Both the position numbers and the translations under genes were made by a program. This document shows, piece by piece, positions 1 to 64,000 of a stretch of 64,000 nucleotides of DNA. Under the pieces are notes generated by a model. The model had not been told where the DNA came from, searched no databases, and saw nothing but the letters and a program-made list of their open reading frames with translations. Where the stretch lies: the NCBI RefSeq assembly GCF_056712565.1, contig NZ_CM160072.1. One strand, written 5' to 3'. Positions within the stretch are counted from its first letter, which is position 1. Each line of letters opens with the position of its first letter.

Positions 1-736
1 CTTCGTAAAGCTCTTTACTGATAGGGATGCTTCTGTTTTTCTTCCCCTTCGTTCTGACAAAGGTAATTCGGTATTTGGTCACCTGTGAGCGGGTAAGATT
101 TACGGCTTCACGCCAGCGTGCGCCTGTGCTTAAGCATATCTTAACTACCAGTGCCAGAATTGGGTCCTGACGTTTGCAATCAGCCAGCAATTCAACAATC
201 TGCTCATGGGTAAGCCATGCCATCTCTTTTTCTGCGATGGTGAATTTTCGCATGTTCTCCAGTGGGTTCGGATACGACCATTCGCCCAGACGGGATAGTT
301 CGCTAAAAACACTACTTAGATAGCTTTGCTCCAGGTTAATGGTGACCGGGCTTGCTCCTTTCTTCCATTTCTCGCTGAAGTAGATCTCGCCTGTCAGGCG
401 TTTATCTCGATAATGGGCAAACATTTTAGAGGTGAGATCGGTTGCAAGAGGATTGCCCAGAGCGTCAACCATCAACAGCAATTTGTCATAGACATGCTGC
501 CCAGCTGTCAGAGATTTACCATGTAGTTTGAACCATAGCTCAACCACGTCTTTCAGTGTTCGACGATCCACTGATTCACCCAGCCAGGGCTTTGCTTCGG
601 TTTCTTCCATCGTGTGGCGCTCAAAAGCCAGTGCTTCGCCTTTGGTGGCGAATTGTTTACGCACACGACGCCCACTTCGTCCGGCGGGGTAACATTCGCA
701 AAGCCATTTCCCAGTGGTGAGTTTTCGTACTGCCAT
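1..736 (-). CDS. int: Phage integrase (tyrosine recombinase, P2 family); 3' end of gene lies beyond window start
   Basis: Reverse-strand reading from ATG at 736: MAVRKLTTGKWLCECYPAGRSGRRVRKQF...; ORF runs off position 1; position next to the immunity region. Confidence 0.85.
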   Translation of the reverse strand, partial: MAVRKLTTGKWLCECYPAGRSGRRVRKQFATKGEALAFERHTMEETEAKPWLGESVDRRTLKDVVELWFKLHGKSLTAGQHVYDKLLLMVDALGNPLATDLTSKMFAHYRDKRLTGEIYFSEKWKKGASPVTINLEQSYLSSVFSELSRLGEWSYPNPLENMRKFTIAEKEMAWLTHEQIVELLADCKRQDPILALVVKICLSTGARWREAVNLTRSQVTKYRITFVRTKGKKNRSIPISKELYE

Positions 737-924
737 AAAAAATGCCCTCCAGTAGAGAGCATTTTTACTGTATGTATAACCAGTGTCAATGTATGAAATC
801 CTACGACCATACATCTCACTGAAGCCATAATGAAGTTGGCTATTCTTTTTGCTATGTGAGCATGTAACTTTTGCGGTTAACCTGCGGCTCATTTTTATTT
901 TAGACGCAGATATAAAAGCAAAAG

Positions 925-1116
925 TTATCGTGAGTTTTTAGTACAGATTTTTTTGGATTTACTAATAGTTCCATCATTGCAAACAAATTTTCCATCGGAG
1001 GTACAGTGAGAGACACCTCCCTTTTTCCCAGAACAAGGATAATTTTTAGCATAGGTAGTTAGTGGGCTTAATAACAAAGAGCATGATAAAACCACAAAAA
1101 ATACTTTACCAAGCAT
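925..1116 (-). CDS. Small secreted Cys-rich protein (63 aa), hypothetical
   Basis: ORF-track protein with N-terminal hydrophobic signal-like segment and six cysteines; AT-rich DNA between int and cI. Confidence 0.4.
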
Positions 1117-1131
1117 AGTTTCCTCCCGGTA

Positions 1132-1701
1132 TTATCTAACATATTTAACTGTTAAACTTATAATTTTACCAATTATTTCAATGTCTTCTATCTTACATTC
1201 GAAGGCTCTGTTTCCACCCTCGACGAAGATTCTTCCACCGGGTAAACGAGTAATGTCACGGATCGTTACTTCGCCATCAATACTTATTACCCATTTACCA
1301 TCACGTATGTCATCAAATTCTTTATCACAAATAAATTCAGAATTGTTATCTGTGATGACAAAAGGTTTTTTAAACGTAGAGGGTAGAAATCCCTTATCAA
1401 AAATATAAAAACCGTCTTCACGCAAGGCACCATCAGATAATACATATTTAGCAACTTCCATAGTATTTGTATTACCTGAAGTTTGCTTTGAACCATGTCC
1501 GGTTGTGAGCCAATTAAGCGAGGTGCCCGTTTCAAGGGCGCACTGGATTACCCATTCTGCTGGGAATGAGTCACGCATGTAGCGTGTGGCGAGTGTACTT
1601 TTAGAGATTCCTAAATGATCGCACAACGCCTGTCGAGTCTTGAATCCATAAGCTTCTACCATGCGCTCTATGGCGCCTCGTCCGCCTTTCTCCAAATTCA
1701 T
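1132..1701 (-). CDS. cI: CI-type immunity repressor (HTH DNA-binding); start placed at internal ATG 1701 (track ORF extends to 1806)
   Basis: HTH-like segment QALCDHLGISKSTLATRYM; divergent to apl/cII as in phage 186; choosing ATG 1701 leaves a 125-bp switch region. Confidence 0.65.
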   Translation of the reverse strand: MNLEKGGRGAIERMVEAYGFKTRQALCDHLGISKSTLATRYMRDSFPAEWVIQCALETGTSLNWLTTGHGSKQTSGNTNTMEVAKYVLSDGALREDGFYIFDKGFLPSTFKKPFVITDNNSEFICDKEFDDIRDGKWVISIDGEVTIRDITRLPGGRIFVEGGNRAFECKIEDIEIIGKIISLTVKYVR

Positions 1702-1826
1702 GGTCACTCCAAGTGAACTTTTATCTTGACGATTTCGCCGTGCGATCGTATGTTTATGGTGTTCACAAAATACAAACGATCCGTATTCGTCCTGATTAAT
1801 CATCATTAAACGAGGAATGTTGCATC
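1702..1826. promoter_or_regulatory. Putative divergent early promoter/operator (lysis-lysogeny switch) region
   Basis: Intergenic between divergent cI and apl; contains inverted repeat AGTGAAC ... GTTCACA and TTGACG / TATGTT promoter-like hexamers. Confidence 0.35.
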
Positions 1827-2048
1827 ATGAGACCTAACATTTCAATCACTCTTACCACGCCTCATGTGACTATTGAACGCTATAGCGAGCTGACAGGGCT
1901 ATCCATCGATACCATCAATGACATGTTGGCTGATGGACGCCTTATCCGTCACCGTCTGCGCAAAGATAAAAAACGCGAAAAAGTGATGATCAACATAGCA
2001 GCAATGACCGTTGATGCGCTTTCAGAATGCAATCTAAACCTTAATTAG
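1827..2048 (+). CDS. apl: Apl/Cox-like excisionase / early transcriptional regulator (73 aa)
   Basis: First gene of the rightward early operon, divergent from cI; small basic protein. Confidence 0.55.
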
Positions 2049-2074
2049 TTCGATTCTGAAATACATCAGAGGCA

Positions 2075-2590
2075 TTGACCATGTTTGATTACCAAGTTTC
2101 CAAACATCCACATTTTGATGAAGCCTGTCGTGCATTTGCACTGCGCCACAATCTGGTGCAACTGGCAGAACGTGCAGGCATGAATGTGCAGATTCTGCGG
2201 AACAAGCTGAACCCAGCTCAGCCTCATTTATTAACCGCACCAGAAATCTGGCTGCTTACCGATCTGACTGAAGATTCAACGCTGGTAGATGGTTTTCTGG
2301 CACAGATTCATTGTCTGCCATGTGTACCGATTAATGAGGTGGCAAAAGAGAAACTGCCACATTACGTCATGAGTGCAACCGCAGAGATCGGGCGTGTTGC
2401 TGCAGGTGCGGTGTCTGGCGATGTAAAAACCTGTGCCGGTCGTCGTGATGCTATCAGCAGCATTAACTCTGTAACACGACTGATGGCGCTGGCTGCTGTT
2501 TCATTGCAGGCCCGTTTACAGGCTAATCCTGCGATGGCGAGTGCAGTTGATACCGTGACTGGCCTCGGTGCTTCATTCGGTTTGCTGTGA
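2075..2590 (+). CDS. cII: CII-like lysogeny-establishment regulator (171 aa)
   Basis: Second gene of early operon; size and position as 186 cII. Confidence 0.5.
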
Positions 2591-2597
2591 GGTGCTT

Positions 2598-2894
2598 ATG
2601 CTGACGAAAGAACCATCATTTGCATCGCTGCTGGTAAAACAAAGCCCGGCAATGCACTACGGTTACGGCTGGATCACGGGTGAGGATGGAAAACGCTGGC
2701 ATCCATGTCATTCACAAGATGAATTGCTGTCTGAATTGACCACGAGGAAACGGAGAAAGTCCAAATGTATGCGGCAGAAAGTGAAGTGGTTTATCAGTTT
2801 CGTTACAGAGGGGAGAGTTATTCAGTACCTGAAGATGATTTGCTCTGTTGCTATCCGTCATTGTCGGGAGATGGCAGTTACTTTTTCACGTTAA
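2598..2894 (+). CDS. Hypothetical early protein (start uncertain; overlaps next ORF)
   Basis: ORF-track frame from ATG 2598 directly after cII stop. Confidence 0.3.
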   Translation: MLTKEPSFASLLVKQSPAMHYGYGWITGEDGKRWHPCHSQDELLSELTTRKRRKSKCMRQKVKWFISFVTEGRVIQYLKMICSVAIRHCREMAVTFSR

Positions 2895-2989
2895 AGGATG
2901 GGACGTTTTTACGGGGAGAGCAGGTTAAAGAGACGATACGAAAAAATGTATCTCCTCTTGAGCGTTACCGTAAGAACAAAGAACGATAG
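2765..2989 (+). CDS. Hypothetical early protein (74 aa)
   Basis: ATG 2765 preceded by GGAG; in early operon. Confidence 0.4.
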   Translation: MYAAESEVVYQFRYRGESYSVPEDDLLCCYPSLSGDGSYFFTLKDGTFLRGEQVKETIRKNVSPLERYRKNKER

Positions 2990-3011
2990 CTGCGTTTGGG
3001 GAATATGAAGT

Positions 3012-3353
3012 ATGGCAATTAATGGCGCTGCAGCAACTGTTCCATTAAGCCCCGGTGAACGCCTGAATGGACTTAATCACATTGCGGAGTTAAGGGCGAA
3101 AGTTTTTGGCCTGAATATTGAGTCAGAGCTTGAGCAGTTTATTAAAGATATGCGTGATCCACGGGATATCAATAATGAACAAAATAAACGGGCACTGGCT
3201 GCCATATTCTTTATGGCAAAAATTCCAGCTGAACGTCATAGCATCAGCATTAATGAGCTGACCACTGACGAAAAGCGGGAGCTGATTAAAGCAATGAATC
3301 ATTTTCGTGCAGTGGTGAGCTTATTTCCCAGACGGCTAACCATGCCGAATTAA
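3012..3353 (+). CDS. Hypothetical early protein (113 aa)
   Basis: ORF in early operon, same strand. Confidence 0.5.
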   Translation: MAINGAAATVPLSPGERLNGLNHIAELRAKVFGLNIESELEQFIKDMRDPRDINNEQNKRALAAIFFMAKIPAERHSISINELTTDEKRELIKAMNHFRAVVSLFPRRLTMPN

Positions 3354-3414
3354 CCAACTAATGAAATTAATGGCGTAAACCCGCCGGGCATCCCTTTATC
3401 TAAATTCAGGAGAA

Positions 3415-3654
3415 TTGATTATGCGTAATATTGAAACCCTCTCGACCAAAACCGGACCGGATGACGCAGGGCTTAATATTTTACTGACAGAGGCTCGTCT
3501 GGAAGAACGCCGGGCAAGAGCAGAGGCAATGGCTGCCCGCCTTGATAGCCTTGCGTGCCATATCACATCCCGCCAGCTAAACCACGTCGAAGCGGCAGAA
3601 CTGCTGCGCGTGACTGCTGAAGCAATCCAGAACGAAGCGCAGGAGATCCACTAA
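3415..3654 (+). CDS. Hypothetical early protein (79 aa)
   Basis: ORF in early operon; stop overlaps next start. Confidence 0.45.
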   Translation: MIMRNIETLSTKTGPDDAGLNILLTEARLEERRARAEAMAARLDSLACHITSRQLNHVEAAELLRVTAEAIQNEAQEIH

Positions 3655-3881
3655 TGGCTGATGCAATGGATCTCGTACAGCAGCGCGTTGAAGAAGAACG
3701 CCAGCGTCATATCCGTGCTGCCCGTGCCAAAACGCCGGGCGTGTCCCGCGTGCTTTGCATTGAGTGTGAAGCGCCAATTCCGCCAGCACGCCGCCGTGCC
3801 ATTCCAGGTGTGCAGCTTTGCATTACCTGTCAGGAAATCGCAGAGCTGAAAGGCAAACATTACAACGGAGGTGCTGTATGA
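3654..3881 (+). CDS. TraR/DksA-family C4 zinc-finger protein
   Basis: CIECEAPIPPARRRAIPGVQLCITC: two CxxC pairs typical of TraR/DksA zinc fingers; ATGA overlap with dam. Confidence 0.7.
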   Translation: MADAMDLVQQRVEEERQRHIRAARAKTPGVSRVLCIECEAPIPPARRRAIPGVQLCITCQEIAELKGKHYNGGAV

Positions 3882-4735
3882 GCACCATCCTGAAATGGGC
3901 GGGAAATAAAACCGCCATTATGTCCGAACTGAAAAAGCATCTTCCTGCTGGCCCGCGACTGGTTGAACCTTTCGCGGGTTCCTGTGCAGTGATGATGGAG
4001 ACGGAGTACCCCAGCTATCTTGTTGCGGATATTAATCCTGATTTAATCAACCTCTATAAAAAGGTTGCTGCTGATTGTGAATCGTTTATATCTCGCGCCA
4101 GAGTTTTATTTGAGATCGCAAACAGGGAGGTGGCTTATTACAACATAAGGAAGGAGTTTAATTACTCAACTGAAATTACTGATTTCATGAAAGCGGTATA
4201 TTTCCTGTATCTCAATCGTCACGGTTACCGTGGTTTATGTCGCTATAACAAGAGCGGGCATTTCAACATTCCCTACGGCAATTATAAAAATCCGTATTTC
4301 CCTGAAAAAGAAATTCGCGCATTTGCAGAAAAAGCCCAGCGAGCAACGTTTATCTGCGCCAGCTTTGATGAAACGCTGGCGATGTTGAAGGCGGGGGATG
4401 TGGTGTATTGCGATCCACCGTATGACGGTACGTTTTCCGGCTATCACACTGACGGCTTCACTGAAGATGACCAGTATCACCTGGCATCTGTTCTTGAACA
4501 TCGGTCATCAGAAGGACATCCGGTCATTGTTTCTAACAGTGACACATCCCTGATCCGTTCGCTGTATCGCAATTTTACTCACCACTATATCAAGGTAAAA
4601 CGCATCATCGGTGTGGCAGCTGGCGAGGGTAAATCAGCAACAGAAATCATTGCTGTTTCCGGGCCGCGCTGCTGGGTGGGATTTGATTATTCGCGTGGCG
4701 TGGATAGTTCTGCCGTGTACGGAGTACGTGCATGA
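3878..4735 (+). CDS. dam: DNA adenine methyltransferase (Dam-like N6-adenine MTase), prophage-encoded
   Basis: N-terminal SAM-binding region KWAGNK...EPFAGS and catalytic DPPY motif (VYCDPPYDG); start ATG 3878 after GGAG. Confidence 0.85.
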
Positions 4736-7146
4736 GCCATGCCGATATGAACAACTGCTGCGGCTTTAACGAGGCTGCCGCAGCGTTCTCATGGAACAGC
4801 CCGAAAAAGGCCATTAACCCTTATCTGGACCCGGCGGAAGTTGCGCCGGTTTCTGCGCTTTCAAACCTGATCACTCTGTACGCTGCCGATAACGAGCAGG
4901 AACAGTTGCGCCGCGAGGCACTGAGTGATCAGGTCTGGGAGCGTTATTTTTTTAATGAATCACGTGATCCTGTCCAGCACGAAATGGAGCAGGATAAGCT
5001 CATTAGCCGGGCAAAGCTGGCGCATGAGCAGCAGCGTTTTAATCCGGATATGGTCATTCTGGCGGACGTCAACGCCCAGCCTTCCCATATCAGCAAGCCG
5101 CTGATGCAACGTATTGAATACTTCAGCAGCCTGGGCAGGCCAAAGGCTTATTCCCGCTATTTACGTGAGACGATTAAGCCATGTCTGGAACGACTGGAGC
5201 ATGTACGCGACAGCCAGCTATCTGCATCTTTTCGTTTTATGGCAAGCCATGTAGGGCTGGACGGCCTGCTGATTCTGCCTGAAATGAGTCAGGATCAGGT
5301 GAAACGCCTGTCTACCCTTGTCGCTGCGCATATGAGCATGTGCCTTGATGCAGCTTGTGGTGATTTGTATGCCACCGATGACGTTAAGCCAGAAGAAATC
5401 CGCAAGACATGGGAAAAGGTGGCAGCGGAAACCCTGCGTCTGGATGTCATCCCGCCTGCGTTTGAGCAACTCCGTCGGAAAAGAAACCGCCGTAAACCCG
5501 TGCCCTATGAACTCATTCCGGGTTCGCTGGCGCGTATGTTGTGCGCCGACTGGTGGTACCGGAAATTATGGAAAATGCGTTGCGAATGGCGGGAAGAGCA
5601 GTTGCGTGCTGTCTGCCTGGTCAGCAAAAAAGCATCTCCCTATGTCAGCTATGAAGCCGTGATGCATAAACGTGAGCAGCGCCGCAAGTCACTGGAGTTT
5701 TTCCGTTCTCATGAACTGGTGAACGAAGAGGGCGACACGCTGGATATGGAAGACGTGGTAAACGCCAGCAGCAGCAACCCGGCGCACCGCCGCAATGAGA
5801 TGATGGCCTGTGTTAAAGGTCTGGAGCTTATCGCGGAAATGCGCGGTGACTGCGCCGTTTTCTACACCATTACCTGTCCGTCACGTTTCCATTCCACGCT
5901 CAATAACGGCAGACCAAACCCAACCTGGACAAATGCGACGGTAAGACAAAGCAGCGATTATCTGGTCGGCATGTTTGCTGCATTTCGTAAGGCGATGCAC
6001 AAAGCCGGGTTGCGCTGGTATGGCGTGCGGGTGGCTGAGCCGCATCATGACGGTACAGTTCACTGGCACCTGTTGTGTTTTATGCGCAAAAAAGACCGCC
6101 GCGCCATTACTGCATTGTTGCGTAAGTTTGCCATCCGTGAAGACCGCGAGGAACTGGGTAATAACACTGGTCCACGCTTTAAATCTGAGCTGATAAACCC
6201 GCGCAAAGGAACGCCGACAAGCTACATCGCGAAATACATCAGTAAGAACATTGACGGGCGTGGTCTGGCTGGCGAGATCAGCAAGGAAACGGGTAAATCC
6301 CTGCGTGATAACGCTGAATACGTTAATGCCTGGGCGTCTCTGCATCGTGTTCAGCAATTCCGCTTCTTTGGTATTCCAGGGCGTCAGGCTTACCGTGAAC
6401 TGCGGTTGTTGGCTGGTCAGGCGGCAAGGCAGCAGGGTGACAAAAAAGCAGGTGCGCCGGTACTGGATAACCCGCGCCTTGATGCCATCCTGGCTGCTGC
6501 TGATGCTGGCTGTTTTGCCACCTACATTATGAGGCAGGGCGGCGTGCTGGTTCCTCGCAAATATCACTTGATCAGAACCGCTTATGAAATCAATGAAGAG
6601 CCGACCGCCTATGGCGATCACGGTATTCGTATTTATGGCATCTGGTCACCCATTGCAGAAGGCAAGATCTGCACTCATGCAGTGAAGTGGAAAATGGTTC
6701 GTAAAGCCGTTGACGTTCAGGAGGCGGCAGCCGACCAGGGCGCTTGCGCCCCTTGGACTCGTGGCAATAACTGTCCCCTTGCTGAAAATTTGAACCAACA
6801 AGGGAAAGACAAATCAGCTGATGGGGATACCAGGACGGACATTACCCGCATGGATGACAAGGAGTTGCACGATTACCTGCACAGTATGAGCAAAAAAGAG
6901 CGCCGGGAACTGGCTGCAAGGTTACGCCTGGTGAAACCGAAACGGCGTAAAGACTACAAACAGCGAATTATAGACCATCAGCGACAGCAGCTCGTCTATG
7001 AACTGAAGTCCAGAGGATTTAATGGCAGCGAGAAAGAGGTCGATTTACTCCTTCGCGGCGGCAGTATTCCGTCAGGAGCAGGCCTGCGTATCTTCTATCG
7101 GAACCAGCGTTTGCAGGAAGATGATAAGTGGCGAAACCTGTATTAA
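4732..7146 (+). CDS. A: Replication initiation endonuclease gpA (rolling-circle, P2 A family)
   Basis: 804-aa ORF downstream of the early operon; HxH (VHWHLL) and tyrosine-rich nicking region; synteny with P2/186 gene A. Confidence 0.85.
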
Positions 7147-7238
7147 TTACGCGGGTTAACAATTCGTGCTCTTAATAATACCAGGCATATCAGGCTAATG
7201 AACGTAAAAAAACGTTTTACATCAGTAAGATTATTATA

Positions 7239-7258
7239 TACTGTAAATATAAACAGTG
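7239..7258. promoter_or_regulatory. LexA (SOS) box
   Basis: TACTGTAAATATAAACAGTG fits CTGT-N8-ACAG exactly, about 40 bp upstream of the ATG at 7300. Confidence 0.6.
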
Positions 7259-7299
7259 GTTATGTATACAGTATTGCTTGTGGTGTCATAGGAGGAAAG

Positions 7300-7488
7300 A
7301 TGCAGGACTATTTTTTGGAGTCTTTGAAGCTCCAGCGCATTGATTTTTTTCTTAAGCTTGTAGCGGCTAGTGAGTGTAGTGATGAAGAGAAGGGGCTGGC
7401 TTTGCAGTGGGTTTCTGAACTGACAGATGAACTCATGGCAAAAATCAGAACCCACGAATACAACCGCTCAATGGATGTCATCAGCTGA
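7300..7488 (+). CDS. Small hypothetical protein (62 aa), probably SOS-regulated (Tum-position gene)
   Basis: ATG 7300 with AGGAGG RBS; immediately downstream of LexA box. Confidence 0.45.
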   Translation: MQDYFLESLKLQRIDFFLKLVAASECSDEEKGLALQWVSELTDELMAKIRTHEYNRSMDVIS

Positions 7489-7498
7489 GGTGACCTTT

Positions 7499-7732
7499 AT
7501 GCGCATTGAAATAATGATCGATAAAGAGCAGAAGATTAGCCAGTCTACCCTGGACGCCCTTGAATCCGAGCTTTACCGCAATCTGCGCCCCCTGTATCCC
7601 AAAACGGTAATTCGCATCCGCAAAGGTAGCTCTAACGGTGTGGAACTGACCGGACTGCAACTGGACGAAGAAAGAAAACAAGTGATGAAGATTATGCAGA
7701 AGGTGTGGGAAGACGACAGCTGGCTGCATTAA
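7499..7732 (+). CDS. dinI: DinI-like protein
   Basis: MRIEIMIDKEQ...WEDDSWL resembles E. coli DinI (MRIEVTIAK...WESADDWF); co-transcribed behind LexA box. Confidence 0.7.
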   Translation: MRIEIMIDKEQKISQSTLDALESELYRNLRPLYPKTVIRIRKGSSNGVELTGLQLDEERKQVMKIMQKVWEDDSWLH

Positions 7733-7891
7733 GAAAAGTTGCTGGCGTCTGAACTTGGTTCTGGCGTCAGCAAGGTTGAACAACGAGTACAGTGAGGCGT
7801 TAGGTGTGGCGTTTATTTGATGAGTGAACGCCCGTTCTGCGATAGGTTCGGAGATTAAGGTTGAAACTACGGGCAAAATACCATCTTTTTC

Positions 7892-8317
7892 CTACTTAAT
7901 TGAGTCCAGTAACAAGTTACAGTTACTCTCATTGTAGAGAGAACGAGCAATTAGTGTTACCTGCTTTCCATTCATTCCCGGCTTATCCCATAACACAGCT
8001 TCTTGCGACGCCACAAATTCAGCATAATCAATTATGCGTTGTTCGTGATCTGGTTCCTCATAGCCAAAGTATGAGAGCGCATCGTTGTAAGCGTGGTAAG
8101 CTGCTTTCTGTAATATCTTGATATCGGCTGTAGGTACTTGCTCCGTGTAGCTAGGATCTAATTGTGTGCTACTGCCATAGAATGCACATGAAAGGTAAGA
8201 TATTGATTTCTGTTGAGCTTTAGTTCCTTTCTCATAGTTTTTAGCTGTTACCGCCTGAACAGGGACGCTAACAAAGCTTGCAACCAGAATTAAAATTAAT
8301 ACGTAAAAGCTTTTCAT
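7892..8317 (-). CDS. Secreted hypothetical protein (141 aa) with signal peptide; accessory cargo
   Basis: N-terminus MKSFYVLILILVASFVSVPVQA is signal-peptide-like; AT-rich; lies between dinI-like gene and cos. Confidence 0.6.
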   Translation of the reverse strand: MKSFYVLILILVASFVSVPVQAVTAKNYEKGTKAQQKSISYLSCAFYGSSTQLDPSYTEQVPTADIKILQKAAYHAYNDALSYFGYEEPDHEQRIIDYAEFVASQEAVLWDKPGMNGKQVTLIARSLYNESNCNLLLDSIK

Positions 8318-8590
8318 TTTGACCTCAGCCGAAACGTTAGAGAGACTATCGAAATTTGTAAAACCCGTGGCGATTCAGTTTGAGATCCTCCCCCTTACAT
8401 GATTTTTAATCAAATATATGCTTTTGTAAGCATACCTGTTAACCGAATTATTTATTTTTAGAGATCTTCCGACATACTGATTATGCCCGCTGAGGAGTTC
8501 ACCTTGCGTAAAGTCCGATTCGCTTTACTCGTCTGTGCATGTCTATGCTGCATGAGATTGCATGATCGTTTGAGGATCGTTTTTGCTAAG

Positions 8591-8615
8591 GCCCGCCAGA
8601 ACTGGCGGGCTTTTG
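8591..8615 (+). terminator. Rho-independent terminator-like hairpin
   Basis: GCCCGCCA-GAAC-TGGCGGGC followed by TTTTG. Confidence 0.5.
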
Positions 8616-8659
8616 CGTAGATCATGCTCCTGCATGAAAACCACTACATAAAGCGGGCA

Positions 8660-8678
8660 GGCGTGGCGGGGATACGAG
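8660..8678. other. Putative cos (cohesive-end) site of the prophage
   Basis: GGCGTGGCGGGGATACGAG resembles the 19-nt P2/186 cohesive-end sequences as I recall them (GGCGTGGCGGGGA...); lies upstream of portal Q as expected. Confidence 0.45.
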
Positions 8679-8692
8679 CGCGCGCTTGCACC

Positions 8693-8721
8693 TTGATATT
8701 CACGGTTTGGTTAAGTATTGT
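8693..8721 (+). promoter_or_regulatory. Putative sigma70 promoter of the protease operon
   Basis: TTGATA - 17 bp - TATTGT, about 40 bp upstream of ATG 8762. Confidence 0.35.
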
Positions 8722-8761
8722 CTTAGTCAGAGTCCATAACATATTACAGAATGGAGTTGTT

Positions 8762-9409
8762 ATGATTGGTCCTGAATATGTCGTAGTTGTTGGCGTGCTT
8801 AATGCAGGTTTGGTTAGTTTTTTAGGAACAGGTTTTTTTATTTCTAAGGATAAAATAATTACTTCCCGCCATGTTATTAATGGGTTTTCTTCTAACTTAG
8901 TTATTTCTCCATCTAATATAAATAACTTTAATAGTTATCAGGATACAAGTGTTGATAAATTTCAATGTATTGGAGTTGATGTTATTGATGAAGATCCAAT
9001 AAAAGACTTATGTGTGTTAAAAATTAAAAATGCACCTGTTTATGAACCTTGCCTAAAAATTGCTACTCTTGACGATGTTAATGTCGGTGAAGATGTGGGT
9101 ATTTTAGGTTTCCCACATTGTAATGAAAATAGAAAAGTATTGACATTTCAAACGGCAAAAATAGGTGCAAAAGTTTTACTTTCAAGCAGTAATATTCAAT
9201 CTAAACATGCCGTTATAAATATCCAAACCAGACCTGGTCAATCGGGATCGATTGTATTTAATTTAAAAAATGACTCGGTAATAGGCGTCTTGGTTGGCGC
9301 TTATGCAAATAATTCTGGAGGTTCTGTTTTGGTTGGAGGTATTAATCCAGCTGAACTACATCAGACAACTTATGCGGTTTCTGCAGAATATGTTAAGGAT
9401 ATGTTATGA
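8762..9409 (+). CDS. Trypsin-fold (S1/chymotrypsin-like) serine protease, 215 aa; accessory cargo
   Basis: Catalytic triad contexts in order His (ITSRHVING), Asp (DLCVLKI), Ser (RPGQSGSIVF); GGAG RBS; very AT-rich; track ORF 5' extension to 8624 would cross cos. Confidence 0.8.
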   Translation: MIGPEYVVVVGVLNAGLVSFLGTGFFISKDKIITSRHVINGFSSNLVISPSNINNFNSYQDTSVDKFQCIGVDVIDEDPIKDLCVLKIKNAPVYEPCLKIATLDDVNVGEDVGILGFPHCNENRKVLTFQTAKIGAKVLLSSSNIQSKHAVINIQTRPGQSGSIVFNLKNDSVIGVLVGAYANNSGGSVLVGGINPAELHQTTYAVSAEYVKDML

Positions 9410-9852
9410 TTGCTATACCAAATGAAGATGCTGAGTCTTGGTTGTCCACTTTAAAAACGTATCAATCTTCATCTGTCAGGAATTTTCTCGAAAATGGCGA
9501 TGAAGAAAAGGCTCTTGAGCTATGGCTAACTGCATCTGGCCCAAGTTCAGTTGCTCAATTTGGCGGTGATAATTCAAAAATGCCGGGAAGAAAAGCGTTT
9601 GTTGAGCAGTTTAAATTAGAGTTTAAGGCTTTTGTATGTGGAGGTGATAAATATGCAGAGGAGAGGGAATGTTTAGGAGCACTGACTGGTGATGTTAAAA
9701 CATACTTTGTAGGGGTGATCTCTTCGGCAATTGCGGGTTCTTTGGGGGCAACAGCAACATTTATTGCTCCAGCTGTAGTAATTATGTTGATAGCTGTCTC
9801 AAAAATGGGAATTAATGCTTGGTGTTCATTAGAGACAACGACAGAATCTTAG
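9406..9852 (+). CDS. Small protein (148 aa) with C-terminal hydrophobic membrane anchor; partner of the protease
   Basis: ATGA start/stop overlap with protease gene (translational coupling); C-terminal segment YFVGVISSAIAGSLGATATFIAPAVVIMLIAVS is hydrophobic. Confidence 0.7.
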   Translation: MIAIPNEDAESWLSTLKTYQSSSVRNFLENGDEEKALELWLTASGPSSVAQFGGDNSKMPGRKAFVEQFKLEFKAFVCGGDKYAEERECLGALTGDVKTYFVGVISSAIAGSLGATATFIAPAVVIMLIAVSKMGINAWCSLETTTES

Positions 9853-9854
9853 GA

Positions 9855-9879
9855 AAACGCCCTTTTAGGGCGTTTTTTT
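9855..9879. terminator. Bidirectional rho-independent terminator between cargo operon and portal gene
   Basis: AAACGCCC-TTTTA-GGGCGTTT followed by T-run and preceded by A-run; overlaps Q stop codon. Confidence 0.7.
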
Positions 9880-10906
9880 ATAAATCATAATGCTGAAATC
9901 GGATAGTTTTCTCACCTAACCATTCATTAACTTCCATTATTCTTTTTTGGAGTGGAATTAGTTCATTTCTAACAAAAACCTTACTCGCCTTCTCCACATC
10001 CCCAAACCCTCCAACATTATTAGGCATTATCCCCATCATTTGTGGCGGCACACGATGCGCCGCCATCATGTCGTCCCGGCTCACGTTCTTGATATTCAGG
10101 AACTCATCCTTCGCCGCCACTTCTGACAACGGGATAATCTGAAGCCCGTCCTTTTTACCGTTAGGCGAGTACATAAACAGGTTACGGAAGTTACCAGGAC
10201 CTTTGGCACTTTTCATCGCGTTGCGGAGATTGTTCACATCCTCCTGATTCTGCGCGGCATCGGTCATATACATGATGAAGCCTGCATGGCTGCCGTTGAT
10301 GTAATACTTGCGGCGGAACAGCGTGGCGGACTTATTGAGCAGGGCTGACGGAATGGCAGAAAGATAGCCGGGCAGGCCGTAGATCTCCTGGTTGATGTCC
10401 GGTTCCATCAGATGAAAAATGCTGCCTTTCGTGAACTGATACGGCTGGGTTGTCATACCGTATTGCACAAACCAGTAGGTATCCAGGTCTAACCCGCGTC
10501 GGGTGTATTTTGCCAGCGCAGGATCAAGGGCGATAACTTCACCGAATCGGTTCGTGCGTTTCTCCAGGTAGGCGTTACCAAATACCAGATAGTCCTGCAC
10601 AAAACGCGAAAAAGCCTGCTGGCTGAGCAGCGGATGAGGGATATAGGTACTGGTCAGAATGTTGCACTTTACTGCAATCGGAGAACTGTGATGCACGGCG
10701 GCGCGGAAGGTGCGCGCCAGTCCGTCAAAGCTGACGGGCGGCTCATACCAGCGATCTGTCTGTACGCATTCCACATAGTCCAGCAGTTCACGGCGGTCCA
10801 GAACAGGAACGGGATCACCGAAGCTGAATGCTTCGGCTGAAGTCTGGCTTTTATGCTGGAGCTGGTTCGTCGACGCAGCGCGGTTCTTCTTACTCTTTCC
10901 CATCAA
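9878..10906 (-). CDS. Q: Portal protein gpQ
   Basis: 342-aa ORF; first leftward late gene; size and position as P2 Q. Confidence 0.9.
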   Translation of the reverse strand: MMGKSKKNRAASTNQLQHKSQTSAEAFSFGDPVPVLDRRELLDYVECVQTDRWYEPPVSFDGLARTFRAAVHHSSPIAVKCNILTSTYIPHPLLSQQAFSRFVQDYLVFGNAYLEKRTNRFGEVIALDPALAKYTRRGLDLDTYWFVQYGMTTQPYQFTKGSIFHLMEPDINQEIYGLPGYLSAIPSALLNKSATLFRRKYYINGSHAGFIMYMTDAAQNQEDVNNLRNAMKSAKGPGNFRNLFMYSPNGKKDGLQIIPLSEVAAKDEFLNIKNVSRDDMMAAHRVPPQMMGIMPNNVGGFGDVEKASKVFVRNELIPLQKRIMEVNEWLGEKTIRFQHYDL

Positions 10907-12630
10907 AAAATCTCCACAATATTACTGGTATTGGCGGACTCGCCCTGCAGTGGTTCGTTAAACAGTGCGTGCATTGTTGCCCAGGCCAGATCGGCGTGGC
11001 TGGCTTCTTCGCTGCGGCTGGCTTCATAGGTCGGGCGGTTGCCGCTGGCGGTGGTTGCGCGACGGATTGCCATGAATGACTGCGCAATGTCGGTGTGTCC
11101 GGCGTCAAACTCCAGACGGCGGTGGCTGATAATGTCGTAGGCCTTGAGTACCAGGGCGTTTTTAACGTTGGGGTTGTAGACAAACTCCCGGACGGCAGGA
11201 AAGAACGCTTTCACGTTCTCATAAACCCCGTGACCGACACCTGTCGAGTCGATGCCGATATATGTCACGTTGTACTGTTCGGTCAGTTTTTTGATGGCGT
11301 CCGCCTGGGCGCGGAAGTCCATCCCGCGCCACTGGTGACGCTCAAGAATACGGAACTTACCGCCCGGCACGGCTGGCGGAGCCACCACCACGCATCCGGC
11401 ACTGTCGCCGTTCTGCGTACCTTTTGCCGGGTCATAACCGATCCACACTTCGCGCCAGCCAAACGGGCGCAGCGCCAGTGCATGAAAGTCGGTCCAGACT
11501 TCCCAGCTGTCCACCATGCACGCCTGCAATTCGCTGAGCGGGAACACAGATGCGAGATCGTCAACGAACTCGCACATCAGCAGGTTCTGGTATTCGTCCG
11601 GGCTGTACTCCATGCGCAACTGGTCGAGGTCGAACAGGTTACAGCCGCCGCGTACCGCATCTTCCACGGTGACTATCTGGCGGTATTGCCCGTCTGCGCA
11701 CAGCAGGCCGGGGGCCAGATTGCTGTGGGACAGGTCGATGTCCACCTTATCGGCTTTGTTGCGCCCACGGTTGAACAACGCGCCGGACCAGAACGGATAA
11801 GCACTGTGGGTCAGGCTGGATGGCGTGGAAAAATAGGTCTGTCGCCATTTCTTGTGAATAGCCATACCGGAAGCCACTTTGCGCAGCTCCTGAAATTTTG
11901 GTATCCAGAAATATTCATCCAGATACAGGTTGCCGTGATAACTCTGGGCCGTGCGGGCATTGGTGCCTAGGAAGTAAAGCGTGGCCCCGTTAGGAAGCAC
12001 CATCGGATCGCCTTTCAGCTCCACCTCCACTTCTTTGGCGAAGTCGATGATGTACTGCTTAAAGACGTGGGCCTGTGCCTTACTGGCGGAAAGGAAAATC
12101 TGGTTACGCCCGGTAAGCAGAGCGTCAATCAGGGCTTCACGGGCAAAGTAAAAGGTTGCGCCGATCTGGCGTGACTTCAGCAGGTTGCGGATGCGGTTGT
12201 TTTTTCCGGCTTCCCACCAGTGGCGCTGGTAGTTGAACATGGAGGAATGGAAGATTTCTTCCAGCTTCTCAATCTGTTCATCGGTGAAAACGTTCTTTTC
12301 CGGCTGACGGCGCGGGCCTTTGTTGCGGTTGGCGACGTTAGGGTTTAAGTCGGCTTCGTTGCCGCCATTGTTAAACTTGCCGATCCGCGCATGGCGCTCC
12401 GACTGGCGCGCCAGCAGGTCAATCTCTTTGAAATCTTTCCCTTCTTTGTGCTCCTTCATAATGAGCTGGCAGTAGCGTGCGGCGGTGGTGAGCTGCATCT
12501 GATCCAGCGGCCCATAGTCACCCCACTTGTCGCGTTTTTTCCAGCTGTTCCAGTAAGTTTTTTCTAACGGAGCACGGCTCATGACAGTGAAAGCAAAGCG
12601 TTTTCGCATCGGGGTGGAAGGTGCCACCAC
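10903..12630 (-). CDS. P: Terminase large (ATPase) subunit gpP; true start probably downstream of 12630
   Basis: 575-aa ORF following Q; ATPase motifs; 5' end overlaps the divergent capsid ORF so start is uncertain. Confidence 0.85.
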   Translation of the reverse strand: MVAPSTPMRKRFAFTVMSRAPLEKTYWNSWKKRDKWGDYGPLDQMQLTTAARYCQLIMKEHKEGKDFKEIDLLARQSERHARIGKFNNGGNEADLNPNVANRNKGPRRQPEKNVFTDEQIEKLEEIFHSSMFNYQRHWWEAGKNNRIRNLLKSRQIGATFYFAREALIDALLTGRNQIFLSASKAQAHVFKQYIIDFAKEVEVELKGDPMVLPNGATLYFLGTNARTAQSYHGNLYLDEYFWIPKFQELRKVASGMAIHKKWRQTYFSTPSSLTHSAYPFWSGALFNRGRNKADKVDIDLSHSNLAPGLLCADGQYRQIVTVEDAVRGGCNLFDLDQLRMEYSPDEYQNLLMCEFVDDLASVFPLSELQACMVDSWEVWTDFHALALRPFGWREVWIGYDPAKGTQNGDSAGCVVVAPPAVPGGKFRILERHQWRGMDFRAQADAIKKLTEQYNVTYIGIDSTGVGHGVYENVKAFFPAVREFVYNPNVKNALVLKAYDIISHRRLEFDAGHTDIAQSFMAIRRATTASGNRPTYEASRSEEASHADLAWATMHALFNEPLQGESANTSNIVEIF

Positions 12631-13930
12631 CGACGGACGCGAAATCCAGCGTGAATGGCTGGAACAGATGGCAGCCAGCTACAACCCGGCGGTGTATACC
12701 GCGCTGATTAACCTTGAGCACATCAAGTCTTATATACCGGACAGCACCTTTAACCGCTACGGCAAGGTGACGGCGCTGTTTGCTGAAGAAATCACGGAAG
12801 GTCCGCTGGCAGGCAAGATGGCGCTGTATGCCGACGTTGAGCCAACGGAGTCCCTGGTGGAACTGGTGAAAAAAGGCCAGAAATTATTCACCTCTATGGA
12901 AGTCAGCCCGAAGTTCGCTGATACGGGCAAAGCCTACCTGGTCGGCCTGGCTGCCACTGATGACCCTGCCAGTCTGGGTACGGAAATGCTGACATTCAGC
13001 GCCAGTGCAGCCCATAACCCGCTGGCAAACCGCAAGCAGAATCCTGCCATGACTGAGCAGTCCGGTCAGCTGCTGGGGCTGGGTGTTGGCAGCACCATTG
13101 CCGGAACCACTGACACCACCGCAAAAGAGCGTGAACCTGTCGATCCGACGCTGATGGTCGATGTGGAATATAAATGCGAGCAGACCAACTTTGACACGGT
13201 GCTGACCTACGCGAAGCTGGACCTGTGGGCGAAGTTTCAGGATTTCCAGGTGCGTATCCGTGACGCCATCGTGAAACGTCAGGCACTGGACCGCATCATG
13301 ATCGGCTTTAACGGCGTGAAGCGTGCGAAAACCTCCAACCGTAGTGAAAACCCGCTGCTGCAGGATGTGAACAAAGGCTGGCTGCAGAAAATCCGTGAGG
13401 ATGCACCGGATCACGTCATGGGCAGCACCACCACGGGCGGCGAAACCACACCGGGTGCGGTGAAAGTCGGTAAAGGGGGCGAATATGCCAACTTGGACGC
13501 TGTGGTGATGGATGCGGTCAATGAGCTTATCGACGTGGTCTACCAGGACGATGACGATCTGGTGGTGATTTGCGGTCGTGAACTGCTGTCTGACAAGTAT
13601 TTCCCGCTGGTCAACAAAGAGCAGGAAAACAGTGAAAAATTGGCAGCCGATATGATTATCAGTCAGAAACGCATGGGCGGTCTGCAGGCCGTGCGTGCGC
13701 CGTTCTTCCCGCCGAATGCGCTGCTGATCACCCGTCTGGATAACCTGTCCATCTACTGGCAGGAAGACACCCGCCGCCGTTCAGTTATCGACAACCCGAA
13801 ACGTGACCGGATTGAAAACTTTGAATCCGTTAACGAAGCCTATGTGGTTGAGGACTACCGCTGCGCCGCACTGGTGGAAAACATCCAGATTGGTGATTTC
13901 AGCGCCGCCGCAGCCGAAACCGGAGCGTAA
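12581..13930 (+). CDS. Capsid protein with N-terminal gpO-like scaffold/protease region and C-terminal gpN-like major-capsid region in one 449-aa ORF
   Basis: N-terminus FRIGVEGATTDGR resembles P2 gpO start as I recall it; C-terminal half LITRLDNLSIYWQE...DNPKRDRIENFES...VVEDY resembles P2 gpN; single uninterrupted frame. Confidence 0.75.
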   Translation: MTVKAKRFRIGVEGATTDGREIQREWLEQMAASYNPAVYTALINLEHIKSYIPDSTFNRYGKVTALFAEEITEGPLAGKMALYADVEPTESLVELVKKGQKLFTSMEVSPKFADTGKAYLVGLAATDDPASLGTEMLTFSASAAHNPLANRKQNPAMTEQSGQLLGLGVGSTIAGTTDTTAKEREPVDPTLMVDVEYKCEQTNFDTVLTYAKLDLWAKFQDFQVRIRDAIVKRQALDRIMIGFNGVKRAKTSNRSENPLLQDVNKGWLQKIREDAPDHVMGSTTTGGETTPGAVKVGKGGEYANLDAVVMDAVNELIDVVYQDDDDLVVICGRELLSDKYFPLVNKEQENSEKLAADMIISQKRMGGLQAVRAPFFPPNALLITRLDNLSIYWQEDTRRRSVIDNPKRDRIENFESVNEAYVVEDYRCAALVENIQIGDFSAAAAETGA

Positions 13931-13933
13931 TCC

Positions 13934-14584
13934 ATGAACCTGAGTCCCGCACGGCAGCATCGCCTGCGCGTTCAGGCTGAACAGGCCGCCCGCGAGGGCG
14001 GCAGTGTTCGCCACGCATCGGGCCATGACCTGATGCTGCTGCAACTGGCGGAAGACCGCCGCCGTCTCAAGGGCGTTCAGTCCACGGTCAAAAAAGCGGA
14101 AATCAAGGTGGAGCTGCTGCCGAAGTACGCCGCCTGGGCAGAGGGTGTCCTGGCTGCCGGAGGCGCTCAACAGGATGACGTGCTGATGTACGTGATGCTG
14201 TGGCGCATTGATGCCGGAGATTATGCCGGAGCGCTGGAGATCGGGCGTCATGCCCTGCGTCATGGCTGGGTGATGCCGCTGGGTAACCGCAACGTGCAGA
14301 CCGTGCTGGCAGAGGAAATGGCAGACGCCGCGCAGAGCGCAATGCTTGCCGCCACCGGCTTTGATGCCGATCTGTTGTTGCAGACGCTGGAGCTGACAGA
14401 CGGTCTGGATATGCCGGACCAGTCACGGGCGCGTCTGCATAAAGCGATTGGCGCTGTCCTGAGTGAAAGCAATCCGGCTTCCGCCCTTAATCATCTCAAC
14501 CATGCGTTACAGCTCGATCCCCGCTGTGGCGTGAAAAAAGACAAACAGCAGCTGGAGCGCAGACTGCGCAATGACAGCCGCTGA
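13934..14584 (+). CDS. M: Terminase small/endonuclease subunit gpM
   Basis: 216-aa ORF after capsid gene; P2 synteny. Confidence 0.8.
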   Translation: MNLSPARQHRLRVQAEQAAREGGSVRHASGHDLMLLQLAEDRRRLKGVQSTVKKAEIKVELLPKYAAWAEGVLAAGGAQQDDVLMYVMLWRIDAGDYAGALEIGRHALRHGWVMPLGNRNVQTVLAEEMADAAQSAMLAATGFDADLLLQTLELTDGLDMPDQSRARLHKAIGAVLSESNPASALNHLNHALQLDPRCGVKKDKQQLERRLRNDSR

Positions 14585-14679
14585 CAGAACGTGCCCCCGC
14601 GCACGGGCGGCACGGGGTGGCGAAAGGCACCGCCACATCAAAACCCCGTCCACCGCCCTCTATTTCAGGAGAAAGCAGC

Positions 14680-15144
14680 ATGAAGTTTGTTGCGCCAGAA
14701 CAGGCACCGGAACAGGCGGAAATCATCAGGAATACGCCGTTCTGGCCTGATGTGGACTTGTCGGAGTTTCGCAGTGTCATGCGCACTGACGGCACGGTGA
14801 CGCAGCCGCGTTTAAAGCAGGTTGCGCTGTCGGCAATTTCGGAGGTCAACGCAGAGCTGTATGAGTTTCGCAGACGCCAGCAGATGCTGGGATATGCCTC
14901 GCTGGCAGAGGTTCCGGCAGAACATCTGGACGGGAAAAGTGAGCGCATTCAGCACTATTTCAACGCGGTTTACTGCTGGGCCCGCGCCATGCTCAACGAA
15001 CGATACCAGGACTATGACGCCACGGCGTCTGGTGTGAAGCGAGGCGAGGAACTGGCGGAAGCCAGCGGTGATTTATGGCGTGACGCCCGCTGGGCCATCA
15101 GCCGGGTACAGGACGCGCCGCACTGCACAGTGGAGCTTATCTGA
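14680..15144 (+). CDS. L: Head completion protein gpL
   Basis: ATG 14680 with AGGAGA RBS; P2 synteny. Confidence 0.75.
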   Translation: MKFVAPEQAPEQAEIIRNTPFWPDVDLSEFRSVMRTDGTVTQPRLKQVALSAISEVNAELYEFRRRQQMLGYASLAEVPAEHLDGKSERIQHYFNAVYCWARAMLNERYQDYDATASGVKRGEELAEASGDLWRDARWAISRVQDAPHCTVELI

Positions 15145-15347
15145 TGAAAGTGCGTGCGCATCAGTATGACACGGTGGACGCGCTTTGCTGGCGTCATTAC
15201 GGGCGCACGCAGGGTGTCACGGAGCAGGTACTGAAGGCAAATCCGGGGCTTGCCGAATACGGCCCCTTTTTACCTCACGGGCTGCAGGTGGAGCTGCCGG
15301 ACATTCCGACTACCACCACCGTGCAGACCGTCCAGCTATGGGACTGA
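15144..15347 (+). CDS. X: Tail protein gpX (67 aa)
   Basis: Size and position as P2 X; TGATG overlap with L. Confidence 0.8.
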   Translation: MKVRAHQYDTVDALCWRHYGRTQGVTEQVLKANPGLAEYGPFLPHGLQVELPDIPTTTTVQTVQLWD

Positions 15348-15350
15348 ATT

Positions 15351-15566
15351 ATGACGCTTGAGCGAATCAGCGCCTTTATCACGTACTGCATCGCCGTTGT
15401 GCTGGCCTGGCTGGGCGATTTGTCCATCAAGGATGCCTCAACGCTGGGCGGCCTGATGATTGGTGTGCTGATGCTGGCTATCAACTGGTACTACAAACAC
15501 AAAGCCTACCAGCTTCTGCGCGACGGGCAGATCTCGCGGGAGGACTATGAATCCATCAATCGTTAA
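15351..15566 (+). CDS. Holin (71 aa, two TM segments; pinholin-like)
   Basis: Two hydrophobic stretches then charged C-terminus; directly upstream of lysozyme. Confidence 0.7.
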   Translation: MTLERISAFITYCIAVVLAWLGDLSIKDASTLGGLMIGVLMLAINWYYKHKAYQLLRDGQISREDYESINR

Positions 15567-16059
15567 ACGCTGCCTTGTCGGGGCCGTGCTGGCTATTGCT
15601 GCCACGCTGCCGGGTTTTCAGCAGCTTCACACCTCCGTAGAGGGGCTGAAACTGATTGCCGATTACGAAGGCTGTCGTCTGCAGCCGTATCAGTGCAGCG
15701 CGGGCGTCTGGACCGACGGCATTGGTAATACGTCGGGCGTCATTCCCGGCAAAACCATTACGGAGCGACAGGCAGCAAAAGGGCTGATCTCCAACGTGCT
15801 GCGTGTGGAGCGGGCGCTGGAAAGGTGTGTGAAGCAACAGCCGCCGCAGAAGGTATATGACGCTACGGTGTCGTTTGCCTTCAACGTGGGAACGGACAAT
15901 GCCTGCAGTTCAACACTGGTGAAATTACTCAATCAGCGGCGCTGGGCGGATGCGTGCCGACAGTTGCCGCGCTGGGTTTATGTGAAAGGTGTGTTTAATC
16001 AGGGGCTGGATAACCGCCGTGCGCGGGAGATGGCCTGGTGTTTACAGGGAGCAAACTGA
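15547..16059 (+). CDS. K: Endolysin (phage lysozyme) with N-terminal SAR-like hydrophobic segment
   Basis: N-terminus KRCLVGAVLAIAATLPG (Gly/Ala-rich hydrophobic) followed by lysozyme-like region EGLKLIADYEGCRLQPYQCSAGVWTDGIGNT. Confidence 0.8.
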   Translation: MNPSIVKRCLVGAVLAIAATLPGFQQLHTSVEGLKLIADYEGCRLQPYQCSAGVWTDGIGNTSGVIPGKTITERQAAKGLISNVLRVERALERCVKQQPPQKVYDATVSFAFNVGTDNACSSTLVKLLNQRRWADACRQLPRWVYVKGVFNQGLDNRRAREMAWCLQGAN

Positions 16060-16060
16060 A

Positions 16061-16438
16061 ATGAAAAAGAAATTAATCAGCGGGCTGTTTCTGATGTTAT
16101 GGATGGCGTTGTTAATCGCAGCAATGGTGTATCCGCAGGGGATTTTTCCGGTACTGGCAGCGTCCGGCGTTTGGGTAGCCTGTTTGCTGACATGGGCGGT
16201 AATTCCGGTAGCACTGGCTGCGTTAATTAAGAATGGACCGCTCTGGCAGGAGTTAAGGGCATCTTTGCTGAAGACAATTACCCGAAAAGAAAACGTATTT
16301 ACCAGTTGGGTGATGCGATTGCTGATTGTTGTAAGTCTCGCCTGGACGGGGTGGGCTATTACCCTGGTGTTTTATCTACTGACCGTTATTGCCTTCTGGA
16401 TCACCCGTAATCAGATGGCGCAACAGGTAGCAGCATGA
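16061..16438 (+). CDS. lysA: LysA-like membrane protein
   Basis: ATG 16061; multiple TM helices; P2 position. Confidence 0.6.
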   Translation: MKKKLISGLFLMLWMALLIAAMVYPQGIFPVLAASGVWVACLLTWAVIPVALAALIKNGPLWQELRASLLKTITRKENVFTSWVMRLLIVVSLAWTGWAITLVFYLLTVIAFWITRNQMAQQVAA

Positions 16439-16863
16439 ACCGGTTGCTGCTGGTTGTGCTGGCGTTATTACTGGCGGCGCTGGGCTGGCAGACGTGGCGG
16501 CTGGCTGATGCCAGCCAGACCATTAGCACGCAGGCAGACGAGCTGCAGAGCAAAAGCCAGGCACTGGCAAAGAGCAACAGCCAGCTTATCAGCCTGTCCA
16601 TTCTGGCTGAAACCAACAACCGGGAGCAGGCGCGGCTCTATGCCGACGCAGAACAGACCAGCGCACTGCTGAGACAACGACAACACCGGATTGAGGAACT
16701 GAAACGTGAGAACGAGGATTTACGCCGCTGGGCTGATACTCCTTTGCCTGCTGACATTATCCGGCTGCGGGAACGCCCCACGCTCACCGGAGGTGCAGCT
16801 TACCGTCAGTGGTTGTCCGCGAGTGACGCCGTGTCGGCTGGATCAGGCAGCGCCGCGCATTAA
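16435..16863 (+). CDS. lysB: LysB (Rz-like spanin, inner-membrane component)
   Basis: N-terminal TM, coiled-coil-like middle; embedded out-of-frame lipoprotein ORF. Confidence 0.65.
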   Translation: MNRLLLVVLALLLAALGWQTWRLADASQTISTQADELQSKSQALAKSNSQLISLSILAETNNREQARLYADAEQTSALLRQRQHRIEELKRENEDLRRWADTPLPADIIRLRERPTLTGGAAYRQWLSASDAVSAGSGSAAH

Positions 16864-16996
16864 CGGTGATCTGAACGCGTTGTTGGATGAAACGGAGGCC
16901 GCCTGGGCGGTCTGTGCAGACAAAGTGGACATGATTATTGCGTGTCAGGAGCGAAACAGTGAACAAACCACAATCCCTGCGCCACGCCCTCAATAA
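16706..16996 (+). CDS. lysC: LysC (Rz1-like outer-membrane lipoprotein spanin)
   Basis: Lipobox LSGC after signal peptide; overlaps lysB in another frame. Confidence 0.5.
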   Translation: MRTRIYAAGLILLCLLTLSGCGNAPRSPEVQLTVSGCPRVTPCRLDQAAPRINGDLNALLDETEAAWAVCADKVDMIIACQERNSEQTTIPAPRPQ

Positions 16997-17390
16997 GGCG
17001 GTGCCTTATGTCCGCAATAACCCGGACAAACTGCATCTGTTTGTGGATAACGGTTCGCTGGTTGCCACGGGGGCCAGCTCCATGTCATGGGAGTACCGCT
17101 ACACCCTGAACGTGGTGATTGAGGATTTCAGCGGCGACCAGAATCTGCTGATGGCCCCGGTTTTGCTGTGGCTGCGGGATAACCAGCCCGATGCCATCAA
17201 TAATCCGGCGTTACGGGAAAAGTTATTCACCTTTGAGGTGGATATTCTGCGCAACGATGTCTGTGATATCAGCCTTAACCTGCAACTGACGGAGCGTGTG
17301 CTGGTCAGCACTGACGGCAGTGTGTCGAGCGTTGAAGCTATAGCGGAACCTGATGAACCTGAAGAAATGTGGACGGTGAAACGTGGCTGA
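16938..17390 (+). CDS. R: Tail completion protein gpR (start uncertain, TTG 16938 or GTG 16959)
   Basis: KPQSLRHALNKAV resembles P2 gpR N-terminus; synteny. Confidence 0.7.
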   Translation: MRVRSETVNKPQSLRHALNKAVPYVRNNPDKLHLFVDNGSLVATGASSMSWEYRYTLNVVIEDFSGDQNLLMAPVLLWLRDNQPDAINNPALREKLFTFEVDILRNDVCDISLNLQLTERVLVSTDGSVSSVEAIAEPDEPEEMWTVKRG

Positions 17391-17820
17391 ACTGCAGAAG
17401 GTGGATGAGTGGCTGGCGGCCTTGCTGGCGAATCTGGAGCCTGCCACACGCCAGCGTATGATGCGGGAACTGGCGCAGGAGTTGCGCCGCAATCAGCAGA
17501 AGAATATCAGGCTGCAGCTTAACCCTGATGGCAGCGGCTTTGAGCCGCGCCGGGTAGCAGCCCGCAGTAAGAAGGGGCGCATCAAACGCCAGATGTTCGC
17601 CAAATTGCGCACTAATAAATACCTGAAAACTGCCGCCACAGCGGATTATGCCTGCGTGTATTTTGATGGAAAAGTCCAGCGCATCGCCTGTGTACACCAC
17701 TATGGACTGCGTGACCGTGTTAGTCGAAGAGGTTTAAAAGTACAGTACCCTGAGAGAAGGCTTTTAGGATTTACTAAGGATATTAGTAACTTGAACTTGG
17801 GTGTTTACTTAAAACGCTAA
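17383..17820 (+). CDS. S: Tail completion protein gpS; last ~20 codons run into AT-rich cargo DNA
   Basis: Synteny after R; 3' end from about 17760 is AT-rich and continuous with the cargo island. Confidence 0.75.
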   Translation: MAELQKVDEWLAALLANLEPATRQRMMRELAQELRRNQQKNIRLQLNPDGSGFEPRRVAARSKKGRIKRQMFAKLRTNKYLKTAATADYACVYFDGKVQRIACVHHYGLRDRVSRRGLKVQYPERRLLGFTKDISNLNLGVYLKR

Positions 17821-17909
17821 AGTAAATAGTGGGTTAAGAGAATTAGTGGAGGGAGACTTTATCGTTCTACATAAGATACCTTGCTTGAATATACTATAAA
17901 GCTCTTTTT

Positions 17910-17938
17910 TTGAGATTAATCTTGTTGTACTTTAATGT
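17910..17938 (+). promoter_or_regulatory. Putative sigma70 promoter for the OLD-like gene
   Basis: TTGAGA - 17 bp - TAATGT upstream of ATG 17966. Confidence 0.3.
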
Positions 17939-17965
17939 CTTCACCTCACTAATGGAGCTAATTTT

Positions 17966-19924
17966 ATGATAGTAGGGATTTTTTTAAGGTATTTTAAAAC
18001 ATACAACGGAAATCATTACATACCGTTATCTTCTGGAAGTCAGTTTTGTGGAATTGTTGGTAACAATGGAATTGGCAAAAGTTCTGTTCTTGAGGCTTTA
18101 GATTCGTTTATTAATAACAAACCATGGAATATTAATTCTTCATTTAAAAGAACCTCCAGTGACAGACCTTCTCCACATATTGTTCCTTTATATCTTATAA
18201 AGCGAGAGGAATTACATGAAGATCATCATGCTAAAGCTGAAATCTTAACGCAATTAGTATTAGAATATAGCAATAGTAATGCTGATGTTACATTGACGCC
18301 AACAACACGAAATATAATTAATACGTTTTTTGAACATATTAACAAATTAAAAAGAAATTTAAATCTCCAAGATTATTTTTTGATCCCTCTGGGTGTCGAG
18401 AAAGATGGTGATGTAAGTATTTCGATTCTTAATGGGAAGAGTTTATGTCGACTTTTGGAGGTTGATAATCCCGATAATAAAGTTTCGAGCGAGTTGCTTA
18501 GTAAGCACTTTGGGTATTTATTACATCATGTCCGCCATAAGTATGAATATATATATATTCCAAAGGATATAGACTCTGAATCGTTTACGAAGCTAGAAAC
18601 AAGTGAAGTACAAAAGTTGATGGGTGAGTCTTTAGAGCAGATAATTAAAGATAGAATATCTGATAGAACCATAAGTCAAATCAATACAGGGCTTGCCAAA
18701 TTTCTGGATGGTGTTGAAGAGGAGCTTGAAGAATATGGTTATAGAACATCTGGCGAGAGACAATCGCGATTAAAAAAGAAAGATGTTTATAATTTGATTA
18801 TCGAAGCATTCTTCAAAGTTAGGAAATTAAATAAAAAGCAGAATTCAGGTTGGATTGAAATTAGCTCGCTAAGTTCAGGGGAGAAGCAACGTGCAATAAT
18901 GGATATTGCATATGGGTTTCTTACCAATCATAGAGAAAATGGCGATAATCTGATTATTGGAATTGATGAGCCAGAATGTTCTCTTCATATGTCTGCATGT
19001 TTTGAACAATTTGAAAAGCTCTATTCTATTAGTGGTATATGTGAACAATTAATATTTACTTCACATTGGTATGGCTATCTTCCAACCGTCGAAAATGGAT
19101 GTACCACAACTATCCTTAAAACAGATTCAACTCATCATTTTGAATTATATGATCTTGCCAGTTATAGAGAAGAAGTCAGGAAGAAAGTAAAAACCTCTTC
19201 CCCGGGTATGCCATTTGATATAAAAATAAAAAGTGTAAATGACCTTATACAATCCATAATATCTAGCTGTTTGGCTGAGAAACCTTACAATTGGTTGATT
19301 TGTGAGGGTACTACAGAAAAAATATATCTTTCGCATTATCTAAAGGACTTGGTAGAAAATAAAAGGCTAAGGATTGTGCCTGTAGGGGGAGCTAGTGAAG
19401 TTAAAAAAATATTTAAGCATTTAGAAGCTTCTTATGAAGAGTTCAAAAAAGACCTCAAAGGAAAAGTGTTCTTACTAACCGATACAGATTCAGAGTTGGT
19501 GTCATATGATACCCCAGTTATGCCGCATGTTGTTTGTAAGCGAATTGTTAGTGTAGGTGATTCAGTGAAGTTGGTTGATATTTCTTCCAATCCAGTTTCT
19601 CCTGCAACAGAAATAGAGGATTGTCTTAATCCTGTATCGTTTATAGAGGCTTTAACATCATTTTCTTCACGTTTTCCTGAGCTTCAGGCATTGCTGCCTA
19701 ATAGTAATGTTATGATAGATGAAAGACATTCATCGTTTGCTGCGATGGATTTGTCACCCAAGAACAAAAAAACGCTTGATGCTTTTTTTGACCGTGAAGG
19801 AATTAAGTTTGATTTTTCAAAGGAATATATTTCAATCTGTGAGCGAAATGAGCGGAAAAGGCCAGAGTGGATTGCCAAAATTGAAAATTTTTTTATAAGT
19901 GATAAACCTGTAAAGTTTAATTGA
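17966..19924 (+). CDS. OLD-family ATP-dependent nuclease (ABC ATPase + TOPRIM), 652 aa; accessory defence-type cargo
   Basis: Walker A GNNGIGKSS, ABC signature LSSGEKQ, Walker B LIIGIDEPE, H-loop FTSHW; C-terminal TOPRIM-like WLICEGTTE and LLTDTDSE; same motif layout as host YbjD in this window; AT-rich. Confidence 0.85.
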   Translation: MIVGIFLRYFKTYNGNHYIPLSSGSQFCGIVGNNGIGKSSVLEALDSFINNKPWNINSSFKRTSSDRPSPHIVPLYLIKREELHEDHHAKAEILTQLVLEYSNSNADVTLTPTTRNIINTFFEHINKLKRNLNLQDYFLIPLGVEKDGDVSISILNGKSLCRLLEVDNPDNKVSSELLSKHFGYLLHHVRHKYEYIYIPKDIDSESFTKLETSEVQKLMGESLEQIIKDRISDRTISQINTGLAKFLDGVEEELEEYGYRTSGERQSRLKKKDVYNLIIEAFFKVRKLNKKQNSGWIEISSLSSGEKQRAIMDIAYGFLTNHRENGDNLIIGIDEPECSLHMSACFEQFEKLYSISGICEQLIFTSHWYGYLPTVENGCTTTILKTDSTHHFELYDLASYREEVRKKVKTSSPGMPFDIKIKSVNDLIQSIISSCLAEKPYNWLICEGTTEKIYLSHYLKDLVENKRLRIVPVGGASEVKKIFKHLEASYEEFKKDLKGKVFLLTDTDSELVSYDTPVMPHVVCKRIVSVGDSVKLVDISSNPVSPATEIEDCLNPVSFIEALTSFSSRFPELQALLPNSNVMIDERHSSFAAMDLSPKNKKTLDAFFDREGIKFDFSKEYISICERNERKRPEWIAKIENFFISDKPVKFN

Positions 19925-19931
19925 TAAATGG

Positions 19932-19951
19932 TCGCAGGGGAAACCCTGCGA
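19932..19951 (+). terminator. Terminator-like hairpin after OLD-like gene
   Basis: TCGCAGGG-GAAA-CCCTGCGA (GNRA-type loop) 8 bp after the stop; weak T-tract. Confidence 0.45.
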
Positions 19952-19958
19952 TATTCTA

Positions 19959-20006
19959 CTAACCTCTAACCTCTAACCTCTAACCTCTAACCTCTAACCT
20001 CTAACC
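19959..20006. repeat. Heptanucleotide tandem repeat (CTAACCT) x ~6.9
   Basis: Six perfect CTAACCT units plus CTAACC read directly from the sequence; intergenic between cargo gene and V promoter. Confidence 0.95.
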
Positions 20007-20034
20007 AGAGGGTTTATTTCTTTTCAAAGAAAAT

Positions 20035-20052
20035 TGTATCTTCTTTTATACA
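20035..20052 (+). promoter_or_regulatory. Putative Ogr-dependent late promoter element upstream of V
   Basis: TGT-N12-ACA dyad (TGTatcttcttttatACA), the conserved activator site of P2 late promoters; P2 has a late promoter before V. Confidence 0.5.
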
Positions 20053-20099
20053 AAATAAGCTGTTTGAAGAGGTTGTGTAAAGCATGGAAAAATAATCTT

Positions 20100-20678
20100 A
20101 TGAATACACAACTCACAGAAATCATGCGCCTTATCACCAACCTGATCCGCACAGGGGTAGTCACTGAAGTGGACAAGGAAAACTGGCTTTGTCGGGTGAA
20201 AACGGGCGACCTTGAAACCAACTGGATTAACTGGCTGACGCTGCGCGCGGGTAATGCCCGCACATGGTGGCGACCATCGGAAGGTGAGCAGGTGGTGCTG
20301 CTGAGTCTGGGAGGAAATCTGGAAACCGCCTTTGCGCTGCCCGCTGTCTATTCGAATCAGTTCGCACCACCGTCGACGTCGGCGGAAGCCTGCGTGACAG
20401 AACATCCTGACGGTGGCTGGTTTGAATACGAACCAGCCACCGGGCGCTGGTATGTCAGGGGCATCAAATCCATGGTCATTGAGGCTGCTGACAACATCAC
20501 CCTGAAAACCAGAGAGTTTGTGCTGGAGGCTGACCGCACGCGTATTAACAGCGAAGTAGTGATCAATGGTGGTGTTACCCAGGGCGGCGGTGCAATGAGT
20601 TCTAACGGAATTGTGGTTGATGCACATCAGCATACTGGCGTCCTGAAAGGCGGCGACACAACCGGAGGCCCGGTATGA
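20100..20678 (+). CDS. V: Baseplate spike protein gpV
   Basis: N-terminus and WWRPSEGEQV region resemble P2 gpV; synteny. Confidence 0.85.
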   Translation: MNTQLTEIMRLITNLIRTGVVTEVDKENWLCRVKTGDLETNWINWLTLRAGNARTWWRPSEGEQVVLLSLGGNLETAFALPAVYSNQFAPPSTSAEACVTEHPDGGWFEYEPATGRWYVRGIKSMVIEAADNITLKTREFVLEADRTRINSEVVINGGVTQGGGAMSSNGIVVDAHQHTGVLKGGDTTGGPV

Positions 20679-21034
20679 CGCTTTATAGCGGGATGAACAA
20701 TACCAGCGGCAAAGCTATTACTGATATTGACCATCTGCGCCAGTCGGTGCGGGACATTCTGCTGACACCGCAGGGTAGCCGCATTGCCCGCCGGGAATAT
20801 GGTTCCCTGCTGTCGGCACTGATAGACCAGCCACAAAATCCGGCGTTACGCCTGCAGGTCATGTCGGCAGTGTATGTGGCGCTGAGTCGCTGGGAGCCAC
20901 GGCTGACGCTGGATTCCATCACCATCAACAGCAACTTTGACGGTTCTATGGTGGTGGAGCTGACCGGGCGGCGGAATAACGGTGTACCTGTGTCCCTTTC
21001 CGTATCGACAGGAGCAGAGAATGGCAGTGATTGA
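20675..21034 (+). CDS. W: Baseplate protein gpW
   Basis: 119 aa; synteny V-W-J-I. Confidence 0.8.
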   Translation: MTLYSGMNNTSGKAITDIDHLRQSVRDILLTPQGSRIARREYGSLLSALIDQPQNPALRLQVMSAVYVALSRWEPRLTLDSITINSNFDGSMVVELTGRRNNGVPVSLSVSTGAENGSD

Positions 21035-21929
21035 CCTTTCGCAGTTGCCTGCGCCGCAGATTGTGGATGTGCCGGACTTTGAGACGCTGCTTACCGAACG
21101 CAAGGCAGAATTTGTGGCGCTTCATCCGAAAGATGAGCAGGAAGCAGTGATCCGCACGCTGGAACTGGAATCTGAACCCGTCACCAAATTGTTGCAGGAG
21201 AATACTTACCGTGAGTTGCTTCTGCGCCAACGCATTAACGAAGCCGCGCAGGCGGTGATGGTGGCTTACGCGATGGGCGGCGATCTTGACCAGCTCGCTG
21301 CCAACTACAACGTGAAACGCCTGACGGTGACACCTGCTGATAATGACGCTGTGCCGCCCGTTGCAGCAGTGATGGAAAGCGATGAAGCGTTACGCCTGCG
21401 TGTGCCTGCAGCCTTTGAGGGGCTTTCAGTTGCGGGACCAACTGCAGCTTATGAATTTCATGCCCGAAGCGCCGACGGTCGGGTGGCGGATGCCAGTGCA
21501 ACCAGTCCGGCTCCTGCAGAGGTGGTGCTTACTGTCCTGAGCCGTGAAGGCGACGGAACAGCAGAAAAAGACTTGCTGGATGTGGTGGAGAAAGCCCTGA
21601 ACAGTGAGAACGTCCGCCCGGTGGCTGACCGTCTGACGGTTCGCAGCGCAGAAATCATCCCGTACCGTGTGGAAGCCACCATTTTTCTCTATCCGGGACC
21701 GGAAGCGGAGCCGGTAATGGCAGCGGCAAAAGCCAGCCTGCAGAAGTACATCGCCAGTCAGACGCGGCTTGGTCGGGATATTCGCCGTAGTGCCATTTTT
21801 GCCGCGCTGCATGTTGAGGGGGTTCAACGTGTGGAGCTGGCTTCACCGCTGGCTGATGTGGTCCTGAACAAAACACAGGCCGCATCATGTACGCAGTGGA
21901 GCGTAACCAACGGAGGAACGGATGAATAG
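21021..21929 (+). CDS. J: Baseplate protein gpJ
   Basis: ATG 21021 after GGAG; synteny. Confidence 0.85.
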   Translation: MAVIDLSQLPAPQIVDVPDFETLLTERKAEFVALHPKDEQEAVIRTLELESEPVTKLLQENTYRELLLRQRINEAAQAVMVAYAMGGDLDQLAANYNVKRLTVTPADNDAVPPVAAVMESDEALRLRVPAAFEGLSVAGPTAAYEFHARSADGRVADASATSPAPAEVVLTVLSREGDGTAEKDLLDVVEKALNSENVRPVADRLTVRSAEIIPYRVEATIFLYPGPEAEPVMAAAKASLQKYIASQTRLGRDIRRSAIFAALHVEGVQRVELASPLADVVLNKTQAASCTQWSVTNGGTDE

Positions 21930-22527
21930 TCTGCTGCCACTGGGTTCAACTTCACTGGAGCGCCGACTGGCGCAGACCTGTAGCGGGATTTCTGATCTGC
22001 AGGTGCCGCTGCGTGACTTGTGGAATCCGGCAACCTGTCCGGTCAGTTTCCTGCCTTATCTCGCCTGGGCGTTCTCTGTGGATCGCTGGGACGAGGGCTG
22101 GACAGAAAGCGTCAAGCGCCAGGTGGTGAAGGATGCTTTTTATATTCATCAGCATAAAGGGACCACCAGTGCCGTGCGGCGGGTGGTGGAGCCGTTCGGC
22201 TTTCTGATCCGCATTATTGAGTGGTGGCAGACCGGAGAGACTCCGGGCACGTTTCGTCTGGATATCGGCGTGCAGGACCAGGGCATCACTGAAGATACCT
22301 ATCTGGAACTTGAGCGACTGATAAGCGATGCCAAACCATGTAGCCGTCACATGATCGGCATGTCCATCAACCTGCAGACCAGCGGCCCGCATTGGGTGGG
22401 AGCTGCCAGCTATCTTGGCGAAGAAATCACGATCTATCCGTATATCAACGAAACAATTATTTCCGGCGGCACCGCGCATGAAGGCGGAGCGGTCCATGTT
22501 ATTGACACAATGAGAGTGAATCCATGA
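21922..22527 (+). CDS. I: Baseplate/tail-fibre attachment protein gpI
   Basis: 201 aa; synteny. Confidence 0.8.
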   Translation: MNSLLPLGSTSLERRLAQTCSGISDLQVPLRDLWNPATCPVSFLPYLAWAFSVDRWDEGWTESVKRQVVKDAFYIHQHKGTTSAVRRVVEPFGFLIRIIEWWQTGETPGTFRLDIGVQDQGITEDTYLELERLISDAKPCSRHMIGMSINLQTSGPHWVGAASYLGEEITIYPYINETIISGGTAHEGGAVHVIDTMRVNP

Positions 22528-23930
22528 GCACAAAATTTTATACCCTGCTGACGGATATTGGCGCGGCGAAACTCGCCAGCGCCGCCGCGCTCGGTGTGCC
22601 TTTAAAAATTACCCATATGGCGGTCGGCGATGGCGGCGGAACATTGCCAACGCCGGACGCCAAGCAGACAGCATTGGTAAATGAGAAACGCCGGGCTGCG
22701 CTGAATATGCTCTATATCGACCCGCAGAACAGCAGCCAGATTATTGCTGAACAGGTGATCCCTGAAAATGAGGGTGGTTGGTGGATACGTGAAGTGGGCC
22801 TGTTTGATGAGTCCGGGGTATTGATTGCCGTGGGAAACTGCCCGGAAAGCTATAAGCCGCAACTGGCTGAAGGCAGCGGGCGTACCCAGACCGTGCGCAT
22901 GGTGCTGATTACCAGCAGTACGGACAATATCACCCTGAAAATCGACCCTGCTGTAGTACTGGCAACTCGCAAGTATGTGGATGATAAGGCACTGGAGCTG
23001 AAGGTGTATGTGGATGACCAAATGGCAAAACACCTTGCCGCAGCGGACCCACATTCACAGTATGCGCCAAAAGCCAGCCCGATATTTACCGGAACCCCCA
23101 AAGCGCCGACGCCAGCGGCGGGGAATAATACCACGCAACTTGCGACCACCGCGTTTGTTCAGGCGGCACTGACGGCCCTTATTAATGGTGCGCCAGCCAC
23201 GCTGGACACGCTAAAAGAAATAGCCGCAGCCATTAACAATGATCCGAAATTCAGTACCACCATTAACAATGCGCTGGCACTGAAAGCGCCGCTGTCGAGT
23301 CCGGCACTCACCGGAACGCCAACAGCCCCTACTGCCGCACAGTCGGTTAACAATACACAGATTGCCACTACGGCTTTTGTGAAATCGGCGATTGCAGCAA
23401 TGGTGGGGTCTGCACCTGCGGCACTGGATACATTGAACGAACTGGCGGCGGCGCTGGGGAATGACCCGAACTTTGCCACGACAATGCTTAATGCGCTAGC
23501 AGGTAAACAACCGCTGGACAATACGCTGACTAATTTGAGTGGAAAGGATGTTGCTGGTCTTCTCGCATACCTTGGTTTAGGAGAAGCGGCGAAAAGGGAT
23601 GTGGGCACAGGAGATAATCAGATACCGGATATGTCTTTCTGGTCTTCCGCATCGGGTGGCGTTAATTTCCCTAATGGATTCCAGATGCGATTCGGTGCTA
23701 TCGCTGGTAATGGTGGAAAATTATTTTCTACGCCATTTACAAATCAGTGCTATGGCATTGTTTTCGGACAAACATATGGAGCCAACTACTGGATGTTCAG
23801 CCCGATGTACAGAGCATCTGATCTGAGTAATACCAGTTTTGCATTCATTAACAAAGCCTGGTCTGGAATTCCGGGGACAGGTGCTCAGGACGCTGGTGAA
23901 TCAGTTTTTTATATTGCAGTAGGGTATTAA
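22524..23930 (+). CDS. H: Tail fibre protein gpH (constant N-terminal part joined to currently expressed variable C-terminal part)
   Basis: 468 aa with Ala/Thr-rich repeats (TTAFVQAALTAL, TTAFVKSAIAAM); crossover site inside the gene. Confidence 0.85.
   Translation: MSTKFYTLLTDIGAAKLASAAALGVPLKITHMAVGDGGGTLPTPDAKQTALVNEKRRAALNMLYIDPQNSSQIIAEQVIPENEGGWWIREVGLFDESGVLIAVGNCPESYKPQLAEGSGRTQTVRMVLITSSTDNITLKIDPAVVLATRKYVDDKALELKVYVDDQMAKHLAAADPHSQYAPKASPIFTGTPKAPTPAAGNNTTQLATTAFVQAALTALINGAPATLDTLKEIAAAINNDPKFSTTINNALALKAPLSSPALTGTPTAPTAAQSVNNTQIATTAFVKSAIAAMVGSAPAALDTLNELAAALGNDPNFATTMLNALAGKQPLDNTLTNLSGKDVAGLLAYLGLGEAAKRDVGTGDNQIPDMSFWSSASGGVNFPNGFQMRFGAIAGNGGKLFSTPFTNQCYGIVFGQTYGANYWMFSPMYRASDLSNTSFAFINKAWSGIPGTGAQDAGESVFYIAVGY
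23560..23585. other. Inversion crossover site (gix/hix-like), left
   Basis: TTCTCGCATACCTTGGTTTAGGAGAA fits the Din-invertase site pattern TTnTCnnAAACCnnGGTTTnnGAnAA (one mismatch); inverted copy at 25351. Confidence 0.6.
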
Positions 23931-23931
23931 T

Positions 23932-24375
23932 ATGGAAATGGTTTATAGCGCCTCAAATAATAGTTTTTTCGCTAAAAATGATGTGGCGAAATATGAACAG
24001 GCCGGATGGGAACTTGCTGATATTGTCGAAGTGACATATGACACTTACCTGGAATTTATTGAAGACAGAACGTTGCAAGGGAAAGTACGCATCGCGGGTG
24101 ATGATGGCCTTCCCACCTGGGGGGAAATTCCACCGCCAACTCATGAGGAACAAATTGCCGCAGCCGAACTGGAAAAGCAGCAATTGATTAATCAGGTCAA
24201 CGAATACATATACAGTAAGCAATGGCCTGGTAAAGCAGCGATTGGTCGCCTGAAAGGTGAGGAACTGGCGCAATATAATTTGTGGCTGGATTATCTGGAC
24301 GCACTGGAACTGGTTGATACCTCCAGTGCTCCAGATATTGAATGGCCTACGCCTCCGGCAGTTCAGGCCAGATGA
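23932..24375 (+). CDS. Tail fibre assembly protein (orientation-1 copy)
   Basis: 147 aa ending ...DIEWPTPPAVQAR, like Tfa chaperones; follows H. Confidence 0.75.
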   Translation: MEMVYSASNNSFFAKNDVAKYEQAGWELADIVEVTYDTYLEFIEDRTLQGKVRIAGDDGLPTWGEIPPPTHEEQIAAAELEKQQLINQVNEYIYSKQWPGKAAIGRLKGEELAQYNLWLDYLDALELVDTSSAPDIEWPTPPAVQAR

Positions 24376-24949
24376 CGTCCGGCGCTGTGCTGGTATCTGT
24401 TGCCGTCACCGCATCAATGTAATCCAGCACAGCGTTAAGTCGGGTGTTTTCTGTCTGCGTCAGCTTCCGCCCGGCCTGCAATTTCAGTTGAATCAGACTA
24501 ATGGAAGCCATTGCAGTATCAATCAGTGACTGACGCTGTGCTTCTGCCGCGTCTAGTGTGGCGCTATGCTGTGCCTCAGTATCTGTCACCCATTTCTCAC
24601 CATCCCATTCATCGTATGGCGTTAACGGGGCGATAGTGGTTGTATTTTCAGGGTAATCACCTGGTGCTGTGATTTCTTTTGATTCTCCTGTTTCGGTGCT
24701 AAAAACGATTTCACCGCGATGGTCTGGCACATATTCCCATGAGTTAAAATCTGCAGAACGGCAGATTGCATAACCAGCTTTACATGTAACTGGTGAATCT
24801 AAACAGGAATATGCAGGGATACCGACACCAATGGCAAGATATTCATTTGAAGTAGAAATATATTCCCGAGTTTTACCATCATAGTTATAGACGGTAATAT
24901 TCCCCGCCTTCGTGGCAATAATCTCGCTATTTAATACGGCGTTATCCAT
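24347..24949 (-). CDS. Tail fibre assembly protein (alternative, orientation-2 copy)
   Basis: 200 aa; C-terminus ...APDVIWPELPEA mirrors the other Tfa; opposite strand inside invertible segment. Confidence 0.7.
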   Translation of the reverse strand: MDNAVLNSEIIATKAGNITVYNYDGKTREYISTSNEYLAIGVGIPAYSCLDSPVTCKAGYAICRSADFNSWEYVPDHRGEIVFSTETGESKEITAPGDYPENTTTIAPLTPYDEWDGEKWVTDTEAQHSATLDAAEAQRQSLIDTAMASISLIQLKLQAGRKLTQTENTRLNAVLDYIDAVTATDTSTAPDVIWPELPEA

Positions 24950-25404
24950 TATGCAGCCCTTACGATATAGTTAAATGCAATATTTCGTGGACGGGTTTCG
25001 CTTCCGCCATATGATGATGTAAATCCCGAATATGCCCGGTGTCCCGCATCCGTCGTATTAGCCCAGGAAGGACCGCTAGAAGTATAGATGACCCCATTGT
25101 AATCATGGCCGTGTGCCTCAATGCTCCCGTCCTGAGCAGACAGGAGAGTCCGTCCTGAATCAATTCCTCTTCCATCATCCCACCCACGAATGAATTCGCC
25201 GCGTAAATCTGGCAATTTATTTGTCGGATAAACTTTTGCCAGTTCCGGATACTCTTCGGCAGAAAAAGCTGCACCGTTGCATTTCAGCCAGCCTGTTGGC
25301 GGTGTGACTGAAGGCCACGGAACAGGCACACCTACGGGTAATGCAGAGCCTTCTCCTAAACCAACGTTTAAGAAAATGCAGCGATTACGACTAACTGGCA
25401 TCAT
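24949..25404 (-). CDS. Alternative tail-fibre C-terminal variable segment (expressed after inversion)
   Basis: 151-aa minus-strand ORF; shares GLGE junction with H at the crossover site. Confidence 0.7.
   Translation of the reverse strand: MMPVSRNRCIFLNVGLGEGSALPVGVPVPWPSVTPPTGWLKCNGAAFSAEEYPELAKVYPTNKLPDLRGEFIRGWDDGRGIDSGRTLLSAQDGSIEAHGHDYNGVIYTSSGPSWANTTDAGHRAYSGFTSSYGGSETRPRNIAFNYIVRAA
25351..25376. other. Inversion crossover site (gix/hix-like), right
   Basis: TTCTCCTAAACCAACGTTTAAGAAAA; inverted repeat of the site at 23560; adjacent to invertase gene. Confidence 0.6.
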
Positions 25405-25431
25405 CCCCGGTTTTTATTCAAGGAGATGATC

Positions 25432-25998
25432 ATGCTTATTGGCTATGTACGCGTGTCAACAAATGACCAGAACACCGATTTGCAACGTAGTGCGCTGAAC
25501 TGCGCGGGATGTGAGCGGATTTTTGAGGACAAAATCAGTGGCACTAAGTCCGACAGACCGGGGCTTAAAAAACTGCTCAGGACACTATCGGCAGGTGACA
25601 CACTGGTTGTCTGGAAGCTGGACAGGTTGGGGCGCAGTATGCGGCATCTTGTTACGCTGATAGAAGAGTTGCGCCAGCGCGGCGTGAATTTCCGAAGTCT
25701 GACTGACAGTATTGATACCAGTACCCCAATGGGCAGTTTCTTTTTTCATGTCATGGGTGCCCTGGCTGAAATGGAACGCGAACTGATAGTTGAACGTACC
25801 AGGGCAGGGCTGGCTGCAGCTCGTGCTAAAGGCAGAGTAGGTGGACGCCGTCCTAAGTTGACTACCGAACAGTGGGCACAGATTGGGCGTTTACTCGAGG
25901 CCGGAGAATCAAGACAGCGTATTGCACTGATTTTTGATGTAGGCGTTTCTACCATTTATAGAAAATTTCCGGCAAATAAGAGCAATGAATCTCCCTGA
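25432..25998 (+). CDS. Serine DNA invertase (Gin/Pin/Hin family)
   Basis: MLIGYVRVSTNDQNTDLQR...VVWKLDRLGRSM... nearly collinear with Mu Gin as I recall it; catalytic Ser in YVRVST; AGGAG RBS. Confidence 0.9.
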   Translation: MLIGYVRVSTNDQNTDLQRSALNCAGCERIFEDKISGTKSDRPGLKKLLRTLSAGDTLVVWKLDRLGRSMRHLVTLIEELRQRGVNFRSLTDSIDTSTPMGSFFFHVMGALAEMERELIVERTRAGLAAARAKGRVGGRRPKLTTEQWAQIGRLLEAGESRQRIALIFDVGVSTIYRKFPANKSNESP

Positions 25999-26046
25999 AT
26001 CAGCTTTATTTTGATTATCCCTGAAAGCAGACAAATACCGTCATTT

Positions 26047-26064
26047 TGTGTGAATAACGGTACA
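26047..26064 (+). promoter_or_regulatory. Putative Ogr-dependent late promoter element upstream of FI
   Basis: TGT-N12-ACA dyad (TGTgtgaataacggtACA) about 80 bp upstream of FI ATG. Confidence 0.5.
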
Positions 26065-26140
26065 ACTGCGCTTAGCTGTTTGTCAGGCACAATCACTTCA
26101 ACATAGGGCGAAGCCTAATCCAATCAGGAGGTTCGCCACT

Positions 26141-27313
26141 ATGGCTCAGGATTACCACCACGGAGTGCGCGTTGTTGAAGTCAACGAAGGCACCCGATCC
26201 ATTACCACGGTGAGCACCGCCATCGTGGGTATGGTCTGCACGGGCGATGATGCCGATGCAAAAATGTTTCCTCTTAATAAACCCGTGCTGATCACTGATG
26301 TGCTGACTGCCAGCGGTAAAGCGGGCGAGTCCGGTACGCTGGCCCGTTCGCTGGATGCCATCGCTGACCAGGCAAAACCCGTGACCGTTGTTGTGCGTGT
26401 GCCGCAGGGTGAAACGGAAGAAGAAACCACGACCAATATCATCGGCGCAGTGACTGCTGAAGGTAAAAAAACAGGCATGAAAGCCCTGTTATCTGCCCAG
26501 TCACAGCTCGGCGTTAAACCGCGCATTCTCGGCGTGCCAGGTCACGACACGAAGGCGGTAGCTACTGAGTTGCTGAGCGTGGCGCAAAGCCTGCGTGGAT
26601 TTGCTTACCTGTCAGCGTATGGTTGCAAGACGGTGCAGGAAGCAATCACTTACCGTGAAAACTTCAGTCAGCGTGAAGGAATGCTGATCTGGCCCGACTT
26701 TACTGGCTGGGACACGGTGCTGAATGCCGAAGCAACGGCTTATGCCACCGCCCGTGCGCTTGGTCTGCGCGCCAAAATTGACGAGCAGACCGGATGGCAC
26801 AAAAGCCTGTCCAACGTAGGCGTTAACGGTGTCACCGGAATTTCTGCTGATGTGTTCTGGGATCTGCAGGACCCGGCAAGCGATGCGGGACTGCTGAACC
26901 AGAACGACGTCACCACCCTTATCCGCAAAGACGGTTTTCGCTTCTGGGGTTCCCGCTGCCTGAGTGATGACCCGCTCTTTGCCTTCGAAAACTACACCCG
27001 CACGGCGCAGGTGCTGACGGACACAATGGCAGAAGCGCACATGTGGGCAGTGGACAAACCGCTGAACCCGTCGCTGGCGCGCGACATTATCGAGGGCATC
27101 CGCGCCAAAATGCGCAGCCTGGTCAGTCAGGGGTATCTCATTGGTGGTGATTGCTGGCTGGATGAGTCGGTGAACGACAAAGACACTCTGAAAGCCGGAA
27201 AACTCACCATCGACTACGACTACACGCCAGTGCCGCCACTTGAAAACCTGATGTTGCGTCAGCGCATCACCGATCAGTACCTGGTGAATTTCGCCAGCCA
27301 GGTCAGCGCGTAA
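26141..27313 (+). CDS. FI: Tail sheath protein gpFI
   Basis: 390 aa; synteny FI-FII-E-T-U-D. Confidence 0.9.
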
Positions 27314-27322
27314 GGGGACAAC

Positions 27323-27838
27323 ATGGCTTTACCACGCAAATTAAAACACCTGAACCTGTTTAACGACGGGAACAACTGGCAGGGGATCGTTGAGTCGCTG
27401 ACGCTGCCGAAATTCACCCGCAAATATGAGAAGTATCGCGGCGGCGGAATGCCGGGGGCAGTGGATGTGGATCTGGGGCTTGATGACAGTGCGCTGGACA
27501 CAGAATTTTCCATTGGTGGTACTGAACTGCTGCTGTTTAAGCAGATAGGCAAAGCCACGGTGGATGGCATCCAGTTGCGCTTTACCGGCTCTATCCAGCG
27601 TGACGATACCGGGGAAGTGCAGGCCGTGGAGCTTGTGGTGCGTGGACGTCACAAAGAAGTGGATTCCGGTGAGTGGAAGACGGGCGAAAGCAACACCACC
27701 AAAGTGACCAGTACCAACAGCTACGCGAAGCTGACCATCAATGGTGAGGTGCTCTATGAAGTGGACCTTATCAACATGGTGGAAATTGTGGACGGTGTGG
27801 ACCTGATGGAAGCGCACCGCAACGCTCTCGGCCTCTGA
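27323..27838 (+). CDS. FII: Tail tube protein gpFII
   Basis: 171 aa; synteny. Confidence 0.85.
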   Translation: MALPRKLKHLNLFNDGNNWQGIVESLTLPKFTRKYEKYRGGGMPGAVDVDLGLDDSALDTEFSIGGTELLLFKQIGKATVDGIQLRFTGSIQRDDTGEVQAVELVVRGRHKEVDSGEWKTGESNTTKVTSTNSYAKLTINGEVLYEVDLINMVEIVDGVDLMEAHRNALGL

Positions 27839-27892
27839 TGTATCTGAACGGCGCGGAATGCCGCGCCAGAACCCAATTTACAGGACAACAAA

Positions 27893-28195
27893 ATGAGCGA
27901 TAAGCAGACTGAAAAGACCATTCAACTGGATACCCCTATCAAGCGCGGTAAAACAGAAATTACCGAAATTGTGCTGCGTAAACCGCAGTCCGGTGCGCTG
28001 CGCGGTACACGCCTGCAGGCCATTATGGATATGGATGTGAACGCGATGATGACCGTGATCCCCCGCATCTCCAGTCCGGCACTGACTGCACAGGAAATTG
28101 CAGAGATGGACCCGGCAGATCTCACTGCCATGTCGGTTGAGGTTGTCACTTTTTTGTTGAAGAAGTCGGTGCTTGCCGGTTTACCGACAGCCTGA
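27893..28195 (+). CDS. E: Tail assembly chaperone gpE; -1 frameshift product E+E' would extend to 28329
   Basis: 100-aa ORF before tape measure; slippery T6G at 28150-28156; -1 frame stays open to TGA 28327-28329. Confidence 0.75.
   Translation: MSDKQTEKTIQLDTPIKRGKTEITEIVLRKPQSGALRGTRLQAIMDMDVNAMMTVIPRISSPALTAQEIAEMDPADLTAMSVEVVTFLLKKSVLAGLPTA
28150..28156 (+). other. Programmed -1 ribosomal frameshift slippery site (TTTTTTG) for E/E+E'
   Basis: T6G heptamer inside E; open -1 frame downstream overlapping T start; conserved feature of P2-like tail chaperones. Confidence 0.6.
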
Positions 28196-28321
28196 CGGTT
28201 GACGATCTGGTGGCTGATATCGCCACCATCTTTCACTGGCCGCCATCCGTTACTGACGTTATGGCGCTGACCGAAGTGCTGGAATGGCGGTATAAAGCGA
28301 TTCAGAGAAGCGGGGCCAACG

Positions 28322-31300
28322 ATGAGTGATAATAACCTGCGCCTGCAGGTCATTCTTAATGCGGTTGACAAACTCACCCGCCCATTCCGTGCTGCACAGG
28401 CCAGTTCGAAAGAGCTGGCTGGCGCAATTCAGAATACCCGAAACAGCCTCAAAGAACTGAATAAGCAGGCTGGCAGAATTGATGAATTTCGCAAGACGCG
28501 CTCGCAACTAGCCATAACAGCCAACAACCTGAACGCAGCCCGCGAAGAGGCGGCAAAACTCGCCACACAATTTGCTGCCACTAACAGGCCAACCGCCGCG
28601 CAGGCAAAGTTATTCAGTCAGGCCAAAACACGAGTACAGGAACTTCAGCAGACCTATAACGGCTTGTTGGGGGCGGTCCAAAGACAACGTCAGGCACTTA
28701 AAGAATCAGGGATTGATACCAGACAACTCAGTAGTGCCCAGCGAGAACTTAAGAAAAATGCTGAAGAAACAAGGCAGGCACTGGAGGGTCAGCAAAAAGC
28801 ACTTAAACGTCTGGGTGAACAACAGGCACGGATGAACGCTGCCAGAGAACAATACTCAAGACGGCTTGAAGTGCGCGATCGCATCGCAGGAGCCGGAGCC
28901 ACTACCACGGCTGCAGGGCTGGCAATGGGTGCGCCAGTGATGGCGGCAGTAAAAAGCTATACCAGCATGGAAGATGCCATGAAAGGTGTGGCAAAGCAGG
29001 TCAATGGTCTGCGTGACGATAATGGCAACCGCACTGTACGTTTTTATGAAATGCAGGATGCCATCAAGGCTGCCAGCGAACAGTTGCCGATGGAAAACGG
29101 TGCGGTGGACTTCGCTGCACTGGTTGAAGGTGGTGCGCGCATGAACGTCGCAAACCCTGACGACAGCTGGGAAGACCAGAAACGTGACCTGCTGGCCTTC
29201 GCCAGTACGGCAGCAAAGGCGGCAACAGCCTTTGAGCTGCCAGCGGATGAACTGTCAGAAAGTCTGGGGAAAATCGCCCAGCTCTACAAAATACCTACCC
29301 GCAATATTGAACAGCTCGGCGATGCACTGAACTATCTGGATGATAACGCCATGTCGAAAGGGGCGGACATCATTGATGTGATGCAACGTCTGGGCGGTGT
29401 GGCTGACCGTCTGGATTATCGTAAAGCGGCGGCACTGGGTTCCACCTTTCTGACACTGGGCGCTGCGCCGGAGGTTGCAGCCAGTGCAGCAAACGCGATG
29501 GTGCGTGAATTGTCCATTGCCACCATGCAAAGCAAGAGTTTCTTTGAAGGGATGAATCTGCTGAAACTCAATCCTGAAGTGATTGAAAAGCAGATGACGA
29601 AGGATGCGATGGGAACTATCCAGCGTGTGCTGGAGAAGGTGAACGCACTGCCGCAGGACAAGCGTCTGTCTGCCATGACCATGTTGTTTGGTAAAGAGTT
29701 TGGTGATGACGCGGCGAAACTGGCAAACAACCTTCCGGAACTGCAGCGCCAGCTAAAACTGACAGCGGGCAATGATGCGCTCGCTTCCATGCAGAAAGAA
29801 TCCGACATTAACAAGGACTCACTTTCTGCGCAGTGGTTGCTGATCAAAACCGGAGCGCAGAACACCTTCAGCAGCCTGGGCGAGACGCTGCGCCAGCCGC
29901 TGATGGATATTCTGTACACGGTGAAAAGCATCACGGGGGCGTTGCGCCGCTGGGTGGAAGCTAACCCGGGACTGACAGGCACACTGATGAAAGTAGCCGC
30001 TGTGGTGGCTGCGGTTACCGTAGGCCTCGGCACCTTAGCGGTAGCGCTGGCTGCAGTGCTGGGGCCGCTGGCAGTGATCCGTCTGGGATTCTCTGTGCTG
30101 GGTATCAAAACGTTACCTTCCGTTACGGCAGCAGTAACTCGAACCAGCAGCGCGTTGTCCTGGCTGGCTGGCGCACCACTGGCACAGCTGCGACGCGGGC
30201 TTGCTTCATCGGGCAACGCCGCGGGTTTACTTACTGCGCCGTTGTCGTCTTTGCGCCGCACGGCATCACTGACGGGAAATGTCCTGAAAACTGTAGCAGG
30301 TGCGCCGGTTGCACTGTTGCGGTCTGGATTATCCGGTTTACGTGCGGTTGCTGTGATGTTTATGAATCCACTGGCAGCACTACGCGGTGGACTGACCGCC
30401 GCAGGCGCGGTGCTGCGAGTACTGGCATCTGGTCCACTGGCGATGTTGCGCGTTGCCCTGTATGCCGTATCTGGTCTGTTAGGTGCTCTGCTTAGTCCAA
30501 TAGGTCTTGTGGTTACAGCACTGGCGGGTGTGGCACTGGTTGTCTGGAAATACTGGCAACCCATCACCGCATTTCTCGGTGGCGTGGTGGAAGGATTCAA
30601 AGCAGCGGCTGGTCCCGTCAGTGCCGCATTCGAACCACTTAAGCCTGTGTTCCAGTGGATTGGCGACAAAGTGCAGGCGTTGTGGGGCTGGTTTACTGAT
30701 CTGCTGACGCCCGTTAAGTCGACCTCTGCTGAACTGCAGAGCGCAGCGGCAATGGGGCAACGATTCGGGGAGGCACTGGCGGAAGGACTGAATATGGTCA
30801 TGCATCCGCTGGACTCCCTGAAATCCGGCGTATCCTGGTTGCTGGAAAAACTCGGCATTGTCAGTAAAGAGGCCGCAAAGGCAAAACTGCCGGAACGCGT
30901 GACGCGTCAGCAACCTGCGACGGTGAATGCAGACGGCAAAGTGATGATGCCATCGGGTGGTTTTCCGTCATGGGGATATGGCTTTGCGGGGATGTATGAC
31001 AGCGGCGGCTATATCCCGCGCGGGCAGTTTGGCATCGTCGGTGAAAACGGGCCGGAAATTGTTAACGGCCCGGCAAATGTGACCAGCCGGAAAAATACCG
31101 CTGCACTGGCTGCTGTTGTTGCCGGAATGATGGGCGTTGCTGCCGCGCCTGCAGAGCTTCCACCGTTACATCCTTTGGCACTTCCCGCGAAAGGCGGCGA
31201 AGCGATGGTGAGTCGTGCAGCCACTGTGCCGCCCGTTCAACGGATTGAGGCACCGACGCAGATCATCATTCAGACGCAGCCAGGACAAAGTGCGCAGGAT

Positions 31301-31399
31301 ATTGCGCGGGAGGTGGCCCGTCAGCTTGATGAACGTGAACGCAGGCTGAAGGCAAAAGCCAGGAGTAACTACAGCGATCAGGGGGGATACGACGCATGA
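28322..31399 (+). CDS. T: Tail tape measure protein gpT
   Basis: 1025 aa, Ala-rich with coiled-coil N-terminal half and hydrophobic central region; synteny. Confidence 0.9.
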   Translation: MSDNNLRLQVILNAVDKLTRPFRAAQASSKELAGAIQNTRNSLKELNKQAGRIDEFRKTRSQLAITANNLNAAREEAAKLATQFAATNRPTAAQAKLFSQAKTRVQELQQTYNGLLGAVQRQRQALKESGIDTRQLSSAQRELKKNAEETRQALEGQQKALKRLGEQQARMNAAREQYSRRLEVRDRIAGAGATTTAAGLAMGAPVMAAVKSYTSMEDAMKGVAKQVNGLRDDNGNRTVRFYEMQDAIKAASEQLPMENGAVDFAALVEGGARMNVANPDDSWEDQKRDLLAFASTAAKAATAFELPADELSESLGKIAQLYKIPTRNIEQLGDALNYLDDNAMSKGADIIDVMQRLGGVADRLDYRKAAALGSTFLTLGAAPEVAASAANAMVRELSIATMQSKSFFEGMNLLKLNPEVIEKQMTKDAMGTIQRVLEKVNALPQDKRLSAMTMLFGKEFGDDAAKLANNLPELQRQLKLTAGNDALASMQKESDINKDSLSAQWLLIKTGAQNTFSSLGETLRQPLMDILYTVKSITGALRRWVEANPGLTGTLMKVAAVVAAVTVGLGTLAVALAAVLGPLAVIRLGFSVLGIKTLPSVTAAVTRTSSALSWLAGAPLAQLRRGLASSGNAAGLLTAPLSSLRRTASLTGNVLKTVAGAPVALLRSGLSGLRAVAVMFMNPLAALRGGLTAAGAVLRVLASGPLAMLRVALYAVSGLLGALLSPIGLVVTALAGVALVVWKYWQPITAFLGGVVEGFKAAAGPVSAAFEPLKPVFQWIGDKVQALWGWFTDLLTPVKSTSAELQSAAAMGQRFGEALAEGLNMVMHPLDSLKSGVSWLLEKLGIVSKEAAKAKLPERVTRQQPATVNADGKVMMPSGGFPSWGYGFAGMYDSGGYIPRGQFGIVGENGPEIVNGPANVTSRKNTAALAAVVAGMMGVAAAPAELPPLHPLALPAKGGEAMVSRAATVPPVQRIEAPTQIIIQTQPGQSAQDIAREVARQLDERERRLKAKARSNYSDQGGYDA

Positions 31400-31881
31400 T
31401 GATGGTGCTGGGATTGTACGTGTTTATGCTGCGCACCGTGCCGTATCAGGAGCTGCAGTATCAACGCAGCTGGCGACATGCGGCAAACAGCAGGGTAAAC
31501 CGTCGTCCGTCCACGCAGTTTCTGGGACCGGAAAACGACATGCTGACGCTTTCCGGTGTTCTTATGCCGGAGATAACAGGCGGCAGGCTGTCGTTACTGG
31601 CACTGGAGCAGATGGCAGAACAGGGGAAAGCATGGCCCCTGATTGAAGGAAGCGGCACGATTTACGGCATGTATGTGATTGAGGGACTGAATCAGACTAA
31701 AACGGAGTTTTTCCGCGACGGTATGCCGCGCCGGATTGAGTTCACCCTGTCGCTAAAACGGGTGGATGAATCCCTGTCCGATATGTTCGGTGATCTCAGT
31801 ACTCAACTGAATAATCTGCAGGACACGGCAACGTCTGCTTTAAGCGATATCAGTAAAACGGTTGGAGGGCTGCTGTCGTGA
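31396..31881 (+). CDS. U: Tail protein gpU
   Basis: 161 aa; synteny. Confidence 0.8.
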   Translation: MMMVLGLYVFMLRTVPYQELQYQRSWRHAANSRVNRRPSTQFLGPENDMLTLSGVLMPEITGGRLSLLALEQMAEQGKAWPLIEGSGTIYGMYVIEGLNQTKTEFFRDGMPRRIEFTLSLKRVDESLSDMFGDLSTQLNNLQDTATSALSDISKTVGGLLS

Positions 31882-32978
31882 ATTTCAGCTCTGAACTGCT
31901 TAACAAAAGCAACAAAACTCCGGCATTCAGCATCAGTATTGCAGGCAAGGATATCACCACTGTGCTGGACAACCGCCTGATGGGGCTTACGCTGACGGAT
32001 AACCGGGGCTTTGAAGCGGACCAGCTTGATCTGGAGCTGGACGACGCTGACGGAAAAATCGTGCTGCCGCGCCGTGGTGCGGTCATTACGCTGGCGCTGG
32101 GCTGGAAGGGGCAGCCGCTTTTCCCGAAAGGGGCATTCACGGTGGACGAGATTGAACACACTGGCGCACCGGACCGCCTGACTATCCGGGCGCGAAGTGC
32201 TGATTTTCGGGAAACCCTGAATACCCGCCGTGAAAAATCGTGGCATAACACCACCATCGGGGAAGTGGTTAAGGAAATAGCCGCGCGTCACAAGCTGAAG
32301 ATGGCACTGGGTAAAGACCTGTCGGATAAGCCCGTGGAGCATATAGACCAGACTAATGAGAGTGACGGCAGTTTTCTGATGCGGCTGGCGCGACAGTACG
32401 GTGCCATCGCGTCGGTGAAAAATGGCAATCTGTTATTCATCCGGCAGGGGCAGGGCAAAAGCGCCACTGGTAAACCACTGCCAGTGATCACTATCACACG
32501 CAAGGACGGCGACAGTCACCGCTTTACCCTGGCAGATCGCGGAGCCTACACGGGCGTCATTGCCAGCTGGTTGCATACCCGCGAACCTGCGAAGAAAGAA
32601 AGCACCACGGTGAAGCGTAAGCGCAGAACTAAGAAGCAGAAGAAAGAGCCGGAAGTGAAGCAGGGTGATTACCTGGTGGGTACGGATGAAAACGTGCTGG
32701 TACTCAATCGCACCTATGCCAATCGGAGTAACGCCGAACGGGCAGCGAAAATGCAGTGGGAACGCCTGCAACGTGGCGTTGCGTCATTCTCGCTACAACT
32801 GGCGGAAGGGCGGGCAGATCTCTACACGGAAATGCCTGTGAAGGTCAGTGGTTTTAAACAGCCGATAGATGATGCGGAATGGACCATTACGACTCTGACA
32901 CATACCGTCAGCCCGGATAACGGTTTTACGACCAGTCTGGAGCTTGAAGTGAGGATTGATGATTTCGAAATGGAATGA
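31878..32978 (+). CDS. D: Tail protein gpD
   Basis: 366 aa; synteny. Confidence 0.85.
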   Translation: MNFSSELLNKSNKTPAFSISIAGKDITTVLDNRLMGLTLTDNRGFEADQLDLELDDADGKIVLPRRGAVITLALGWKGQPLFPKGAFTVDEIEHTGAPDRLTIRARSADFRETLNTRREKSWHNTTIGEVVKEIAARHKLKMALGKDLSDKPVEHIDQTNESDGSFLMRLARQYGAIASVKNGNLLFIRQGQGKSATGKPLPVITITRKDGDSHRFTLADRGAYTGVIASWLHTREPAKKESTTVKRKRRTKKQKKEPEVKQGDYLVGTDENVLVLNRTYANRSNAERAAKMQWERLQRGVASFSLQLAEGRADLYTEMPVKVSGFKQPIDDAEWTITTLTHTVSPDNGFTTSLELEVRIDDFEME

Positions 32979-33068
32979 TTCTTCGCAATGGAGAACTTTT
33001 AAGTTTGCAAAATGGAATAATACGGTATCATTGTTGTGAATTTAGCAAAAATGGGGAGAACTCGAAAA

Positions 33069-33287
33069 ATGATGATTTGCCCACTGTGTGGAAGTGCCGC
33101 CCATACTCGCAGCAGTTTTCAGGTATCTTCATTGACCAAAGAGCGTTATAACCAGTGCCAGAACATTAACTGCAGCCATACTTTTGTTACCCATGAAACT
33201 TTTGTTCGTTCGATTGCAACACCAAAAGAGTCTAATCCAGTTCAGCCGCATCCAATGAAATCAGGACAGGTGGCGCTCTCTCTTTGA
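33069..33287 (+). CDS. ogr: Ogr late-gene transcriptional activator (zinc finger)
   Basis: MMICPLCGSAAHTRSS...CQNINCSHTF: Cys4 zinc-binding pattern as in P2 Ogr; last prophage gene. Confidence 0.8.
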   Translation: MMICPLCGSAAHTRSSFQVSSLTKERYNQCQNINCSHTFVTHETFVRSIATPKESNPVQPHPMKSGQVALSL

Positions 33288-33365
33288 CGCTGCCGCCATT
33301 TTGTCGCCATCGTTAAAAAACAGTGCTTCTAACATCATGATTTTAAACATCTTAAATTTCAGGCA

Positions 33366-33410
33366 ACAAAAAACCCATCAACCTTGAACCGAAATGGCGG
33401 GGTTGATGGG
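33366..33410 (-). terminator. Hairpin with T-tract on minus strand; ybjL terminator and/or part of the prophage-host junction
   Basis: CCCATCAACC ... GGTTGATGGG inverted repeat, A-run on plus-strand 5' side. Confidence 0.4.
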
Positions 33411-33522
33411 CTCCACAAAATGGGGACATCAAAGAAAAGCAGTGGCACTAATTAAGACTGATGCCCTGCGGAAAAGTTCTGCGGTTGTGCAAAAAAATTT
33501 CATTTTCAGGGCAACTTCAGTT

Positions 33523-35208
33523 TTATCCTAATCCTGGCCATACCATGACGATGATTGTCCCTGCCAGCGTCAGCAGGACGTTGGCGATTGCATAGGTGCC
33601 CGCATAGCCCAGCGCCGGGATGTTACTGCGAGCTGTATCACTGATGATCTCCATTGCCGGCGCGCAGGTGCGTGCGCCCATCATTGCGCCGAACAACAGT
33701 GCGCGGTTCATTCGCAATACATAAGCACCGAACAAGAAACAGATAACCACTGGCACAAGACTGACAATCAATCCGGCAATCAACATCTGACCGCCAATCG
33801 CGCCTAGGCCGTTATTAATACCGCTACCGGCGCTCAGACCAACGCCTGCCATAAACACCATTAAGCCGAACTCTTTCACCATGCTTAATGCACCCTGCGG
33901 AATGTAACCGAAGGTCGGGTGGTTAGCGCGCATAAATCCCAGCATAATTCCGGCGAATAACAACCCGGCAGCGTTCCCCATGCCGAAACTGAATGTGCTG
34001 AACTGGAAGGTGATCATCCCGATCATCAGCCCAATAACAAAGAAGGCGCAGAATGCCAGCAAGTCAGTGACCTGGCTGTGAATCGAGATAAAGCCGATGC
34101 GATCGGCGATGGTTTTTACGCGACGGGCATCGCCGCTGACTTGTAAAACGTCACCTTTGTTAAGCACGACGTTGTCATCTATCGGCATCTCAATCTGGCT
34201 ACGAATGACGCGGTTAAGGAAGCAACCGTGATCGGTCAACTTCAGTTGTGCGAGACGTTTGCCCACGGCGTTATGGTTTTTAACGACCACTTCTTCAGTG
34301 ACGATACGCATGTCGAGAAGGTCACGATCGAAAACTTCTTTGCCGTTACGGAAGCTGGGATCGAGTCGTGCGTGGGCGTCGGGATAGCCTACCAACGCTA
34401 TTTCATCGCCCATTTGTAGCACAGCATCACCGTCTGGATTCGCCAGAATCCCGTTACGTCGAATACGTTCAATGTAGCAGCCAGTTTGTCGATAAATACC
34501 CAGTTCACGCAGATTTTTGCCGTCGGTCCAGGCCACCAGCTCCGGGCCGACGCGGTAGGCGCGGATCACCGGTAAATAAACCTTACGGTTGGCATCAGTG
34601 TCCAGGCCACGTTCGCGGGCGATTTGCTGGGCGCTGGTCTGTAAGTCCTGATGCTGCAATTTCGGCAAGTAACGCGCACCAACAATCAAACTCACCAGAC
34701 CGATTAAATAGGTTAAGGCATACCCGAGGCTCAGATTATCCAGTGCCAGTGAGAGCTGCCTGCTTTCCATGCCGGAATGACGCAGTGTATCGCCAGCACC
34801 GACCAGAACCGGTGTCGACGTCATAGAGCCAGCTAACATACCGGCCGTCAGGCCAATATCCCAGCCAAACAGCTTACCTAACCCTAAGGCGATCACCAGC
34901 GCACTGCCAACCATCACCAGTGCTAACATTAGGTAATTTTTCCCATCGCGAAAAAAAATGGAAAAAAAGTTCGGTCCGGCTTCGACCCCGACGCAGAAAA
35001 TAAACAGCATAAAGCCAAGATTAAGCGCGTCGGTGTTAATGCTGAAATGTTGTTGGCCTAATAACAGCGATACGACTAAAACGCCAATGGAATTACCCAG
35101 TTGGATCGAACCAAGTCGTAATTTCCCGAGACATAGCCCAAGCGCGAGGACCACAAATAATAACAGAATGTAATTCCCATTTAACAATTCGGCGACGTTT
35201 ATATTCAC
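33523..35208 (-). CDS. ybjL: Putative transporter YbjL (AAE family, two TrkA-C domains)
   Basis: 561-aa membrane protein; recognised as K-12 ybjL by sequence and synteny. Confidence 0.9.
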
Positions 35209-35477
35209 GGAGGCTAACTTCTTGTTTACTAGTAAGCTGTTGAAAGAAATGGTAATTTACGATAATGTTTTTTACCAGAATTCAGGGCGCAGATTCATTC
35301 AGCGCACCTAAAAGATAGTAAAGTAACAATATATTTTACTAGTGTAATCACATTAGGTATCAACGGCTATATGAATTGCGTTGGCCTATATTAGCATGGA
35401 ATGCGAAGCGGCTTTATCTTACTGAACGCCACACTGGCGAAAAATGTGTTCGATAGACGCAGTGTCAGGAGGAACGA

Positions 35478-35855
35478 GTGAAACATAAACAACGTTGGGC
35501 GGGGGCAATCTGCTGTTTTGTCCTCTTCATTGTGGTGTGTCTTTTTCTGGCGACGCACATGAAAGGCGCTTTTCGGGCTGCCGGGCATCCTGAAATCGGT
35601 TTGCTATTTTTCATTCTTCCTGGTGCAGTTGCCAGCTTCTTTTCACATCGTAGAGAAGTCCTGAAACCTCTGTTTGGCGCAATGCTGGCGGCACCCTGTT
35701 CGATGCTCATTATGCGGCTGTTTTTTTCACCGACGCGCTCATTCTGGCAAGAGCTGGCATGGTTATTAAGTGCGGTGTTCTGGTGTGCGCTGGGGGCATT
35801 GTGTTTCTTATTTATCAGTAGTTTGTTTAAACCACAGCACAGAAAAAATCAATAA
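35478..35855 (+). CDS. ybjM: Inner membrane protein YbjM
   Basis: 125 aa, hydrophobic; K-12 synteny. Confidence 0.85.
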   Translation: MKHKQRWAGAICCFVLFIVVCLFLATHMKGAFRAAGHPEIGLLFFILPGAVASFFSHRREVLKPLFGAMLAAPCSMLIMRLFFSPTRSFWQELAWLLSAVFWCALGALCFLFISSLFKPQHRKNQ

Positions 35856-35884
35856 AGCCCTCAACGCGAGGGCTTGTCAGACGA

Positions 35885-36142
35885 TCAGGCGTCCAGATTC
35901 TCTTTCGCCCATGCAGCAAAATCGGTATAGCCGCCGATATGTTGCTGATCGACAAAAATCTGCGGCACGGTTTCTACGGGTTTACCTGCCTTTTGTTGTA
36001 GATCTTCTTTAGTGATCCCTTCCGCACGAATATCTACATACTGATACTGGAAATCATCGCGTTCATTGCTCAATTTCTCAGCCAGATCTTTTGCACGCAC
36101 ACAGTAAGGGCAACCCGGACGACCAAAAATAACGGTTTGCAT
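35885..36142 (-). CDS. grxA: Glutaredoxin 1
   Basis: MQTVIFGRPGCPYCVRAKDLAEKL: CPYC active site; start at ATG 36142. Confidence 0.95.
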   Translation of the reverse strand: MQTVIFGRPGCPYCVRAKDLAEKLSNERDDFQYQYVDIRAEGITKEDLQQKAGKPVETVPQIFVDQQHIGGYTDFAAWAKENLDA

Positions 36143-36301
36143 TATTTCTCTCCTCATAGATTTATGCCTGTAATGATCACGCTAAAATGTATTCGCTGAA
36201 AGTAGGTTTAACCTGTTGCATTAATTGATAAAAGCTATAACTGTTAAACACAATACAGTGAAAAGTTTTAGACTGAAGGCTCACTTTGCAGAGGGAAGCG
36301 T

Positions 36302-36589
36302 ATGCGCGCGATCGGTAAATTGCCTAAAAGCGTGTTGATACTGGAATTTATCGGAATGATGTTGCTGGCGGTGGCGCTGCTGTCGGTAAGCGACTCCCTG
36401 TCGCTACCTGAGCCATTTTCTCGGCCAGAAGTGCAGATTCTGATGATTTTTCTCGGTGTTTTGCTCATGCTTCCCGCTGCGGTGGTGGTTATTCTTCAGG
36501 TGGCAAAACGTCTTGCCCCACAGCTGATGAACCATCCACCGCAATATTCACGTTCAGAAAGAGAAAAAGATAATGACGCCAACCATTGA
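36302..36589 (+). CDS. ybjC: Inner membrane protein YbjC
   Basis: 95 aa; upstream of and overlapping nfsA. Confidence 0.85.
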   Translation: MRAIGKLPKSVLILEFIGMMLLAVALLSVSDSLSLPEPFSRPEVQILMIFLGVLLMLPAAVVVILQVAKRLAPQLMNHPPQYSRSEREKDNDANH

Positions 36590-37295
36590 ACTTATTTGTG
36601 GCCATCGCTCCATTCGCCATTTCACTGATGAACCCATTTCCGAAGCGCAGCGTGAGGCGATTATTAACAGCGCCCGTGCGACGTCCAGTTCCAGTTTTTT
36701 GCAGTGCAGTAGCATTATTCGCATTACCGACAAAGCGTTACGTGAAGAACTGGTGACGCTGACCGGCGGGCAAAAACACGTAGCGCAAGCGGCGGAGTTT
36801 TGGGTGTTCTGTGCCGACTTTAACCGCCATTTACAGATCTGTCCGGATGCTCAGCTCGGCCTGGCGGAACAACTGTTGCTCGGTGTCGTTGATACGGCAA
36901 TGATGGCACAGAATGCATTAACCGCAGCGGAATCGCTGGGATTGGGCGGGGTATATATCGGCGGCCTGCGCAATAATATTGAAGCGGTGACGGAACTGCT
37001 GAAATTACCGCAGCATGTTCTGCCGCTGTTTGGGCTGTGCCTTGGCTGGCCTGCGGATAATCCGGATCTTAAGCCGCGTTTACCGGCCTCCATTTTGGTG
37101 CATGAAAACAGCTATCAACCGCTGGATAAAGACGCACTGGCGCAGTATGACGAGCAACTGGCGGAATATTACCTCACCCGTGGCAGCAATAATCGCCGGG
37201 ATACCTGGAGCGATCATATCCGCCGAACAATCATTAAAGAAAGCCGCCCATTTATTCTGGATTATTTGCACAAACAGGGTTGGGCGACGCGCTAA
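36573..37295 (+). CDS. nfsA: Oxygen-insensitive NADPH nitroreductase NfsA
   Basis: 240 aa MTPTIELICGHRSIRHFTDEPIS... Confidence 0.95.
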   Translation: MTPTIELICGHRSIRHFTDEPISEAQREAIINSARATSSSSFLQCSSIIRITDKALREELVTLTGGQKHVAQAAEFWVFCADFNRHLQICPDAQLGLAEQLLLGVVDTAMMAQNALTAAESLGLGGVYIGGLRNNIEAVTELLKLPQHVLPLFGLCLGWPADNPDLKPRLPASILVHENSYQPLDKDALAQYDEQLAEYYLTRGSNNRRDTWSDHIRRTIIKESRPFILDYLHKQGWATR

Positions 37296-37355
37296 AACTG
37301 CCACGTCGATGTATGATACGCGGGCTTTTGACCAGGTCTGACAGAGAGGTGCAGA

Positions 37356-38258
37356 GTGAAAATTGCCATATTGTCCCGGGATGGAACGCTCTATTCGTGT
37401 AAGCGGCTGCGTGAAGCCGCTATACAGCGCGGTCACCTGGTTGAAATTCTTGATCCGCTTTCTTGCTACATGAACATAAATCCTGCGGCGTCTTCTATTC
37501 ACTACAAAGGCCGCAAGTTACCCCATTTTGACGCAGTGATCCCGCGTATTGGCACCGCCATTACCTTTTATGGGACGGCGGCACTGCGCCAGTTCGAGAT
37601 GCTGGGGAGCTATCCGCTCAATGAGTCGGTCGCCATTGCCCGGGCGCGTGACAAATTGCGTTCCATGCAACTGCTGGCGCGTCAGGGCATCGACCTGCCT
37701 GTCACGGGCATTGCGCATTCGCCGGATGATACCAGCGATTTAATCGACATGGTCGGTGGTGCGCCGCTGGTGGTCAAGCTGGTTGAAGGCACGCAGGGAA
37801 TTGGTGTCGTGCTGGCGGAGACGCGTCAGGCGGCCGAAAGCGTGATTGACGCTTTCCGCGGTCTGAACGCGCATATTCTGGTGCAGGAATATATCAAAGA
37901 GGCGCAAGGGTGCGATATCCGCTGTCTGGTTGTTGGCGATGAAGTAGTCGCTGCGATTGAACGGCGAGCGAAAGAGGGCGATTTTCGTTCCAATTTGCAT
38001 CGTGGCGGCGCGGCAAGCGTCGCCAGTATCACACCACAGGAGCGTGAAATCGCGATAAAAGCCGCGCGAACGATGGCGCTGGACGTTGCTGGTGTGGATA
38101 TTCTGCGTGCTAATCGCGGGCCGTTGGTGATGGAAGTGAATGCGTCGCCAGGGCTGGAAGGAATAGAAAAAACCACCGGTATCGACATCGCGGGTAAAAT
38201 GATCCGCTGGATCGAACGCCACGCTACGACAGAATATTGCCTGAAAACGGGTGGTTAG
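37356..38258 (+). CDS. rimK: Ribosomal protein S6 glutamate ligase RimK (ATP-grasp)
   Basis: 300 aa [18 protein letters not shown]... Confidence 0.95.
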
Positions 38259-38345
38259 TCGCAATCACATTACTGATCATGGTTTTGCCTGCGCTTTTTG
38301 CGTAAGCTGTGCCGGTCTTTTTATCGGAAGAGGTTGTACAAAATT

Positions 38346-49744: not shown

Positions 49745-50068
49745 ATGCAATTTTCTACAACCCCAACTCTGGAAGGCCAGACCATCGTTGAATATTGCGG
49801 TGTGGTGACTGGCGAAGCGATTTTAGGCGCGAATATTTTCCGTGATTTCTTTGCCGGTATCCGCGATATCGTTGGCGGACGCTCCGGTGCCTACGAAAAA
49901 GAACTGCGTAAAGCGCGGGAGATTGCCTTTGAGGAGCTCGGCTCCCAGGCGCGAGCGCTGGGGGCTGATGCCGTCGTCGGTATTGATATCGACTACGAAA
50001 CGGTCGGGCAAAACGGCAGTATGCTGATGGTTAGCGTCAGCGGTACGGCGGTGAAAACGCGTCGATGA
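49745..50068 (+). CDS. ybjQ: YbjQ (UPF0145 family)
   Basis: 107 aa; synteny. Confidence 0.9.
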
Positions 50069-50895
50069 GAAGAGTCTTCTGGCTGGTCGCTGCCGCTCTG
50101 TTACTGGCAGGGTGCACAGGCGAAAAAGGCATTGTCGAGAAAGAGGGATATCAGCTTGATACCCGACGCCAGGCGCAGGCGGCGTATCCGCGCATTAAAG
50201 TGCTGGTGATCCACTACACCGCAGATGATTTTGATAGCTCGCTGGCGACACTGACCGATAAGCAGGTCAGCTCGCATTATCTGGTCCCTGCGGTGCCACC
50301 GCGATACAACGGTAAACCGCGCATCTGGCAACTGGTGCCGGAACAAGAACTGGCCTGGCATGCGGGGATTAGTGCCTGGCGCGGGGCAACGCGCCTTAAC
50401 GACACCTCTATTGGCATTGAGCTGGAAAACCGTGGCTGGCAAAAATCGGCGGGAGTGAAATATTTTGCCCCGTTTGAACCGGCACAGATTCAGGCGCTTA
50501 TTCCGCTGGCGAAAGATATTATTGCCCGTTATTACATCAAGCCGGAAAACGTAGTAGCACATGCGGATATTGCGCCGCAGCGCAAAGACGATCCGGGGCC
50601 ATTATTTCCCTGGAAGCAACTGGCGCAGCAGGGGATTGGTGCCTGGCCGGATGCGCAGCGGGTGAACTTTTACCTTGCCGGGCGCGCGCCGCACACACCG
50701 GTAGAGACCGCGTCATTGCTGGAGCTTTTGGCGCGTTATGGTTATGACGTAAAGCCTGATATGACTCCGCGCGAGCAGCGGCGCGTGATTATGGCGTTCC
50801 AGATGCATTTCCGCCCGACGTTATACAACGGCGAAGCGGATGCAGAAACTCAGGCGATTGCCGAAGCGTTGCTGGAGAAATACGGGCAGGATTAG
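50065..50895 (+). CDS. amiD: N-acetylmuramoyl-L-alanine amidase AmiD (lipoprotein)
   Basis: 276 aa with lipobox LLAGC; amidase-2 type; synteny. Confidence 0.9.
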
Positions 50896-51905
50896 CGCGG
50901 CAGTTTTCCGTGGTCGCGTAGCCAGGCGGCAGTTTTCTCGATACCTTCATCCAGGGTGAGGACTGGTTGATAACCTAACTCTTCCTGCGCACGCGTAATA
51001 TCCAGCGTAAAGTCAAAATTCAACTTGGAGACGCCGTAGTGGGTCAGCGGCGGCTCTTTTGCTGACTTGCGGCCTAAACGCTCCATGCTGCGGGCGATCA
51101 TATCCAGCATCGGGTAAGGGACGGAACGAATACGACAGTCAATATTCAACTCGTCGATCAGCTTCTGCACGATGCTGCGCAGTGTGCGATGCTCGCCGTT
51201 GGTGATGTTGTACACACGCCCGGAAGGTAGCTTATCGCAGGCTTCCTGGCTTGCCAGCCACATGGCGTGCACGGCATTTTCATAGTAGGTCATATCGACC
51301 AGCGCACTGCCGCCGTGCGGTAACAGAATGCTGCCGTAGTGGTGCATCATATGCGCCAGACGGGGGATAAAGACTTTATCGTGCGGTCCGAACAGACTTT
51401 GTGGGCGCAGAATAGTAAAGCGCGTTTGTGGATTCGCCTGCGAAAGCATATTGATCACCTCTTCGCTGGCTGCTTTGCTGCGGGCAAACTCGTTGGCGAA
51501 GCGGTGAGGGCGAAAATCTTCTTTAATATCGCGATGGTGGTGATAATCGAAGTACAGGGAGGGGGAAGAGATATGAATAAAGTTACGCACACCCCAGGCG
51601 ACAGCCCATTCACCCAGGCGGCGAGTGGCGCGAACGTTAGCCAGATCGAAAGCCTGTTGTGTCCCCCAGGGCGAGGTAAAGCTGGAGCAGTGCCACAGCG
51701 TATCAATGCCCGCGAGCATCACTTTAGCTTGTGATGAAACCAGCTCGGTCAGATCCGCCGGAACAAACTCTGCGCCCATTTTTTCCAGCAATTTACCCAT
51801 TGCCTCGTTGCGACCGGTCGCTCGCACGCTGATGCCTTTCTGGCATAAAAACTCTACCGCGTTTCGACCTAAGCCGCTGGTGGCGCCGGTAACCAGTACC
51901 TTCAT
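50892..51905 (-). CDS. ybjS: NAD-dependent epimerase/dehydratase family protein YbjS
   Basis: Start ATG 51905 ([15 protein letters not shown]: Rossmann motif). Confidence 0.9.
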
Positions 51906-52003
51906 ATCAATCCACTGTTGTTGAGAAAATAACGTGCGCATTCTTCCGTGATTTCCCCCATGATGCAATGGGAAACATGAAAGAATAACGCAGGTTTTGT
52001 CGA

Positions 52004-53434
52004 TTAATCTGTGCTTTGTTCTGCCAGTCTGGCGATTCGTTTTGCCATTCCGCGAAAAATAAACAGATGCGCGGGGATCATCAATAACCAGTAAAACAAC
52101 CCTGGCATACCGTGCGGATGCCAGAATGCGCGAACATCGATAGTACGATAGTCACCTTTATCTTCCAGGGTAAAACACAGTCGTCCCAGCCCCGGCGCTT
52201 TCATGCCAAATAACAGCGTAAGTTGTTTTTCCGGTTCAACGACAATGACTTTCCAGCTATCCACCGCATCGCCAGTTTGCAAATATTCGCGCTCCGGGCG
52301 GCCTTTTGCCAGTTTATGACCGATCGCAAGGTCCATCAGCGCTCGAGTCTGCCACAAAATATTGCCAAAGAAATAACGCTCTTTACCGCCGATTTGATTG
52401 ACCACCCGCCATAGCGCCTGAAGTCTGGCAGACGTTTTAACGGTAAACCCCGCCTGTTTGGCAAAATAACCGTATTCTGGTCGCCAGCGAGCAAAAGCCT
52501 GCGCGTCATATCCCCAGTCGCTGGAGTTGACCAGTTTTTCTTCCTCTTTCAACGTGCTACGTACCGCGTCATCGAAAGCAATCAGCGGTTGTGGAATGAG
52601 TGCACGTAACGCGGTGTCATCTGCCAGCAGATCGTGTTTCAGCCCCTGAATCAACGCCCTGGCGGTGGTGGGTGGTACGGAAGTAATCACATTAAGAAAC
52701 CACACCGAAATCCAGCGGGTGGGAAAGGGGATGGGGAGCAACCAGCGGCGCTTACCGCTCACCGCCATAAAATGTTCAAACTGTTGCTGATAACTGAGCA
52801 CTTCTGGTCCGGCGGCTTCGAAGATGCGATGTTCGCTGGCTGGATGATCTAACAGCGCCACCAGATAGTGCAGCAAGTTTTCCAGCGCGATGGGCGTGGT
52901 GCGTGAACGGACCCAGCGTGGCGGCGTTAACACTGGCAGGTTGTAGACCATATCGCGCATGACCTCGAACGCCGCTGAACCTGCACCAACGATTATTCCG
53001 GCACGCAATTCGGTCACCGGGACACCCGCTTCACGAAGAATGTCCGCCGTAGCCTGACGGGCGCGCAGATGGTCCGACTGCTCATGTGGCGGGGCCTGCA
53101 ACGAACTGAGAAAGATTAATTGCTTAACTGGGACTTCACGTAGCGCATCGCGGACGTTGAGAGCCACCTGGCGCTCCTGAGCGATAAAATCGCCGCCTTC
53201 GCCCATGCTGTGCACCAGAAAATAGACCGTATCAATATCCTGCAACAGGGCCGGAAGGTTATCCGGCCAGCTGAGATCGACTTTATGGCAACTGACATTT
53301 GCCAGTTGCAGCTTTGCAAGCCTGTCGACATGACGTGCCGCCGCCAGGAGCTGATGCCCTTGCTGGCTGAGTGTGCGCACCAGATGCTGACCAATGTAGC
53401 CACTGGCACCGAGAACTAAAATGCGTTGCGGCAC
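52004..53434 (-). CDS. ybjT: NAD(P)-binding membrane-associated protein YbjT (start codon uncertain, GTG 53434 inferred)
   Basis: [15 protein letters not shown]ossmann motif near N-terminus; synteny. Confidence 0.85.
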
Positions 53435-53444
53435 GTCTCCCTCC

Positions 53445-54446
53445 TTAACGCGCCAGGAATGCGCGCCAGTGGGCGGCGACTTCCGCCAGTTGTGCACGCG
53501 AGACGTCAAGATGGGTCACCAGGCGGACAATCGGCGAGGCGTTAATCAGCACGTTTCTCGCTTTCATGTATTCGCCTAACGCGGCAGCATTTTCTTCCCC
53601 GACGCGAACAAACAGCATATTGGTGTCCTGACGCATCACATCCGTGCCTGCTTCACGCAACTGCTCCGCCATCCAGGTGGCATTGTCGTGGTCTTCCTGC
53701 AAACGTGCGACGTTATTTTTCAGCGCATACATCCCGGCGGCAGCCAGAATGCCGGACTGGCGCATCCCGCCACCTGTCATTTTCCGCCAGCGAATGGCAC
53801 GTTTAATGTAATCACGATTACCGACGAGTAATGAACCGACTGGCGTCCCAAGACCTTTCGACAGGCAAATGGTGAACGAGTCACAATATTGCGTGATCTC
53901 TTTCAGTTCGCAGCCGTAAGCCACCACGGCATTAAAGATGCGCGCACCGTCAACATGCAGCGCCAGATTGCGCTTGCGGGTAAATTCCCATGCCTCTTTT
54001 AAGTATTCACGCGGCAGCACTTTGCCGTTGTGGGTGTTTTCCAGACTGAGTAATTTGGTGCGGGCGAAATGGATATCGTCGGGTTTGATTTTCATCGCCA
54101 CTTTATCCAGCGGTAGCGTGCCGTCGGCAGCTGCGTCGATGGGTTGCGGCTGAATACTGCCCAGCACTGCTGCGCCACCGGCTTCAAACAGATAGTTATG
54201 CGCGGCCTGACCGACGATATACTCTTCGCCGCGTTCGCAGTGACTGAGCAGAGCGACCAGGTTGGCCTGAGTGCCGGTCGGCAGAAAAATGGCGGCTTCT
54301 TTACCGGAAAGCTCTGCTGCATAGTCCTGCAGAGCATTAACGGTAGGGTCGTCTCCGTAAACGTCGTCCCCAACCGGGGCGGCCATCATCGCTTCGAGCA
54401 TGGCGCGGCTCGGTCGGGTAACGGTATCACTGCGTAAATCAATCAT
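53445..54446 (-). CDS. ltaE: Low-specificity L-threonine aldolase
   Basis: 333 aa [13 protein letters not shown]...; synteny. Confidence 0.95.
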
Positions 54447-54482
54447 GGCATGTCCTTATTATGACGGGAAATGCCACCCTTT

Positions 54483-56201
54483 TTACCTTAGCCAGTTCGT
54501 TTTCGCCAGTTCGATCACTTCATCACCGCGTCCGCTGATGATTGCGCGCAGCATATACAGGCTGAAACCTTTGGCCTGTTCGAGTTTGATCTGCGGTGGA
54601 ATGGCTAATTCTTCTTTGGCGACAACCACATCCACCAACACCGGACCGTCGATGGAGAAGGCGCGTTGCAGAGCTTCATCGATTTCAGACGCTTTTTCTA
54701 CACGAATACCCGTAATGCCGCAGGCTTCGGCAATTCGGGCAAAGTTGGTGTCGTGTAGTTCGGTGCCATCAGTCAAATAGCCACCAGCTTTCATCTCCAT
54801 CGCCACAAAGCCCAGCACGCTGTTATTAAAGACGATAATTTTCACTGGCAGTTTCATCTGCACTACCGAGAGGAAATCGCCCATCAACATGCTAAAACCG
54901 CCATCGCCGCACATGGCGACCACCTGGCGTTCCGGCTCGGTTGCCTGCGCGCCCAGCGCCTGCGGCATGGCGTTAGCCATCGAACCATGGTTAAACGAAC
55001 CTAACAGGCGACGCTTGCCGTTCATTTTTAGATAACGTGCCGCCCACACCGTTGGCGTACCAACGTCACAGGTGAAAATAGCGTCATCGGCGGCAAAATG
55101 ACTAATTTGCTGCGCCAGATATTGCGGGTGAATGGCTTTCTCACTCGGTTTAGCTAAATCGTCCAGCCCTTTGCGGGCGTCGCGGTAATCTTCCAGCGCC
55201 TTATCCAGAAACTTGCGTTCGGTTTTTTCTTCCACCAGTGGCAGCAATGCGCGCAGGGTTGATTTGATATCGCCGACCAGCGCCATATCTACCTTGCTAT
55301 GCGCGCCGATGCTGGCTGGGTTGATATCAATCTGAATAATTTTGGCATCGGTCGGGTAGAACACACGGTAGGGAAACTGAGTACCGAGCAGCACTAACGT
55401 ATCGGCGTTCATCATGGTATGGAAACCTGACGAAAAGCCGATTAATCCCGTCATTCCAACATCATATGGATTATCGTATTCGACATGTTCTTTACCGCGC
55501 AGGGCATGGACTATAGGCGCTTTAATTTTCCCGGCAAACTCAACTAACTCTTTATGCGCCCCCGCACAGCCGCTGCCACACATCAGGGCGATATTGCTGG
55601 AATAACGCAGCAGTTGCGCCAGTTTGCGTAACTCTTCTTCTTCCGGTGTTACTACCGGCTGTGGCGCATGATACCAGTGGGTAGTTGCCCCTTCTGGCGC
55701 AGGTTTTAACGCCACGTCGCCCGGTAACACAACAACGGAAACGCCACGGTTAAGCACCGCTTTGCGCATAGCAATTGCCAGCACTTGTGGGATCTGCTCT
55801 GGGCTGGAAACCAGCTCGCAATAGTGACTACATTCGCGGAATAACTCTTGTGGGTGGGTTTCCTGGAAATAGCCGCTGCCAATTTCGCTGGAGGGAATAT
55901 GAGCGGCAATCGCCAGTACCGGAACGTGATTGCGGTGGCAATCGAACAGGCCGTTGATTAAGTGCAGGTTGCCGGGACCGCACGATCCGGCACAGACCGC
56001 CAGTTCTCCGCTAAGTTGTGCTTCAGCGCCAGCGGCAAACGCCGCCACTTCTTCATGCCGGGTGGACATCCACTCGATGGTGCCCATGCGATTAAGACTG
56101 TCACTAAGACCGTTCAGAGAGTCGCCCGTGACTCCCCAGATGCGTTTCACGCCTGCCGATTCGAGTGTTTTGGCGATATAAGCTGCAACCGTTTGTTTCA
56201 T
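54483..56201 (-). CDS. poxB: Pyruvate oxidase (ubiquinone), thiamine-diphosphate dependent
   Basis: 572 aa [28 protein letters not shown]... Confidence 0.95.
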
Positions 56202-56333
56202 GGTTCTCCATCTCCTGAATGTGATAACGGTAACAAGTTTAGTTCATCTGACGGAGGGGGAAGGGATGGGAGAAAAAGGAGGCACTAACGGTTAAATAGC
56301 CCGATGAAAGGAATATCATCGGGCATCAGGCGA

Positions 56334-57302
56334 TTATGCGAGAACCAAATCCCCCTGCGGATGGCAGGAGCAGGCCAGTACGTAACCTTCAGCGATTTCG
56401 GCGTCGGTCAGCGTCATTGTGCTGCTCACCGTATATTCACCGGAAATCACTTTCGTCTTACAGCAGCCGCAAACACCCGCACGGCAGGCGGCGACAACCG
56501 GAACGTTATTGCTTTCCAGCGCCTCCAGTAGCGTGGTGCCAACCGGAGCGTAAAATTCTCGTGCCGGTTGCAGTTTGGTGAATTTCAGACCACTGGTCGC
56601 CGCTTCCGCTACTGGGGTGAAGAATTTCTCTTTAAAGAAACGCGTCACGCCGAGCGCTTTCACTTCCTGCTCTACCCAATCCATATATGGAGCAGGGCCA
56701 CAGGTCATCACGGTACGTGAGGCTAAATCAGGAACGCGAGTCAGCAGTTCGCGAGTGAGACGACCAGCGATAAAGCCTTCGGTAACGTTATTTTCCGCCA
56801 CCAGCGTTACCGGATAGTTACGCCACTCATCGGCGAAAATCACATCCTGCGGCGTACGCACGTTGTAGATCACCTGCACATCGGCCTGTGGACGGTTCTT
56901 CGCCAGCCAGCGACGCATCGACATAATCGGCGTGACGCCGCAGCCTGCCGCCAGCAACAGGAATTTATCTTCTGCTTTATCGTCGCAGGTAAATTCCCCC
57001 ATCGCGTCCGAAAGCCAGAGATAATCACCGCGTTTTACATCGCGCGTCAGCCACCGGGAGCCGACACCGTCATCAATCCGCCGCACGGTCAGGGTGATGT
57101 ATTCACTCACGCCTGGCGTGGAGGAAATGGTGTAAGCACGCAGCGTTTCTGCTGAGTTTCGCACGCTGACCAGCGCATATTGCCCGGCGCGATATGGGTA
57201 GTAATCGTGGCAAATCAGGGAAATCGTCCACACATCCGGCGTTTCTTGCGTAATGTGATGAACCTGCATCCGCCACGGGCATTGATTCGTTGGCATCGTC
57301 AT
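56334..57302 (-). CDS. hcr: NADH oxidoreductase for hybrid-cluster protein (Hcr)
   Basis: Start ATG 57302 (MTMPTNQCPW...); C-terminal 2Fe-2S Cys cluster CRAGVCGCC. Confidence 0.9.
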   Translation of the reverse strand: MTMPTNQCPWRMQVHHITQETPDVWTISLICHDYYPYRAGQYALVSVRNSAETLRAYTISSTPGVSEYITLTVRRIDDGVGSRWLTRDVKRGDYLWLSDAMGEFTCDDKAEDKFLLLAAGCGVTPIMSMRRWLAKNRPQADVQVIYNVRTPQDVIFADEWRNYPVTLVAENNVTEGFIAGRLTRELLTRVPDLASRTVMTCGPAPYMDWVEQEVKALGVTRFFKEKFFTPVAEAATSGLKFTKLQPAREFYAPVGTTLLEALESNNVPVVAACRAGVCGCCKTKVISGEYTVSSTMTLTDAEIAEGYVLACSCHPQGDLVLA

Positions 57303-57313
57303 CGACAAACTCC

Positions 57314-58966
57314 TTACGCGCTCAACAGTTGCTTCATGTCTTCTTCAACAGTGGTGATAGAACGCAGGCCGAATTTCTCGTTCAGCACCGCCAGCAGGTC
57401 TGGTGTCAGGAAACCAGGTGCAGTCGGGCCGGTGACGATATTTTTCACACCCAGAGAAAGCAGCGTCAGCAGAATGACAATCGCTTTCTGTTCAAACCAG
57501 GAGAGCACCAGCGACAGCGGCAGATCGTTCACCCCACAGCCCAGTTTCTCTGCCAGCGTTACCGCCAGAATAATTGCTGAGTAAGCATCGTTACACTGAC
57601 CAGCATCTACCAGACGCGGCAGACCTTCGATATCGCCAAACTCAAGTTTATTAAAGCGATATTTACCGCAAGCGAGGGTCAGGATCAGGCAGTCATCCGG
57701 CACGCTGGTGGCGAAATCGGTGAAGTAGTGACGCTCGCCGCGTGCGCCGTCACAGCCGCCAAGCAGGAAGATATGACGCAGTTTTTCACGGCTCACCAGA
57801 TCAATCAGCGTATCGGCTGCGCCAAGCAGTGTCTGGCGACCAAAGCCCACGGTGATCAGGTGCGGAATTTCGCTGTACGGGAAGCCCGCCATCTGTTGCG
57901 CCTGGGCAATGACTGCAGAGAAATCTTCGCCATCCAGATGACGCACACCCGGCCAGCCAACGATGCTGCGGGTCCAGATACGATCGTCATAAGCGCCTAC
58001 GGTTGGGTCGATGATGCAGTTCGAGGTCATCACGATGGGGCCTGGGAAACGAGCGAACTCCACTTGCTGATTCTGCCAGCCGCTGCCGTAGTTACCGACC
58101 AGATGCTTGAATTTACGCAACTCCGGGTAACCATGCGCAGGCAGCATTTCGCCGTGGGTGTAGACATTAACGCCCGTGCCTTCGGTCTGTTCCAGCAGGT
58201 TGTAGAGATCTTTGAGATCGTGACCGGAAATCAGAATGCATTTACCCGCCGTCGCTTTGACATTGACCTGGGTTGGGGTCGGGTGACCGTATTTACCGGT
58301 TTCGCCTGCATCCAGAATGCTCATCACTTTGAAATTCATCTGGCCGATTTCCATTGAACACTCAAGAAGCGCGTTCATATCGGCAGGCCAGGTCCCCAGC
58401 CACGCCATGATTTTATGGTACTGGGCATAAATATCGTTGTCGTATTGACCGAGAACATGCGCGTGTTCCATATAGGCCGCCGCACCTTTCAGGCCATACA
58501 GGCACAGCAGACGCAGGCCGAGAATGTTTTCGCCAATCGCCGCTTTATCTTTGTTAGGGGTAAATTCTGCTGCCTGACGTTGCAGCTCGCCGAGATCGTC
58601 GCTCACCAGTTGCAGGTCAGCCATCGGGTTATCGACGCGGGCGTTGGCATCTACAGCCAGGCATTGTGCTTTCAGCGCCTCGCGCAGGGCAATCGCTTCA
58701 CGAGCGTAGCCGACAATACGCGGAGAATCGAAGTTAACGTTGGTCAGGGTTGAGAAAAAGGCACGTGGCGCAAAGCTGTCTACATCGTGGTTGATGATGC
58801 CGTATTCACGTGCTTTCACTGCCCAGGCCGAAAGCCCTTGCAGCGCCGCGATGAGTAAATCCTGAAGGTCAGAGGTTTCCGCCGTTTTACCACACATCCC
58901 CTGCGCGTATGAGCAGCCGTTTCCTGCCGGAGTACGGATAGTTTGTTCACATTGCACACAAAACAT
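57314..58966 (-). CDS. hcp: Hybrid-cluster protein / hydroxylamine reductase (Hcp)
   Basis: Start ATG 58966 (MFCVQCEQT...); N-terminal Cys cluster. Confidence 0.95.
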
Positions 58967-59062
58967 GATCACACCTTTTAAAGTTATATTTAATATACAT
59001 GTTTAAGGTTAAGACGCTTAACGCGGGGATAAAAGAGATTTTTAATGCAACTTTAAGGGAGA

Positions 59063-59076
59063 TTGATTTAGCGCAA
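59063..59076. promoter_or_regulatory. Possible FNR-type half-palindrome upstream of hcp (weak)
   Basis: TTGATTTAGCGCAA versus consensus TTGAT-N4-ATCAA (second half-site 3/5). Confidence 0.25.
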
Positions 59077-59109
59077 TTTTGGCGGCAGAGATCTACCGCC
59101 AGAGAGGTA

Positions 59110-60009
59110 TTATGCAGAGAAAAAGGCGATGAGAATCGGCACTAACAGACTAAGAATAAAACCGTGAACAATCGCCGCCGGGACCATATCCAGCCCGCCT
59201 GTACGTTGAAGAACGGGCAGGGTGAAATCCATCGACGTCGCACCGCATAAGCCCAGTGCAGTAGAGCGGCTACGGCGAATCAGCCCAGGGATTAACATAA
59301 TAGCAATCAGCTCACGGGCCAGATCATTAAAAAACGCCGCGCTCCCGATTACCGGACCAAAAGATTCGGTCAATAAAATACCGGAAAGAGAATACCAGCC
59401 GAAACCGGAGGCCATTGCCAGCGCGGTATTGATGGGAAGATCAAGAATAAAGGCGTTAATTAAACCACCAATTAATGAACTGGCAACCACCACCACGGCG
59501 ACAATCATTCCCCGGCGATTAAGGACAATCTGCTTTAAGGTCATGCCATTATTGCGCAACTGAATACCGACGAGGAAAAGTAGCAGAATTAAGGTGTATT
59601 CACTGGCTTCGGTCGCGTGTTGTAAGAAAGCCAGTCCACTCAGACCAATGGCAAAACCAATCACTACTACGCCGCACAGTTTTAGCGACTCCAGCGCCAT
59701 CGCAATACGCGACGGGAGTTTTTCTTGATGATGGTGGTTGCGCCATGGCAGGCCGCGCTCCAGCCACATCAGGGCGGCAATATTACACAGTAAAATAACG
59801 GTAATACTGACGGCAGAATAATGCAGAATTGCCAACAAGTTACTGGCGAGGTTATCGAGAAACGCCAGACTGATACCCATAAAAAAGAGAATAAGGTAAA
59901 CCATCCAACTTAATAGCTGATTAATAACTCTTAATGCAGCTTTTTGGCGAAGCGGAATGAGGTAACCCACAATCAGGGGAACCAGAATGATTAACAGCCC
60001 AGAAAACAT
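59110..60009 (-). CDS. ybjE: Lysine exporter LysO (YbjE)
   Basis: Start ATG 60009 (MFSGLLIILVPL...), polytopic membrane protein. Confidence 0.9.
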   Translation of the reverse strand: MFSGLLIILVPLIVGYLIPLRQKAALRVINQLLSWMVYLILFFMGISLAFLDNLASNLLAILHYSAVSITVILLCNIAALMWLERGLPWRNHHHQEKLPSRIAMALESLKLCGVVVIGFAIGLSGLAFLQHATEASEYTLILLLFLVGIQLRNNGMTLKQIVLNRRGMIVAVVVVASSLIGGLINAFILDLPINTALAMASGFGWYSLSGILLTESFGPVIGSAAFFNDLARELIAIMLIPGLIRRSRSTALGLCGATSMDFTLPVLQRTGGLDMVPAAIVHGFILSLLVPILIAFFSA

Positions 60010-60329
60010 GAAAACCCAGTCCTTGCAAAGAAGATTCGAAATGCGCGATGACACACTACTGAAAGCAGAAGGACGAGTAAAGTTGCAATTAAAAGGAAAT
60101 GTTATGCATCAGAGGGGGATTTTTAATTCTATATGAGTGTTTAGCGTTGTTGCGCTCCTTTCATGTGCAATGCCATATAAAGCCACTGGCGCAGGGAGCG
60201 GCCAGTCGCCGCCGCCCCCTGCACCCCCGGCCTTCGGGGAACGCCTCGGCGATTTTAACGCCACCAACACCCGTGCGGTTTGTAACGTCGAAGATAAAAC
60301 CACCAGGGCAGACAACATGCCAATGCTAA

Positions 60330-61025
60330 TTAATCGCGTTTTTCCAGTAGAGTCCGGTAAATCAGACCACCGATAATACCGCCGACAATTGGCACCACCC
60401 AGAAGAACCACAGTTGTTCTAATGCCCAGCCGCCCTGGAAGATAGCAACCGCAGTACTGCGCGCCGGGTTAACGGAAGTGTTAGTCACCGGAATACTGAT
60501 TAAGTGAATCAGGGTTAAGGCCAGACCAATGGCAATTGGCGCAAAACCAGCAGGAGCGAATTTGTCAGTTGCGCCGTGGATCACCAGCAGGAAACCTGCA
60601 CTCAATACCAGTTCAACTACCAGCGCGGAAAGCATGGAATAACCGCCTGGTGAATGCTCGCCATAACCGTTAGAAGCAAAACCGCTGGCTGCCGCGTCAA
60701 AACCCGTTTTACCACTGGCAATTAAATACAGCAGCGCCGCCGCAACAATACCGCCGACAACCTGGGCAATTACGTAGCCAACGACTTCTTTTGCCGGGAA
60801 ACGTCCGCCAGCCCATAAACCAATAGTGACCGCCGGGTTAAAATGACCACCAGAAATATGACCAACAGCAAAGGCCATTGTCAGAACGGTCAGACCGAAC
60901 GCCAACGCCACGCCGGCAAAACCAATGCCTAATTCCGGGAAGCCTGCGGCCAGTACGGCACTACCACAGCCGCCAAAAACAAGCCAGAAAGTACCAAAAC
61001 ATTCAGCTGCTAATTTTCTGAACAT
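60330..61025 (-). CDS. aqpZ: Aquaporin Z
   Basis: Start ATG 61025 ([15 protein letters not shown]...); two NPA motifs. Confidence 0.95.
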
Positions 61026-61450
61026 ATCCACCTCAATTAAAAATTGACCCTGTGAAAAATATGGTCGTTTTATAGGGTCGTCGTAAAAAAGTGACGACGG
61101 AAATAATGCGCGGCTATTTTAAAAACGAAGGCAAGTCATTCACCAGATAAATAAATCCAGTAAATTTGATTTAAGGCAACAGCGGGTTGCCCCATATAGT
61201 CATTTGTCTGATTGACAGTGTAGTGCAAGCGAAAGATTTAATCCTTTAGGCGTAATAAAAAATAATTTATCATGCTAATTATTTGATTTTGTTGTTTTTG
61301 CAGGCTTATCAGCAAGAGGGAGTATAACGCGATTATTCGCTCATTTTTCAGACATTTGCCATGCTTAAATGTGATGTCATCACGTATTAGCATGGCCTTT
61401 CCCGTTATACTGCCAGCGTAAAGGATAAGTCACATATTTCTGGAGGGGAT

Positions 61451-63109
61451 ATGATTCTTGAGCGCGTTGAAATTGTGGGTTTTCGCGGTATCAACCGTTT
61501 GTCGTTGATGCTGGAACAAAACAACGTCCTGATTGGGGAGAACGCGTGGGGTAAATCCAGCTTGCTGGACGCCTTAACCCTGCTGCTATCGCCAGAATCA
61601 GATCTCTACCATTTTGAGCGCGATGATTTCTGGTTCCCGCCGGGAGATATCAACGGGCGAGAACATCATCTGCATATTATTTTGACCTTCCGCGAATCGC
61701 TGCCAGGCCGACATCGGGTTCGCCGCTATCGGCCGCTGGTAGCGTGCTGGACGCCATGCACCGATGGTTATCACCGTATTTTTTATCGTCTGGAAGGGGA
61801 GAGTGCGGAAGACGGCAGCGTGATGACACTGCGCAGTTTTCTCGATAAAGACGGACATCCGATTGATGTTGAGGATATTAACGATCAGGCTCGTCATCTG
61901 GTGCGTTTAATGCCGGTGCTGCGCTTGCGTGATGCCCGTTTTATGCGCCGTATTCGTAACGGCACGGTGCCAAATGTCCCCAATGTGGAAGTCACCGCGC
62001 GCCAGCTCGATTTCCTCGCCCGTGAATTATCCTCACATCCGCAAAATCTCTCTGATGGGCAGATTCGTCAGGGACTTTCCGCAATGGTGCAACTTCTTGA
62101 GCATTATTTTTCTGAGCAGGGAGCTGGACAGGCGCGATATCGTTTAATGCGGCGGCGAGCCAGCAATGAGCAACGAAGCTGGCGCTATCTGGATATCATC
62201 AACCGGATGATTGACCGACCTGGAGGGCGCTCGTATCGGGTTATTTTGCTCGGCCTGTTTGCTACTTTATTGCAGGCAAAAGGCACATTGCGACTGGATA
62301 AAGACGCCCGTCCATTGTTGCTGATCGAAGATCCAGAAACCCGTTTACACCCCATTATGCTTTCAGTTGCCTGGCATCTGTTGAATCTTCTGCCATTGCA
62401 GCGCATTGCCACCACCAACTCTGGCGAGCTGCTTTCGTTAACGCCGGTAGAGCATGTTTGCCGACTGGTACGTGAGTCCTCGCGCGTTGCCGCCTGGCGT
62501 CTGGGACCGAGTGGCTTGAGTACCGAAGATAGCCGACGCATCTCCTTTCACATTCGTTTTAACCGTCCGTCATCGCTGTTTGCCCGCTGTTGGCTGCTGG
62601 TGGAAGGGGAAACGGAAACCTGGGTTATCAATGAACTGGCGCGTCAGTGCGGACATCATTTTGATGCCGAAGGGATCAAGGTCATTGAGTTTGCCCAGTC
62701 CGGACTAAAGCCACTGGTTAAATTTGCCCGGCGAATGGGGATTGAATGGCATGTACTGGTCGATGGCGATGAAGCAGGGAAGAAATATGCCGCTACGGTA
62801 CGCAGCCTGTTGAATAACGATCGGGAAGCCGAACGAGAACATTTAACGGCGTTACCGGCGCTGGATATGGAACATTTTATGTATCGCCAGGGATTTTCCG
62901 ATGTGTTCCACCGCGTGGCTCAAATCCCGGAAAATATACCGATGAATCTGCGCAAAGTTATCTCGAAAGCGATCCATCGCTCTTCCAAACCCGATCTTGC
63001 CATTGAAGTGGCAATGGAGGCCGGACGTCGTGGTGTGGACTCCGTACCGACGCTGCTGAAAAAAATGTTCTCACGCGTGCTGTGGCTGGCGCGCGGTCGG
63101 GCCGACTAA
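61451..63109 (+). CDS. ybjD: YbjD, OLD-family ATPase/TOPRIM protein (host core gene)
   Basis: Walker A GENAWGKSS, Walker B LLLIEDPE, TOPRIM-like LLVEGETE and LVDGDEAGKK. Confidence 0.9.
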   Translation: MILERVEIVGFRGINRLSLMLEQNNVLIGENAWGKSSLLDALTLLLSPESDLYHFERDDFWFPPGDINGREHHLHIILTFRESLPGRHRVRRYRPLVACWTPCTDGYHRIFYRLEGESAEDGSVMTLRSFLDKDGHPIDVEDINDQARHLVRLMPVLRLRDARFMRRIRNGTVPNVPNVEVTARQLDFLARELSSHPQNLSDGQIRQGLSAMVQLLEHYFSEQGAGQARYRLMRRRASNEQRSWRYLDIINRMIDRPGGRSYRVILLGLFATLLQAKGTLRLDKDARPLLLIEDPETRLHPIMLSVAWHLLNLLPLQRIATTNSGELLSLTPVEHVCRLVRESSRVAAWRLGPSGLSTEDSRRISFHIRFNRPSSLFARCWLLVEGETETWVINELARQCGHHFDAEGIKVIEFAQSGLKPLVKFARRMGIEWHVLVDGDEAGKKYAATVRSLLNNDREAEREHLTALPALDMEHFMYRQGFSDVFHRVAQIPENIPMNLRKVISKAIHRSSKPDLAIEVAMEAGRRGVDSVPTLLKKMFSRVLWLARGRAD

Positions 63110-64000
63110 CTACAAAACATCGTGGCCATTTGTGGCTGAATAGCGTCGAGCATCTCATAGCGCCGACGGTATTCAGCCCGTTTTTTACTGGCGATTTCGG
63201 CAATCTCTTTTCGTGCTATCTGTGCTGGAAGGCGGTAATGGCGTTCAGCATCACATACGCCGCCAACCGATTCCCAGAAAGCGTTGTAATCGGCATGGAT
63301 CTTGCCCTCTTTATCGCGATAACGCAGGCTGCGGTAAATATGCGTTTCATTGCTGACGGCAATAATCTGCTCTACCTGCAAACGTTGGGCAAACAGACAG
63401 GCCGCTTCCATCACGAGGCGTTTGGGAAATAGCCCGTGGCAGGCTTTCGTCGCATTCTGGATTTCCTGGTGTGGAATTTCCCATTTTGCGCCTTGCAGTC
63501 CGCCAATAAACATCGTCCTTTTCCCCTGATATTCACACAGGGTAAAAGTGAGCTCTGCCAGAGGAATACCTTCGCTGTTGCGGAACAGGATGGTGCTGTC
63601 ACCTTCTTTATCCATTGAGATCATCATGGTCAGCTCAAGCGTGAACTGCTCGCCGTTTTTGCCTTCCAGCTTCGCCAGTTGCAGCCCGGGGGTATTCAAA
63701 TATAAGCTGAATTCTTCCGCCGACATACACCCGCGGAGTAACGCATAATGGTAACGTAACGCCTCCAGCAATTGCTTACGGCTAAGATTCGCCGCAAGGT
63801 AAGGGCGATGTAGACGTACAGGCAGTCGCGGCTGGCGCGTTAACAACACATTGAGATTAGGCCAGTGGGAAAGTTCGTTCATCCACTCAACGCTTAAACG
63901 CGGCATAATCAACGAGCGCAGCAAAAATTTCTGGCGAAAACTACGGCGATGCCAGAATTTACCCGGCCGACACTGTCCTCGTGCCAGACTAAGAAAAAGT
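63106..64000 (-). CDS. ybjX: YbjX (DUF535 family); 5' end beyond window
   Basis: Minus-strand frame stays open upstream of the track TTG at 63924 to the window edge. Confidence 0.8.
   Translation of the reverse strand, partial: LFLSLARGQCRPGKFWHRRSFRQKFLLRSLIMPRLSVEWMNELSHWPNLNVLLTRQPRLPVRLHRPYLAANLSRKQLLEALRYHYALLRGCMSAEEFSLYLNTPGLQLAKLEGKNGEQFTLELTMMISMDKEGDSTILFRNSEGIPLAELTFTLCEYQGKRTMFIGGLQGAKWEIPHQEIQNATKACHGLFPKRLVMEAACLFAQRLQVEQIIAVSNETHIYRSLRYRDKEGKIHADYNAFWESVGGVCDAERHYRLPAQIARKEIAEIASKKRAEYRRRYEMLDAIQPQMATMFCS

Follow-up and report, generated by a model that had tools for sequence, protein, structure and literature searches.

A gpO–gpN chimeric reading frame in a P2-like prophage, very probably the scar of a recent deletion

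The O::N open reading frame and its domains

The window, by which we mean the whole stretch of 64,000 nucleotides analysed (contig NZ_CM160072.1 of RefSeq assembly GCF_056712565.1), contains a P2-like prophage integrated next to ybjL. In the head-gene region of this prophage, positions 12581 to 13930 (+) hold one ATG-initiated open reading frame (ORF) of 449 aa, flanked by the terminase gene P on the minus strand and by gene M on the plus strand, as a preliminary description of the locus had stated. The ORF is a chimera composed of O residues 1–156, a junction residue (Met157) and N residues 61–352. Its gpO-derived part (12581–13048, +; codons 1–156) comprises the whole protease domain and 16 residues of the middle region, and its gpN-derived part (13052–13930, +) consists of codons 61–352 plus the stop codon, corresponding approximately to residues 61–357 of P2 gpN. 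The junction codon (13049–13051, +) is an ATG, with the A derived from O codon 157 (AAT) and the TG from N codon 60 (GTG).

Pfam analysis assigned residues 6–156 of the fusion to positions 2–152 of the 268-position Phage_GPO profile (PF05929; E = 2.4e-79) and residues 157–435 to positions 53–327 of the 327-position Phage_cap_P2 profile (PF05125; E = 6.7e-129). PHROGs agreed with Pfam, giving a head scaffolding/maturation protease followed by a major head protein, and chain residues 57–352 of the solved P2 gpN structure 7jw1 aligned from fusion residue 154 onward (E = 2.7e-113). BLASTP against phage P2, the alignment proposed in the preliminary description, mapped the junction: fusion residues 5–155 matched gpO 6–157 (53% identity) and residues 157–449 matched gpN 60–357 (59% identity). 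These results confirm the earlier view that the first ~150 residues are gpO-like and the remainder gpN-like, and the ORF is not a full-length capsid protein devoid of a gpO region, given that residues 1–156 are gpO-derived. The sizes given there for P2 gpO and gpN, together about 640 aa from separate genes, also proved correct (284 and 357 aa).

P2 gpO is composed of a protease domain (residues 1–141, with catalytic S107) and a scaffolding domain (residues 195–284) that is essential for P2 procapsid assembly, while the N-terminal region of P2 gpN includes helix alpha0 (residues 1–14), the gpO cleavage site 31|32 and the N-arm (PMC7552001). The fusion retains the N-terminal serine-protease domain typical of the GPO family (P2 1–141), with S105 aligned to S107, as well as the capsid body of PF05125 from residue ~60 to the C-terminus, including the E-loop, P-domain and A-domain. 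The C-terminal scaffolding domain is absent from it, Phage_GPO positions 153–268 being unmatched and O residues 157–277 deleted, and so is the N-terminal region of gpN with helix alpha0, the 31|32 site and the N-arm, N residues 1–60 being gone and PF05125 positions 1–52 unmatched. In the same alignment, D18/H47 correspond to D19/H48 of P2 gpO and F139|S140 to F141|C142, reported as catalytic residues of P2 gpO and as its exact self-cleavage site (141|142) by Chang et al. 2009. An AlphaFold2 model of the fusion built on a 20-sequence alignment had a mean pLDDT of 37 and was discarded as unusable.

Two deletions relative to the prophage of E. coli SF-468

The chromosome of E. coli SF-468 (NZ_CP012625.1) carries an intact prophage at ~3,273,350–3,307,743 with the same integration site, cargo genes and gene order as the window. 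This prophage is Wadgaonvirus-type, and its O–N region is 97.9% identical to that of Escherichia phage 500465-1. In the SF-468 annotation, GPO (277 aa) and the capsid protein (352 aa) are separate, the terminase is 588 aa and the P–O intergenic region is 142 nt. Over 64 kb, the window and the SF-468 chromosome are 100% identical save for gaps of 231 and 559 bp, one SNP and one invertible tail-fibre segment, which lies in opposite orientation in the two. Outside these differences every gene is unaltered, including the cargo with its defence-type genes PDC-M35 and an OLD-like ATPase.

Aligned with O plus N of SF-468, the fused ORF shows 0 mismatches and a single gap of 559 bp. Its junction at 13049|13050 is a clean deletion running in frame from O codon 157 to N codon 60 and is blunt, the two sides having no bases in common. 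The repeats nearest to the breakpoints were copies of GTTTTTTC offset by 7–8 nt and a GCCA offset by 1 nt; deletion through this GCCA microhomology would have removed 558 bp and destroyed the frame. Since the breakpoints themselves carry no repeats, a repeat-mediated deletion or assembly collapse was rejected. A 1-bp indel within 13046–23586 indicated by BLAST proved to be an alignment artefact of the GCCA near-repeat at the junction. A sequencing frameshift hiding a normal pair of genes, which the preliminary description had raised, can be rejected, since 559 bp are physically absent by comparison with a 100%-identical relative.

Another deletion, not mentioned in the preliminary description, lies at 12548|12549, 500 bp upstream of the 559-bp junction. 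There, 231 bp have been lost (positions 5738–5968 of SF-468 locus L001), and this junction is also blunt. Terminase gene P thereby loses 121 nt at its 5′ end (its first 40 codons), and the P–O intergenic region loses 110 of its 142 nt, including the TGT-N12-ACA site TGTGTGGTTGTCGGTACA. What remains of P (10903–12548, −) is codons 41–588 of 588, without start codon, ribosome-binding site or promoter, and the Terminase_5 profile was matched only at positions 32–58 of 58. A 575-aa GTG-started ORF at 10903–12630 is a spurious extension running over the 12548|12549 junction. The portal gene Q (9878–10906, −) is intact in sequence, but its promoter is the lost one of the P operon, in which Q follows P according to the P2 record and PMC3931495. 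The deletion event is very recent, as the window and SF-468 differ by one SNP in 64 kb and the fused gene carries zero substitutions.

Both junctions are private to the window sequence. When 5,426 complete E. coli genomes were searched with a 120-bp junction probe, no single-piece match was obtained, only two-piece matches, and the same held for the 12548|12549 junction. The exact fusion protein was absent from an index of 153 billion genes, and the exact junction 36-mer had 0 matches in GTDB representative genomes, a weak test with one genome per species. The undeleted arrangement, two genes spanning 1,909 bp and matched in two pieces, was found in the best matches listed of 1,084 E. coli genomes and of 56 phage records. 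The preliminary description had left open a fusion lineage or an in-frame deletion: the deletion is borne out by the 559-bp gap with 0 mismatches against SF-468, and the lineage is contradicted by the two genes in the listed matches, the related prophages examined not sharing the fused gene.

Among 7,667 homologues, PF05929 and PF05125 were combined in only four other proteins, each a singleton on one contig. Three are from E. coli, namely P0001 (497 aa; O kept to ~193, N from ~46), P0002 (412 aa; O to ~132, N from ~73) and P0003 (419 aa; O to ~267, N from ~200), and one is from Salmonella, P0008 (432 aa; O to ~256, N from ~172). The three that were mapped arose from deletions of 415, 670 and 649 bp with 9, 4 and 9 nt of microhomology at the junctions, whereas the junction in the window is blunt. 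Two of the prophages with such fusions carry further deletions. Singletons in which N is fused to an unrelated neighbour are found about as often as O::N fusions and, since the protein search behind the count detects in-frame fusions only, in-frame O::N fusions cannot be shown to be favoured.

Late promoters and expected expression

The consensus of P2 late promoters is TGT-N12-ACA (PMC3931495), and we defined an Ogr-dependent late promoter by such a site ~55 nt upstream of the transcription start. In the P2 record, a single activator site (3057–3087) between P and O is common to pO and pP, and the O operon comprises O N M L X Y K lysA lysB R S. Intergenic nucleotide alignment of P2 and SF-468 was too diverged for transcription starts to be transferred base by base, and only the overall layout was used. 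The corresponding TGT-N12-ACA site of SF-468 (L001 5905–5922) is inside the stretch deleted from the window. No such site is present in window positions 10,000–19,000, including upstream of O, and those kept in the window are located only before V (20035–20052, +; candidate pV) and before FI (26047–26064, +; candidate pF), the candidate pF site, TGTGTGAATAACGGTACA, being closely similar to the deleted P/O site. No sigma-70-like promoter was found in 12200–13200. Of the O leader, 32 nt are kept (12549–12580, +) with a Shine-Dalgarno-like GGAG, upstream of which antisense P coding sequence now stands in place of the −10, the −35 and the activator site. Between the cargo operon and Q, a hairpin followed by a U-run (9850–9886; −17.3 kcal/mol, z = −6.1), missed by a simple terminator scan, is equivalent to the tQ terminator; read-through from the upstream cargo operon into the fusion is unlikely given this strong terminator.

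These features suggest that no late promoter drives transcription of the fusion. Because pP and pO are deleted, the PQ and O-N-M-L-X-Y-K-lys-R-S operons are expected to be silent, and so probably is the rest of the O operon (13934–17820, +; M, L, X, holin, lysozyme, lysA, lysB/lysC, R and S), although it is 100% identical to that of SF-468. Internal or cryptic promoters may still serve these operons. A fusion product is possible, because an intact start codon, the Shine-Dalgarno sequence and the catalytic Ser-equivalent are kept.

Origin of the fusion and comparison with known systems

Taking these results together, we regard the 449-aa ORF as very probably a deletion scar, left in a P2-like prophage that was inactivated recently and has suffered two nearby deletions in the control region of its head genes. 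By comparison with the intact relative, essential morphogenesis genes have been lost or truncated (O, N and P damaged, the pP/pO region deleted), which is one mark of a defective (cryptic) prophage; the earlier suspicion of a defective prophage is thus upheld and is reinforced by the 231-bp deletion, which truncates P and removes the divergent late-promoter region. The 559-bp deletion, in frame by chance, leaves the gpO protease domain attached to a capsid protein without its first 60 residues, and the 231-bp deletion removes the 5′ end of terminase P together with the divergent pP/pO region and its Ogr-type activator site. Lacking the scaffolding domain (P2 gpO 195–284) and the capsid N-arm, the fusion, if made, would be unable to build procapsids and might at most cleave itself at the retained F139|S140; it is best read as non-functional. 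Failure of head formation, DNA packaging, tail completion and cell lysis would follow from silence of the PQ and O operons, and the prophage would still keep its immunity, replication, tail and cargo genes.

The same lesions might have been selected rather than being neutral: loss of pP/pO would have disarmed lysis and packaging and left the host a harmless prophage with immunity and defence cargo. The 231-bp deletion hits precisely the control region of the operon with the holin and endolysin, and PDC-M35, the OLD-like ATPase and the other genes have been spared. Nevertheless, random decay fits the same data, and a single isolate without spread gives no signal of selection; we consider such domestication unlikely. 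A sequence or assembly artefact, or a non-biological edit of a genome whose O, N, P and promoter region are in reality intact, is less probable again, although this explanation keeps some weight because both junctions are perfectly blunt, unlike those of the three natural O::N fusions examined. The closeness of the two gaps (500 bp) within a sequence that otherwise matches SF-468, and the absence of the junctions and the protein from the collections searched, also point that way. On the other hand, there are no flanking repeats on which an assembler could collapse, a distinct isolate would be expected to show an SNP of its own and the invertible segment in the other orientation, as the window does, multi-deletion decay of the same prophage type is seen in real assemblies, and blunt illegitimate deletions do happen in E. 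coli.

Two further explanations would give the chimera a function. Expressed from a cryptic promoter, it could act as a dominant-negative capsid subunit that lacks the N-arm and spoils the capsids of superinfecting P2-like phages by assembling into them, or as a tethered protease that blocks their assembly, and in that case the independent recurrence of in-frame O::N fusions in E. coli and Salmonella would reflect selection for decoys, not chance decay. The in-frame ORF with its native translation start and catalytic Ser equivalent, the other defence-type cargo on the prophage and the independent recurrence of in-frame O::N fusions accord with this idea. We regard it as very improbable, given that no promoter or activator site lies upstream and the terminator blocks read-through, that the allele is confined to this sequence and shows no sign of having spread or been selected, and that recurrence seen by an in-frame-only search, with N chimeras involving unrelated neighbours about as frequent, cannot show favouring. 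A natural scaffold-capsid fusion lineage, that is, a P2-like group with protease and capsid as one functional polyprotein, is effectively refuted. The open frame, the native start and Shine-Dalgarno sequence, the retained protease domain and putative self-cleavage site, and the four other proteins with both domains might seem to favour it. Yet the fusion does not diverge at all from a relative with two genes, and two genes are present in every related phage and prophage examined. The other fusions occur once each and have breakpoints that differ, and the promoter is deleted. The junction did not occur in related but diverged genomes (5,426 E. coli genomes, the top phage matches and the gene index), and scaffolding function has not been kept, the essential scaffolding domain and the capsid N-arm being exactly the missing parts.

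The deletion scar is not a new kind of capsid gene but belongs to an ordinary, freshly broken prophage. It has little meaning beyond annotation, in which 'deletion-derived pseudogene' or 'chimera' would be the right label for the ORF and 'defective' the right score for the prophage. Even so, it offers a clean, datable case of early prophage decay, in which two small deletions would disable heads, packaging and probably lysis while the remaining sequence is 100% intact. Sporadic fusions of this kind, of which five independent ones are now found in the phage group, would be taken for 'novel architectures' by automatic scans of domain architecture.

The other O::N fusions resemble that of the window in being singletons of the same phage group in which an in-frame deletion joins PF05929 to PF05125, and differ from it in their breakpoints. 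Phage P2 (NC_001895) shares the gene neighbourhood Q P | O N M L X Y K with the window, but its gpO (284 aa) and gpN (357 aa) are encoded by two genes where the window has one ORF. The middle region and scaffolding domain (195–284) of P2 gpO and residues 1–60 of gpN with the 31|32 site are missing from the window's fusion, and the shared pO/pP activator site of P2 (3057–3087) has no counterpart remaining. In HK97, the delta domain of gp5 is a scaffold within the capsid polypeptide and is removed by a separate protease. As in the window, one polypeptide carries a sequence related to assembly ahead of an HK97-fold capsid body; but in HK97 the fused part is the scaffold, whereas in the window, with neither conservation nor a lineage behind it, it is the protease that has been fused and the scaffold that has been deleted.

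Origin of the 449-aa ORF

The preliminary description had noted a single ORF joining a gpO-like N-terminus to a gpN-like capsid C-terminus between terminase P and gene M. Its coordinates proved exact: the ORF (12581-13930, plus strand, 1,350 bp, ATG start) lies between the terminase large-subunit gene on the minus strand and the small-terminase gene M on the plus strand. Both parts of the assignment were borne out, with Pfam Phage_GPO (PF05929) positions 2-152 of 268 matching residues 6-156 (E = 2.4e-79), Phage_cap_P2 (PF05125) positions 53-327 of 327 matching residues 157-435 (E = 6.7e-129), and PHROGs splitting the protein into the same two parts. The alignment to P2 proposed for mapping the junction revealed 53% identity between P2 gpO 6-157 and fusion residues 5-155 and 59% between P2 gpN 60-357 and residues 157-449; with the solved structure of the P2 capsid protein (7jw1), the alignment does not start before residue 57. 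The separate P2 proteins, put at about 640 aa together in the preliminary description, are 284 aa (gpO) and 357 aa (gpN). A full-length capsid protein with no gpO region was ruled out, residues 6-156 being Phage_GPO.

A megablast search with the ORF gave matches in 1,084 E. coli genomes and 56 phage records; all top matches listed were in two pieces, spanning 1,909 bp versus 1,350 bp in the window. The closest relative was E. coli SF-468 (NZ_CP012625.1), whose annotation has separate genes for a GPO-family protein (277 aa) and a capsid protein (352 aa), with 16 nt between them. Base by base, the ORF matches this O-N block without a mismatch over its initial 469 nt and its final 881 nt, which are separated by a single gap of 559 bp (junction 13049|13050). 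The resulting protein consists of O(1-156), one Met and N(61-352); the Met codon is new, its A coming from O codon 157 and its TG from N codon 60. As the N reading frame is +1 relative to O, only deletions of 1 mod 3 stay open, and 559 qualifies. A frameshift artefact was ruled out as the source of the one-ORF layout because the DNA is missing.

Over the 64 kb, the window differs from SF-468 by one true SNP, one invertible tail-fibre segment in the opposite state and two deletions, and the two are practically the same chromosome. The SNP, at 50373 in amiD (T in the window, C in SF-468), is the sole true substitution, indicating that the source of the window is very closely related to the SF-468 clone. 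The inverted segment (23572-25367), carrying the tail-fibre C-terminus and assembly gene, is bounded by inverted repeats with TTGGTTTAGGAGAAG in common and adjoins a Resolvase/HTH_7 serine invertase gene (25426-25998, plus strand); it looks like a Gin/Cin-type host-range switch in the other orientation. The window opens inside the prophage integrase gene, and the prophage extends to about 33300, ending after ogr (about 33069-33287) next to ybjL (33523-35208); what follows is ordinary chromosomal sequence (ybjL, grxA, pot, art, poxB, to ybjD and ybjX).

The immunity, integration and replication genes, the tail operons, ogr and the cargo genes are 100% intact. A two-gene cargo module (8624-9852, plus strand), encoding a trypsin-like S1 peptidase and a 148-aa partner, matches A and B of the candidate anti-phage system PDC-M35 (E = 8e-94 and 4e-58) and sits between the replication genes and the portal gene, the site of old/tin in P2. 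Between tail-completion gene S and baseplate gene V lies the gene for a 652-aa AAA_15 ATPase with an OLD-like TOPRIM domain (17966-19924, plus strand), whose best PADLOC matches are AriA and Old and which is probably a single-gene OLD-family defence cargo.

A second deletion in the late control region

The second gap relative to SF-468, of 231 bp, lies outside the region first described and was missed there. This private deletion (junction 12548|12549 in the 64-kb comparison) cost terminase gene P its initial 121 nt and cut the P-O intergenic region from 142 nt to 32 nt, a loss of 110 nt; the 32 nt left upstream of the fusion ATG include a GGAG Shine-Dalgarno. A 575-aa 'terminase' ORF (10903-12630) overlapping the fusion start is a spurious extension across the junction, and its match to the N-terminal domain Terminase_5 covers no more than profile positions 32-58.

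P2-type late promoters have the consensus TGT-N12-ACA, with pP serving PQ and pO serving ONMLKRS (PMC3931495). The P2 GenBank record places one activator-binding site for pO and pP together, and both transcription starts, in the P-O intergenic region, and gives the O operon as O, N, M, L, X, Y, K, lysA, lysB, R and S. In SF-468 such a site, TGTGTGGTTGTCGGTACA, occurs at 5905-5922 of the prophage locus (L001), within the deleted stretch, its centre 55 nt from the right breakpoint. The only sites of this kind kept in the window precede the V operon (20035) and the FI operon (26047, TGTGTGAATAACGGTACA); none is left from the portal gene to the OLD-like gene, and no sigma-70-like promoter was found near the fusion. 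A strong hairpin at 9850-9886 (-17.3 kcal/mol, z = -6.1), missed by a simple terminator scan, has A- and U-runs on either side and parts the fusion from the upstream plus-strand PDC-M35 cargo operon. Located between this operon and portal gene Q, the hairpin probably corresponds to P2 tQ and terminates transcription in both directions.

Both deletions are read directly from the comparison with SF-468, and from them we infer transcriptional and phenotypic consequences. Most likely, this prophage has recently been inactivated, two small deletions having destroyed genes O, N and P together with the control region that pP and pO share. Ogr-dependent transcription of P-Q and of the O operon would be absent, and no heads, packaging, tail completion (R, S), or holin or endolysin expression would be expected.

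Sporadic occurrence of O::N fusions

The proposed check for the same fused gene in related prophages was negative: in 5,426 complete RefSeq E. coli genomes, 120-bp probes over each junction gave two-piece matches only, and breakpoints differ among all O::N fusions. The exact 449-aa protein had no record in a 153-billion-gene index, and the junction 36-mer was absent from GTDB representatives (a weak test). Among 7,667 relatives found by homology search, in which intact gpN clusters have thousands of members (e.g., 6,413 and 2,789), PF05929 and PF05125 are combined in only four proteins besides the window fusion, P0001 (497 aa), P0002 (412 aa), P0003 (419 aa) and, from Salmonella, P0008 (432 aa), each a singleton on one contig. 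Three of these four were also examined as DNA: the deletions measure 415, 670 and 649 bp, and their junctions show microhomology of 9, 4 and 9 nt; one lies in an otherwise intact head region and two in prophages with further deletions. Other assemblies hold singleton chimeras of gpN with gpU, tape-measure protein and a PF18946 protein (P0005, P0006 and P0111), and several internal deletions occur in the prophages of loci L007 and L008. The differing breakpoints, singleton status, further deletions and other gpN chimeras demonstrate that O::N fusions are sporadic, independent decay products, seen as proteins only if in frame. Hence, of the two origins first offered, the in-frame deletion in a defective prophage stands, given the 559-bp gap, and the fusion lineage, with no shared junction in the collections searched, does not. 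In this phage group, fusion ORFs made by deletion arise repeatedly and can pass for novel domain architectures.

It is improbable, although a modest chance exists, that the two gaps are not biological. Both junctions are blunt, unlike the three natural examples: at the 559-bp junction a GCCA microhomology lies one base off and would give a 558-bp, out-of-frame deletion, while the nearest repeats at the 231-bp junction are 4-8 nt off, and no genome with these deletions was found in any collection searched. However, no repeats would account for assembly collapse, and the independent SNP and inversion state fit a distinct isolate.

Predicted product and relation to known systems

The protease domain is retained whole. 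Fusion S105 aligns to P2 S107, the residue changed in the protease-dead mutant O(S107A). Likewise, H47 and D18 align to P2 H48 and D19, reportedly protease residues, and F139|S140 aligns to P2 141|142, reportedly the gpO self-cleavage site. In P2, gpO 1-141 is the protease that cuts gpN and itself, 142-194 may recruit the portal, and 195-284 is the internal scaffold, 'absolutely required' for procapsid assembly; maturation strips the first 31 residues off gpN, whose N-arm (alpha0 at 1-14, plus alpha1) holds on to the adjacent subunit (PMC7552001). On the gpO side the fusion has lost the scaffold and the segment that may recruit the portal; on the gpN side it has lost the cleavage site and all of the sequence ahead of residue 60. 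Were it translated, it might cleave itself to give an O*-like piece and a capsid body devoid of the N-arm, and its domain map suggests that it would be unable to direct normal procapsid assembly. A predicted structure was of too low confidence (pLDDT 37) to bear on this. One non-ordinary reading is left, in which the chimera is expressed and acts as a dominant-negative decoy; it is very improbable.

The ORF is thus neither a full gpO, the scaffold domain being absent, nor a full gpN, the N-terminal region being absent, nor a member of a fusion lineage, no shared junction having been found; at the sequence level, the prophage is defective. Prophage decay via small deletions is well known. Among known systems, the ORF comes closest to the separate gpO and gpN of P2, to the intact Wadgaonvirus-type prophage of SF-468 and to the remaining sporadic O::N fusions.

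Follow-up and report, generated by a model that had tools for sequence, protein, structure and literature searches.

In the 64,000-nucleotide stretch of DNA analyzed here (the window; contig NZ_CM160072.1 of assembly GCF_056712565.1), the terminase and capsid genes of a prophage are divergent and appear to overlap, which raises the question of where the terminase gene begins and where the late promoters of the two genes are placed. The ORF table lists a minus-strand terminase (P) ORF at 10903..12630, with a GTG start and 575 amino acids, and a plus-strand capsid ORF at 12581..13930, with an ATG start and 449 amino acids, and the two share 50 nt (12581-12630). The P frame contains in-frame ATG codons at 12609, 12582 and 12498, none of which is preceded by a convincing Shine-Dalgarno sequence, and no such sequence was found before the GTG at 12630.

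An earlier note, made from the letters of this DNA alone, had observed that the overlapping ORFs leave no spacer for late promoters, and this is correct, as the ORF table confirms the overlap and only 32 nt of the original spacer are left. Two explanations had been put forward in it, a P start that lies well downstream, or a rearrangement of the promoter region in keeping with a fused capsid gene. The comparison with relatives supports the second, for a 231-bp deletion lies at the junction of 12548 and 12549, with flanks that are 100% identical to those of intact relatives. Judged from sequence comparison, the element very probably descends, by very recent deletion, from an intact prophage that is widespread, with loss of the P start, a shared activator-binding dyad and both core promoters, the overlap being a by-product.

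The element is a P2/186-like prophage adjoining ybjL in the E. coli chromosome, and is an Elveevirus-like member of the Peduoviridae. The window opens within the prophage integrase gene. The early region is similar to that of phage 186, with CI, CII, Fil, a DNA adenine methylase and a replication endonuclease; the late region resembles that of P2. The prophage carries two defense-type cargo loci, both intact, and its immunity, integration and tail operons, together with this cargo, appear from their sequences to be intact still.

The region was initially searched among phage records and complete E. coli genomes. A query of 1401 bases mapped, in three pieces, onto 2191 bases of the best relatives, and thus the window is short of 790 bases. 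The reference for further comparison was the prophage of E. coli MS15052 (NZ_CP082097.1, about 945.3-979.7 kb; positions in this locus are given with the prefix L001), which shares its insertion site and cargo with the prophage of the window. Its head genes are all separate, with P of 588 aa, O of 277 aa and N of 352 aa, and the distance from P to O is 142 bp.

The window was compared with MS15052 over 43.6 kb. Apart from the differences listed in Table 1, the segments 1-12548, 12549-13049 and 13050 onward are 100% identical to this relative over the length compared; in blastn, window 9000-12548 corresponds to L001 101-3649 at 100%, and window 12549 corresponds to L001 3881. The sole mismatch in the 43.6 kb falls inside the inverted tail-fiber segment. 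In a deletion-defective prophage, essential genes or control regions should be absent by comparison with close intact relatives at that locus, as is the case here with two deletions between identical flanks.

Table 1. Features of the prophage late region and differences from the MS15052 prophage (window positions)
Feature	Position	Strand	Description
Portal gene Q	9878..10906	-	Intact; 100% identical to the annotated MS15052 portal gene
Terminase large-subunit gene P, remnant	10903..12548	-	Matches the native gene from codon 41 (second base) through the stop codon
Deletion 1 junction	12548..12549		231 bp gone (L001 3650-3880); gap relative to MS15052
Non-native 5' extension of the P ORF	12549..12630	-	27 codons and the first base of codon 28
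Predicted O mRNA leader	12549..12580	+	32 nt; Shine-Dalgarno GGAG at 12569-12572; no promoter DNA left
O-N fusion ORF	12581..13930	+	449 aa; O(1-156), junction Met, N(61-352), in frame
Deletion 2 junction	13049..13050		559 bp gone (L001 4382-4940); gap relative to MS15052
Tandem repeat	near 20000		Difference from MS15052: one extra 7-bp unit
Dyad upstream of V	20035-20052	+	TGTATCTTCTTTTATACA; exact TGT-N12-ACA; candidate pV activator site, kept; V ATG at 20100
Tail-fiber segment	23572-25367		Difference from MS15052: inverted, invertase-controlled
Dyad upstream of FI	26047-26064	+	TGTGTGAATAACGGTACA; exact TGT-N12-ACA; predicted pF activator site; FI ATG at 26141
Ogr/Delta/B-type zinc-finger late activator gene	33069..33287	+	Intact; 72 aa; CX2CX22CX4C

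The first deletion removes 121 nt of P coding sequence (codons 1-40 and the first base of codon 41). It also takes 110 nt of the P-O intergenic region, out of 142, including the shared dyad. No microhomology was found at its ends. A relocation of the missing DNA within the window was ruled out, as the deleted 231 bp have no counterpart elsewhere in the window except for a single 15-nt chance match.

Alignment of P with its homologues places the native start codon 121 nt beyond the junction, in DNA that is now absent. The N-terminus of the intact protein, MNTTLTPADLDPRRQAMLLYFQGYRVARIAEMLGEKVATVHSWKKRDKW, aligns to P2 gpP from residue 1, while the first 28 residues of the window protein, VVAPSTPMRKRFAFTVMSRAPLEKTYWN, have no counterpart in either P2 gpP or the intact sibling. 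In the protein alignment, homology of the window protein begins at S42, and native residues 1-41 are gone. The suggestion that P starts well downstream is thus rejected, since the bases that encode the native start, as fixed by comparison with P2 gpP and the intact sibling, are no longer present. No recognizable divergent promoter region accompanies a P start near 12498 either; the ATG at 12498 is the codon of native Met58, internal to the gene. Internal starts at 12609, 12582 or 12498 are likewise ruled out by the homologue alignment and the missing Shine-Dalgarno sequences.

The loss is also evident at the level of Pfam domains. In intact P the Terminase_5 profile is matched over positions 1-58 with 94.6 bits, whereas in the window protein only positions 32-58 of 58 are matched, with 28.5 bits. 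Terminase_6N and Terminase_6C are intact in the window protein at full profile length, with E-values of 2.8e-65 and 1.7e-49. A functional gpP is expected to have a complete Terminase_5 domain and a native start codon, both of which are lacking, and ATPase and nuclease domains, which are present. The record of phage 186 notes a putative helix-turn-helix DNA-binding motif in Orf12, the homologue of P. Translation of P from an internal codon would be expected to yield a protein that misses half of this N-terminal helix-turn-helix (Terminase_5) domain.

The 5' extension of the P ORF is the antisense of the O leader and of the first 17 codons of O. The truncated P frame would have remained open by chance across the junction into antisense O, up to the GTG at 12630. 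Twenty-seven consecutive codons are free of stops by chance with a probability of ~0.27, calculated as (61/64)^27, and for this reason the overlap of the P and capsid ORFs is not in itself a signal. The overlap is a by-product of ORF calling over a deletion junction and does not represent a true overlapping-gene arrangement.

The second deletion is located 501 bp from the first and extends from the 3' part of O across the O-N spacer into the 5' part of N, also with no microhomology at its ends. In the Pfam comparison the resulting ORF contains positions 2-152 of the 268 of Phage_GPO, followed by positions 53-327 of the 327 of Phage_cap_P2. The encoded protein is a fusion of the N-terminal half of the scaffold/protease with a major capsid protein devoid of its first 60 residues, and the C-terminal half of the scaffold is gone.

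The direction of the change follows from its distribution. Of 5426 complete E. coli genomes, 1078 carry the 231-bp segment with >=80% coverage, in most cases at an identity of 95-100%, and the deletion is for this reason the derived state. A 54-mer that spans the first junction was found in none of the 5426 complete genomes, and the same was true of a 54-mer over the second; a 34-mer over the first junction had no match in IMG/VR or the JGI metagenomes. The exact fusion protein and two variants of the truncated P had no record among ~15 billion proteins. By these sequence searches both junction alleles are private, and they appear to be very recent, given that the rest of the element is near base-perfect relative to the intact sibling over the 43.6 kb compared.

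Such privacy is also what would be expected if the deletions were errors of assembly or consensus, or lesions made in the laboratory in an otherwise intact prophage. The absence of the junctions and of their protein products from all these collections, the lack of microhomology at either deletion and the near base-perfect remainder all fit this reading, which is nevertheless unlikely. The other differences from MS15052, a 7-bp repeat unit and a flipped tail-fiber segment, are typical of natural variation and speak for a real, distinct isolate. Assembly errors do not usually take the form of clean deletions of a few hundred base pairs in non-repetitive DNA, and comparable decay is found in another strain, PSS-10.

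P2 has four Ogr-dependent late promoters with the consensus TGT-N12-ACA, which serve PQ, ONMLKRS, VWJIHG and FI-FII-E-E'-T-U-D, and in one P2-like phage a divergent pair of late promoters has one common site (PMC3931495). It had been noted previously that such a dyad is absent from the terminase/capsid boundary and present upstream of V and FI, and scans of the window bear this out: no exact match is found near the P/capsid site, and none with one mismatch allowed in 12293-12704. The window contains ten exact copies of TGT-N12-ACA, where chance alone would give 14.5. As the bare motif is not enriched, its absence from a site is not significant by itself, and only the position of a dyad and its homology carry weight.

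The deleted DNA contains the dyad TGTGTGGTTGTCGGTACA at L001 3817-3834, which in an alignment of eight phages falls on the annotated activator sites of P2 and 186. The TGT...ACA arms of this dyad are kept in 6 of 6 related phages, two of which are just 79-81% identical, and it matches the pF dyad of the same prophage at 13 of 18 positions.

The P2 record (NC_001895) gives a shared activator site at 3057-3087, described as ‘pO, pP promoters’, with the +1 of pP at 3016 and that of pO at 3127, each 55.5 nt from the center of the dyad. P starts at 2993 and O at 3167, and the P operon encodes P and Q. The 186 record (NC_001317) similarly gives a single B-protein site at 3798-3817 for activation of pV and p12. 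When the P2 distance is applied to the deleted dyad (center at L001 3825.5), the +1 of pO is predicted at L001 3881, which is the first base kept to the right of the deletion, at window 12549. The start codons of P and O are separated by 173 bp in P2, 165 bp in 186 and 142 bp in the intact sibling.

A P2/186-type pP/pO pair is expected to have a dyad between P and O at about 55 nt from each transcription start, a non-coding spacer and a cognate zinc-finger activator. The homologous dyad was part of the 231 bp that are missing, and what is left of the spacer, 32 nt, is covered by the P ORF. The activator is encoded at 33069-33287; its translation contains CPLC-X22-CQNINC, and in MS15052, where the segment is 100% identical, the gene is labelled as an ogr/Delta-like zinc finger family protein. 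A consensus scan of 12200-12900 gave no sigma-70-like promoter, which is weak evidence, as the scan is blank in the intact region too, as expected for activator-dependent promoters. A degenerate dyad or a cryptic promoter at the junction was likewise rejected, with no dyad at one mismatch and no site in the sigma-70 scan, the latter being weak evidence.

The 231-bp deletion removed the start codon and 40 codons of P, the single shared dyad of the Ogr/B type and, as predicted from the P2 geometry, both divergent core promoters. The late activator is still encoded, but would have no target site at P/O. From the operon maps of P2 and 186, the P-Q operon and the O operon would be left without a promoter and could not be switched on. 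Q is intact but would be promoterless, because it comes last in the P-Q operon and would lose its promoter together with P. In the P2 operon map the O operon comprises O-N-M-L-X-Y-K-lysA-lysB-R-S, which includes the holin, the endolysin and the tail-completion genes R and S. With the O-N fusion added, the prophage would make no terminase, portal, scaffold or capsid, and would neither complete tails nor lyse the cell.

We infer from the sequence and from the analogy with P2 and 186 that both operons are silenced, that P function is lost and that the prophage is defective for heads, packaging and lysis. Some transcription of O-N may occur by read-through from the plus-strand cargo genes at 8624-9852, and a cryptic promoter may lie beyond the reach of a simple consensus scan. 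A domesticated tail cluster of the tailocin type was considered and ruled out, as the P2 map puts the lysis genes and R and S in the promoterless O operon.

It is conceivable that the paired lesions were selected as a disarming of the prophage, in which expression of heads, packaging and lysis is abolished and a low level of the fusion or of the truncated terminase poisons the assembly of incoming P2-like phages, but this is very unlikely. If it were true, the strain would keep its immunity functions and late activator along with the tail operons and two defense cargo loci. Likewise very unlikely is a selected domestication in which read-through yields the in-frame O-N fusion, the truncated P or both as dominant-negative inhibitors of incoming P2-like phages, or in which the lesions simply disarm lysis in a strain that retains immunity and defense cargo. 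Both lesions do leave long open frames, and the genes for immunity, the activator and tails, as well as the two defense-type loci, are intact, as domestication would have it. However, neither frame is left with a promoter, one deletion in three would be in frame by chance, and the open run in P is itself a frequent outcome of chance (~0.27). The alleles are moreover private and not spread through a lineage, and the near-identity of the remaining element leaves no time for a visible trace of selection.

Just as improbable is a natural compact arrangement with P starting internally, at 12498 or nearby, and late promoters embedded in coding DNA: in-frame ATGs are available and the ATPase and nuclease domains are intact, but the native start is in the missing DNA, the candidate starts have no Shine-Dalgarno sequence, no dyad even at one mismatch and no promoter-like site is found, Terminase_5 is halved, and the 231 bp are kept in 1078 genomes with the compact form in 0 of 5426.

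The deletion-derivative reading has consequences for annotation. P should be annotated as an N-terminally truncated pseudogene and not as a 575-aa gene that overlaps the capsid gene, and the 449-aa “capsid” as an O-N fusion pseudogene. Although it is otherwise almost base-identical to an intact relative, the prophage should be classed as defective in head formation, packaging and lysis. It illustrates that the loss of a short segment from a control region serving both directions can silence two operons together and give the appearance of overlapping genes, and it provides an example of very early prophage decay. The case is one of ordinary prophage decay within the known layout of P2/186 late genes, with no new mechanism.

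The gene order in the window prophage, with Q-P leftward and O-N-M-L rightward, is the same as that around pP/pO in P2, and the late activator likewise belongs to the Ogr type. Between P and O of the intact sibling, the dyad occupies the position of the P2 site, while in the window the whole unit is missing. The shorter spacer of the sibling, 142 bp as compared to 173 bp in P2, would place the P start codon at the predicted transcription start of pP, and the P2 geometry accordingly predicts a leaderless P mRNA in the intact relatives, beginning at the A of its AUG. In the p12/pV pair of phage 186, one activator site serves two divergent promoters, whereas site and promoters are both missing from the window. 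In its early region the window prophage resembles 186, and its P is without the first half of the N-terminal Terminase_5 domain.

The intact siblings, namely the MS15052 prophage, Klebsiella phage 4LV2017 (Elveevirus), Escherichia phage Cartapus and Escherichia phage 500465-1, show 97.7-100% nucleotide identity over P-O-N. All four keep both the 231 bp and the 559 bp, and their P (588 aa), O (277 aa) and N (352 aa) are unfused. The prophage of E. coli PSS-10 (NZ_AP027685.1) is similar to that of the window in that the N-terminus of P and the P/O promoter region were lost by an internal deletion, and its P remnant is annotated by PGAP as a pseudogene missing the N-terminus. This relative decayed independently. 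PSS-10 has lost far more, from P to gene X and also from a truncated CII gene into the portal gene Q, and the comparison of the two sequences indicates that the window prophage, with two small lesions and otherwise pristine, is at a much earlier stage of decay.

In the intact sibling prophage of E. coli MS15052, the start codon of the terminase gene P coincides exactly with the transcription start predicted from the P2 geometry, according to which transcription begins 55.5 nt from the centre of the TGT-N12-ACA dyad; the start codon lies at that same distance of 55.5 nt. A -10-like hexamer, TAGGTT, ends 6 nt ahead of the A of the ATG. With the start codon in this position, the terminase mRNA of the intact lineage is predicted to be leaderless. 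The corresponding DNA (3768–3790 in the coordinates of the sibling locus, L001) has been deleted from the window.

The centre of the dyad upstream of V is located 56.5 nt ahead of the V ATG at 20100, and by the same geometry the V transcript is predicted to have almost no leader. The DNA around this dyad is AT-rich and closely follows a cargo gene that has been inserted there, so the dyad may not mark the ancestral late promoter of V, pV. The cargo gene encodes an ATPase composed of AAA_15 and OLD-like_TOPRIM domains, for which AriA is the best PADLOC match and Old the next. Its insertion site is presumably outside the two classical P2 cargo sites. The heptanucleotide repeat that follows has one unit more than in MS15052, which suggests, from the sequences compared, that it is subject to slipped-strand variation beside a late promoter.

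Features of the prophage and of its decayed relative (window coordinates unless an accession is given)
Feature	Location	Strand	Context
141-aa ORF, signal-peptide-like N-terminus	7892–8317	-	
Two-gene cargo	8624–9852	+	just upstream of portal gene Q
652-aa ATPase with OLD-like TOPRIM domain	17966–19924	+	inserted between S and V
Tandem TAACCTC repeat, six full units and one partial	19960–20006		between cargo ATPase gene and pV dyad
Region from the dyad upstream of V to the V ATG	20035–20102		
Tail-fibre/tail-fibre-assembly segment	23572–25367		
Recombinase gene	25426–25998		adjoins tail-fibre segment
L010, relative in E. coli PSS-10 with independent decay	NZ_AP027685.1 3032191–3038235		

The two products of the cargo beside Q, a trypsin-like S1 peptidase (261 aa, according to the ORF call) and a 148-aa protein, match A and B of the candidate defence system PDC-M35 with E-values of 8e-94 and 4e-58, and the position of the cargo is that of the P2 hotspot adjoining Q. 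The 141-aa ORF, which has neither a Pfam nor a PADLOC match, is placed within the low-GC cargo region, with a DinI-like gene on one side and the PDC-M35-like pair on the other. The tail-fibre segment has the opposite orientation in MS15052 and looks like a Cin/Gin-type host-range switch in its alternative orientation.

In the PSS-10 relative, one deletion has brought gene X right up against the N-terminal region of P, and another spans the DNA between the truncated CII gene and a point within the portal gene. All four remnants are annotated by PGAP as pseudogenes.

Two features of the P sequence support the view that P in the intact lineage really begins at the upstream ATG: relatives differ by a 3-nt indel located ahead of Met17, and the domain matched by Pfam begins at residue 11. 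The leaderless mRNA predicted for the intact sibling would differ from those of P2 and 186, which have leaders of ~23 nt.

Follow-up and report, generated by a model that had tools for sequence, protein, structure and literature searches.

Lysis cassette of an Escherichia coli P2-like prophage with a predicted P1-type SAR endolysin and an S21/HP1-type holin

Closest described lysis systems

The SAR (signal-arrest-release) endolysins include cysteine classes such as those of P1 and Lyz103. A SAR domain is made up of a short N-terminus with two to three basic residues and a weakly hydrophobic transmembrane domain (TMD) rich in small residues, and the definitive test is whether the protein is exported by Sec uncleaved, stays tethered to the membrane and is set free by a pinholin or when the membrane is depolarised (PMC9239132). 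Pinholins form nanometre-scale holes and do not support lysis with a soluble endolysin; P1 LydA and LydC are canonical holins with two TMDs, and holin and pinholin sequences are described as 'much alike' (PMC9025707). In P1, the SAR endolysin Lyz has an adjacent pinholin, LydD. In phage 21, the gene for the prototype pinholin S21 (71 aa, two TMDs, N-in/C-in, dual start at Met1/Met4) precedes the gene for the SAR lysozyme R21, which has an E-x8-D-x5-T triad and is without a SAR cysteine. The lysis genes of P2 (Y, K, lysA, lysB, lysC) follow gene X in the O operon, and K resembles lambda R (PMC6139136). Spanin gene pairs are termed either overlapped or embedded/nested (PMC6139136). The HP1-family holin of Shewanella LambdaSo, S(So), was shown genetically to be needed for lysis and depolarisation, and works with a SAR endolysin, R(So). 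The endolysin of Klebsiella phage KP12 has already been called P1-Lyz-like with a conserved SAR domain, in silico; for the adjacent holin a low-confidence heptamer model was given, and another holin was favoured (PMC9902359).

Gene content and setting of the cassette

The window, which is the whole stretch of 64,000 nt analysed from contig NZ_CM160072.1 (RefSeq assembly GCF_056712565.1), contains the lysis module of an E. coli P2-like prophage (Peduoviridae, Fels-2/Felsduovirus-type), in the late O operon and 3' of tail gene X. The module combines a predicted SAR endolysin and an S21/HP1-type holin, which would most likely form small TMD2-lined holes, with a P2-type LysA and a LysB/LysC pair. 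Its features are as follows.

15338..15361, plus strand: vestigial upstream holin start, ATGGGACTGAAT...TGA, from a comparison of start contexts with relatives
15351..15566, plus strand: predicted class II holin, 71 aa, WP_000171568.1 ('HP1 family phage holin'), single start codon
15547..16059, plus strand: predicted SAR-type GH24 endolysin, 170 aa, WP_001069917.1
16061..16438, plus strand: LysA-like protein, 125 aa; phrog_162, E 1.2e-43; NF038378, 122 bits
16435..16863, plus strand: LysB i-spanin, 142 aa; TIGR03495, 174.5 bits (cut-off 92.75); phrog_89, E 9e-46
16706..16996, plus strand: LysC o-spanin, 96 aa, GTG start; NF038368, 123.6 bits; PF23793, E 2.3e-13

The holin and lysozyme genes lie where an earlier note on this DNA had placed them (15351-15566 and 15547-16059), and LysA, LysB and LysC follow 3' of the endolysin, as it had also said. 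The first two genes overlap by 20 nt, and the lysozyme start is found behind a GGGAGG Shine-Dalgarno sequence. Open reading frames on the minus strand across the region were without support and were taken as chance. The LysA-like protein has four hydrophobic segments by hydrophobicity scan and falls into the same PHROG as P2 LysA (phrog_162, at 1.8e-67 for P2 LysA), with a weak BLASTP match between the two (E 0.002); it is the counterpart of P2 LysA and a possible lysis-timing factor or antiholin. In LysB, residues 4-20 form an N-terminal TMD, and a helical domain lies in the periplasm. LysC carries the lipobox LSG-C21 and resembles P2 LysC in length and N-terminus; its CTG start in the PGAP annotation (16748) was set aside for the GTG at 16706. 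The lysC gene runs in another frame for 158 nt inside lysB and continues for 133 nt past the lysB stop (16863 vs 16996). Because it starts inside lysB but ends beyond it, the spanin pair is of the overlapped type, as in P2, and not nested as the earlier note had called it.

The likeness to P2 extends to the placement behind gene X in the O operon, to LysA (phrog_162), to LysB (TIGR03495), and to a LysC of 96 aa in overlapped arrangement. The first two genes differ: P2 Y is a 93-aa holin with three TMDs (phrog_175), and P2 K gave no match with PF00959-type lysozymes in this analysis and lacks a hydrophobic N-terminus. Since Y and K are unlike the pair described here while lysA, lysB and lysC match, the holin-endolysin pair has been swapped as a module. 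The cassette is already annotated and known. Roughly 1,000 complete E. coli genomes have annotated (RefSeq/PGAP) proteins identical to its products, and the cassette was found in 1,037 of 5,426 such genomes, or about one in five, as well as in P2-like phages of Salmonella, Klebsiella and Yersinia. The KP12 cassette, with 97.1% identical DNA and a 100% identical holin, is the one whose endolysin was called P1-like SAR in print.

The prophage in the window was also observed to lack the late P/O promoter region, which has been lost, and to carry a scaffold-capsid fusion. Compared with the otherwise near-identical MS15052 prophage, 231 bp are absent at window position 12548|12549. With them went 40 codons at the start of the terminase ATPase gene as well as most of the P-O intergenic region (110 of its 142 nt), the TGT-N12-ACA dyad among it. 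Another 554 bp are absent at about 13046-13049, where gpO and gpN are fused in a 449-aa open reading frame (12581-13930). As the best 14 listed complete E. coli genomes keep this DNA, the deletions could be private to the strain or an assembly or sequence artefact.

The endolysin and its N-terminal domain

The lysozyme matches PF00959 (E 1.4e-39) and phrog_7 (E 8.6e-67) in profile searches. A hydrophobicity scan places K7 and R8 in front of a hydrophobic segment from C9 to F24 (nt 15571-15618), in which 7 of the 16 residues are Gly, Ala or Thr (4 Ala, 2 Gly and 1 Thr; 8 of 16 with Pro). The single N-terminal hydrophobic segment was foreseen in the earlier note, which had described it as Gly/Ala-rich; it is rich in Ala more than in Gly. 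The two basic residues and the weakly hydrophobic TMD match the published SAR pattern (PMC9239132). Hydrophobicity sums on the Hessa 2005 scale are -0.17 for the known SAR domain of P1 and 0.15 for that of R21, which does not separate them from ordinary TMDs; the sums are blind to proven SAR domain versus stable TMD, and were therefore not used to reject SAR behaviour of either the endolysin or the holin. A shorter endolysin starting at GTG 15586 (157 aa, as in ON470620) was ruled out, because the upstream peptide SIVKRC is kept, with synonymous DNA changes, in relatives whose endolysins are 61-63% identical.

The top solved relative in the PDB is P1 Lyz (1XJT, E 2.8e-26 by phmmer; query residues 13-168 against chain residues 11-181), with an alignment that extends into the SAR helix. 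R21 (3HDE) and RrrD (4ZPU) match as well, and every one of these top PDB relatives is a SAR endolysin. An AlphaFold model (pLDDT 84) retrieved full-length 1XJT first with Foldseek (TM 0.82 over 174 columns), with 4ZPU and 3HDE next in rank, and in this model residues 11-20 form a helix packed on the body of the enzyme, like full-length 1XJT. The catalytic region, E41-G-C43...C50...T56, is encoded at nt 15667-15714. Residues C9, E41, C43 and C50 align with C13, E42, C44 and C51 of P1 Lyz, and are kept in relatives from Yersinia and Erwinia (about 61-63% identity) and from HP2 (33%); the three cysteines are also conserved in the Klebsiella relative, with C43G in one homologue (P0204). R21 has V and D at these positions. 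The E-x8-D-x5-T triad without a SAR cysteine was not matched by the endolysin, in which E+9 is C50 and C9 is present. Its assignment as a SAR endolysin is strongly supported by these comparisons of predicted features. By cysteine pattern it is of the P1 disulfide-switch type and not of the phage 21 type, since R21 has Asp at E+9 and no SAR cysteine; the SAR logic of phage 21 and P1, to which the earlier note had appealed, thus survives in its P1 half.

With P1 Lyz the enzyme shares the GH24 fold, the SAR-like N-terminal helix, the E-G-C-x6-C motif, the Cys at E+9 and a Cys in the N-terminal domain. Identity, however, reaches no more than about 36-38%; the hydrophobic domain has 16 residues as opposed to about 19 in P1, with C9 at the cytoplasmic edge and not in mid-helix; and the 11-residue insertion after the NVG motif, present in P1 and HP2, is missing. 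LydD, adjacent to Lyz in P1, is unrelated to the holin of the cassette. HP2 lys has EGC...C and a Cys-containing N-terminal hydrophobic stretch.

That the N-terminus is a cleavable Sec signal peptide, leaving a soluble periplasmic enzyme, is very unlikely. It stays conceivable from sequence because the hydrophobic core runs without interruption for just 13 residues (C9-L21) and contains A16-I17-A18, a possible AxA site; moreover T4 RI, long mis-called SAR, is reportedly cleaved (PMC8385771). Yet cleavage would remove C9, which is kept together with C43 and C50 down to 33% identity, and the packing of residues 11-20 on the body in the AlphaFold model, as in 1XJT, also speaks against it, as does the holin next door, which a free active lysozyme would make pointless. 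The same A-I-A lies within the SAR domain of P1 Lyz, and P1 Lyz was reportedly found not to be cleaved (Xu et al. 2004/2005).

The holin and the proposed course of lysis

The holin scores 36.7 bits with PF16080 (HP1 holin; cut-off 28.8) and matches phrog_20 (E 1.9e-26), the PHROG of S21 (E 1.1e-32). It stays below the cut-off of PF04971 (P21 holin S; 23.2 vs 26 bits), and BLASTP gave no alignment with S21, so the homology of the two is one of profiles only. The profile search connects it to S21-like and HP1-like proteins; the homologue search with the holin retrieved only close enterobacterial relatives (56-100% identity), and the PDB search gave chance matches only, to photosystem helices. 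HP1 and HP2 share PF16080 with it, but are distant in sequence (phrog_20 E 1e-9 for HP2 hol) and have different phage backgrounds. LambdaSo resembles the cassette in pairing an HP1-family holin with a SAR endolysin, and differs in also needing Lcc6 and in having multiple holin starts.

The hydrophobicity scan found exactly two segments, TMD1 at I6-G22 (nt 15366-15416) and a second one at A29-N45, for which TMD2 is taken as about A29-Y48 (nt 15435-15494), in agreement with the two-TM, 71-aa holin of the earlier note. The loop DLSIKD has a net charge of -1, and in the charged tail (residues 49-71) 5 basic residues stand against 4 acidic ones. With two TMDs, a predicted N-in/C-in topology, a charged C-terminal tail and a place beside the endolysin gene, the holin is by prediction class II. 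Both it and S21 are 71 aa long with two TMDs, N-in/C-in, in the same gene order of holin then SAR lysozyme. They share the motifs (D/E)(K/R)IS..(I/L)(A/T)Y and xN(W/L)Y(Y/F)K, and S30, G34, G38 and N45 align with G40, S44, G48 and N55 of S21 when counted back from the common Asn. The four residues are 92-99% conserved among 83 unique sequences (S30, G34 and G38: 98-99%), giving TMD2 a small-residue (glycine-zipper) face at the positions of S21; G40, S44 and G48 of S21 are said to have a role in the zipper (Pang et al. 2009).

TMD1 differs from that of S21 in being 6 residues shorter and far more hydrophobic. Its Hessa sum is -0.56, with 6 of 17 residues Gly, Ala, Ser or Thr (S21 TMD1: 6.2 and 11/17). 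Of 98 superfamily representatives (median 3.9 and 9/17), 98% have a less hydrophobic TMD1, which puts it at the 2nd percentile. It is therefore not evident that TMD1 would leave the membrane, the central step in how S21 works. The known SAR domains of P1 and R21 lie at about 0 on this scale. Two close relatives (P0262, P0268) have the same TMD2 and tail with a SAR-like TMD1. A dual-start antiholin was sought in the start context and is absent, there being a single Met in place of the Met1/Met4 pair of phage 21. When start contexts were compared between the window, Yersinia phage 06.16-2, Erwinia EtG and Klebsiella RCIP0057, the upstream ATG (15338) was out of frame in the window, with a stop after 7 codons, while the relatives begin here with the dual-start-like MGLKM or MGLTM.

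In the relatives for which the N-terminus of the partner was read (phage 21, HP2, Yersinia 06.16-2, Erwinia EtG, Klebsiella RCIP0057), the holin adjoins a lysozyme with an N-terminal hydrophobic domain. The 80 related IMG/VR loci found by holin alignment all have 100% identical holins and are thus useless for distant holin-endolysin pairing. Among three distant holin representatives, one has the holin followed by a PF00959 lysozyme, one is a 701-bp contig, and in the third (L089) the holin shares its cassette with two other membrane proteins and with a 159-aa protein that looks soluble.

The earlier name pinholin is plausible for a predicted two-TMD homologue of S21 with the same PHROG and common motifs. 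It stays an inference because two-helix holins can be canonical, so that counting two against three TMDs does not tell the kinds apart, because TMD1 is unusually hydrophobic for the superfamily, and because there is no dual start. There is a real but minor chance that the SAR endolysin is paired instead with a canonical class II holin making large non-specific holes, as in the LydA-Lyz pair of P1 or that of N4; the SAR enzyme would then be released simply by the loss of proton motive force that any holin brings about. The two-TMD canonical holins LydA and LydC and the similarity of the two kinds in sequence (PMC9025707) agree with this, as do the rank of TMD1, the missing dual start and the pairing of a SAR endolysin with a holin in N4. 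Homology to the prototype pinholin with the TMD2 zipper positions kept points the other way, as do the relatives examined, which adjoin SAR-type lysozymes with none clearly soluble, and the HP1-family member that acts as a depolariser with a SAR endolysin. Compatible with either reading, and about evenly balanced in likelihood, is that the cassette is a silent remnant in the source genome, its genes intact but without expression in a productive cycle. The loss of the P/O late promoter region and the scaffold-capsid fusion (the 231-bp and 554-bp losses) speak for it, with the P2 lysis genes annotated as part of the O operon. Against it, intact prophages have 100% identical lysis frames, and the best 14 listed complete E. 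coli genomes span both junctions with the missing DNA present.

In the preferred and probable reading, that of a SAR endolysin with an S21/HP1-type holin, the lysozyme would be exported by Sec and stay anchored in the inner membrane through residues about 9-24, initially dead with the active-site C50 locked in a C43-C50 disulfide. The 71-aa holin would accumulate N-in/C-in and depolarise the membrane at a programmed time, most likely through small TMD2-lined holes. The SAR helix would then leave the bilayer and the C9 thiol would attack the C43-C50 bond, giving C9-C43 and a free C50, upon which the freed lysozyme would refold and degrade murein. LysB and LysC would disrupt the outer membrane last, and LysA would modulate the timing. 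It is further conceivable, if rather improbable, that in an enterobacterial subfamily of S21/HP1 holins the SAR-like TMD1 was replaced by a strongly hydrophobic one and the dual-start antiholin was lost; such holins may trigger without TMD1 exit, with the four-TMD LysA as a timing or antiholin partner. If true, a P1-type disulfide-switch endolysin would here be served by a holin that works in a variant way. With its unusually hydrophobic TMD1, the holin is a cheap test case for TMD1 exit across S21-type holins.

The main use of the analysis is correct annotation. A P1-type, disulfide-controlled SAR enzyme, as predicted here, bears on endolysin engineering, and in expression of the endolysin the N-terminal 24 residues and C9 deserve attention. 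For the P2-like phages as a family, the cassette shows an exchange of the holin-endolysin pair as a unit around a retained lysA, lysB and lysC.

The lysis cassette within its prophage

Ten complete E. coli chromosomes, among them SF-468, MS15052 and several APEC O1:K1:H7 strains, carry the DNA at 15100-17100 with 100% identity, and it is matched in 1,037 of 5,426 complete genomes. P2-like phages and prophages from E. coli and Klebsiella share 96.8-97.5% identity with it, against 80-90% for Salmonella Fels-2-type phages. The RefSeq annotation of MS15052, an E. coli strain with a near-identical prophage used here as reference, shows rcdA and ybjL flanking a P2-like prophage whose late genes stand in the usual order: terminase, GPO scaffold, capsid, terminase endonuclease subunit, head completion and tail protein X, then 'HP1 family phage holin', 'lysozyme', 'DNZ54_00345 family protein', lysB and lysC, and, 3' of lysC, tail genes R and S. 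The holin and lysozyme reading frames are as described in the earlier note, and the profile matches of the cassette genes are far above chance:

15351-15566 (+), holin, 71 aa (WP_000171568.1): PF16080, 36.7 bits (cut-off 28.8); phrog_20, E 1.9e-26
15547-16059 (+), lysozyme, 170 aa (WP_001069917.1): PF00959, E 1.4e-39; phrog_7, E 8.6e-67
16061-16438, LysA-like protein: NF038378 and phrog_162
16435-16863, LysB: TIGR03495, 174.5 bits
16706-16996, LysC: NF038368, 123.6 bits

The lysozyme frame starts 20 nt inside the holin gene and is preceded by a GGGAGG Shine-Dalgarno sequence. The reading of these genes as a lysis cassette is right in outline and already known: identical proteins carry PGAP names, and the endolysin of a related Klebsiella phage record is labeled SAR endolysin. 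The cassette of Klebsiella phage KP12 is 97.1% identical to that of the window, with a 100% identical holin. The 2023 paper on KP12 described, in silico, an endolysin resembling P1 Lyz with a conserved SAR domain; a pinholin was sought, and modeling the adjacent holin as a heptamer gave low confidence (PMC9902359).

The spanin genes were said to be nested. Instead, lysC begins within lysB and ends 133 nt beyond it, which is the 'overlapped' architecture of P2 (terms from PMC6139136). From GTG 16706, LysC has 96 aa, agrees with P2 LysC in length and N-terminus, and carries a well-formed lipoprotein signal (LSG-C21). The CTG start of PGAP/RefSeq (16748) was rejected, as it leaves only seven residues, ending in LLTLSG, before the lipobox cysteine. 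LysA (same PHROG), LysB and LysC are common to P2 and the window. However, P2 holin Y has 93 aa and three TMDs and belongs to phrog_175, and P2 endolysin K, likened to lambda R (PMC6139136), lacks the hydrophobic N-terminus of the window lysozyme. The holin-endolysin pair has thus been exchanged as a module in an otherwise P2-type cassette. It combines an S21/HP1-like holin with a P1-like endolysin; the adjacent pinholin of P1, LydD, is unrelated to the window holin.

The endolysin

The lysozyme is very likely a SAR endolysin. The solved relatives that rank best are all SAR endolysins: full-length P1 Lyz (1XJT) matches at E 2.8e-26 in an alignment that starts at residue 13, within the hydrophobic N-terminus, and phage 21 R21 (3HDE) and DLP12 RrrD (4ZPU) match likewise. 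The AlphaFold model (pLDDT 84, pTM 0.82), helical at residues 11-20, aligns first with 1XJT (TM 0.82, 174 columns) and next with 4ZPU and 3HDE, all of them full-length structures in which the SAR helix packs against the body. The N-terminus, MNPSIVKR-CLVGAVLAIAATLPGF, contains two basic residues and then a 16-residue stretch (4 Ala, 2 Gly, 1 Thr), in agreement with how SAR domains are described in the literature (PMC9239132). Its first eight residues are conserved as protein in the Yersinia, Erwinia and Klebsiella relatives while the DNA changes are synonymous, which favors ATG 15547 over GTG 15586; the latter start, used in one phage record, was rejected on this ground.

The cysteine pattern is more telling than N-terminal composition. 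C9, E41, C43 and C50 align with C13, E42, C44 and C51 of P1 Lyz, and the same pattern is seen in relatives with 61-63% identity, from Yersinia, Erwinia and Klebsiella phages, and in HP2 at 33%. In contrast, the two catalytic-region positions are Val and Asp in R21, whose SAR domain has no Cys. P1 Lyz is reportedly kept inactive by a C44-C51 disulfide and is said to become active once the SAR helix is released and its C13 attacks that bond. From the match to this triad, the window endolysin looks like a member of the P1 subclass. The SAR logic claimed in the earlier note is therefore strongly supported by homology, but on the model of P1 and not of phage 21. P0204, an 86%-identical endolysin from Dryocola sp., reads EGG for EGC (C43G) and retains C9 and C50; if real, this change would make the proposed C43-C50 and C9-C43 disulfides impossible in that variant.

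The endolysin is intact (170/171 aa) in 71 of 75 IMG/VR loci with an identical holin. Public assemblies also contain 296-aa endolysin::LysA fusions, which join the endolysin 3' end to the lysA start (15989-16061). They arise from two different 1-nt deletions, one in the GGG run of CGGGAG and one in TGG; each shifts reading to the lysA frame, which stays open upstream of the lysA start. A holin::endolysin fusion protein likewise exists in public data. The fusion alleles (related proteins P0130, P0137 and P0121) look like inactivating mutations in resident prophages.

The holin

With high confidence, the 71-aa protein is a holin. As had been proposed, it has two TM segments: a hydrophobicity scan finds only I6-G22 and A29-N45, and these, with an acidic loop and charged tail, predict an N-in/C-in class II topology. 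Judged from profiles and alignment, it is homologous, at superfamily level, to the phage 21 pinholin. E-values to phrog_20 are 1.1e-32 for S21 (100% identical to phage 21 record OL657228), 1.9e-26 for the window holin, 5.6e-22 for a Yersinia relative and 1e-9 for HP2 hol. The alignment pairs DKISTGIAY (S21) with ERISAFITY at the N-terminus and LTNLYFK with AINWYYK at the end of TMD2. Relative to the shared Asn, S30, G34 and G38 coincide with S21 G40, S44 and G48, and in 83 unique family sequences their conservation is 98-99%. Among 1.84 billion representatives, a profile search picked out 206 relatives, including S21-like and HP1-like proteins, and NWYY(K/R) closes TMD2 in nearly all of them.

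On balance we lean towards a small-hole pinholin. S21 homology and the two TMDs agree with that part of the earlier reading, but PF04971 scores 23.2 bits, under its cut-off of 26, BLASTP of the window holin against S21 gives no alignment, and the window holin has no dual start. The relatives begin MGL(K/T/S)M-E-K-I, recalling the Met1/Met4 pair of S21; their start ATG (15338) is out of frame in the window and meets a stop after seven codons. Two TMDs do not define a pinholin, since P1 LydA and LydC are canonical holins with two; operationally, a pinholin is one that cannot support a soluble endolysin (PMC9025707). TMD1 is also unusual: its Hessa sum is -0.56 and 6/17 of its residues are small, against a median of 3.9 and 9/17 in 98 representatives, only 2% of which are as hydrophobic, and 6.2 and 11/17 in S21. 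This crude scale puts the proven SAR domains of both P1 Lyz and R21 at about 0, so the score gives no verdict on whether TMD1 stays in the membrane. P0262 and P0268, two related holins, have almost exactly the TMD2 end and C-terminal tail of the window holin (…NWYYKHKAYQLLRDGQITREDYESINR) and, in place of its hydrophobic first helix, a SAR-like one rich in Gly, Ala and Ser; TMD1 thus appears exchangeable within the subfamily. In Shewanella, the HP1-family holin of LambdaSo was found by genetics to act with a SAR endolysin and to depolarize the membrane.

Proposed lysis pathway and state of the prophage

Beyond the gene content, we infer the following course. Late transcription of the O operon would yield five lysis proteins. 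The lysozyme would be exported with residues 9-24 as tether and held inactive through topology and probably also by a C43-C50 disulfide. The holin would build up and trigger, collapsing the proton motive force; the SAR helix would then exit the bilayer, C9 reshuffle the disulfide, and the enzyme refold and cut murein. LysB/LysC would disrupt the outer membrane, and LysA may adjust the timing of lysis.

The prophage carries several further differences and putative cargo. A minus-strand 141-aa ORF and a plus-strand pair, annotated in MS15052 as 'S1 family peptidase' and hypothetical protein, lie at 7892-9852, with the replication genes on one side and the portal gene on the other (the P2 tin/old position), which looks like another cargo spot. 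A low-GC 652-aa ATPase (17966-19924, +; PGAP 'AAA family ATPase') occupies the position of P2 non-essential orf30, between tail genes S and V; its PADLOC matches to AriA (E 9.9e-22) and Old (E 2.4e-11) make it a likely OLD-family anti-phage cargo gene. Just 3' of it, a 7-nt intergenic insertion, CTAACCT (19959-19965), distinguishes the window from MS15052. Downstream of the insertion and upstream of gene V lies a TGT-N12-ACA dyad (20035), presumably the P_V activator site. Relative to MS15052, the tail-fibre and fibre-assembly segment (23569-25364) is inverted; it adjoins a 'recombinase family protein' gene, which suggests an invertible host-range segment that is in its alternative orientation here.

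Two stretches of MS15052 are absent from the otherwise near-identical prophage. At 12548|12549, 231 bp are missing, comprising the first 40 terminase ATPase codons and, of the 142-nt P-O intergenic region, 110 nt that contain a TGT-N12-ACA dyad, which we take to be the Ogr-dependent late-promoter element of P2. At about 13046-13049, a 554-bp loss joins the GPO scaffold gene in frame to the major capsid gene (449-aa ORF, 12581-13930). The absent DNA is present at both junctions in 14 of the 14 top-ranked complete E. coli genomes, and the missing stretches are possibly a sequence artefact. From the two losses, the prophage looks head-defective and its late operon promoterless; if the deletions are real, the lysis cassette would be carried in an operon without a promoter, within a head-defective prophage.

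Follow-up and report, generated by a model that had tools for sequence, protein, structure and literature searches.

The proteins closest to the gene described here couple an ABC-type ATPase to a TOPRIM nuclease domain. In the Old protein of phage P2 (AAD03309.1, 586 aa, Class 1) the two domains follow one another in a single chain, and TsOLD of Thermus scotoductus (6P74) is likewise a stand-alone Class 1 protein; Class 1 proteins have a dimerisation domain set within the ATPase. GajA belongs to Gabija (Class 2), the retron-Eco8 OLD nuclease to Class 3, and the AriA-AriB proteins to PARIS (Class 4), which shares the ABC ATPase and TOPRIM logic and is often borne by phages or satellites. These enzymes differ in what they cleave. 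P2 Old, AriB and retron-Eco2 cut RNA or tRNA; GajA acts on DNA, as do TsOLD and Vc OLD (VcOLD) of Vibrio cholerae, which cut or nick it. To our knowledge, P2 Old and Vc OLD are the only single-gene OLD nucleases shown to be anti-phage. Defence by lone OLD proteins in general is a listed open question of the field (PMC10568477), and some OLD-family ATPases have non-defence roles, for example the archaeal Cran1 (PMC12796447). The target of P2 Old is tRNA-Thr (PMC12445682; 10.64898/2026.07.10.737580), and the retron-Eco2 Toprim protein is an RNase (PMC12405507).

A single cargo gene at the orf30 position of a P2/186-like prophage

The gene lies at 17966..19924 on the plus strand of the window, the 64,000-nucleotide stretch of DNA that was analysed, and encodes a protein of 652 aa (WP_000635034.1, annotated 'AAA family ATPase') from an ATG start with a GGAG 8 nt upstream. 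It occupies an AT-rich island of 2.4 kb (about 17733..20099), with a GC content of 0.32-0.37 over 17600-20200 against 0.53-0.60 in the flanks, a drop of around 0.2. The edges of the island are marked by the loss of DNA homology with other P2-like prophages at about position 17732 and its return at 20100, the ATG of V. On the left stands the tail completion gene S (17383..17820, plus strand, annotated 'phage virion morphogenesis protein'), whose last 29 or so codons (17733-17820) are AT-rich and specific to the island; the C-terminal tail of S is unlike among the cargo variants L006, L007 and L008. The baseplate assembly gene V (20100..20678, plus strand), identified by annotation, forms the right boundary. 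Both the GC profile and the gene annotation agree with the first-pass annotation of this DNA, which had described a lone 652-aa ORF in AT-rich DNA between S and V. Inspection of ORFs and neighbours found no helicase, no reverse transcriptase and no second ORF in the island, and comparison of the island with Rfam gave a chance-level match only, and so no RNA.

The S-V slot is P2's own orf30 position, bounded by the terminator of the O operon and by the pV promoter. Among 51 sampled junctions of E. coli P2-like prophages the slot is empty in 33 and occupied in 18, by at least six other types of cargo; besides hypothetical genes, these include genes for DUF6216, TIR-domain and P-loop NTPase proteins. 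The gene is a 'moron' in the orf30 hotspot of a P2/186-like prophage. The location initially proposed, the S-V slot rather than the old locus (P2 old itself sits in the A-Q old/tin slot), is correct; however, the site is not an unusual one, being the P2 orf30 slot and variably occupied in E. coli. Hotspots among the late genes of P2 have been reported as carriers of defence systems (10.64898/2026.02.27.708500).

Catalytic motifs and predicted fold

An ABC-type ATPase domain covers residues 1 to about 395 (17966..19150, plus strand), as judged from Pfam AAA_15, motifs, structural matches and AF2 secondary structure. It contains a Walker A motif, GNNGIGKS (aa 32-39; 18059-18082), the signature LSSGEKQ (aa 302-308; 18869-18889), a Walker B motif, IDEPE (aa 333-337; 18953-18976), and an H-loop, FTSHW (aa 364-368; 19055-19069), all on the plus strand. 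The complete set of ABC motifs read from the sequence at the outset is present and is conserved among 40 homologues of 47-91% identity, where the key residues of the motifs are invariant or nearly so and K38, S303-G305, D334-E335 and H367 are invariant. The TOPRIM nuclease domain follows at residues ~440-555 (19283..19630, plus strand), its motifs aligning with their counterparts in P2 Old and the chromosomal protein YbjD. Its acidic residues, on the same strand, are E447 and E451, with G448, in ICEGTTE (445-451; 19304-19318), D506-T-D508 in LLTDTDSE (503-510; 19481-19489), and E549-I-E551 in TEIE (19610-19618). In the 40 sequences E447, G448, T507, D508, E549 and E551 are invariant, and conservation of E451 and D506 is 90% or higher; alignment has in this way located the predicted catalytic residues of what had earlier been called a TOPRIM-like region. 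Pfam assigns AAA_15 to residues 7-367 (2e-17) and OLD-like_TOPRIM to 443-508 (2e-5), the latter model being found in 28/40 family members at E<=1e-3 and in 40/40 at E<=0.1. The chain ends in a family-conserved helical region (aa ~556-652; 19631..19921, plus strand), with AF2 helices over 556-644.

The AF2 model of the full-length protein has a pLDDT of 79 and that of the TOPRIM domain 86; the ATPase is predicted to carry a helical insertion at residues ~85-300, with pLDDT below 50 over 257-299. Foldseek searches with the full-length model return the retron-Eco8 OLD nuclease and GajA as best matches (E 5e-13), and structural matches to the ATPase head comprise SMC, Rad50 and OLD heads. The isolated C-terminal domain finds the retron-Eco2 Toprim first (E 1e-3), with AriB, the fifth-best match, and TsOLD (E 0.23) also near; these fold matches are weak (Foldseek E values of 1e-3, 0.07 and 0.23; TM-scores of 0.2-0.4). 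At the level of sequence, a profile of residues 396-652 gave a single chance match among PDB chains (E 0.46, dynein light chain), and this region, which matches no solved OLD protein in sequence, is confined to proteins of a family of ~650 aa. Sequence and profile searches with the ATPase against PDB chains gave weak matches to AriA and SMC only.

These SMC and Rad50 matches bring in the question of whether the protein could be an SMC/RecF-like ATPase of DNA repair or chromosome maintenance, with a degenerate, non-catalytic C-terminal domain. We consider this highly improbable. The matches of that kind are limited to the ABC head, and the protein lacks a coiled-coil arm as long as that of SMC proteins; homologues of 47-91% identity keep the TOPRIM acidic residues without exception or nearly so; and the gene, AT-rich and mobile, has a patchy distribution. 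The best structural matches are not of SMC/RecF type: Foldseek ranks OLD nucleases first, and over more aligned residues.

Relation to the described OLD classes

Comparison of profiles with hhalign links the cargo protein to P2 Old with a probability of 89% (E 2e-6, 222 columns), in a remote match that is unbroken from the signature to the TOPRIM glutamate and takes in Walker B and the H-loop; at the glutamate, VEGKTE of P2 Old aligns with CEGTTE of the cargo protein. When the C-terminal profile was aligned to P2 Old and YbjD by forced extension, the result lacked significance overall (E 0.06-0.07) and yielded a correspondence of motifs only, namely the DxD motif with P2 Old and DxD plus E-x-E with YbjD. 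The two phage genes are also alike in being non-essential, AT-rich cargo of P2-type phages. The cargo protein is 66 aa longer than P2 Old, and the homology is remote; the trigger and the tRNA-Thr target of P2 Old should not be assumed for it. TsOLD and VcOLD act on DNA, and the cargo protein need not do so.

The window contains a second OLD-family gene, ybjD (61451..63106), which matches the GajA model at 2e-79 and the Old model at 2e-24. It had been put forward as a gene of the same motif architecture, and this part stands, since YbjD is an ATPase-TOPRIM protein whose EGETE, DGD and LDME correspond to CEGTTE, DTD and TEIE; beyond the architecture, however, similarity does not exceed the level of Walker A, YbjD is the product of a core chromosomal gene, and the cargo protein lacks its strong match to GajA. 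GajA models match the cargo protein in the Walker A region only. There is no UvrD/PcrA-like helicase of the Class 2 (Gabija) kind beside the cargo gene, where the neighbours are S and V, or in any homologue neighbourhood examined, in keeping with the earlier observation that no GajB-like gene is adjacent. As for Class 3, the retron-Eco8 and retron-Eco2 effectors are the closest folds for the whole protein and its C-terminal domain, respectively, and the PADLOC model RT-Toprim_I-C matches the TOPRIM core; in contrast to these retron effectors, with which sequence identity is 13-15%, the cargo gene has neither a reverse transcriptase gene nor an msr/msd ncRNA nearby, as judged from neighbouring ORFs and Rfam.

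A fused PARIS-like system, with AriA and AriB in one chain (Class 4), had also been suggested; such a protein would be a tRNA-Lys cleaver with an Ocr or anti-restriction trigger. Single-gene ariAB fusions are known (PMC9122126), AriA gives the top sequence matches among solved structures (weak, E 0.01-0.03, and in the Walker B region only), and AriB is among the fold neighbours of the C-terminal domain. The best PADLOC match of the cargo protein is named AriA and extends nearly from end to end (1e-21), but the AriA models PDLC02979 and PDLC02980 have the coordinates and model lengths of Pfam AAA_15 and AAA_21. These matches are therefore generic, and we dropped them as support for PARIS. The fused AriAB model, PDLC02981, is confined to residues 295-341 (7e-9), and the C-terminal half has no AriB model among its PADLOC matches. 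DUF4435, the AriB family, is missing from the Pfam matches of the cargo protein listed to E<=10 and is found in 0/40 family members, against the 40/40 for OLD-like_TOPRIM. The fused PARIS suggestion does not survive these comparisons, and we regard it as improbable.

No defence-specific model spans the whole cargo protein: the match to the Old model of PADLOC is limited to residues 319-487 (2e-11), and the remaining PADLOC matches are to generic ATPases. No NCBIfam family scores above its cut-off, and the PHROG matches are to families with no function assigned. Surveys of Class 1 have been delimited by a length of 500-600 aa (PMC12392090). Full-length members of the ~650-aa family measure about 625-710 aa, and the family, including the cargo protein at 652 aa, would consequently have been shut out of the published Class 1 phylogeny. 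The initial description as a single-gene, Class 1 OLD-like protein holds with regard to the single gene and the lack of a partner, but the protein falls outside this length band. We are confident that the gene encodes a single-gene OLD-family ATPase-TOPRIM protein, and the protein belongs to a separate, uncharacterised clade of ~650-aa single-chain OLD proteins that are Class-1-like.

Distribution, expression and proposed function

Homologues were found in seven genomic contexts: P2-like prophages of E. coli and of Cronobacter, a phn/mscS gap in Pantoea, an Rhs locus in Enterobacter, integrase islands in Atlantibacter (adjoining a SIR2 protein) and in Halopseudomonas, and Sulfurimonas. These contexts share no neighbour gene, which implies that the protein is a single-gene OLD nuclease. 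The gene is horizontally mobile, and in E. coli 12 of 13 copies are intact with at most one amino-acid change; the copies belong to an E. coli lineage of clinical relevance and were carried by isolates of blood, CSF, avian and canine origin. The C-terminal domain of the family is carried by approximately 363 clusters at 50% identity. A near-identity DNA search and a tblastn search with the cargo protein found no match in 50,697 phage records. A literature search for the accession WP_000635034.1 returned no mention, and the gene is not described in Vassallo 2022 or in the papers on P2 hotspots.

The elements around the gene bear on when it is expressed. The cargo gene shares the orientation of S, V and the late operons; no terminator-like site lies between the stop of S (17820) and the cargo ATG (17966), and no convincing promoter precedes the gene, so its expression could belong to the late lytic phase and not to the lysogen. 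The promoter-like element originally assigned to the gene did not hold up, as the match at 17866-17895 fits 9/12 consensus positions and such matches are no commoner here than in shuffled DNA (9 against an expected 9.6). Two candidates picked by hand, TTGAGA-17-TAATGT and TTTAAT, were weak, and we claim no promoter from them. The stretch 17884..17965 (plus strand), which includes the Shine-Dalgarno sequence GGAG at 17954-17957 and whose start is overlapped by the promoter-like match, shows much higher conservation than 17820-17880 when the islands of E. coli and Cronobacter are compared.

Downstream of the gene the terminator hairpin noted previously is borne out by two structures (fold z = -3.6): a GC-rich hairpin with a 9-bp stem and a GAAA loop (19931..19952, plus strand), located 7 nt past the stop and kept in the Cronobacter island, and a terminator-like hairpin of 5 bp with a T-rich tail behind it (19998..20024, plus strand), recognised by its fold. 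A tandem repeat of the 7-nt unit CTAACCT spans 19959..20006 (6.9 copies with 100% match in TRF). Its copy number varies between E. coli strains, which have 5, 6, 7 or 9 full copies, and in the island of Cronobacter this position is taken by a (CTCTGC)n array. Closer to V lies a TGT-N12-ACA dyad (20035..20052, plus strand), conserved in Cronobacter and centred ~56 nt upstream of the V ATG, like the annotated activator site of P2 pV. This pattern is the Ogr/Delta-type activator consensus, and the dyad is likely to be an activator site of this type for the pV late promoter.

A gene that benefits the phage, and is switched on together with the late O operon in the lytic cycle, might encode a nuclease acting on nucleic acids of the host or of competitors, or one acting against satellites. 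The arrangement of terminators would suit such a gene: P2 has its O-operon terminator immediately behind S, while here the hairpins come after the cargo gene; moreover, other cargos of the slot, P2 orf30 included, are on the opposite strand. Nevertheless, close homologues occur as lone chromosomal genes outside prophages, and so a lytic context is not needed; the ~80 nt upstream of the ATG that are kept between E. coli and Cronobacter are consistent with an own promoter or leader; and the window has lost the pP/pO late-promoter region to a deletion but retains an intact cargo gene. We consider a late lytic role unlikely, though less so than the fused PARIS arrangement.

We favour the reading that the gene is cargo encoding a single-chain OLD nuclease of a distinct clade, which protects the lysogen against other phages, and give it a probability of about 0.6. 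Its most likely role is in anti-phage defence, and it would not represent a new kind of system. If the protein works like the OLD proteins characterised so far, its ABC head would act as sensor and switch, through ATP binding or hydrolysis and a change in oligomeric state, and the TOPRIM domain would carry out two-metal cleavage of nucleic acid by means of E447/E451, D506/D508 and E549/E551. Cleavage would then stop the infection, probably by abortive infection. Expression in the lysogen would be part of this proposal, as would a trigger. We lean slightly towards RNA or tRNA as the substrate, rather than the nicking or degradation of DNA, because the C-terminal domain is nearest to the retron-Eco2 Toprim and then to AriB, and because P2 Old cleaves tRNA. 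Several homologues reside in ordinary chromosomal gaps and not in defence islands, which counts against a role in defence.

The ~650-aa clade is widespread, strongly conserved and mobile, and has no name in current tools, which offer 'AAA family ATPase' (NCBI), no NCBIfam model and partial or generic PADLOC matches. More tentatively, the family may form a separate, unnamed OLD class, in which a divergent TOPRIM domain with its helical module would be directed at RNA, as are the retron-Eco2 Toprim and AriB. Its members would then be tRNases or RNases that bring about abortive infection on their own, in response to a trigger of their own. If this were true, a lone OLD protein of a bacterium or prophage, outside the clades of P2 Old and Vc OLD, would suffice for defence. 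The gene is a compact, one-gene defence candidate that is directly testable, and together with the TIR-domain and P-loop NTPase cargo of the same site it adds evidence for the P2 orf30 slot as a small hotspot of defence-type genes.

The cargo gene, its island and the S-V slot

The cargo gene (17966..19924, + strand) encodes a protein of 652 aa from an ATG start with GGAG 8 nt upstream, and it lies, as the first-pass annotation described, in AT-rich DNA, where GC content falls to 0.32-0.37 over 17600-20200 against 0.53-0.60 on either side. Genome comparison showed the window to be near-identical to the chromosome of the blood isolate E. coli SF-468; there the gene is annotated as WP_000635034.1, 'AAA family ATPase', between genes for a 'phage virion morphogenesis protein' (S) and a 'phage baseplate assembly protein V'. 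The prophage that carries these genes is of the P2/186 type and has integrated between rcdA and ybjL. In alignments with three other P2-like prophages, shared DNA ends at about 17732, within the 3' end of S, and restarts exactly at the V start codon (20100), which delimits an island of about 2.37 kb. The variable module also takes in the last ~29 S codons (17733-17820), and the S tail is specific to each cargo variant, including the 'empty' one. Because these C-terminal residues vary with the cargo, the recombination junctions of the hotspot fall inside an essential tail gene. The island holds one gene; its intergenic parts contain no further ORFs of at least 20 aa, and no Rfam family matches it. 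The cargo gene is undamaged in 12 of the 13 E. coli copies. In the copy from E. coli APEC 16-1068 (L018), a 1-nt deletion at nucleotide 403 of the gene gives two annotated ORFs, which reflects either pseudogene formation or a sequencing error.

The S-V location had been considered unusual, which overstates the case. In P2 the O-operon terminator comes after S, the non-essential orf30 is next, on the opposite strand, and beyond it the V operon begins, preceded by its activator site; the island sits in the orf30 slot. The S-V flanks occur in 1,049 of 5,426 complete E. coli genomes, 13 of which have the island. Of 51 junctions sampled at even spacing, 33 had nothing in the slot (999-nt span) and 18 carried cargo, comprising DUF6216 (7), a TIR-domain protein (2), a P-loop NTPase (1) and several hypothetical proteins. 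Given the orf30 slot and its variable occupancy, this is a minor hotspot of a known type and not an oddity. At junctions H69, H74 and H79 the other slot cargo includes two kinds of gene typical of defence, one for a TIR-domain protein and one, ~2 kb long, for a P-loop NTPase. Derivatives of E. coli B, C43(DE3) among them, also have DUF6216, the commonest cargo. PADLOC returned no match for P2 orf30 or for the 307-aa and 219-aa cargo proteins.

OLD-family membership and class

Assignment to the OLD family is upheld by domain content, conserved motifs and alignment to P2 Old. Pfam places AAA_15 at residues 7-367 (2e-17) and OLD-like_TOPRIM at 443-508 (2e-5), the latter recovered in 28/40 homologues at E<=1e-3, rising to 40/40 when the cut-off is E<=0.1. 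These 40 full-length relatives (640-662 aa, 47-91% identity) come from Enterobacterales, Halopseudomonas, Stutzerimonas, Kushneria and Sulfurimonas. Across their alignment the ATPase residues are invariant (Walker A G32..K38-S39, signature L302-S-S-G-E-K-Q308, Walker B D334-E335, H-loop H367). Among the TOPRIM residues, E447, G448, T507, D508, E549 and E551 are likewise invariant, and E451 and D506 are conserved in at least 90% of the alignment. A profile-sequence comparison with P2 Old (from AF063097) gave a probability of 89% and an E-value of 2e-6 over 222 columns. The alignment starts at the signature motif, takes in Walker B and the H-loop, and continues unbroken past the TOPRIM glutamate (CEGTTE vs VEGKTE) into the next strand. 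Beyond this, the DxD (LTDTD, LADCD, LVDGD) and, with YbjD, the E-x-E (TEIE, LDME) correspond at motif level, the extended alignments not being significant overall.

Class 2 OLD proteins have an adjacent UvrD-like helicase, Class 3 a reverse transcriptase and ncRNA, and Class 4 (PARIS) an AriB-type TOPRIM protein. The classes are set by gene context (PMC10568477, PMC12392090). Neither a UvrD-like helicase nor a reverse transcriptase or ncRNA lies near the cargo gene or any homologue examined. The single-gene organisation proposed initially, with no GajB-like helicase, holds: no neighbouring gene is common to the seven neighbourhoods compared. Two are P2-like prophages, in E. coli and in Cronobacter, with the gene at the S-V slot in both; in Pantoea it fills a gap between phn and mscS, in Enterobacter it lies in an Rhs/HigB region, and in Sulfurimonas it adjoins aconitase. 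Atlantibacter and Halopseudomonas each carry it on an integrase island, in Atlantibacter beside a SIR2 protein. The alternative of a fused PARIS-like protein fails, since DUF4435 (the AriB family) is found in 0/40 homologues and the match to the fused AriAB model is limited to residues 295-341; PADLOC AriB models do not match the C-terminal half. Strong PADLOC 'AriA' matches are uninformative, being copies of generic Pfam matches: PDLC02979 (373 positions, match 10-367) mirrors AAA_15 (374 positions), and PDLC02980 (304 positions, match 29-367) mirrors AAA_21 (304 positions). With no helicase, reverse transcriptase, ncRNA or AriB-type TOPRIM, the cargo protein is Class-1-like by context.

Expression signals and state of the prophage

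The proposal that the gene has its own promoter is unsupported, as the sole upstream consensus match (17866-17895, 9/12) occurs at chance frequency. When the E. coli island is compared with its Cronobacter counterpart, the ~80 nt before the ATG are far better kept than the preceding ~60 nt, and this conservation suggests a leader or promoter function. P2 has a terminator after S; no terminator-like site was found between S and the cargo gene, so read-through from the late O operon is possible. Downstream, the predicted terminator hairpin has counterparts in a GC-rich hairpin with a 9-bp stem (19931-19952) and a 5-bp stem with a T-rich tail (19998-20024). The latter follows a perfect CTAACCT tandem repeat (19959-20006), between the cargo hairpin and the V promoter, with 5, 6, 7 or 9 full copies in different E. 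coli strains; in the Cronobacter island its place is taken by another repeat, ~17 units of CTCTGC. A TGT-N12-ACA dyad (20035-20052), which we take to be the Ogr/Delta site, lies upstream of the V ATG by ~56 nt, matching the spacing of the annotated P2 pV activator site, and is kept in Cronobacter.

Two stretches of the otherwise 100%-identical SF-468 chromosome are absent from the window. The first, 231 nt at 12548/12549, takes in the 5' end of terminase gene P together with most of the intergenic region separating P from O, where P2 has its divergent pP/pO late promoters. The second, ~554 nt at ~13046-13049, removes sequence from scaffold gene O (its 3' part) and capsid gene N (its 5' part), so that the two are fused in an ORF of 449 aa (12581..13930). 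All eight best-matching complete genomes among the matches listed have the undeleted form. Given these deletions the prophage looks defective, the cargo gene nonetheless being intact. The same prophage has a candidate defence system of two genes, PADLOC PDC-M35, at its classical old/tin hotspot, which replication gene A and portal gene Q flank; the components are an S1-family peptidase (PDC-M35A, 8762..9409, E 4.5e-94) and a 148-aa partner (PDC-M35B, 9406..9852, E 4e-58). The tail-fibre segment at 23572-25367, beside a recombinase (invertase) gene, has the opposite orientation to that in SF-468, which fits a host-range switch that is, or was until recently, active.

A distinct clade and its predicted role

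The published Class 1 phylogeny delimited the class at 500-600 aa (PMC12392090), and the cargo protein is longer than this. Its C-terminal 257-residue profile has no credible sequence match among solved structures (sole hit E 0.46, chance level) and only 363 matches at E<=1e-3 among 1.84 billion representative proteins. Full-length matches measure 625-710 aa and have the domain at ~390-650, so the domain was found only within this family; shorter matches look like fragments, and a few could be split genes. Modelled separately (pLDDT 86), the domain has as its nearest fold the retron-Eco2 RT-Toprim (E 1e-3), followed by AriB (E 0.07) and Thermus OLD (E 0.23). PADLOC matches of the C-terminal half (RT-Toprim_I-C, AbiLii, PDC-M38B, HEC-01B) point weakly in the same direction. 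The host OLD-family protein YbjD (61451..63106) matches GajA models strongly (2e-79), whereas its overlap with the cargo protein is confined to the Walker A region.

In characterised OLD proteins the ABC head is a sensor or switch and the TOPRIM domain a two-metal nuclease, and the cargo protein would work in the same way. Their targets differ: P2 Old, an inactive tetramer that opens to dimers, cleaves tRNA-Thr(UGU) (PMC12445682; 10.64898/2026.07.10.737580), AriB cleaves tRNA-Lys (PMC11464382), and the retron-Eco2 Toprim has RNase activity (PMC12405507), whereas DNA is nicked by Vc OLD (PMC12392090) and cut by GajA and TsOLD (PMC10568477). The fold neighbours of the C-terminal domain lead us to lean slightly, and weakly, towards RNA or tRNA as the predicted substrate. 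Since the catalytic residues are all intact, 12/13 copies are undamaged and the distribution is mobile and hotspot-borne, the most likely role predicted for the gene is prophage-encoded anti-phage defence by nucleic-acid cleavage. The kind of system is already known, and the cargo protein adds to it a new, uncharacterised member belonging to a separate clade, a sound candidate for experimental work.

Follow-up and report, generated by a model that had tools for sequence, protein, structure and literature searches.

Cassette-linked C-termini of the tail completion protein gpS at the S–V cargo site of an Escherichia coli P2-like prophage

The window, as we call the whole stretch of 64,000 nucleotides that was analysed, contains the late-gene block of a P2-like prophage of E. 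coli, in which the lysis genes, R, S, a low-GC island of 2.3 kb, V, W, J, I and H follow one another. Positions refer to the window, and all features described lie on the + strand. The gpR tail completion/terminator gene (16938–17390; PF06891 at 159.6 bits) belongs to the backbone and is 97–100% identical to that of other E. coli P2-like prophages (sliding identity to L086 and L087). Gene S (17383–17820) starts with a GTG codon overlapping the 3′ end of R and encodes the 145-residue gpS (Ne1 or tail completion protein). Both family profiles were matched above their curated cut-offs, PF05069 at 126.2 bits (cut-off 24.3; residues 3–133) and the equivalog TIGR01635 at 117.3 bits (cut-off 37.65; match ending at residue 133 of 145), and these matches are independent of the deviant C-terminal region. 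The place of the gene in the late operon between R and V and the fold, that of the Ne1 and HK97 gp10-like tail completion proteins, agree with this assignment. The role of gpS in tail completion and head–tail joining comes from P2 S mutants (PMC4362835, PMC11784142), the tails of which are unable to join heads (PMC4362835). In the P2 gpS family (λ gpZ, SPP1 gp16.1 and HK97 gp10 superfamily; PMC4362835, PMC11784142) the modal length is 148 residues, against 145 for the window protein, whose C-terminal helix has a sequence unique to its cassette and lacks the usual ..D..L..WL.. ending. A full-length gpS of this clade has ∼19 residues after the LLG motif; the window protein has 16. Family-wide matches in a representative-library search also stop at residues 131–136, so conservation within the family is lowest in this C-terminal tail.

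The island has a GC content of 0.32–0.35, against 0.55–0.57 outside it, and contains a single gene-sized open reading frame, the cargo gene (17966–19924). Its product of 652 residues has the architecture of the OLD family in one protein, with an N-terminal ABC-type ATPase (AAA_15; PF13175, 64.1 bits, cut-off 32.1, residues 7–367) and a C-terminal OLD-like TOPRIM domain (PF20469, 28.9 bits, cut-off 23.2, residues 443–508). PADLOC matched AriA (1e-21, over the ATPase part only) and Old (2e-11); the fused AriAB model gave 7e-9 over only ∼45 residues, and the gene stands alone without an AriB partner. Searches of NCBIfam and the PDB returned no informative match and no solved relative. The combination of ABC ATPase and TOPRIM is shared with the OLD-family nucleases, PARIS AriA/AriB and Gabija GajA, and the matches of the cargo protein are remote; like P2 old, it is a single gene in a prophage hotspot. 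From this architecture the product is a candidate anti-phage nuclease, OLD/AriA-like and outside any named system. More distant relatives were found at other sites: one stands alone in a Pantoea chromosome, one adjoins the integrase of a Yersinia P2/186-like prophage, and one is part of an Rhs/immunity region in Enterobacter.

Several smaller features flank the cargo gene. A candidate σ70 cargo promoter (TCTACA-18-TATACT; 17866–17895) is weak, and such hits are no more frequent in the region than in shuffled sequence; positions 17880–17965 are 84% conserved with L174, a prophage of Cronobacter sakazakii. Right after the cargo stop lies a hairpin, TCGCAGGG-GAAA-CCCTGCGA (19932–19951), which from its sequence and alignment is a probable cargo terminator; in Cronobacter the stem is conserved and the loop is not. 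It is followed by 6.9 tandem copies of the heptamer CTAACCT (19959–20006) and then by a terminator-like hairpin with a T-run (19998–20021). Other E. coli genomes have 5, 6, 7 or 9 copies of the heptamer, and Cronobacter has CCTCTG ×15 at this site.

The right end of the island carries a TTGT-N12-ACAA dyad, TTGTATCTTCTTTTATACAA (20034–20053), located 65 nt upstream of the ATG of V. Its form, TGT-N12-ACA, is the consensus of four Ogr-dependent late promoters of P2, including P_V (PMC3931495), and it precedes the first gene of a late operon, as expected of an Ogr/Delta-dependent late promoter. We take it as the predicted Ogr-type activator site of P_V. Apart from this site, the window has a single exact TTGT-N12-ACAA, 76 nt upstream of the sheath gene. 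From the V ATG onward the sequence is again homologous to that of all relatives; V (20100–20678; PF04717, PF18946) encodes the gpV baseplate spike and would serve as the right arm of exchange. Among 37 distinct sequences upstream of V, 36 have a TGT-N12-ACA dyad at 63–66 nt, and the rest of the cassette sequence there is unrelated. At loci without cargo the P_V dyad begins 4 nt after the S stop. There is thus essentially no neutral DNA between S and the operator, and for this reason each cassette carries its own predicted P_V.

Base composition changes inside S. The GC content falls from 0.569 over codons 1–114 to 0.347 over positions 17726–17820, a drop from 57 to 35% at about 17726 (codon 115), and is 0.553 in V. 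We refer to codons 115–145 with the stop (17726–17820) as the AT-rich S 3′ arm of the cassette; it is delimited by composition and by the homology break, and is found in Cronobacter L174 on a different S body. According to the preliminary description the last ∼20 codons of S are AT-rich and continuous with the island. This is correct: the GC content is 0.358 at 17740–17820 and 0.337 in the cargo open reading frame, and the peptide quoted there is encoded exactly at these positions. In ∼8.6 kb of neighbouring late genes, ∼8,600 segments of 81 nt were compared with 17740–17820, and all have a higher GC content (minimum 0.383). The break itself had been placed within 17740–17820 and has to be moved, as composition and DNA homology both break at ∼17726 (codons 115–117), ∼15 codons upstream of the point at which the amino-acid sequences diverge.

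That point was located in an alignment of S with two cargo-free relatives (CP019275 and Klebsiella phage 4LV2017) and two relatives with other cargo (vB_EcoM-813R9 and Cartapus). Protein conservation runs to ...RRLLG (G129), and the C-termini beyond it all differ. In codons 115–129 the conserved gpS motif SRxGxxVxYxERRLLG is preserved through AT-rich synonymous codons; their GC3 is 0.27, that of the S body 0.65 and that of the cargo gene 0.26. Codons 130–145 encode the cassette-specific tail FTKDISNLNLGVYLKR. A foreign AT-rich element could in principle have inserted in the 3′ end of S and deleted the native C-terminus, with S now read through to the first stop. Such an event would leave a composition continuous with the island, as is observed; the conserved gpS motif in codons 115–129 lies within the AT-rich stretch, however, and speaks against it.

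Comparison with the E. coli backbones L086 and L087 revealed a layered structure. Identity is 97–100% up to ∼17400, 78–82% over the S body (17410–17720) and ∼50% from 17726; from V onward it is ∼90%, rising to 97–100% by ∼21600. The diverged but GC-normal S body (codons ∼6–114; 17400–17725) thus forms an intermediate mosaic layer in the identity profile. On this profile the newest crossover in the window prophage appears to lie near the S start (∼17400), so that the whole S allele would have come with the cargo, and the AT-rich junction at 17726 appears to be an older scar.

C-terminal tails were compared across 80 IMG/VR loci retrieved with an S-core query, together with phage and E. coli records; the IMG/VR prophages were picked by S-core similarity and are a redundant sample. 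The S–V interval is empty at 57 loci (gap of 68–69 nt), and all 57 have the tail VNDDVEAMTRDMILQWLAG or VNDEVETITRDTLLRWLAG with a tail GC content of 0.50–0.60. This canonical tail has 19 residues, from which the last 16 residues of the window protein differ, and FTKDISNLNLGVYLKR occurs at none of the 57 cargo-free loci; the C-terminus thus does depart from that of island-free phages, as had been proposed. Loci with cargo represent 26 distinct cassettes, with many different cargoes, and 24 of these have an AT-rich tail of their own (GC content 0.19–0.42). Identical cargo is always paired with an identical tail in the sampled loci. In the two exceptions, L061 and L084, a canonical or near-canonical tail is retained and the cargo follows directly after the stop. 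The idea that the 3′ end of S is a recurrent junction for cargo exchange is supported by these counts. A protein query with the 42-residue tail region returned gene fragments only and no further S allele with the window tail.

When 120 close gpS homologues were added to the sampled loci, 113 distinct tails were obtained; the S cores bearing them share at least 73% identity overall. The tail length is 18–20 residues in 95 of the 113, whereas random entry into cargo DNA yields 16–23 codons in only 12.5% of cases (0.125 per cassette). The tail length is therefore far too constant for the cassette tails to be random read-through. By a shuffle test, 105 of the 113 tails are similar to the canonical one (p < 0.05). 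The 16-residue tail of the window is one of the eight that fail this test (z = 0.7, p = 0.24) and is also the shortest of the 113 variants, both of which are what overwriting by foreign DNA would predict for this one locus.

The homology of the window tail was clarified by C. sakazakii prophage L174, which carries an orthologous OLD-like cargo (91% amino-acid identity) between S and V. Its gpS has 148 residues and ends in FTDNTRYLILEILLKSLDK, a tail of the standard 19-residue length. The 3′ ends of the two S genes align codon for codon, with 78% nucleotide identity over codons 115–129 and 60% over the tail, and have unusual codons in common (CGA AGA GG... and AGA AxG CTT TTA GGA TTT AC...); the homology of the window's own tail to the standard S tail is drawn from this single orthologous locus. 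At the TAA that ends the window gene (17818–17820) L174 continues for three codons to an AAA TAG that is shared with the window (17824–17829). In this codon-by-codon comparison AGT AAA TAG (17821–17829) is what is left of the three final codons of the full-length tail, the ancestral stop among them, and the E. coli tail is three codons shorter because a new TAA arose early.

The S bodies of the two prophages differ in origin. L174 is ∼97% identical to the Enterobacter-type backbone L090 (∼1 mismatch per 30 nt) up to nucleotide ∼270 of S, mismatches increase from ∼270 to ∼325, and window-like sequence begins at ∼325; over the whole S body (codons 1–114) the identity is 94%. For the S body of the window the nearest relative is L088, a Citrobacter-type allele (89%). 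Because the body of L174 resembles L090 and that of the window resembles L088, the same cassette, with S codons ∼111/115 to the stop included, is present on two S bodies in two genera. The alignment of the window tail at the DNA level with a standard 19-residue tail from a Cronobacter cassette, together with the tight tail lengths, the 105 canonical-like tails and the lack of target-site duplications and terminal repeats, makes foreign read-through extremely improbable. The earlier statement that an insertion replaced the native C-terminus of S accordingly stands in one part, in that the C-terminus is cargo-specific; it was not a foreign overwrite, as codons 115–129 are conserved and the tail is homologous to that of L174.

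Constraint on the tail was estimated from pairs of related cassettes. In the comparison of the window with L174, pN/pS is 0.81 for the tail, 0.24 for the S body and 0.10 for the cargo gene. Pooled over four pairs of related cassettes the values are 0.48, 0.13 and 0.12, respectively, from small counts, and in one cassette pair the tail reaches 1.68. In one tested pair dS is roughly equal in the arm and the cargo gene (0.47 and 0.52, respectively). The GC content of the tail correlates with its identity to the canonical tail (ρ = 0.75, p = 1e-5), and in cargo-linked tails FYMINK residues are more frequent (0.34 versus 0.18) and GARP residues less so (0.09 versus 0.20). From these values the evolution of the tail looks like weak purifying selection combined with AT-biased drift, not positive selection.

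Diversifying selection on the C-terminal helix of gpS might nevertheless have produced the variants, for example through escape from recognition of gpS by a defence system or satellite, or through avoidance of mixed assembly with co-resident P2-like phages; the linkage to cargo would then be a by-product of proximity. The presence of 113 distinct tails on cores that are so similar, and a tail pN/pS above that of the rest of S and as high as 1.68, would be in keeping with this. We consider it improbable, since the tails of cargo-free loci are near-invariant (57 loci on two backbones), synonymous sites are as diverged as non-synonymous sites with a pooled pN/pS below 1, the FYMINK shift and the GC correlation look like mutational drift, and tails do not vary in the P2 genus, although its members carry cargo.

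The same comparison bears on decay of a domesticated prophage, in which S drifts and its shortened C-terminus marks incipient pseudogenisation unrelated to cargo exchange. Three tail codons have been lost to the new stop, the tail has a pN/pS of 0.81, the cargo gene is split in two in one E. coli genome, and several of the 13 genomes examined have an identical S protein, which fits vertical inheritance. The S body and the cargo gene are, however, under purifying selection in the very comparison that gives the high tail value, the late genes neighbouring S are all intact open reading frames, and cargo-specific tails occur in at least 24 cassettes, including those of the free phages Cartapus and vB_EcoM-813R9. 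Decay of this prophage is thus quite unlikely to account for the tail.

Replacement of the tail is a trait of the clade of the window that does not extend to all P2-like phages. Members of the P2 genus retain FTGEDVQMIEEIILAHL(D/E/N)R as their tail with or without cargo, orf30 included; at the junction the last one or two S codons change, or nine in one cassette type. As L061, L084 and the whole P2 genus keep a native tail with cargo, tail replacement is not obligatory. The lack of space at the empty locus, where the P_V operator begins directly behind S, is a likely reason for cassette-borne tails, but for the same loci the absence of a spacer is insufficient as an explanation by itself.

Boundaries of the cassettes were placed by composition changepoints, which were used instead of identity-based changepoints against cargo-free references because the latter were scattered and confounded by mild backbone divergence. 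On the left side the changepoints of the 26 cassettes lie at S codons 104–150 (median 130; 117 in the window), and on the right side at V +26. The left boundaries vary between cassettes and thus fit homologous crossovers, not a fixed site. They cluster at codons 126–132 in 17 of the 26, which could reflect a preferred junction or selection instead of free crossovers. At the ends of the island (17726 and 20100) a search for target-site duplications and for terminal direct or inverted repeats gave only chance-level short matches. No recombinase, integrase or transposase was found in the island, where the sole gene-sized open reading frame matches ATPase and TOPRIM families only. With no terminal repeats, no recombinase and variable left boundaries (codons 104–150), insertion of a transposon or by site-specific recombination was rejected. 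The preliminary description had also suggested looking for conserved junction sequences at both ends. Such sequences are present, namely the S core on the left and the TGT-N12-ACA operator with the start of V on the right; these are functional elements and not insertion-site repeats.

The absence of terminal repeats and of a recombinase makes homologous recombination in S and V the likely mechanism. The best explanation, and in our judgement a probable one, is a movable cassette that consists of an S-derived 3′ arm, the cargo and its own P_V and is swapped by homologous recombination. The S–V interval of this clade is an accessory-gene hotspot without a neutral spacer, in which cargo may circulate as self-contained cassettes. 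Such a cassette would run from S codon ∼111/115 through the rest of S, the cargo and a tandem repeat to its own Ogr-type P_V. Homologous recombination between related phages would exchange these cassettes, one crossover falling in the conserved S core and the other at the 5′ end of V. The arm on the S side would be genuine S sequence that has been kept linked to AT-rich cargo and sheltered from homogenisation with the backbone. Being weakly constrained as protein, it may have drifted AT-ward while retaining the residues up to G129 and the approximate length and hydrophobic pattern of the C-terminal helix. The layers in the window would then be the E. coli backbone up to ∼17400, a diverged S body (17400–17725) and an old AT-rich cassette (17726 to ∼20100), and in this E. 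coli lineage the tail would in addition have gained a stop three codons early. The recent P2/P4 hotspot literature puts forward this generic recombination process, with no mention of gpS or its C-terminus.

Import of S 3′ ends from lower-GC P2-like phages would fit the data as well as AT drift in situ. Neither the tail-region protein search nor the representative-library search found a lower-GC donor lineage with a similar tail. A Pasteurellaceae-type P2-like phage was considered as the source of the AT-rich arm and set aside: Mannheimia phage PHL101 was uninformative, as T and not V follows S and the identity is 35%.

P2-like phages have known accessory or defence hotspots at tin/old between A and Q, at Z/fun and at the S–V site of orf30 (PMC9122126; 10.1101/2024.10.15.618418; 10.64898/2026.02.27.708500). 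P2 orf30 sits at the same S–V site as the cargo of the window, and this site was thus already known for horizontally acquired genes; no new mechanism or system is described here. The locus has the properties of a hotspot, with variable content between conserved core genes (26 cassettes and 57 empty loci) and low-GC cargo without mobility genes. In the known P2-like hotspots AT-rich cargo likewise lies between conserved core genes, its content varies among near-identical phages, it has no mobility genes and its turnover is attributed to local recombination. Unlike these, the variable block in the clade of the window includes the whole of the next late promoter and, from an essential virion gene, the last ∼20–35 codons. 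Linkage drag at capsule and O-antigen loci is a further parallel, in that diverged flank ends travel along, crossovers vary and a nested mosaic results. Here, in contrast, the flank is coding and only ∼60–100 nt long, it encodes the C-terminus of a virion protein and the AT shift is unusually sharp. No description of cargo-linked gpS C-termini was found in the literature searched (P2/P4 hotspot and gpS papers). The new detail, a modest refinement, is that the exchanged unit reaches ∼20–35 codons into an essential virion gene, with more than 100 C-terminal variants.

A stronger reading, which we hold with little confidence, would make the C-terminal helix of gpS an exchangeable module of each cassette that functionally couples defence cargo to virion structure. 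If this were true, and if the helix matters for assembly or for recognition by a host or satellite, swapping a defence cassette would re-type a virion protein. Co-resident phages could then become incompatible in assembly, or a phage could escape gpS-recognising systems or gain self-tolerance to them.

Hotspots are usually described as variable DNA between intact core genes, whereas here exchange enters a structural gene and the next late promoter. This explains why gpS homologues that are otherwise 75–95% identical have unrelated C-termini, which can mislead clustering and annotation as well as hotspot boundaries called from protein families. It also supplies concrete homology arms and boundaries for the movement of cassettes without mobility genes, and is a small, clean example of a coding flank acquiring the base composition of linked cargo. 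The 113 tails amount to a natural mutagenesis series, which suggests that the virion tolerates such variation and that the last ∼19 residues of gpS may need little beyond their length and amphipathic character.

The S body (the GC-normal codons 6–114, approximately, of S; 17400–17725) shares 78–82% identity with E. coli P2-like backbones, and the same backbones match the window at 97–100% immediately upstream. The nearest relative of this S body is a Citrobacter-type allele, at 89%. S is therefore a three-layer mosaic. The region from V to approximately 21600 is likewise somewhat more diverged (88–95%).

In P2 and its closest relatives (loci L092 and L094–L173), the junction with the cargo is confined to the final one or two codons of S. 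The encoded protein ends in …AHLDR where the interval between S and V is empty, in …AHLER where it carries orf30 and in …AHLNR where it carries another cargo; in the empty loci the P_V operator dyad directly follows the S stop codon. Several cassettes have their cargo gene on the strand opposite S, with the two stop codons 0–6 nt apart (5447/5448 in L088, which carries the Citrobacter-type allele; 1335/1341 in L003; 5933/5939 in the E. coli backbone L087). With this spacing, any terminator of the cargo transcript would need to fall inside the coding sequence of the S tail. One viral contig from IMG/VR (2541047905_000004; 48 kb) holds two S–cargo–V copies, L045 and L046, in inverted orientation; the arrangement could reflect either an error of assembly or a tandem or inverted prophage pair.

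A perfect array of the heptamer CTAACCT (6.9 copies, 19959–20006) is flanked by the terminator-like hairpin of the cargo gene on one side and the P_V operator on the other. Other E. coli genomes with the same island have 5, 6, 7 or 9 copies. The loci with an array at the equivalent site include L174 (5998–6087) and L181–L183. In L174, the orthologous cassette of Cronobacter, the position is the same as that of the E. coli heptamers and the unit differs (CCTCTG, 15 copies). The CTAACCT array is a variable-number repeat located approximately 27 nt upstream of the late-promoter operator.

Further downstream, a resolvase-family DNA invertase gene (25426–25998; PF00239, 179 bits) lies between a tail-fibre assembly gene (23932–24375) and the sheath gene (26141), a site that is the Z/fun hotspot. 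Low-GC patches directly upstream of the invertase gene (region 23600–25400) suggest an invertible tail-fibre segment.

In one of 13 island-bearing E. coli genomes (APEC 16-1068, NZ_CP087287.1; L183, 517–2474), the annotation splits the ATPase–TOPRIM cargo gene into two CDSs, and the length of the locus departs by 1 nt from the heptamer series. This implies a frameshift, and the cargo of this genome is probably inactivated. Relatives of the cargo (58–75% amino-acid identity; L176–L180) occupy contexts very unlike the S–V site. In Yersinia (L177 and L178) the relative lies directly 3′ of the integrase gene of a P2/186-like prophage, in Pantoea (L176) it is a lone gene adjoining the phn operon and in Enterobacter (L179 and L180) it adjoins Rhs toxin and SUKH immunity genes. 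The cargo gene moves among hotspots of differing kinds.

Follow-up and report, generated by a model that had tools for sequence, protein, structure and literature searches.

The window (the whole stretch of DNA that was analysed, 64,000 nucleotides of contig NZ_CM160072.1) holds two OLD-family genes which are best explained as acting independently, the one carried by a prophage being a stand-alone anti-phage defence nuclease of the Class 1 OLD type (we put the probability of this reading at about 0.7). The prophage gene is probably a single-gene anti-phage defence, rare and AT-rich; domain content and genomic association point to this role. The other gene, ybjD, belongs to the host core, from which the co-occurrence of the two would simply follow. 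A sequence-only reading of the same DNA had already pointed out both genes, and their ends are exactly as given there:

17966..19924, + strand: prophage cargo gene, stand-alone OLD-like protein of 652 aa (ORF, translation, Pfam)
61451..63109, + strand: ybjD/oldB, core chromosomal Class 1 OLD-family ATPase-Toprim gene, 552 aa (Pfam, PADLOC, BLASTP, annotation)

Its assignment of both to the OLD-family ATPase-Toprim proteins also holds. The order of motifs is common to the two: Walker A, Walker B (DEPE in the cargo protein, EDPE in YbjD), the Toprim Glu and DxD. Since both proteins exceed the curated Pfam cut-offs for AAA_15 (32.1 bits) and OLD-like_TOPRIM (PF20469, 23.2 bits), this sharing is more than chance.

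The cargo gene, its product and its slot

The cargo gene lies in a prophage whose integration site is the 3' end of rybB, with the left end (attL and most of int) just beyond the window and attR, one copy of the 26-bp direct repeat, at 33353-33378. This copy of the prophage has two deletions in head genes, so the element may no longer be under selection as a phage. The surroundings of the gene are as follows:

1..33378, no strand: 186/P2-like prophage (annotation, collinearity map, 26-bp att direct repeat)
17383..17820, + strand: gpS, virion morphogenesis, left flank of the slot (annotation; 20384-20821 in locus L001, whose coordinates are those of the window plus 3001)
17733..20098, + strand: whole AT-rich cargo module (homology break and GC drop)
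17866..17895, + strand: candidate sigma-70 promoter TCTACA-18-TATACT upstream of the cargo gene (weak, 9/12 matches)
17954-17957, + strand: ribosome-binding site GGAG of the cargo gene (read from sequence)
19932..19951, + strand: stem-loop TCGCAGGG-GAAA-CCCTGCGA, 8 nt past the cargo stop codon
20035..20052, + strand: TGT-N12-ACA dyad upstream of gpV, Ogr/Delta-type late activator site (read from sequence)
20100..20678, + strand: gpV, baseplate assembly, right flank of the slot (annotation)

Homology to 186-like prophages with an empty slot stops at 17732 and restarts at 20099, and at 17733 the GC content drops from 0.569 to 0.33 (0.32-0.35 over the module against 0.57 for gpS, and 0.52 for both the remaining prophage and the host DNA). 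Within the 2.4-kb module the 3' end of gpS is replaced, and a leader of 145 bp precedes the OLD-like gene, the only gene of the module; downstream come the stem-loop, a tandem repeat and a gpV late promoter region that is the module's own copy. The intergenic spaces beside the cargo gene measure 145 and 175 bp. The slot is empty (68 bp) in four of five sampled E. coli prophages; the fifth has a DUF2971 gene there, and P2 the non-essential orf30. Among 5426 complete E. coli genomes the gene is found in 13, each time between gpS and gpV. With core-gene flanks, a slot vacant or otherwise occupied in relatives, deviant composition and patchy distribution, the gene is a P2-family cargo gene (a 'moron'); the sequence-only reading had already called it prophage cargo.

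In the region upstream of the cargo gene nine promoter-like sites are found against 8.9 expected in shuffled sequence, thus without excess, and the interval from gpS to the cargo gene yielded no terminator-like site. Given this and its late-gene orientation, the gene may be read with the late operon and not in the lysogen. The stem-loop is possibly a terminator or an RNA-stabilising hairpin; its stem is kept in two 91%-identical modules (L013 and L014), and no canonical U-tract follows it downstream. The dyad upstream of gpV is named after what we take to be the Ogr/Delta consensus of P2 late promoters (TGT-N12-ACA), and P2's annotation has a pV activator-binding site at the corresponding position.

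The protein (WP_000635034.1, annotated in RefSeq just as 'AAA family ATPase') starts at the ATG at 17966. Its N-terminal part is an ABC-type ATPase into which a helical region is inserted, and its C-terminal part a Toprim nuclease domain that carries a helical extension at its C-terminal end:

18059..18082, + strand: Walker A/P-loop codons, G32-S39 (GNNGIGKS), with G32, N34, G35, G37, K38 and S39 invariant in 46 family members
18869..18988, + strand: ABC signature LSSGEKQ (302-308) to Walker B/D-loop IGIDEPECSLH (331-341) (invariant residues, hhalign)
19208..19921, + strand: C-terminal Toprim nuclease domain and helical extension, residues 415-652 (domain and motifs)

Pfam assigns AAA_15 (64.1 bits, 2.3e-17) and OLD-like_TOPRIM (28.9 bits, 1.8e-6). 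The N-terminal part has all elements of an ABC ATPase (Walker A, signature, Walker B at D334-E335-P336-E337, and H-loop H367), and L302-Q308, D334, E335, P336, S339, L340, H341 and H367 are invariant in the 46 relatives; hhalign aligns the IGIDEPECSLH stretch to IFIDEPELYLH of P2 Old. The C-terminal part has the Toprim Glu, DxD and further acidic residues expected of the OLD family (C446-E447-G448-T-T-E451, D506-T-D508 and T548-E-I-E551). Here E447, D506, D508, E549 and E551 are the predicted metal-binding acids, and E447, D506/D508 and E551 are invariant in the family. In a Foldseek search against the PDB, a structure model of the whole protein (pLDDT 77) matches GajA best (8x5i, 1.9e-13) and then the retron Eco8 OLD protein (9lpa, 2.6e-12), with alignments that span about 670-705 columns. 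The TM-scores are low (~0.3), as would be expected for multi-domain models, and the modelled fold appears OLD-like over its full length. Both an ATPase and a metal-dependent nuclease activity are predicted.

ybjD and its relation to the cargo gene

The second gene is flanked by two genes on the opposite strand:

60330..61025, - strand: aqpZ, upstream neighbour of ybjD (annotation)
63106..64000, - strand: ybjX (VirK/YbjX family), convergent with ybjD (annotation; gene cut by the window end)

The 3' ends of ybjD and ybjX overlap by 4 bp, and in 5424 of the 5426 complete genomes aqpZ and ybjX enclose ybjD as a lone gene; it is a core gene, as the sequence-only reading held, and is inherited vertically. 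That reading would have been undermined by a loss of Toprim catalytic residues in YbjD, and these are retained: next to Walker A (G29-S36, GENAWGKS) and Walker B (E293-D-P-E296) we find the Toprim Glu in V384-E385-G-E-T-E389 and the DxD in D438-G-D440. Pfam yields DUF2813 (532.8 bits, 7.6e-160), OLD-like_TOPRIM (59.8 bits, 3.8e-16) and AAA_15 (45.9 bits); PADLOC scores 2.1e-79 with its GajA model and 2e-24 with its Old model, BLASTP aligns YbjD to P2 Old at 4e-12, and a sequence match to TsOLD (6p74) is found at 0.0018. With its ATPase and Toprim motifs and its stand-alone context YbjD is a Class 1 member of the OLD family.

This half of the observation is not new. YbjD has been known as the OLD homologue of K-12 since 2019, when it served as the seed of the OLD classification (PMC6755086), and in 2026 its gene was published as the Class 1 OLD gene "oldB" (PMC13261556). 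In that study knockout of the chromosomal gene leaves phage susceptibility unchanged, whereas the induced protein gives anti-phage phenotypes for which its Toprim domain is dispensable (PMC13261556), so that a nuclease-based mechanism cannot be assumed for every OLD protein.

The cargo protein resembles YbjD in being a stand-alone ATPase-Toprim protein with the same motif order and the same two Pfam domains. YbjD differs in its DUF2813 domain, its best scores against GajA-type models, its core status, its host-like GC content and its length. The strong divergence that had been noticed is borne out, as a pairwise BLASTP returns nothing (best E = 1.0), and so is the contrast in base composition (GC 0.337 and GC3 0.26 for the cargo gene against 0.530 and 0.54 for ybjD). 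Because pairwise similarity is lacking and both composition and distribution differ, the origins of the two genes are independent; judged from their sequences, the two proteins are remote homologues only. The suggestion that their coexistence could matter for interference or redundancy finds no support: with ybjD in nearly every E. coli the co-occurrence is ordinary and uninformative, and any E. coli with an OLD-type system (P2 old, Gabija, PARIS, retron Eco8) has the same coexistence.

Known OLD systems and competing explanations

OLD classes are defined by genomic context (PMC10568477), and Class 1 has also been delimited by a length of ~500-600 aa (PMC12392090). By context the cargo gene belongs to Class 1, since neither a helicase nor a retron nor a separate Toprim partner lies next to it (PMC10568477); by length it falls outside, at 652 aa within a family of 625-690 aa. 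Neither does it match P2 Old over the full profile: the PADLOC Old model (PDLC02358, E 2.4e-11) is covered at positions 272-435 (164/578), and with hhalign the family profile aligns to P2 Old across cargo residues 238-487, from Walker B to the Toprim Glu (89% probability, E 2e-6). Like the cargo gene, P2 old is a single-gene, AT-rich and non-essential cargo of a P2-family prophage, and its product likewise places an ABC-type ATPase before Toprim, with Walker A, a DEPE Walker B and the Toprim Glu in this order. They differ in slot (gpS-gpV against the hotspot from gpA to cos/portal) and in length (652 against 586 aa). Neither the trigger of P2 Old (RecBCD state, lambda ori hairpins) nor its tRNA substrate is known to hold for the cargo protein.

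For Classes 2 and 3 the partners are missing. No GajB UvrD/PcrA/Rep-like helicase, as in Gabija (Class 2), was found beside the cargo gene, ybjD or the cargo relatives examined, and the PADLOC GajA models match the cargo protein at the P-loop only. Neither is there an annotated reverse transcriptase as in retron type I-B (Class 3), and an Rfam search of the whole window returns RybB only. From PARIS AriA/AriB (Class 4) and AbiL the protein differs as a single fused chain without the DUF4435 signature. A parallel by description is the Class 1 Vc OLD of Vibrio cholerae, which stands alone on a mobile defence element and has a length within 500-600 aa. It acts as a nickase after theta replication and requires its Walker A, Walker B and Toprim acids for defence (PMC12392090); it shows that divergent Class 1 OLDs are able to defend alone.

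Fused PARIS forms are known (PMC9122126), and instead of a Class 1 OLD the cargo protein might be AriA and AriB in one chain: an ATPase scaffold like AriA would sense a phage anti-restriction protein and release a Toprim tRNase like AriB. The best PADLOC match is indeed the AriA model (9.9e-22, 358/373 positions), AriA is also the best solved-structure match of the family profile (0.0065), and a relative inside a type I R-M operon would suit an anti-restriction sensor. Nonetheless, this AriA model (373 positions) behaves like the general AAA_15 model (374), one that YbjD matches as well, and the faint match to the fused AriAB model (7.3e-9) contains no individually significant stretch. In addition, PF20469 passes its cut-off where DUF4435 gives no match, and no PARIS chain is present in the Foldseek top 50, which is headed by GajA and the Eco8 OLD. 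We therefore consider a fused PARIS unlikely.

Less likely again is a gene with no part in defence, be it a phage lytic-cycle gene (such as a late nuclease that breaks down host DNA or processes DNA) or a selfish addiction module. Its place between two late operons, its orientation, the lack of a terminator-like site after gpS and the chance-level promoter prediction would all fit, but about 99% of the related P2-like prophages of E. coli lack the gene (it is present in 13 of ~1050 genomes with the phage region), which is hence dispensable for the phage; the relatives in lysogenic, classical defence and non-phage contexts (see below) also do not fit a P2-specific lytic function. That the gene is a decaying remnant without present function we regard as very unlikely: the head-gene deletions and one E. 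coli copy annotated as two CDSs (H8/H33) hint at decay, against which stand a full-length ORF with all >130 residues that are invariant across the 46 family members, and 12 of 13 copies that are intact and at least 99.7% identical. The least probable of all is a functional interaction of the cargo protein with YbjD, whether by redundancy, by interference or in mixed oligomers. ABC-type ATPases, which both are predicted to be, act as oligomers, and both proteins could in principle respond to phage, given the phenotypes of induced YbjD. Yet profile comparison aligns the P-loop only (28% probability) or the Toprim-Glu motif only (3%), the helical inserts are unrelated, and neither the BLASTP result, the near-universal presence of ybjD nor the native knockout favours it.

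The wider family and a proposed mechanism

The cargo family comprises about 300 clusters at 50% identity and is isolated in sequence: a tblastn search of 50,697 phage records (P2 included) gives no match, and a PDB sequence search with the single cargo protein gives no significant one. In the literature no experiment was found on the protein or any family member. The 32 IMG/VR loci with family members are nearly all P2-like and use three cargo slots, namely gpS-gpV, the gpA-portal region (the classical tin/old defence hotspot) and the inside of the cI-int lysogenic operon. In the latter, one gene (L032) follows a 186-type cI at a distance of 21 nt and precedes int, a position from which expression in lysogens is to be expected. 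Other members occur in integrase islands, in non-phage islands and between housekeeping genes; in two loci (L004 and L005) the gene adjoins a SIR2_2 gene and an integrase. No recurrent neighbour gene is seen across Halopseudomonas, Sulfurimonas, Atlantibacter, Pantoea, Enterobacter, Stutzerimonas and the 32 viral loci. In a single case (L011, hsdM-hsdS-gene-hsdR) the gene is part of a type I R-M operon, overlapping hsdR by 4 bp, in what we take to be the position of PrrC. This anticodon nuclease of the prr locus shares with the cargo family, by layout alone, an N-terminal ABC-like NTPase and a C-terminal nuclease, which in PrrC is not a Toprim domain.

As a stand-alone Class 1-type OLD, the prophage gene would serve as a superinfection-exclusion or abortive-infection system. 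On the model of P2 Old, Vc OLD, GajA and PARIS, its ATPase part may assemble into an oligomer, latent at first, by which infection is sensed; candidate cues are aberrant or replicating phage DNA and a phage protein. Nucleotide binding or hydrolysis would release the Toprim site, and nucleic acid would be cut by two-metal catalysis: possibly host tRNA, as for AriB and for P2 Old, a tRNase (PMC12445682; bioRxiv 10.64898/2026.07.10.737580), or else phage DNA, nicked as by Vc OLD and GajA. The competing phage would thereby be stopped.

More tentatively, and at odds below even, the gene may be the first noticed E. coli member of an unnamed lineage of stand-alone OLD-like defence proteins which current PADLOC models miss, and which P2-family phages shuttle among at least three cargo slots; some bacteria would carry it within a type I R-M operon, in the place of PrrC. 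Such proteins might be abortive-infection nucleases, possibly tRNases that guard restriction or another host function, with a trigger unlike that of P2 Old.

A foreign module in the gpS-gpV slot

The window is part of an E. coli chromosome (nearest strain: SF-468) and opens with a 186/P2-like prophage, whose gene order is int, CI, CII, Fil, Dam-type methylase, gpA, cargo slot, portal, terminase, head, lysis and tail genes, D and ogr. The cargo gene studied here lies between gpS and gpV, the place of the non-essential orf30 in P2:

1-33378, 186/P2-like prophage
17383-17820, gpS, left flank of the cargo gene
17966-19924, plus strand, cargo gene (652 aa)
20100-20678, gpV, right flank of the cargo gene

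Similarity to 186-like prophages with an empty slot breaks off within the 3' end of gpS, at 17732, and restarts at 20099, and the GC content drops from 0.57 to 0.33 at the left edge; the foreign module therefore spans 17733-20098. It supplies its own gpS tail as well as its own TGT-N12-ACA late-promoter site for gpV. In four of the five E. coli prophages sampled the slot is empty (68 bp), and the fifth carries a DUF2971 gene on the other strand. The cargo gene itself is present in 13 of 5426 complete E. coli genomes, every time in the gpS-gpV slot. GGAG is found 8 nt upstream of its ATG and a stem-loop 3' of its stop codon; a candidate promoter at 17866-17895 is not better than chance, and the scan around the gene yields what is expected for shuffled sequence.

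Between this stem-loop and the gpV late promoter we observed a perfect heptamer tandem repeat, (CTAACCT) x 6.9, at 19959-20006. Its copy number is 5, 6, 7, 8 or 9 among otherwise near-identical E. coli prophages, and the 91%-identical module of two other loci (L013 and L014) has (CCTCTG) x 8 and x 13 at the same position. The tract is hypervariable: its place is conserved, its sequence is not.

The remainder of the prophage and its right border show several further features:

7892-8317, 141-aa ORF without assignment, on the strand opposite to the following pair
8762-9409, trypsin-like protease (PADLOC PDC-M35A, 4.5e-94)
9406-9852, 148-aa protein overlapping the protease gene (PDC-M35B, 4e-58)
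23560-25376, invertible tail-fibre segment with 27-nt inverted repeats (23560-23586 and 25350-25376)
25426-25998, adjoining Cin/Gin-type invertase gene
33353-33378, att core TAAATTTCAGGCAACAAAAAACCCAT (26 bp), prophage attR
33365-33443, minus strand, rybB sRNA gene (Rfam RF00110, 105 bits)

The attR core overlaps rybB at its 3' (terminator) end, which indicates that the phage integrates into the rybB 3' end and rebuilds the gene. According to the annotation of the closest genome, ybjL, ybjM, grxA, ybjC, nfsA, rimK, ybjN and potF onwards follow to the right, and the window ends with hcp, lysO, aqpZ, ybjD and ybjX. The first three features fill the tin/old hotspot of P2 (from the DinI-like gene to the portal gene, 7892-9852; GC 0.37-0.44) and form a second candidate defence cargo, so that this prophage carries two putative defence loci.

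Relative to SF-468 the window is not collinear: its terminase/scaffold/capsid region falls short by 231 bp and 554 bp, and the tail-fibre segment is flipped, so that host range is actively switched in this lineage. Both deletions (at 12548/12549 and about 13049/13050) are also seen relative to every other complete E. coli genome with this prophage. The 231-bp gap costs terminase gpP its 5' end and takes out the divergent P/O late-promoter region; through the 554-bp gap gpO lacks its end and gpN its start, which leaves an in-frame O::N fusion ORF (12581-13930). A 4-bp GCCA microhomology is found at the second junction. Given two deletions in terminase and head genes, this prophage copy looks incapable of head formation, or else the source assembly is faulty at these sites.

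Sequence, fold and class of the cargo protein

The cargo protein shows every feature of the OLD family that could be tested. Its motifs are GNNGIGKS (32-39), LSSGEKQ (302-308), DEPE (334-337), CEGTTE (446-451) and DTD (506-508). Comparison of 46 relatives (47-91% identity) shows more than 130 invariant positions, among them all ATPase and Toprim catalytic motifs, and E447, D506, D508 and E551 remain invariant after adding relatives of 31-33% identity. The AlphaFold model of the whole protein (pLDDT 77) comes closest to full-length OLD proteins (GajA 1.9e-13, retron Eco8 OLD 2.6e-12), with weaker matches to SMC/Rad50 heads. Around residues 200-300 it has a poorly defined helical insert, located where TsOLD and GajA have their dimerisation insert.

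In sequence the protein is isolated. RefSeq annotates it (WP_000635034.1) only as 'AAA family ATPase', a literature search on this accession gave no result, and NCBIfam has no family for it. It is not captured as a system by the models of PADLOC 2.0.0: none matches over its full length, the Old model is covered for 164 of 578 positions, and the best match is a generic AriA/AAA_15-type model. Among solved structures (PDB), a sequence search with the single protein gave no significant match, and the family profile matched AriA only (0.0065). A fused PARIS-like protein, as these AriA matches might indicate, is a disfavoured reading next to the OLD proteins that lead the structural matches. Neither megablast nor tblastn found the gene in 50,697 phage records. 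What Vassallo et al. recovered as an 'Old family endonuclease' is P2 Old and not the cargo gene.

By context the cargo gene is Class 1, and Gabija and retron are ruled out on the same ground. Nonetheless, with 652 aa the protein falls outside the 500-600 aa of this class, and it gives no full-length match to the P2 Old profile. Its family is likewise isolated in sequence: out of 1.84 billion cluster representatives the profile retrieves only 753 at E <= 1e-3 (299 at E <= 1e-30), and nearly all full-length matches measure 625-690 aa.

Genomic contexts and possible mode of action

Across the bacterial chromosomes and IMG/VR loci examined, no neighbour gene recurs beside the family. Relatives reside in integrase-bearing islands in Halopseudomonas and Atlantibacter (the latter with an adjoining SIR2_2 gene), downstream of Rhs toxin and immunity genes in Enterobacter, and between housekeeping genes in Pantoea and Sulfurimonas. 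On a Stutzerimonas nitrititolerans contig (L011, 5001-6923) a 47%-identical relative is embedded in a type I R-M operon, where it is flanked by hsdS and hsdR and overlaps the latter by 4 bp; in the prr locus this is the position of PrrC.

In IMG/VR the family occurs in 32 loci, almost all of them P2-like, and in three slots. The gpS-gpV slot holds relatives of 100, 91, 91, 59 and 33% identity, the gpA-portal slot (the classical tin/old hotspot) relatives of 46-47%, and a third slot, directly after the 186-type cI and before int, relatives of 31-36%. Many 186-like prophages (L026-L042) have this cI-int insertion, a relative of about 662 aa on the same strand with a GC content of about 0.3. In one of these (L032, 5390-9115; GC 0.28-0.34), whose cI product is 46% identical to the CI of the window, the relative starts 21 nt after cI on the same strand and hence is part of the lysogenic operon. 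Anti-phage cargo is usually marked by such features as repeated capture in different slots of one phage family, a lysogenic-operon position and embedding in R-M operons, and the slots of P2 are known as hotspots of defence genes (PMC9122126; bioRxiv 10.64898/2026.02.27.708500). Overall, the family is compact and widespread and behaves like defence cargo.

Going by the characterised OLD proteins, the cargo protein would be kept as a latent oligomer by its ATPase part, which would also sense a cue of infection; nucleotide binding or hydrolysis would then expose the two-metal site of the Toprim domain. The candidate substrate would be tRNA, as for P2 Old (PMC12445682; bioRxiv 10.64898/2026.07.10.737580) and AriB, or DNA, as for Vc OLD (PMC12392090) and GajA. 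The R-M-embedded relative, a single locus, recalls PrrC and may slightly favour a tRNase or guard model.

ybjD and the pairing of two OLD-type genes

The second OLD-family gene is located at the right end of the window:

61451-63109, plus strand, ybjD (552 aa)

It stands alone between aqpZ and the convergent ybjX, with which it shares a 4-bp overlap of 3' ends (63106-63109); a paper on overlapping transcription (PMC12288877) mentions ybjD once. Of 5426 genomes, 5424 have ybjD (95-100% identity), and the copies of Salmonella and Citrobacter are about 89% identical. Since the homologue search yielded nothing below 89% identity (Citrobacter, Salmonella), no diverse YbjD profile could be made. The protein carries GENAWGKS (29-36), EDPE (293-296), VEGETE (384-389) and DGD (438-440), and a DUF2813 match (Pfam) spans its whole ATPase half. 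In PADLOC GajA-type models score best (2.1e-79, with 2e-24 for the Old model); BLASTP relates it to P2 Old at 4e-12.

That ybjD is an OLD homologue is already known: it was the seed for defining the OLD classes in 2019 (PMC6755086), and in May 2026 it was reported as Class 1 OLD under the name 'oldB' (PMC13261556). In that work induced YbjD gave fewer Bas18 and Bas20 plaques and smaller Bas64-68 plaques; the Toprim domain was dispensable for these phenotypes, the K35A mutant was more toxic, RecBC-linked killing was absent, and a chromosomal knockout left phage susceptibility unchanged (PMC13261556).

The sequence-only reading placed two OLD-family genes in the window, with the same motif order and with strongly different sequence and composition, which suggested independent origins. 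Both ORFs are confirmed (17966-19924, 652 aa; 61451-63109, 552 aa), Walker A, Walker B, Toprim Glu and DxD are read in this order in both proteins, and separate origins are clear. Both proteins pass the curated Pfam cut-offs for AAA_15 and OLD-like_TOPRIM (PF20469). BLASTP between them finds nothing, and the GC content is 0.337 for the cargo gene (GC3 0.26) against 0.530 for ybjD (0.52 for the remaining prophage and host DNA). With hhalign the cargo-family profile aligned to YbjD at the P-loop alone (28% probability), and its C-terminal profile aligned to the YbjD C-terminus at the Toprim-Glu motif alone, which was not significant. Homology is therefore based on the shared Pfam models, the chain from the cargo family via P2 Old to YbjD, and the fold; they are remote homologues only.

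The suggestion that their coexistence could matter for interference or redundancy finds no support: ybjD being universal, co-occurrence carries no information, pairing with another OLD-type gene is routine in E. coli, and nothing points to an interaction. The pairing thus matters little, and some value lies in the prophage gene itself. Of the OLD classes the stand-alone one (Class 1) is understood least, with phenotypes for P2 Old, Vc OLD and (under induction) YbjD only. A further, highly divergent lineage whose natural variants occupy three prophage slots would make a convenient comparison for the determinants of trigger and substrate (tRNA or DNA).
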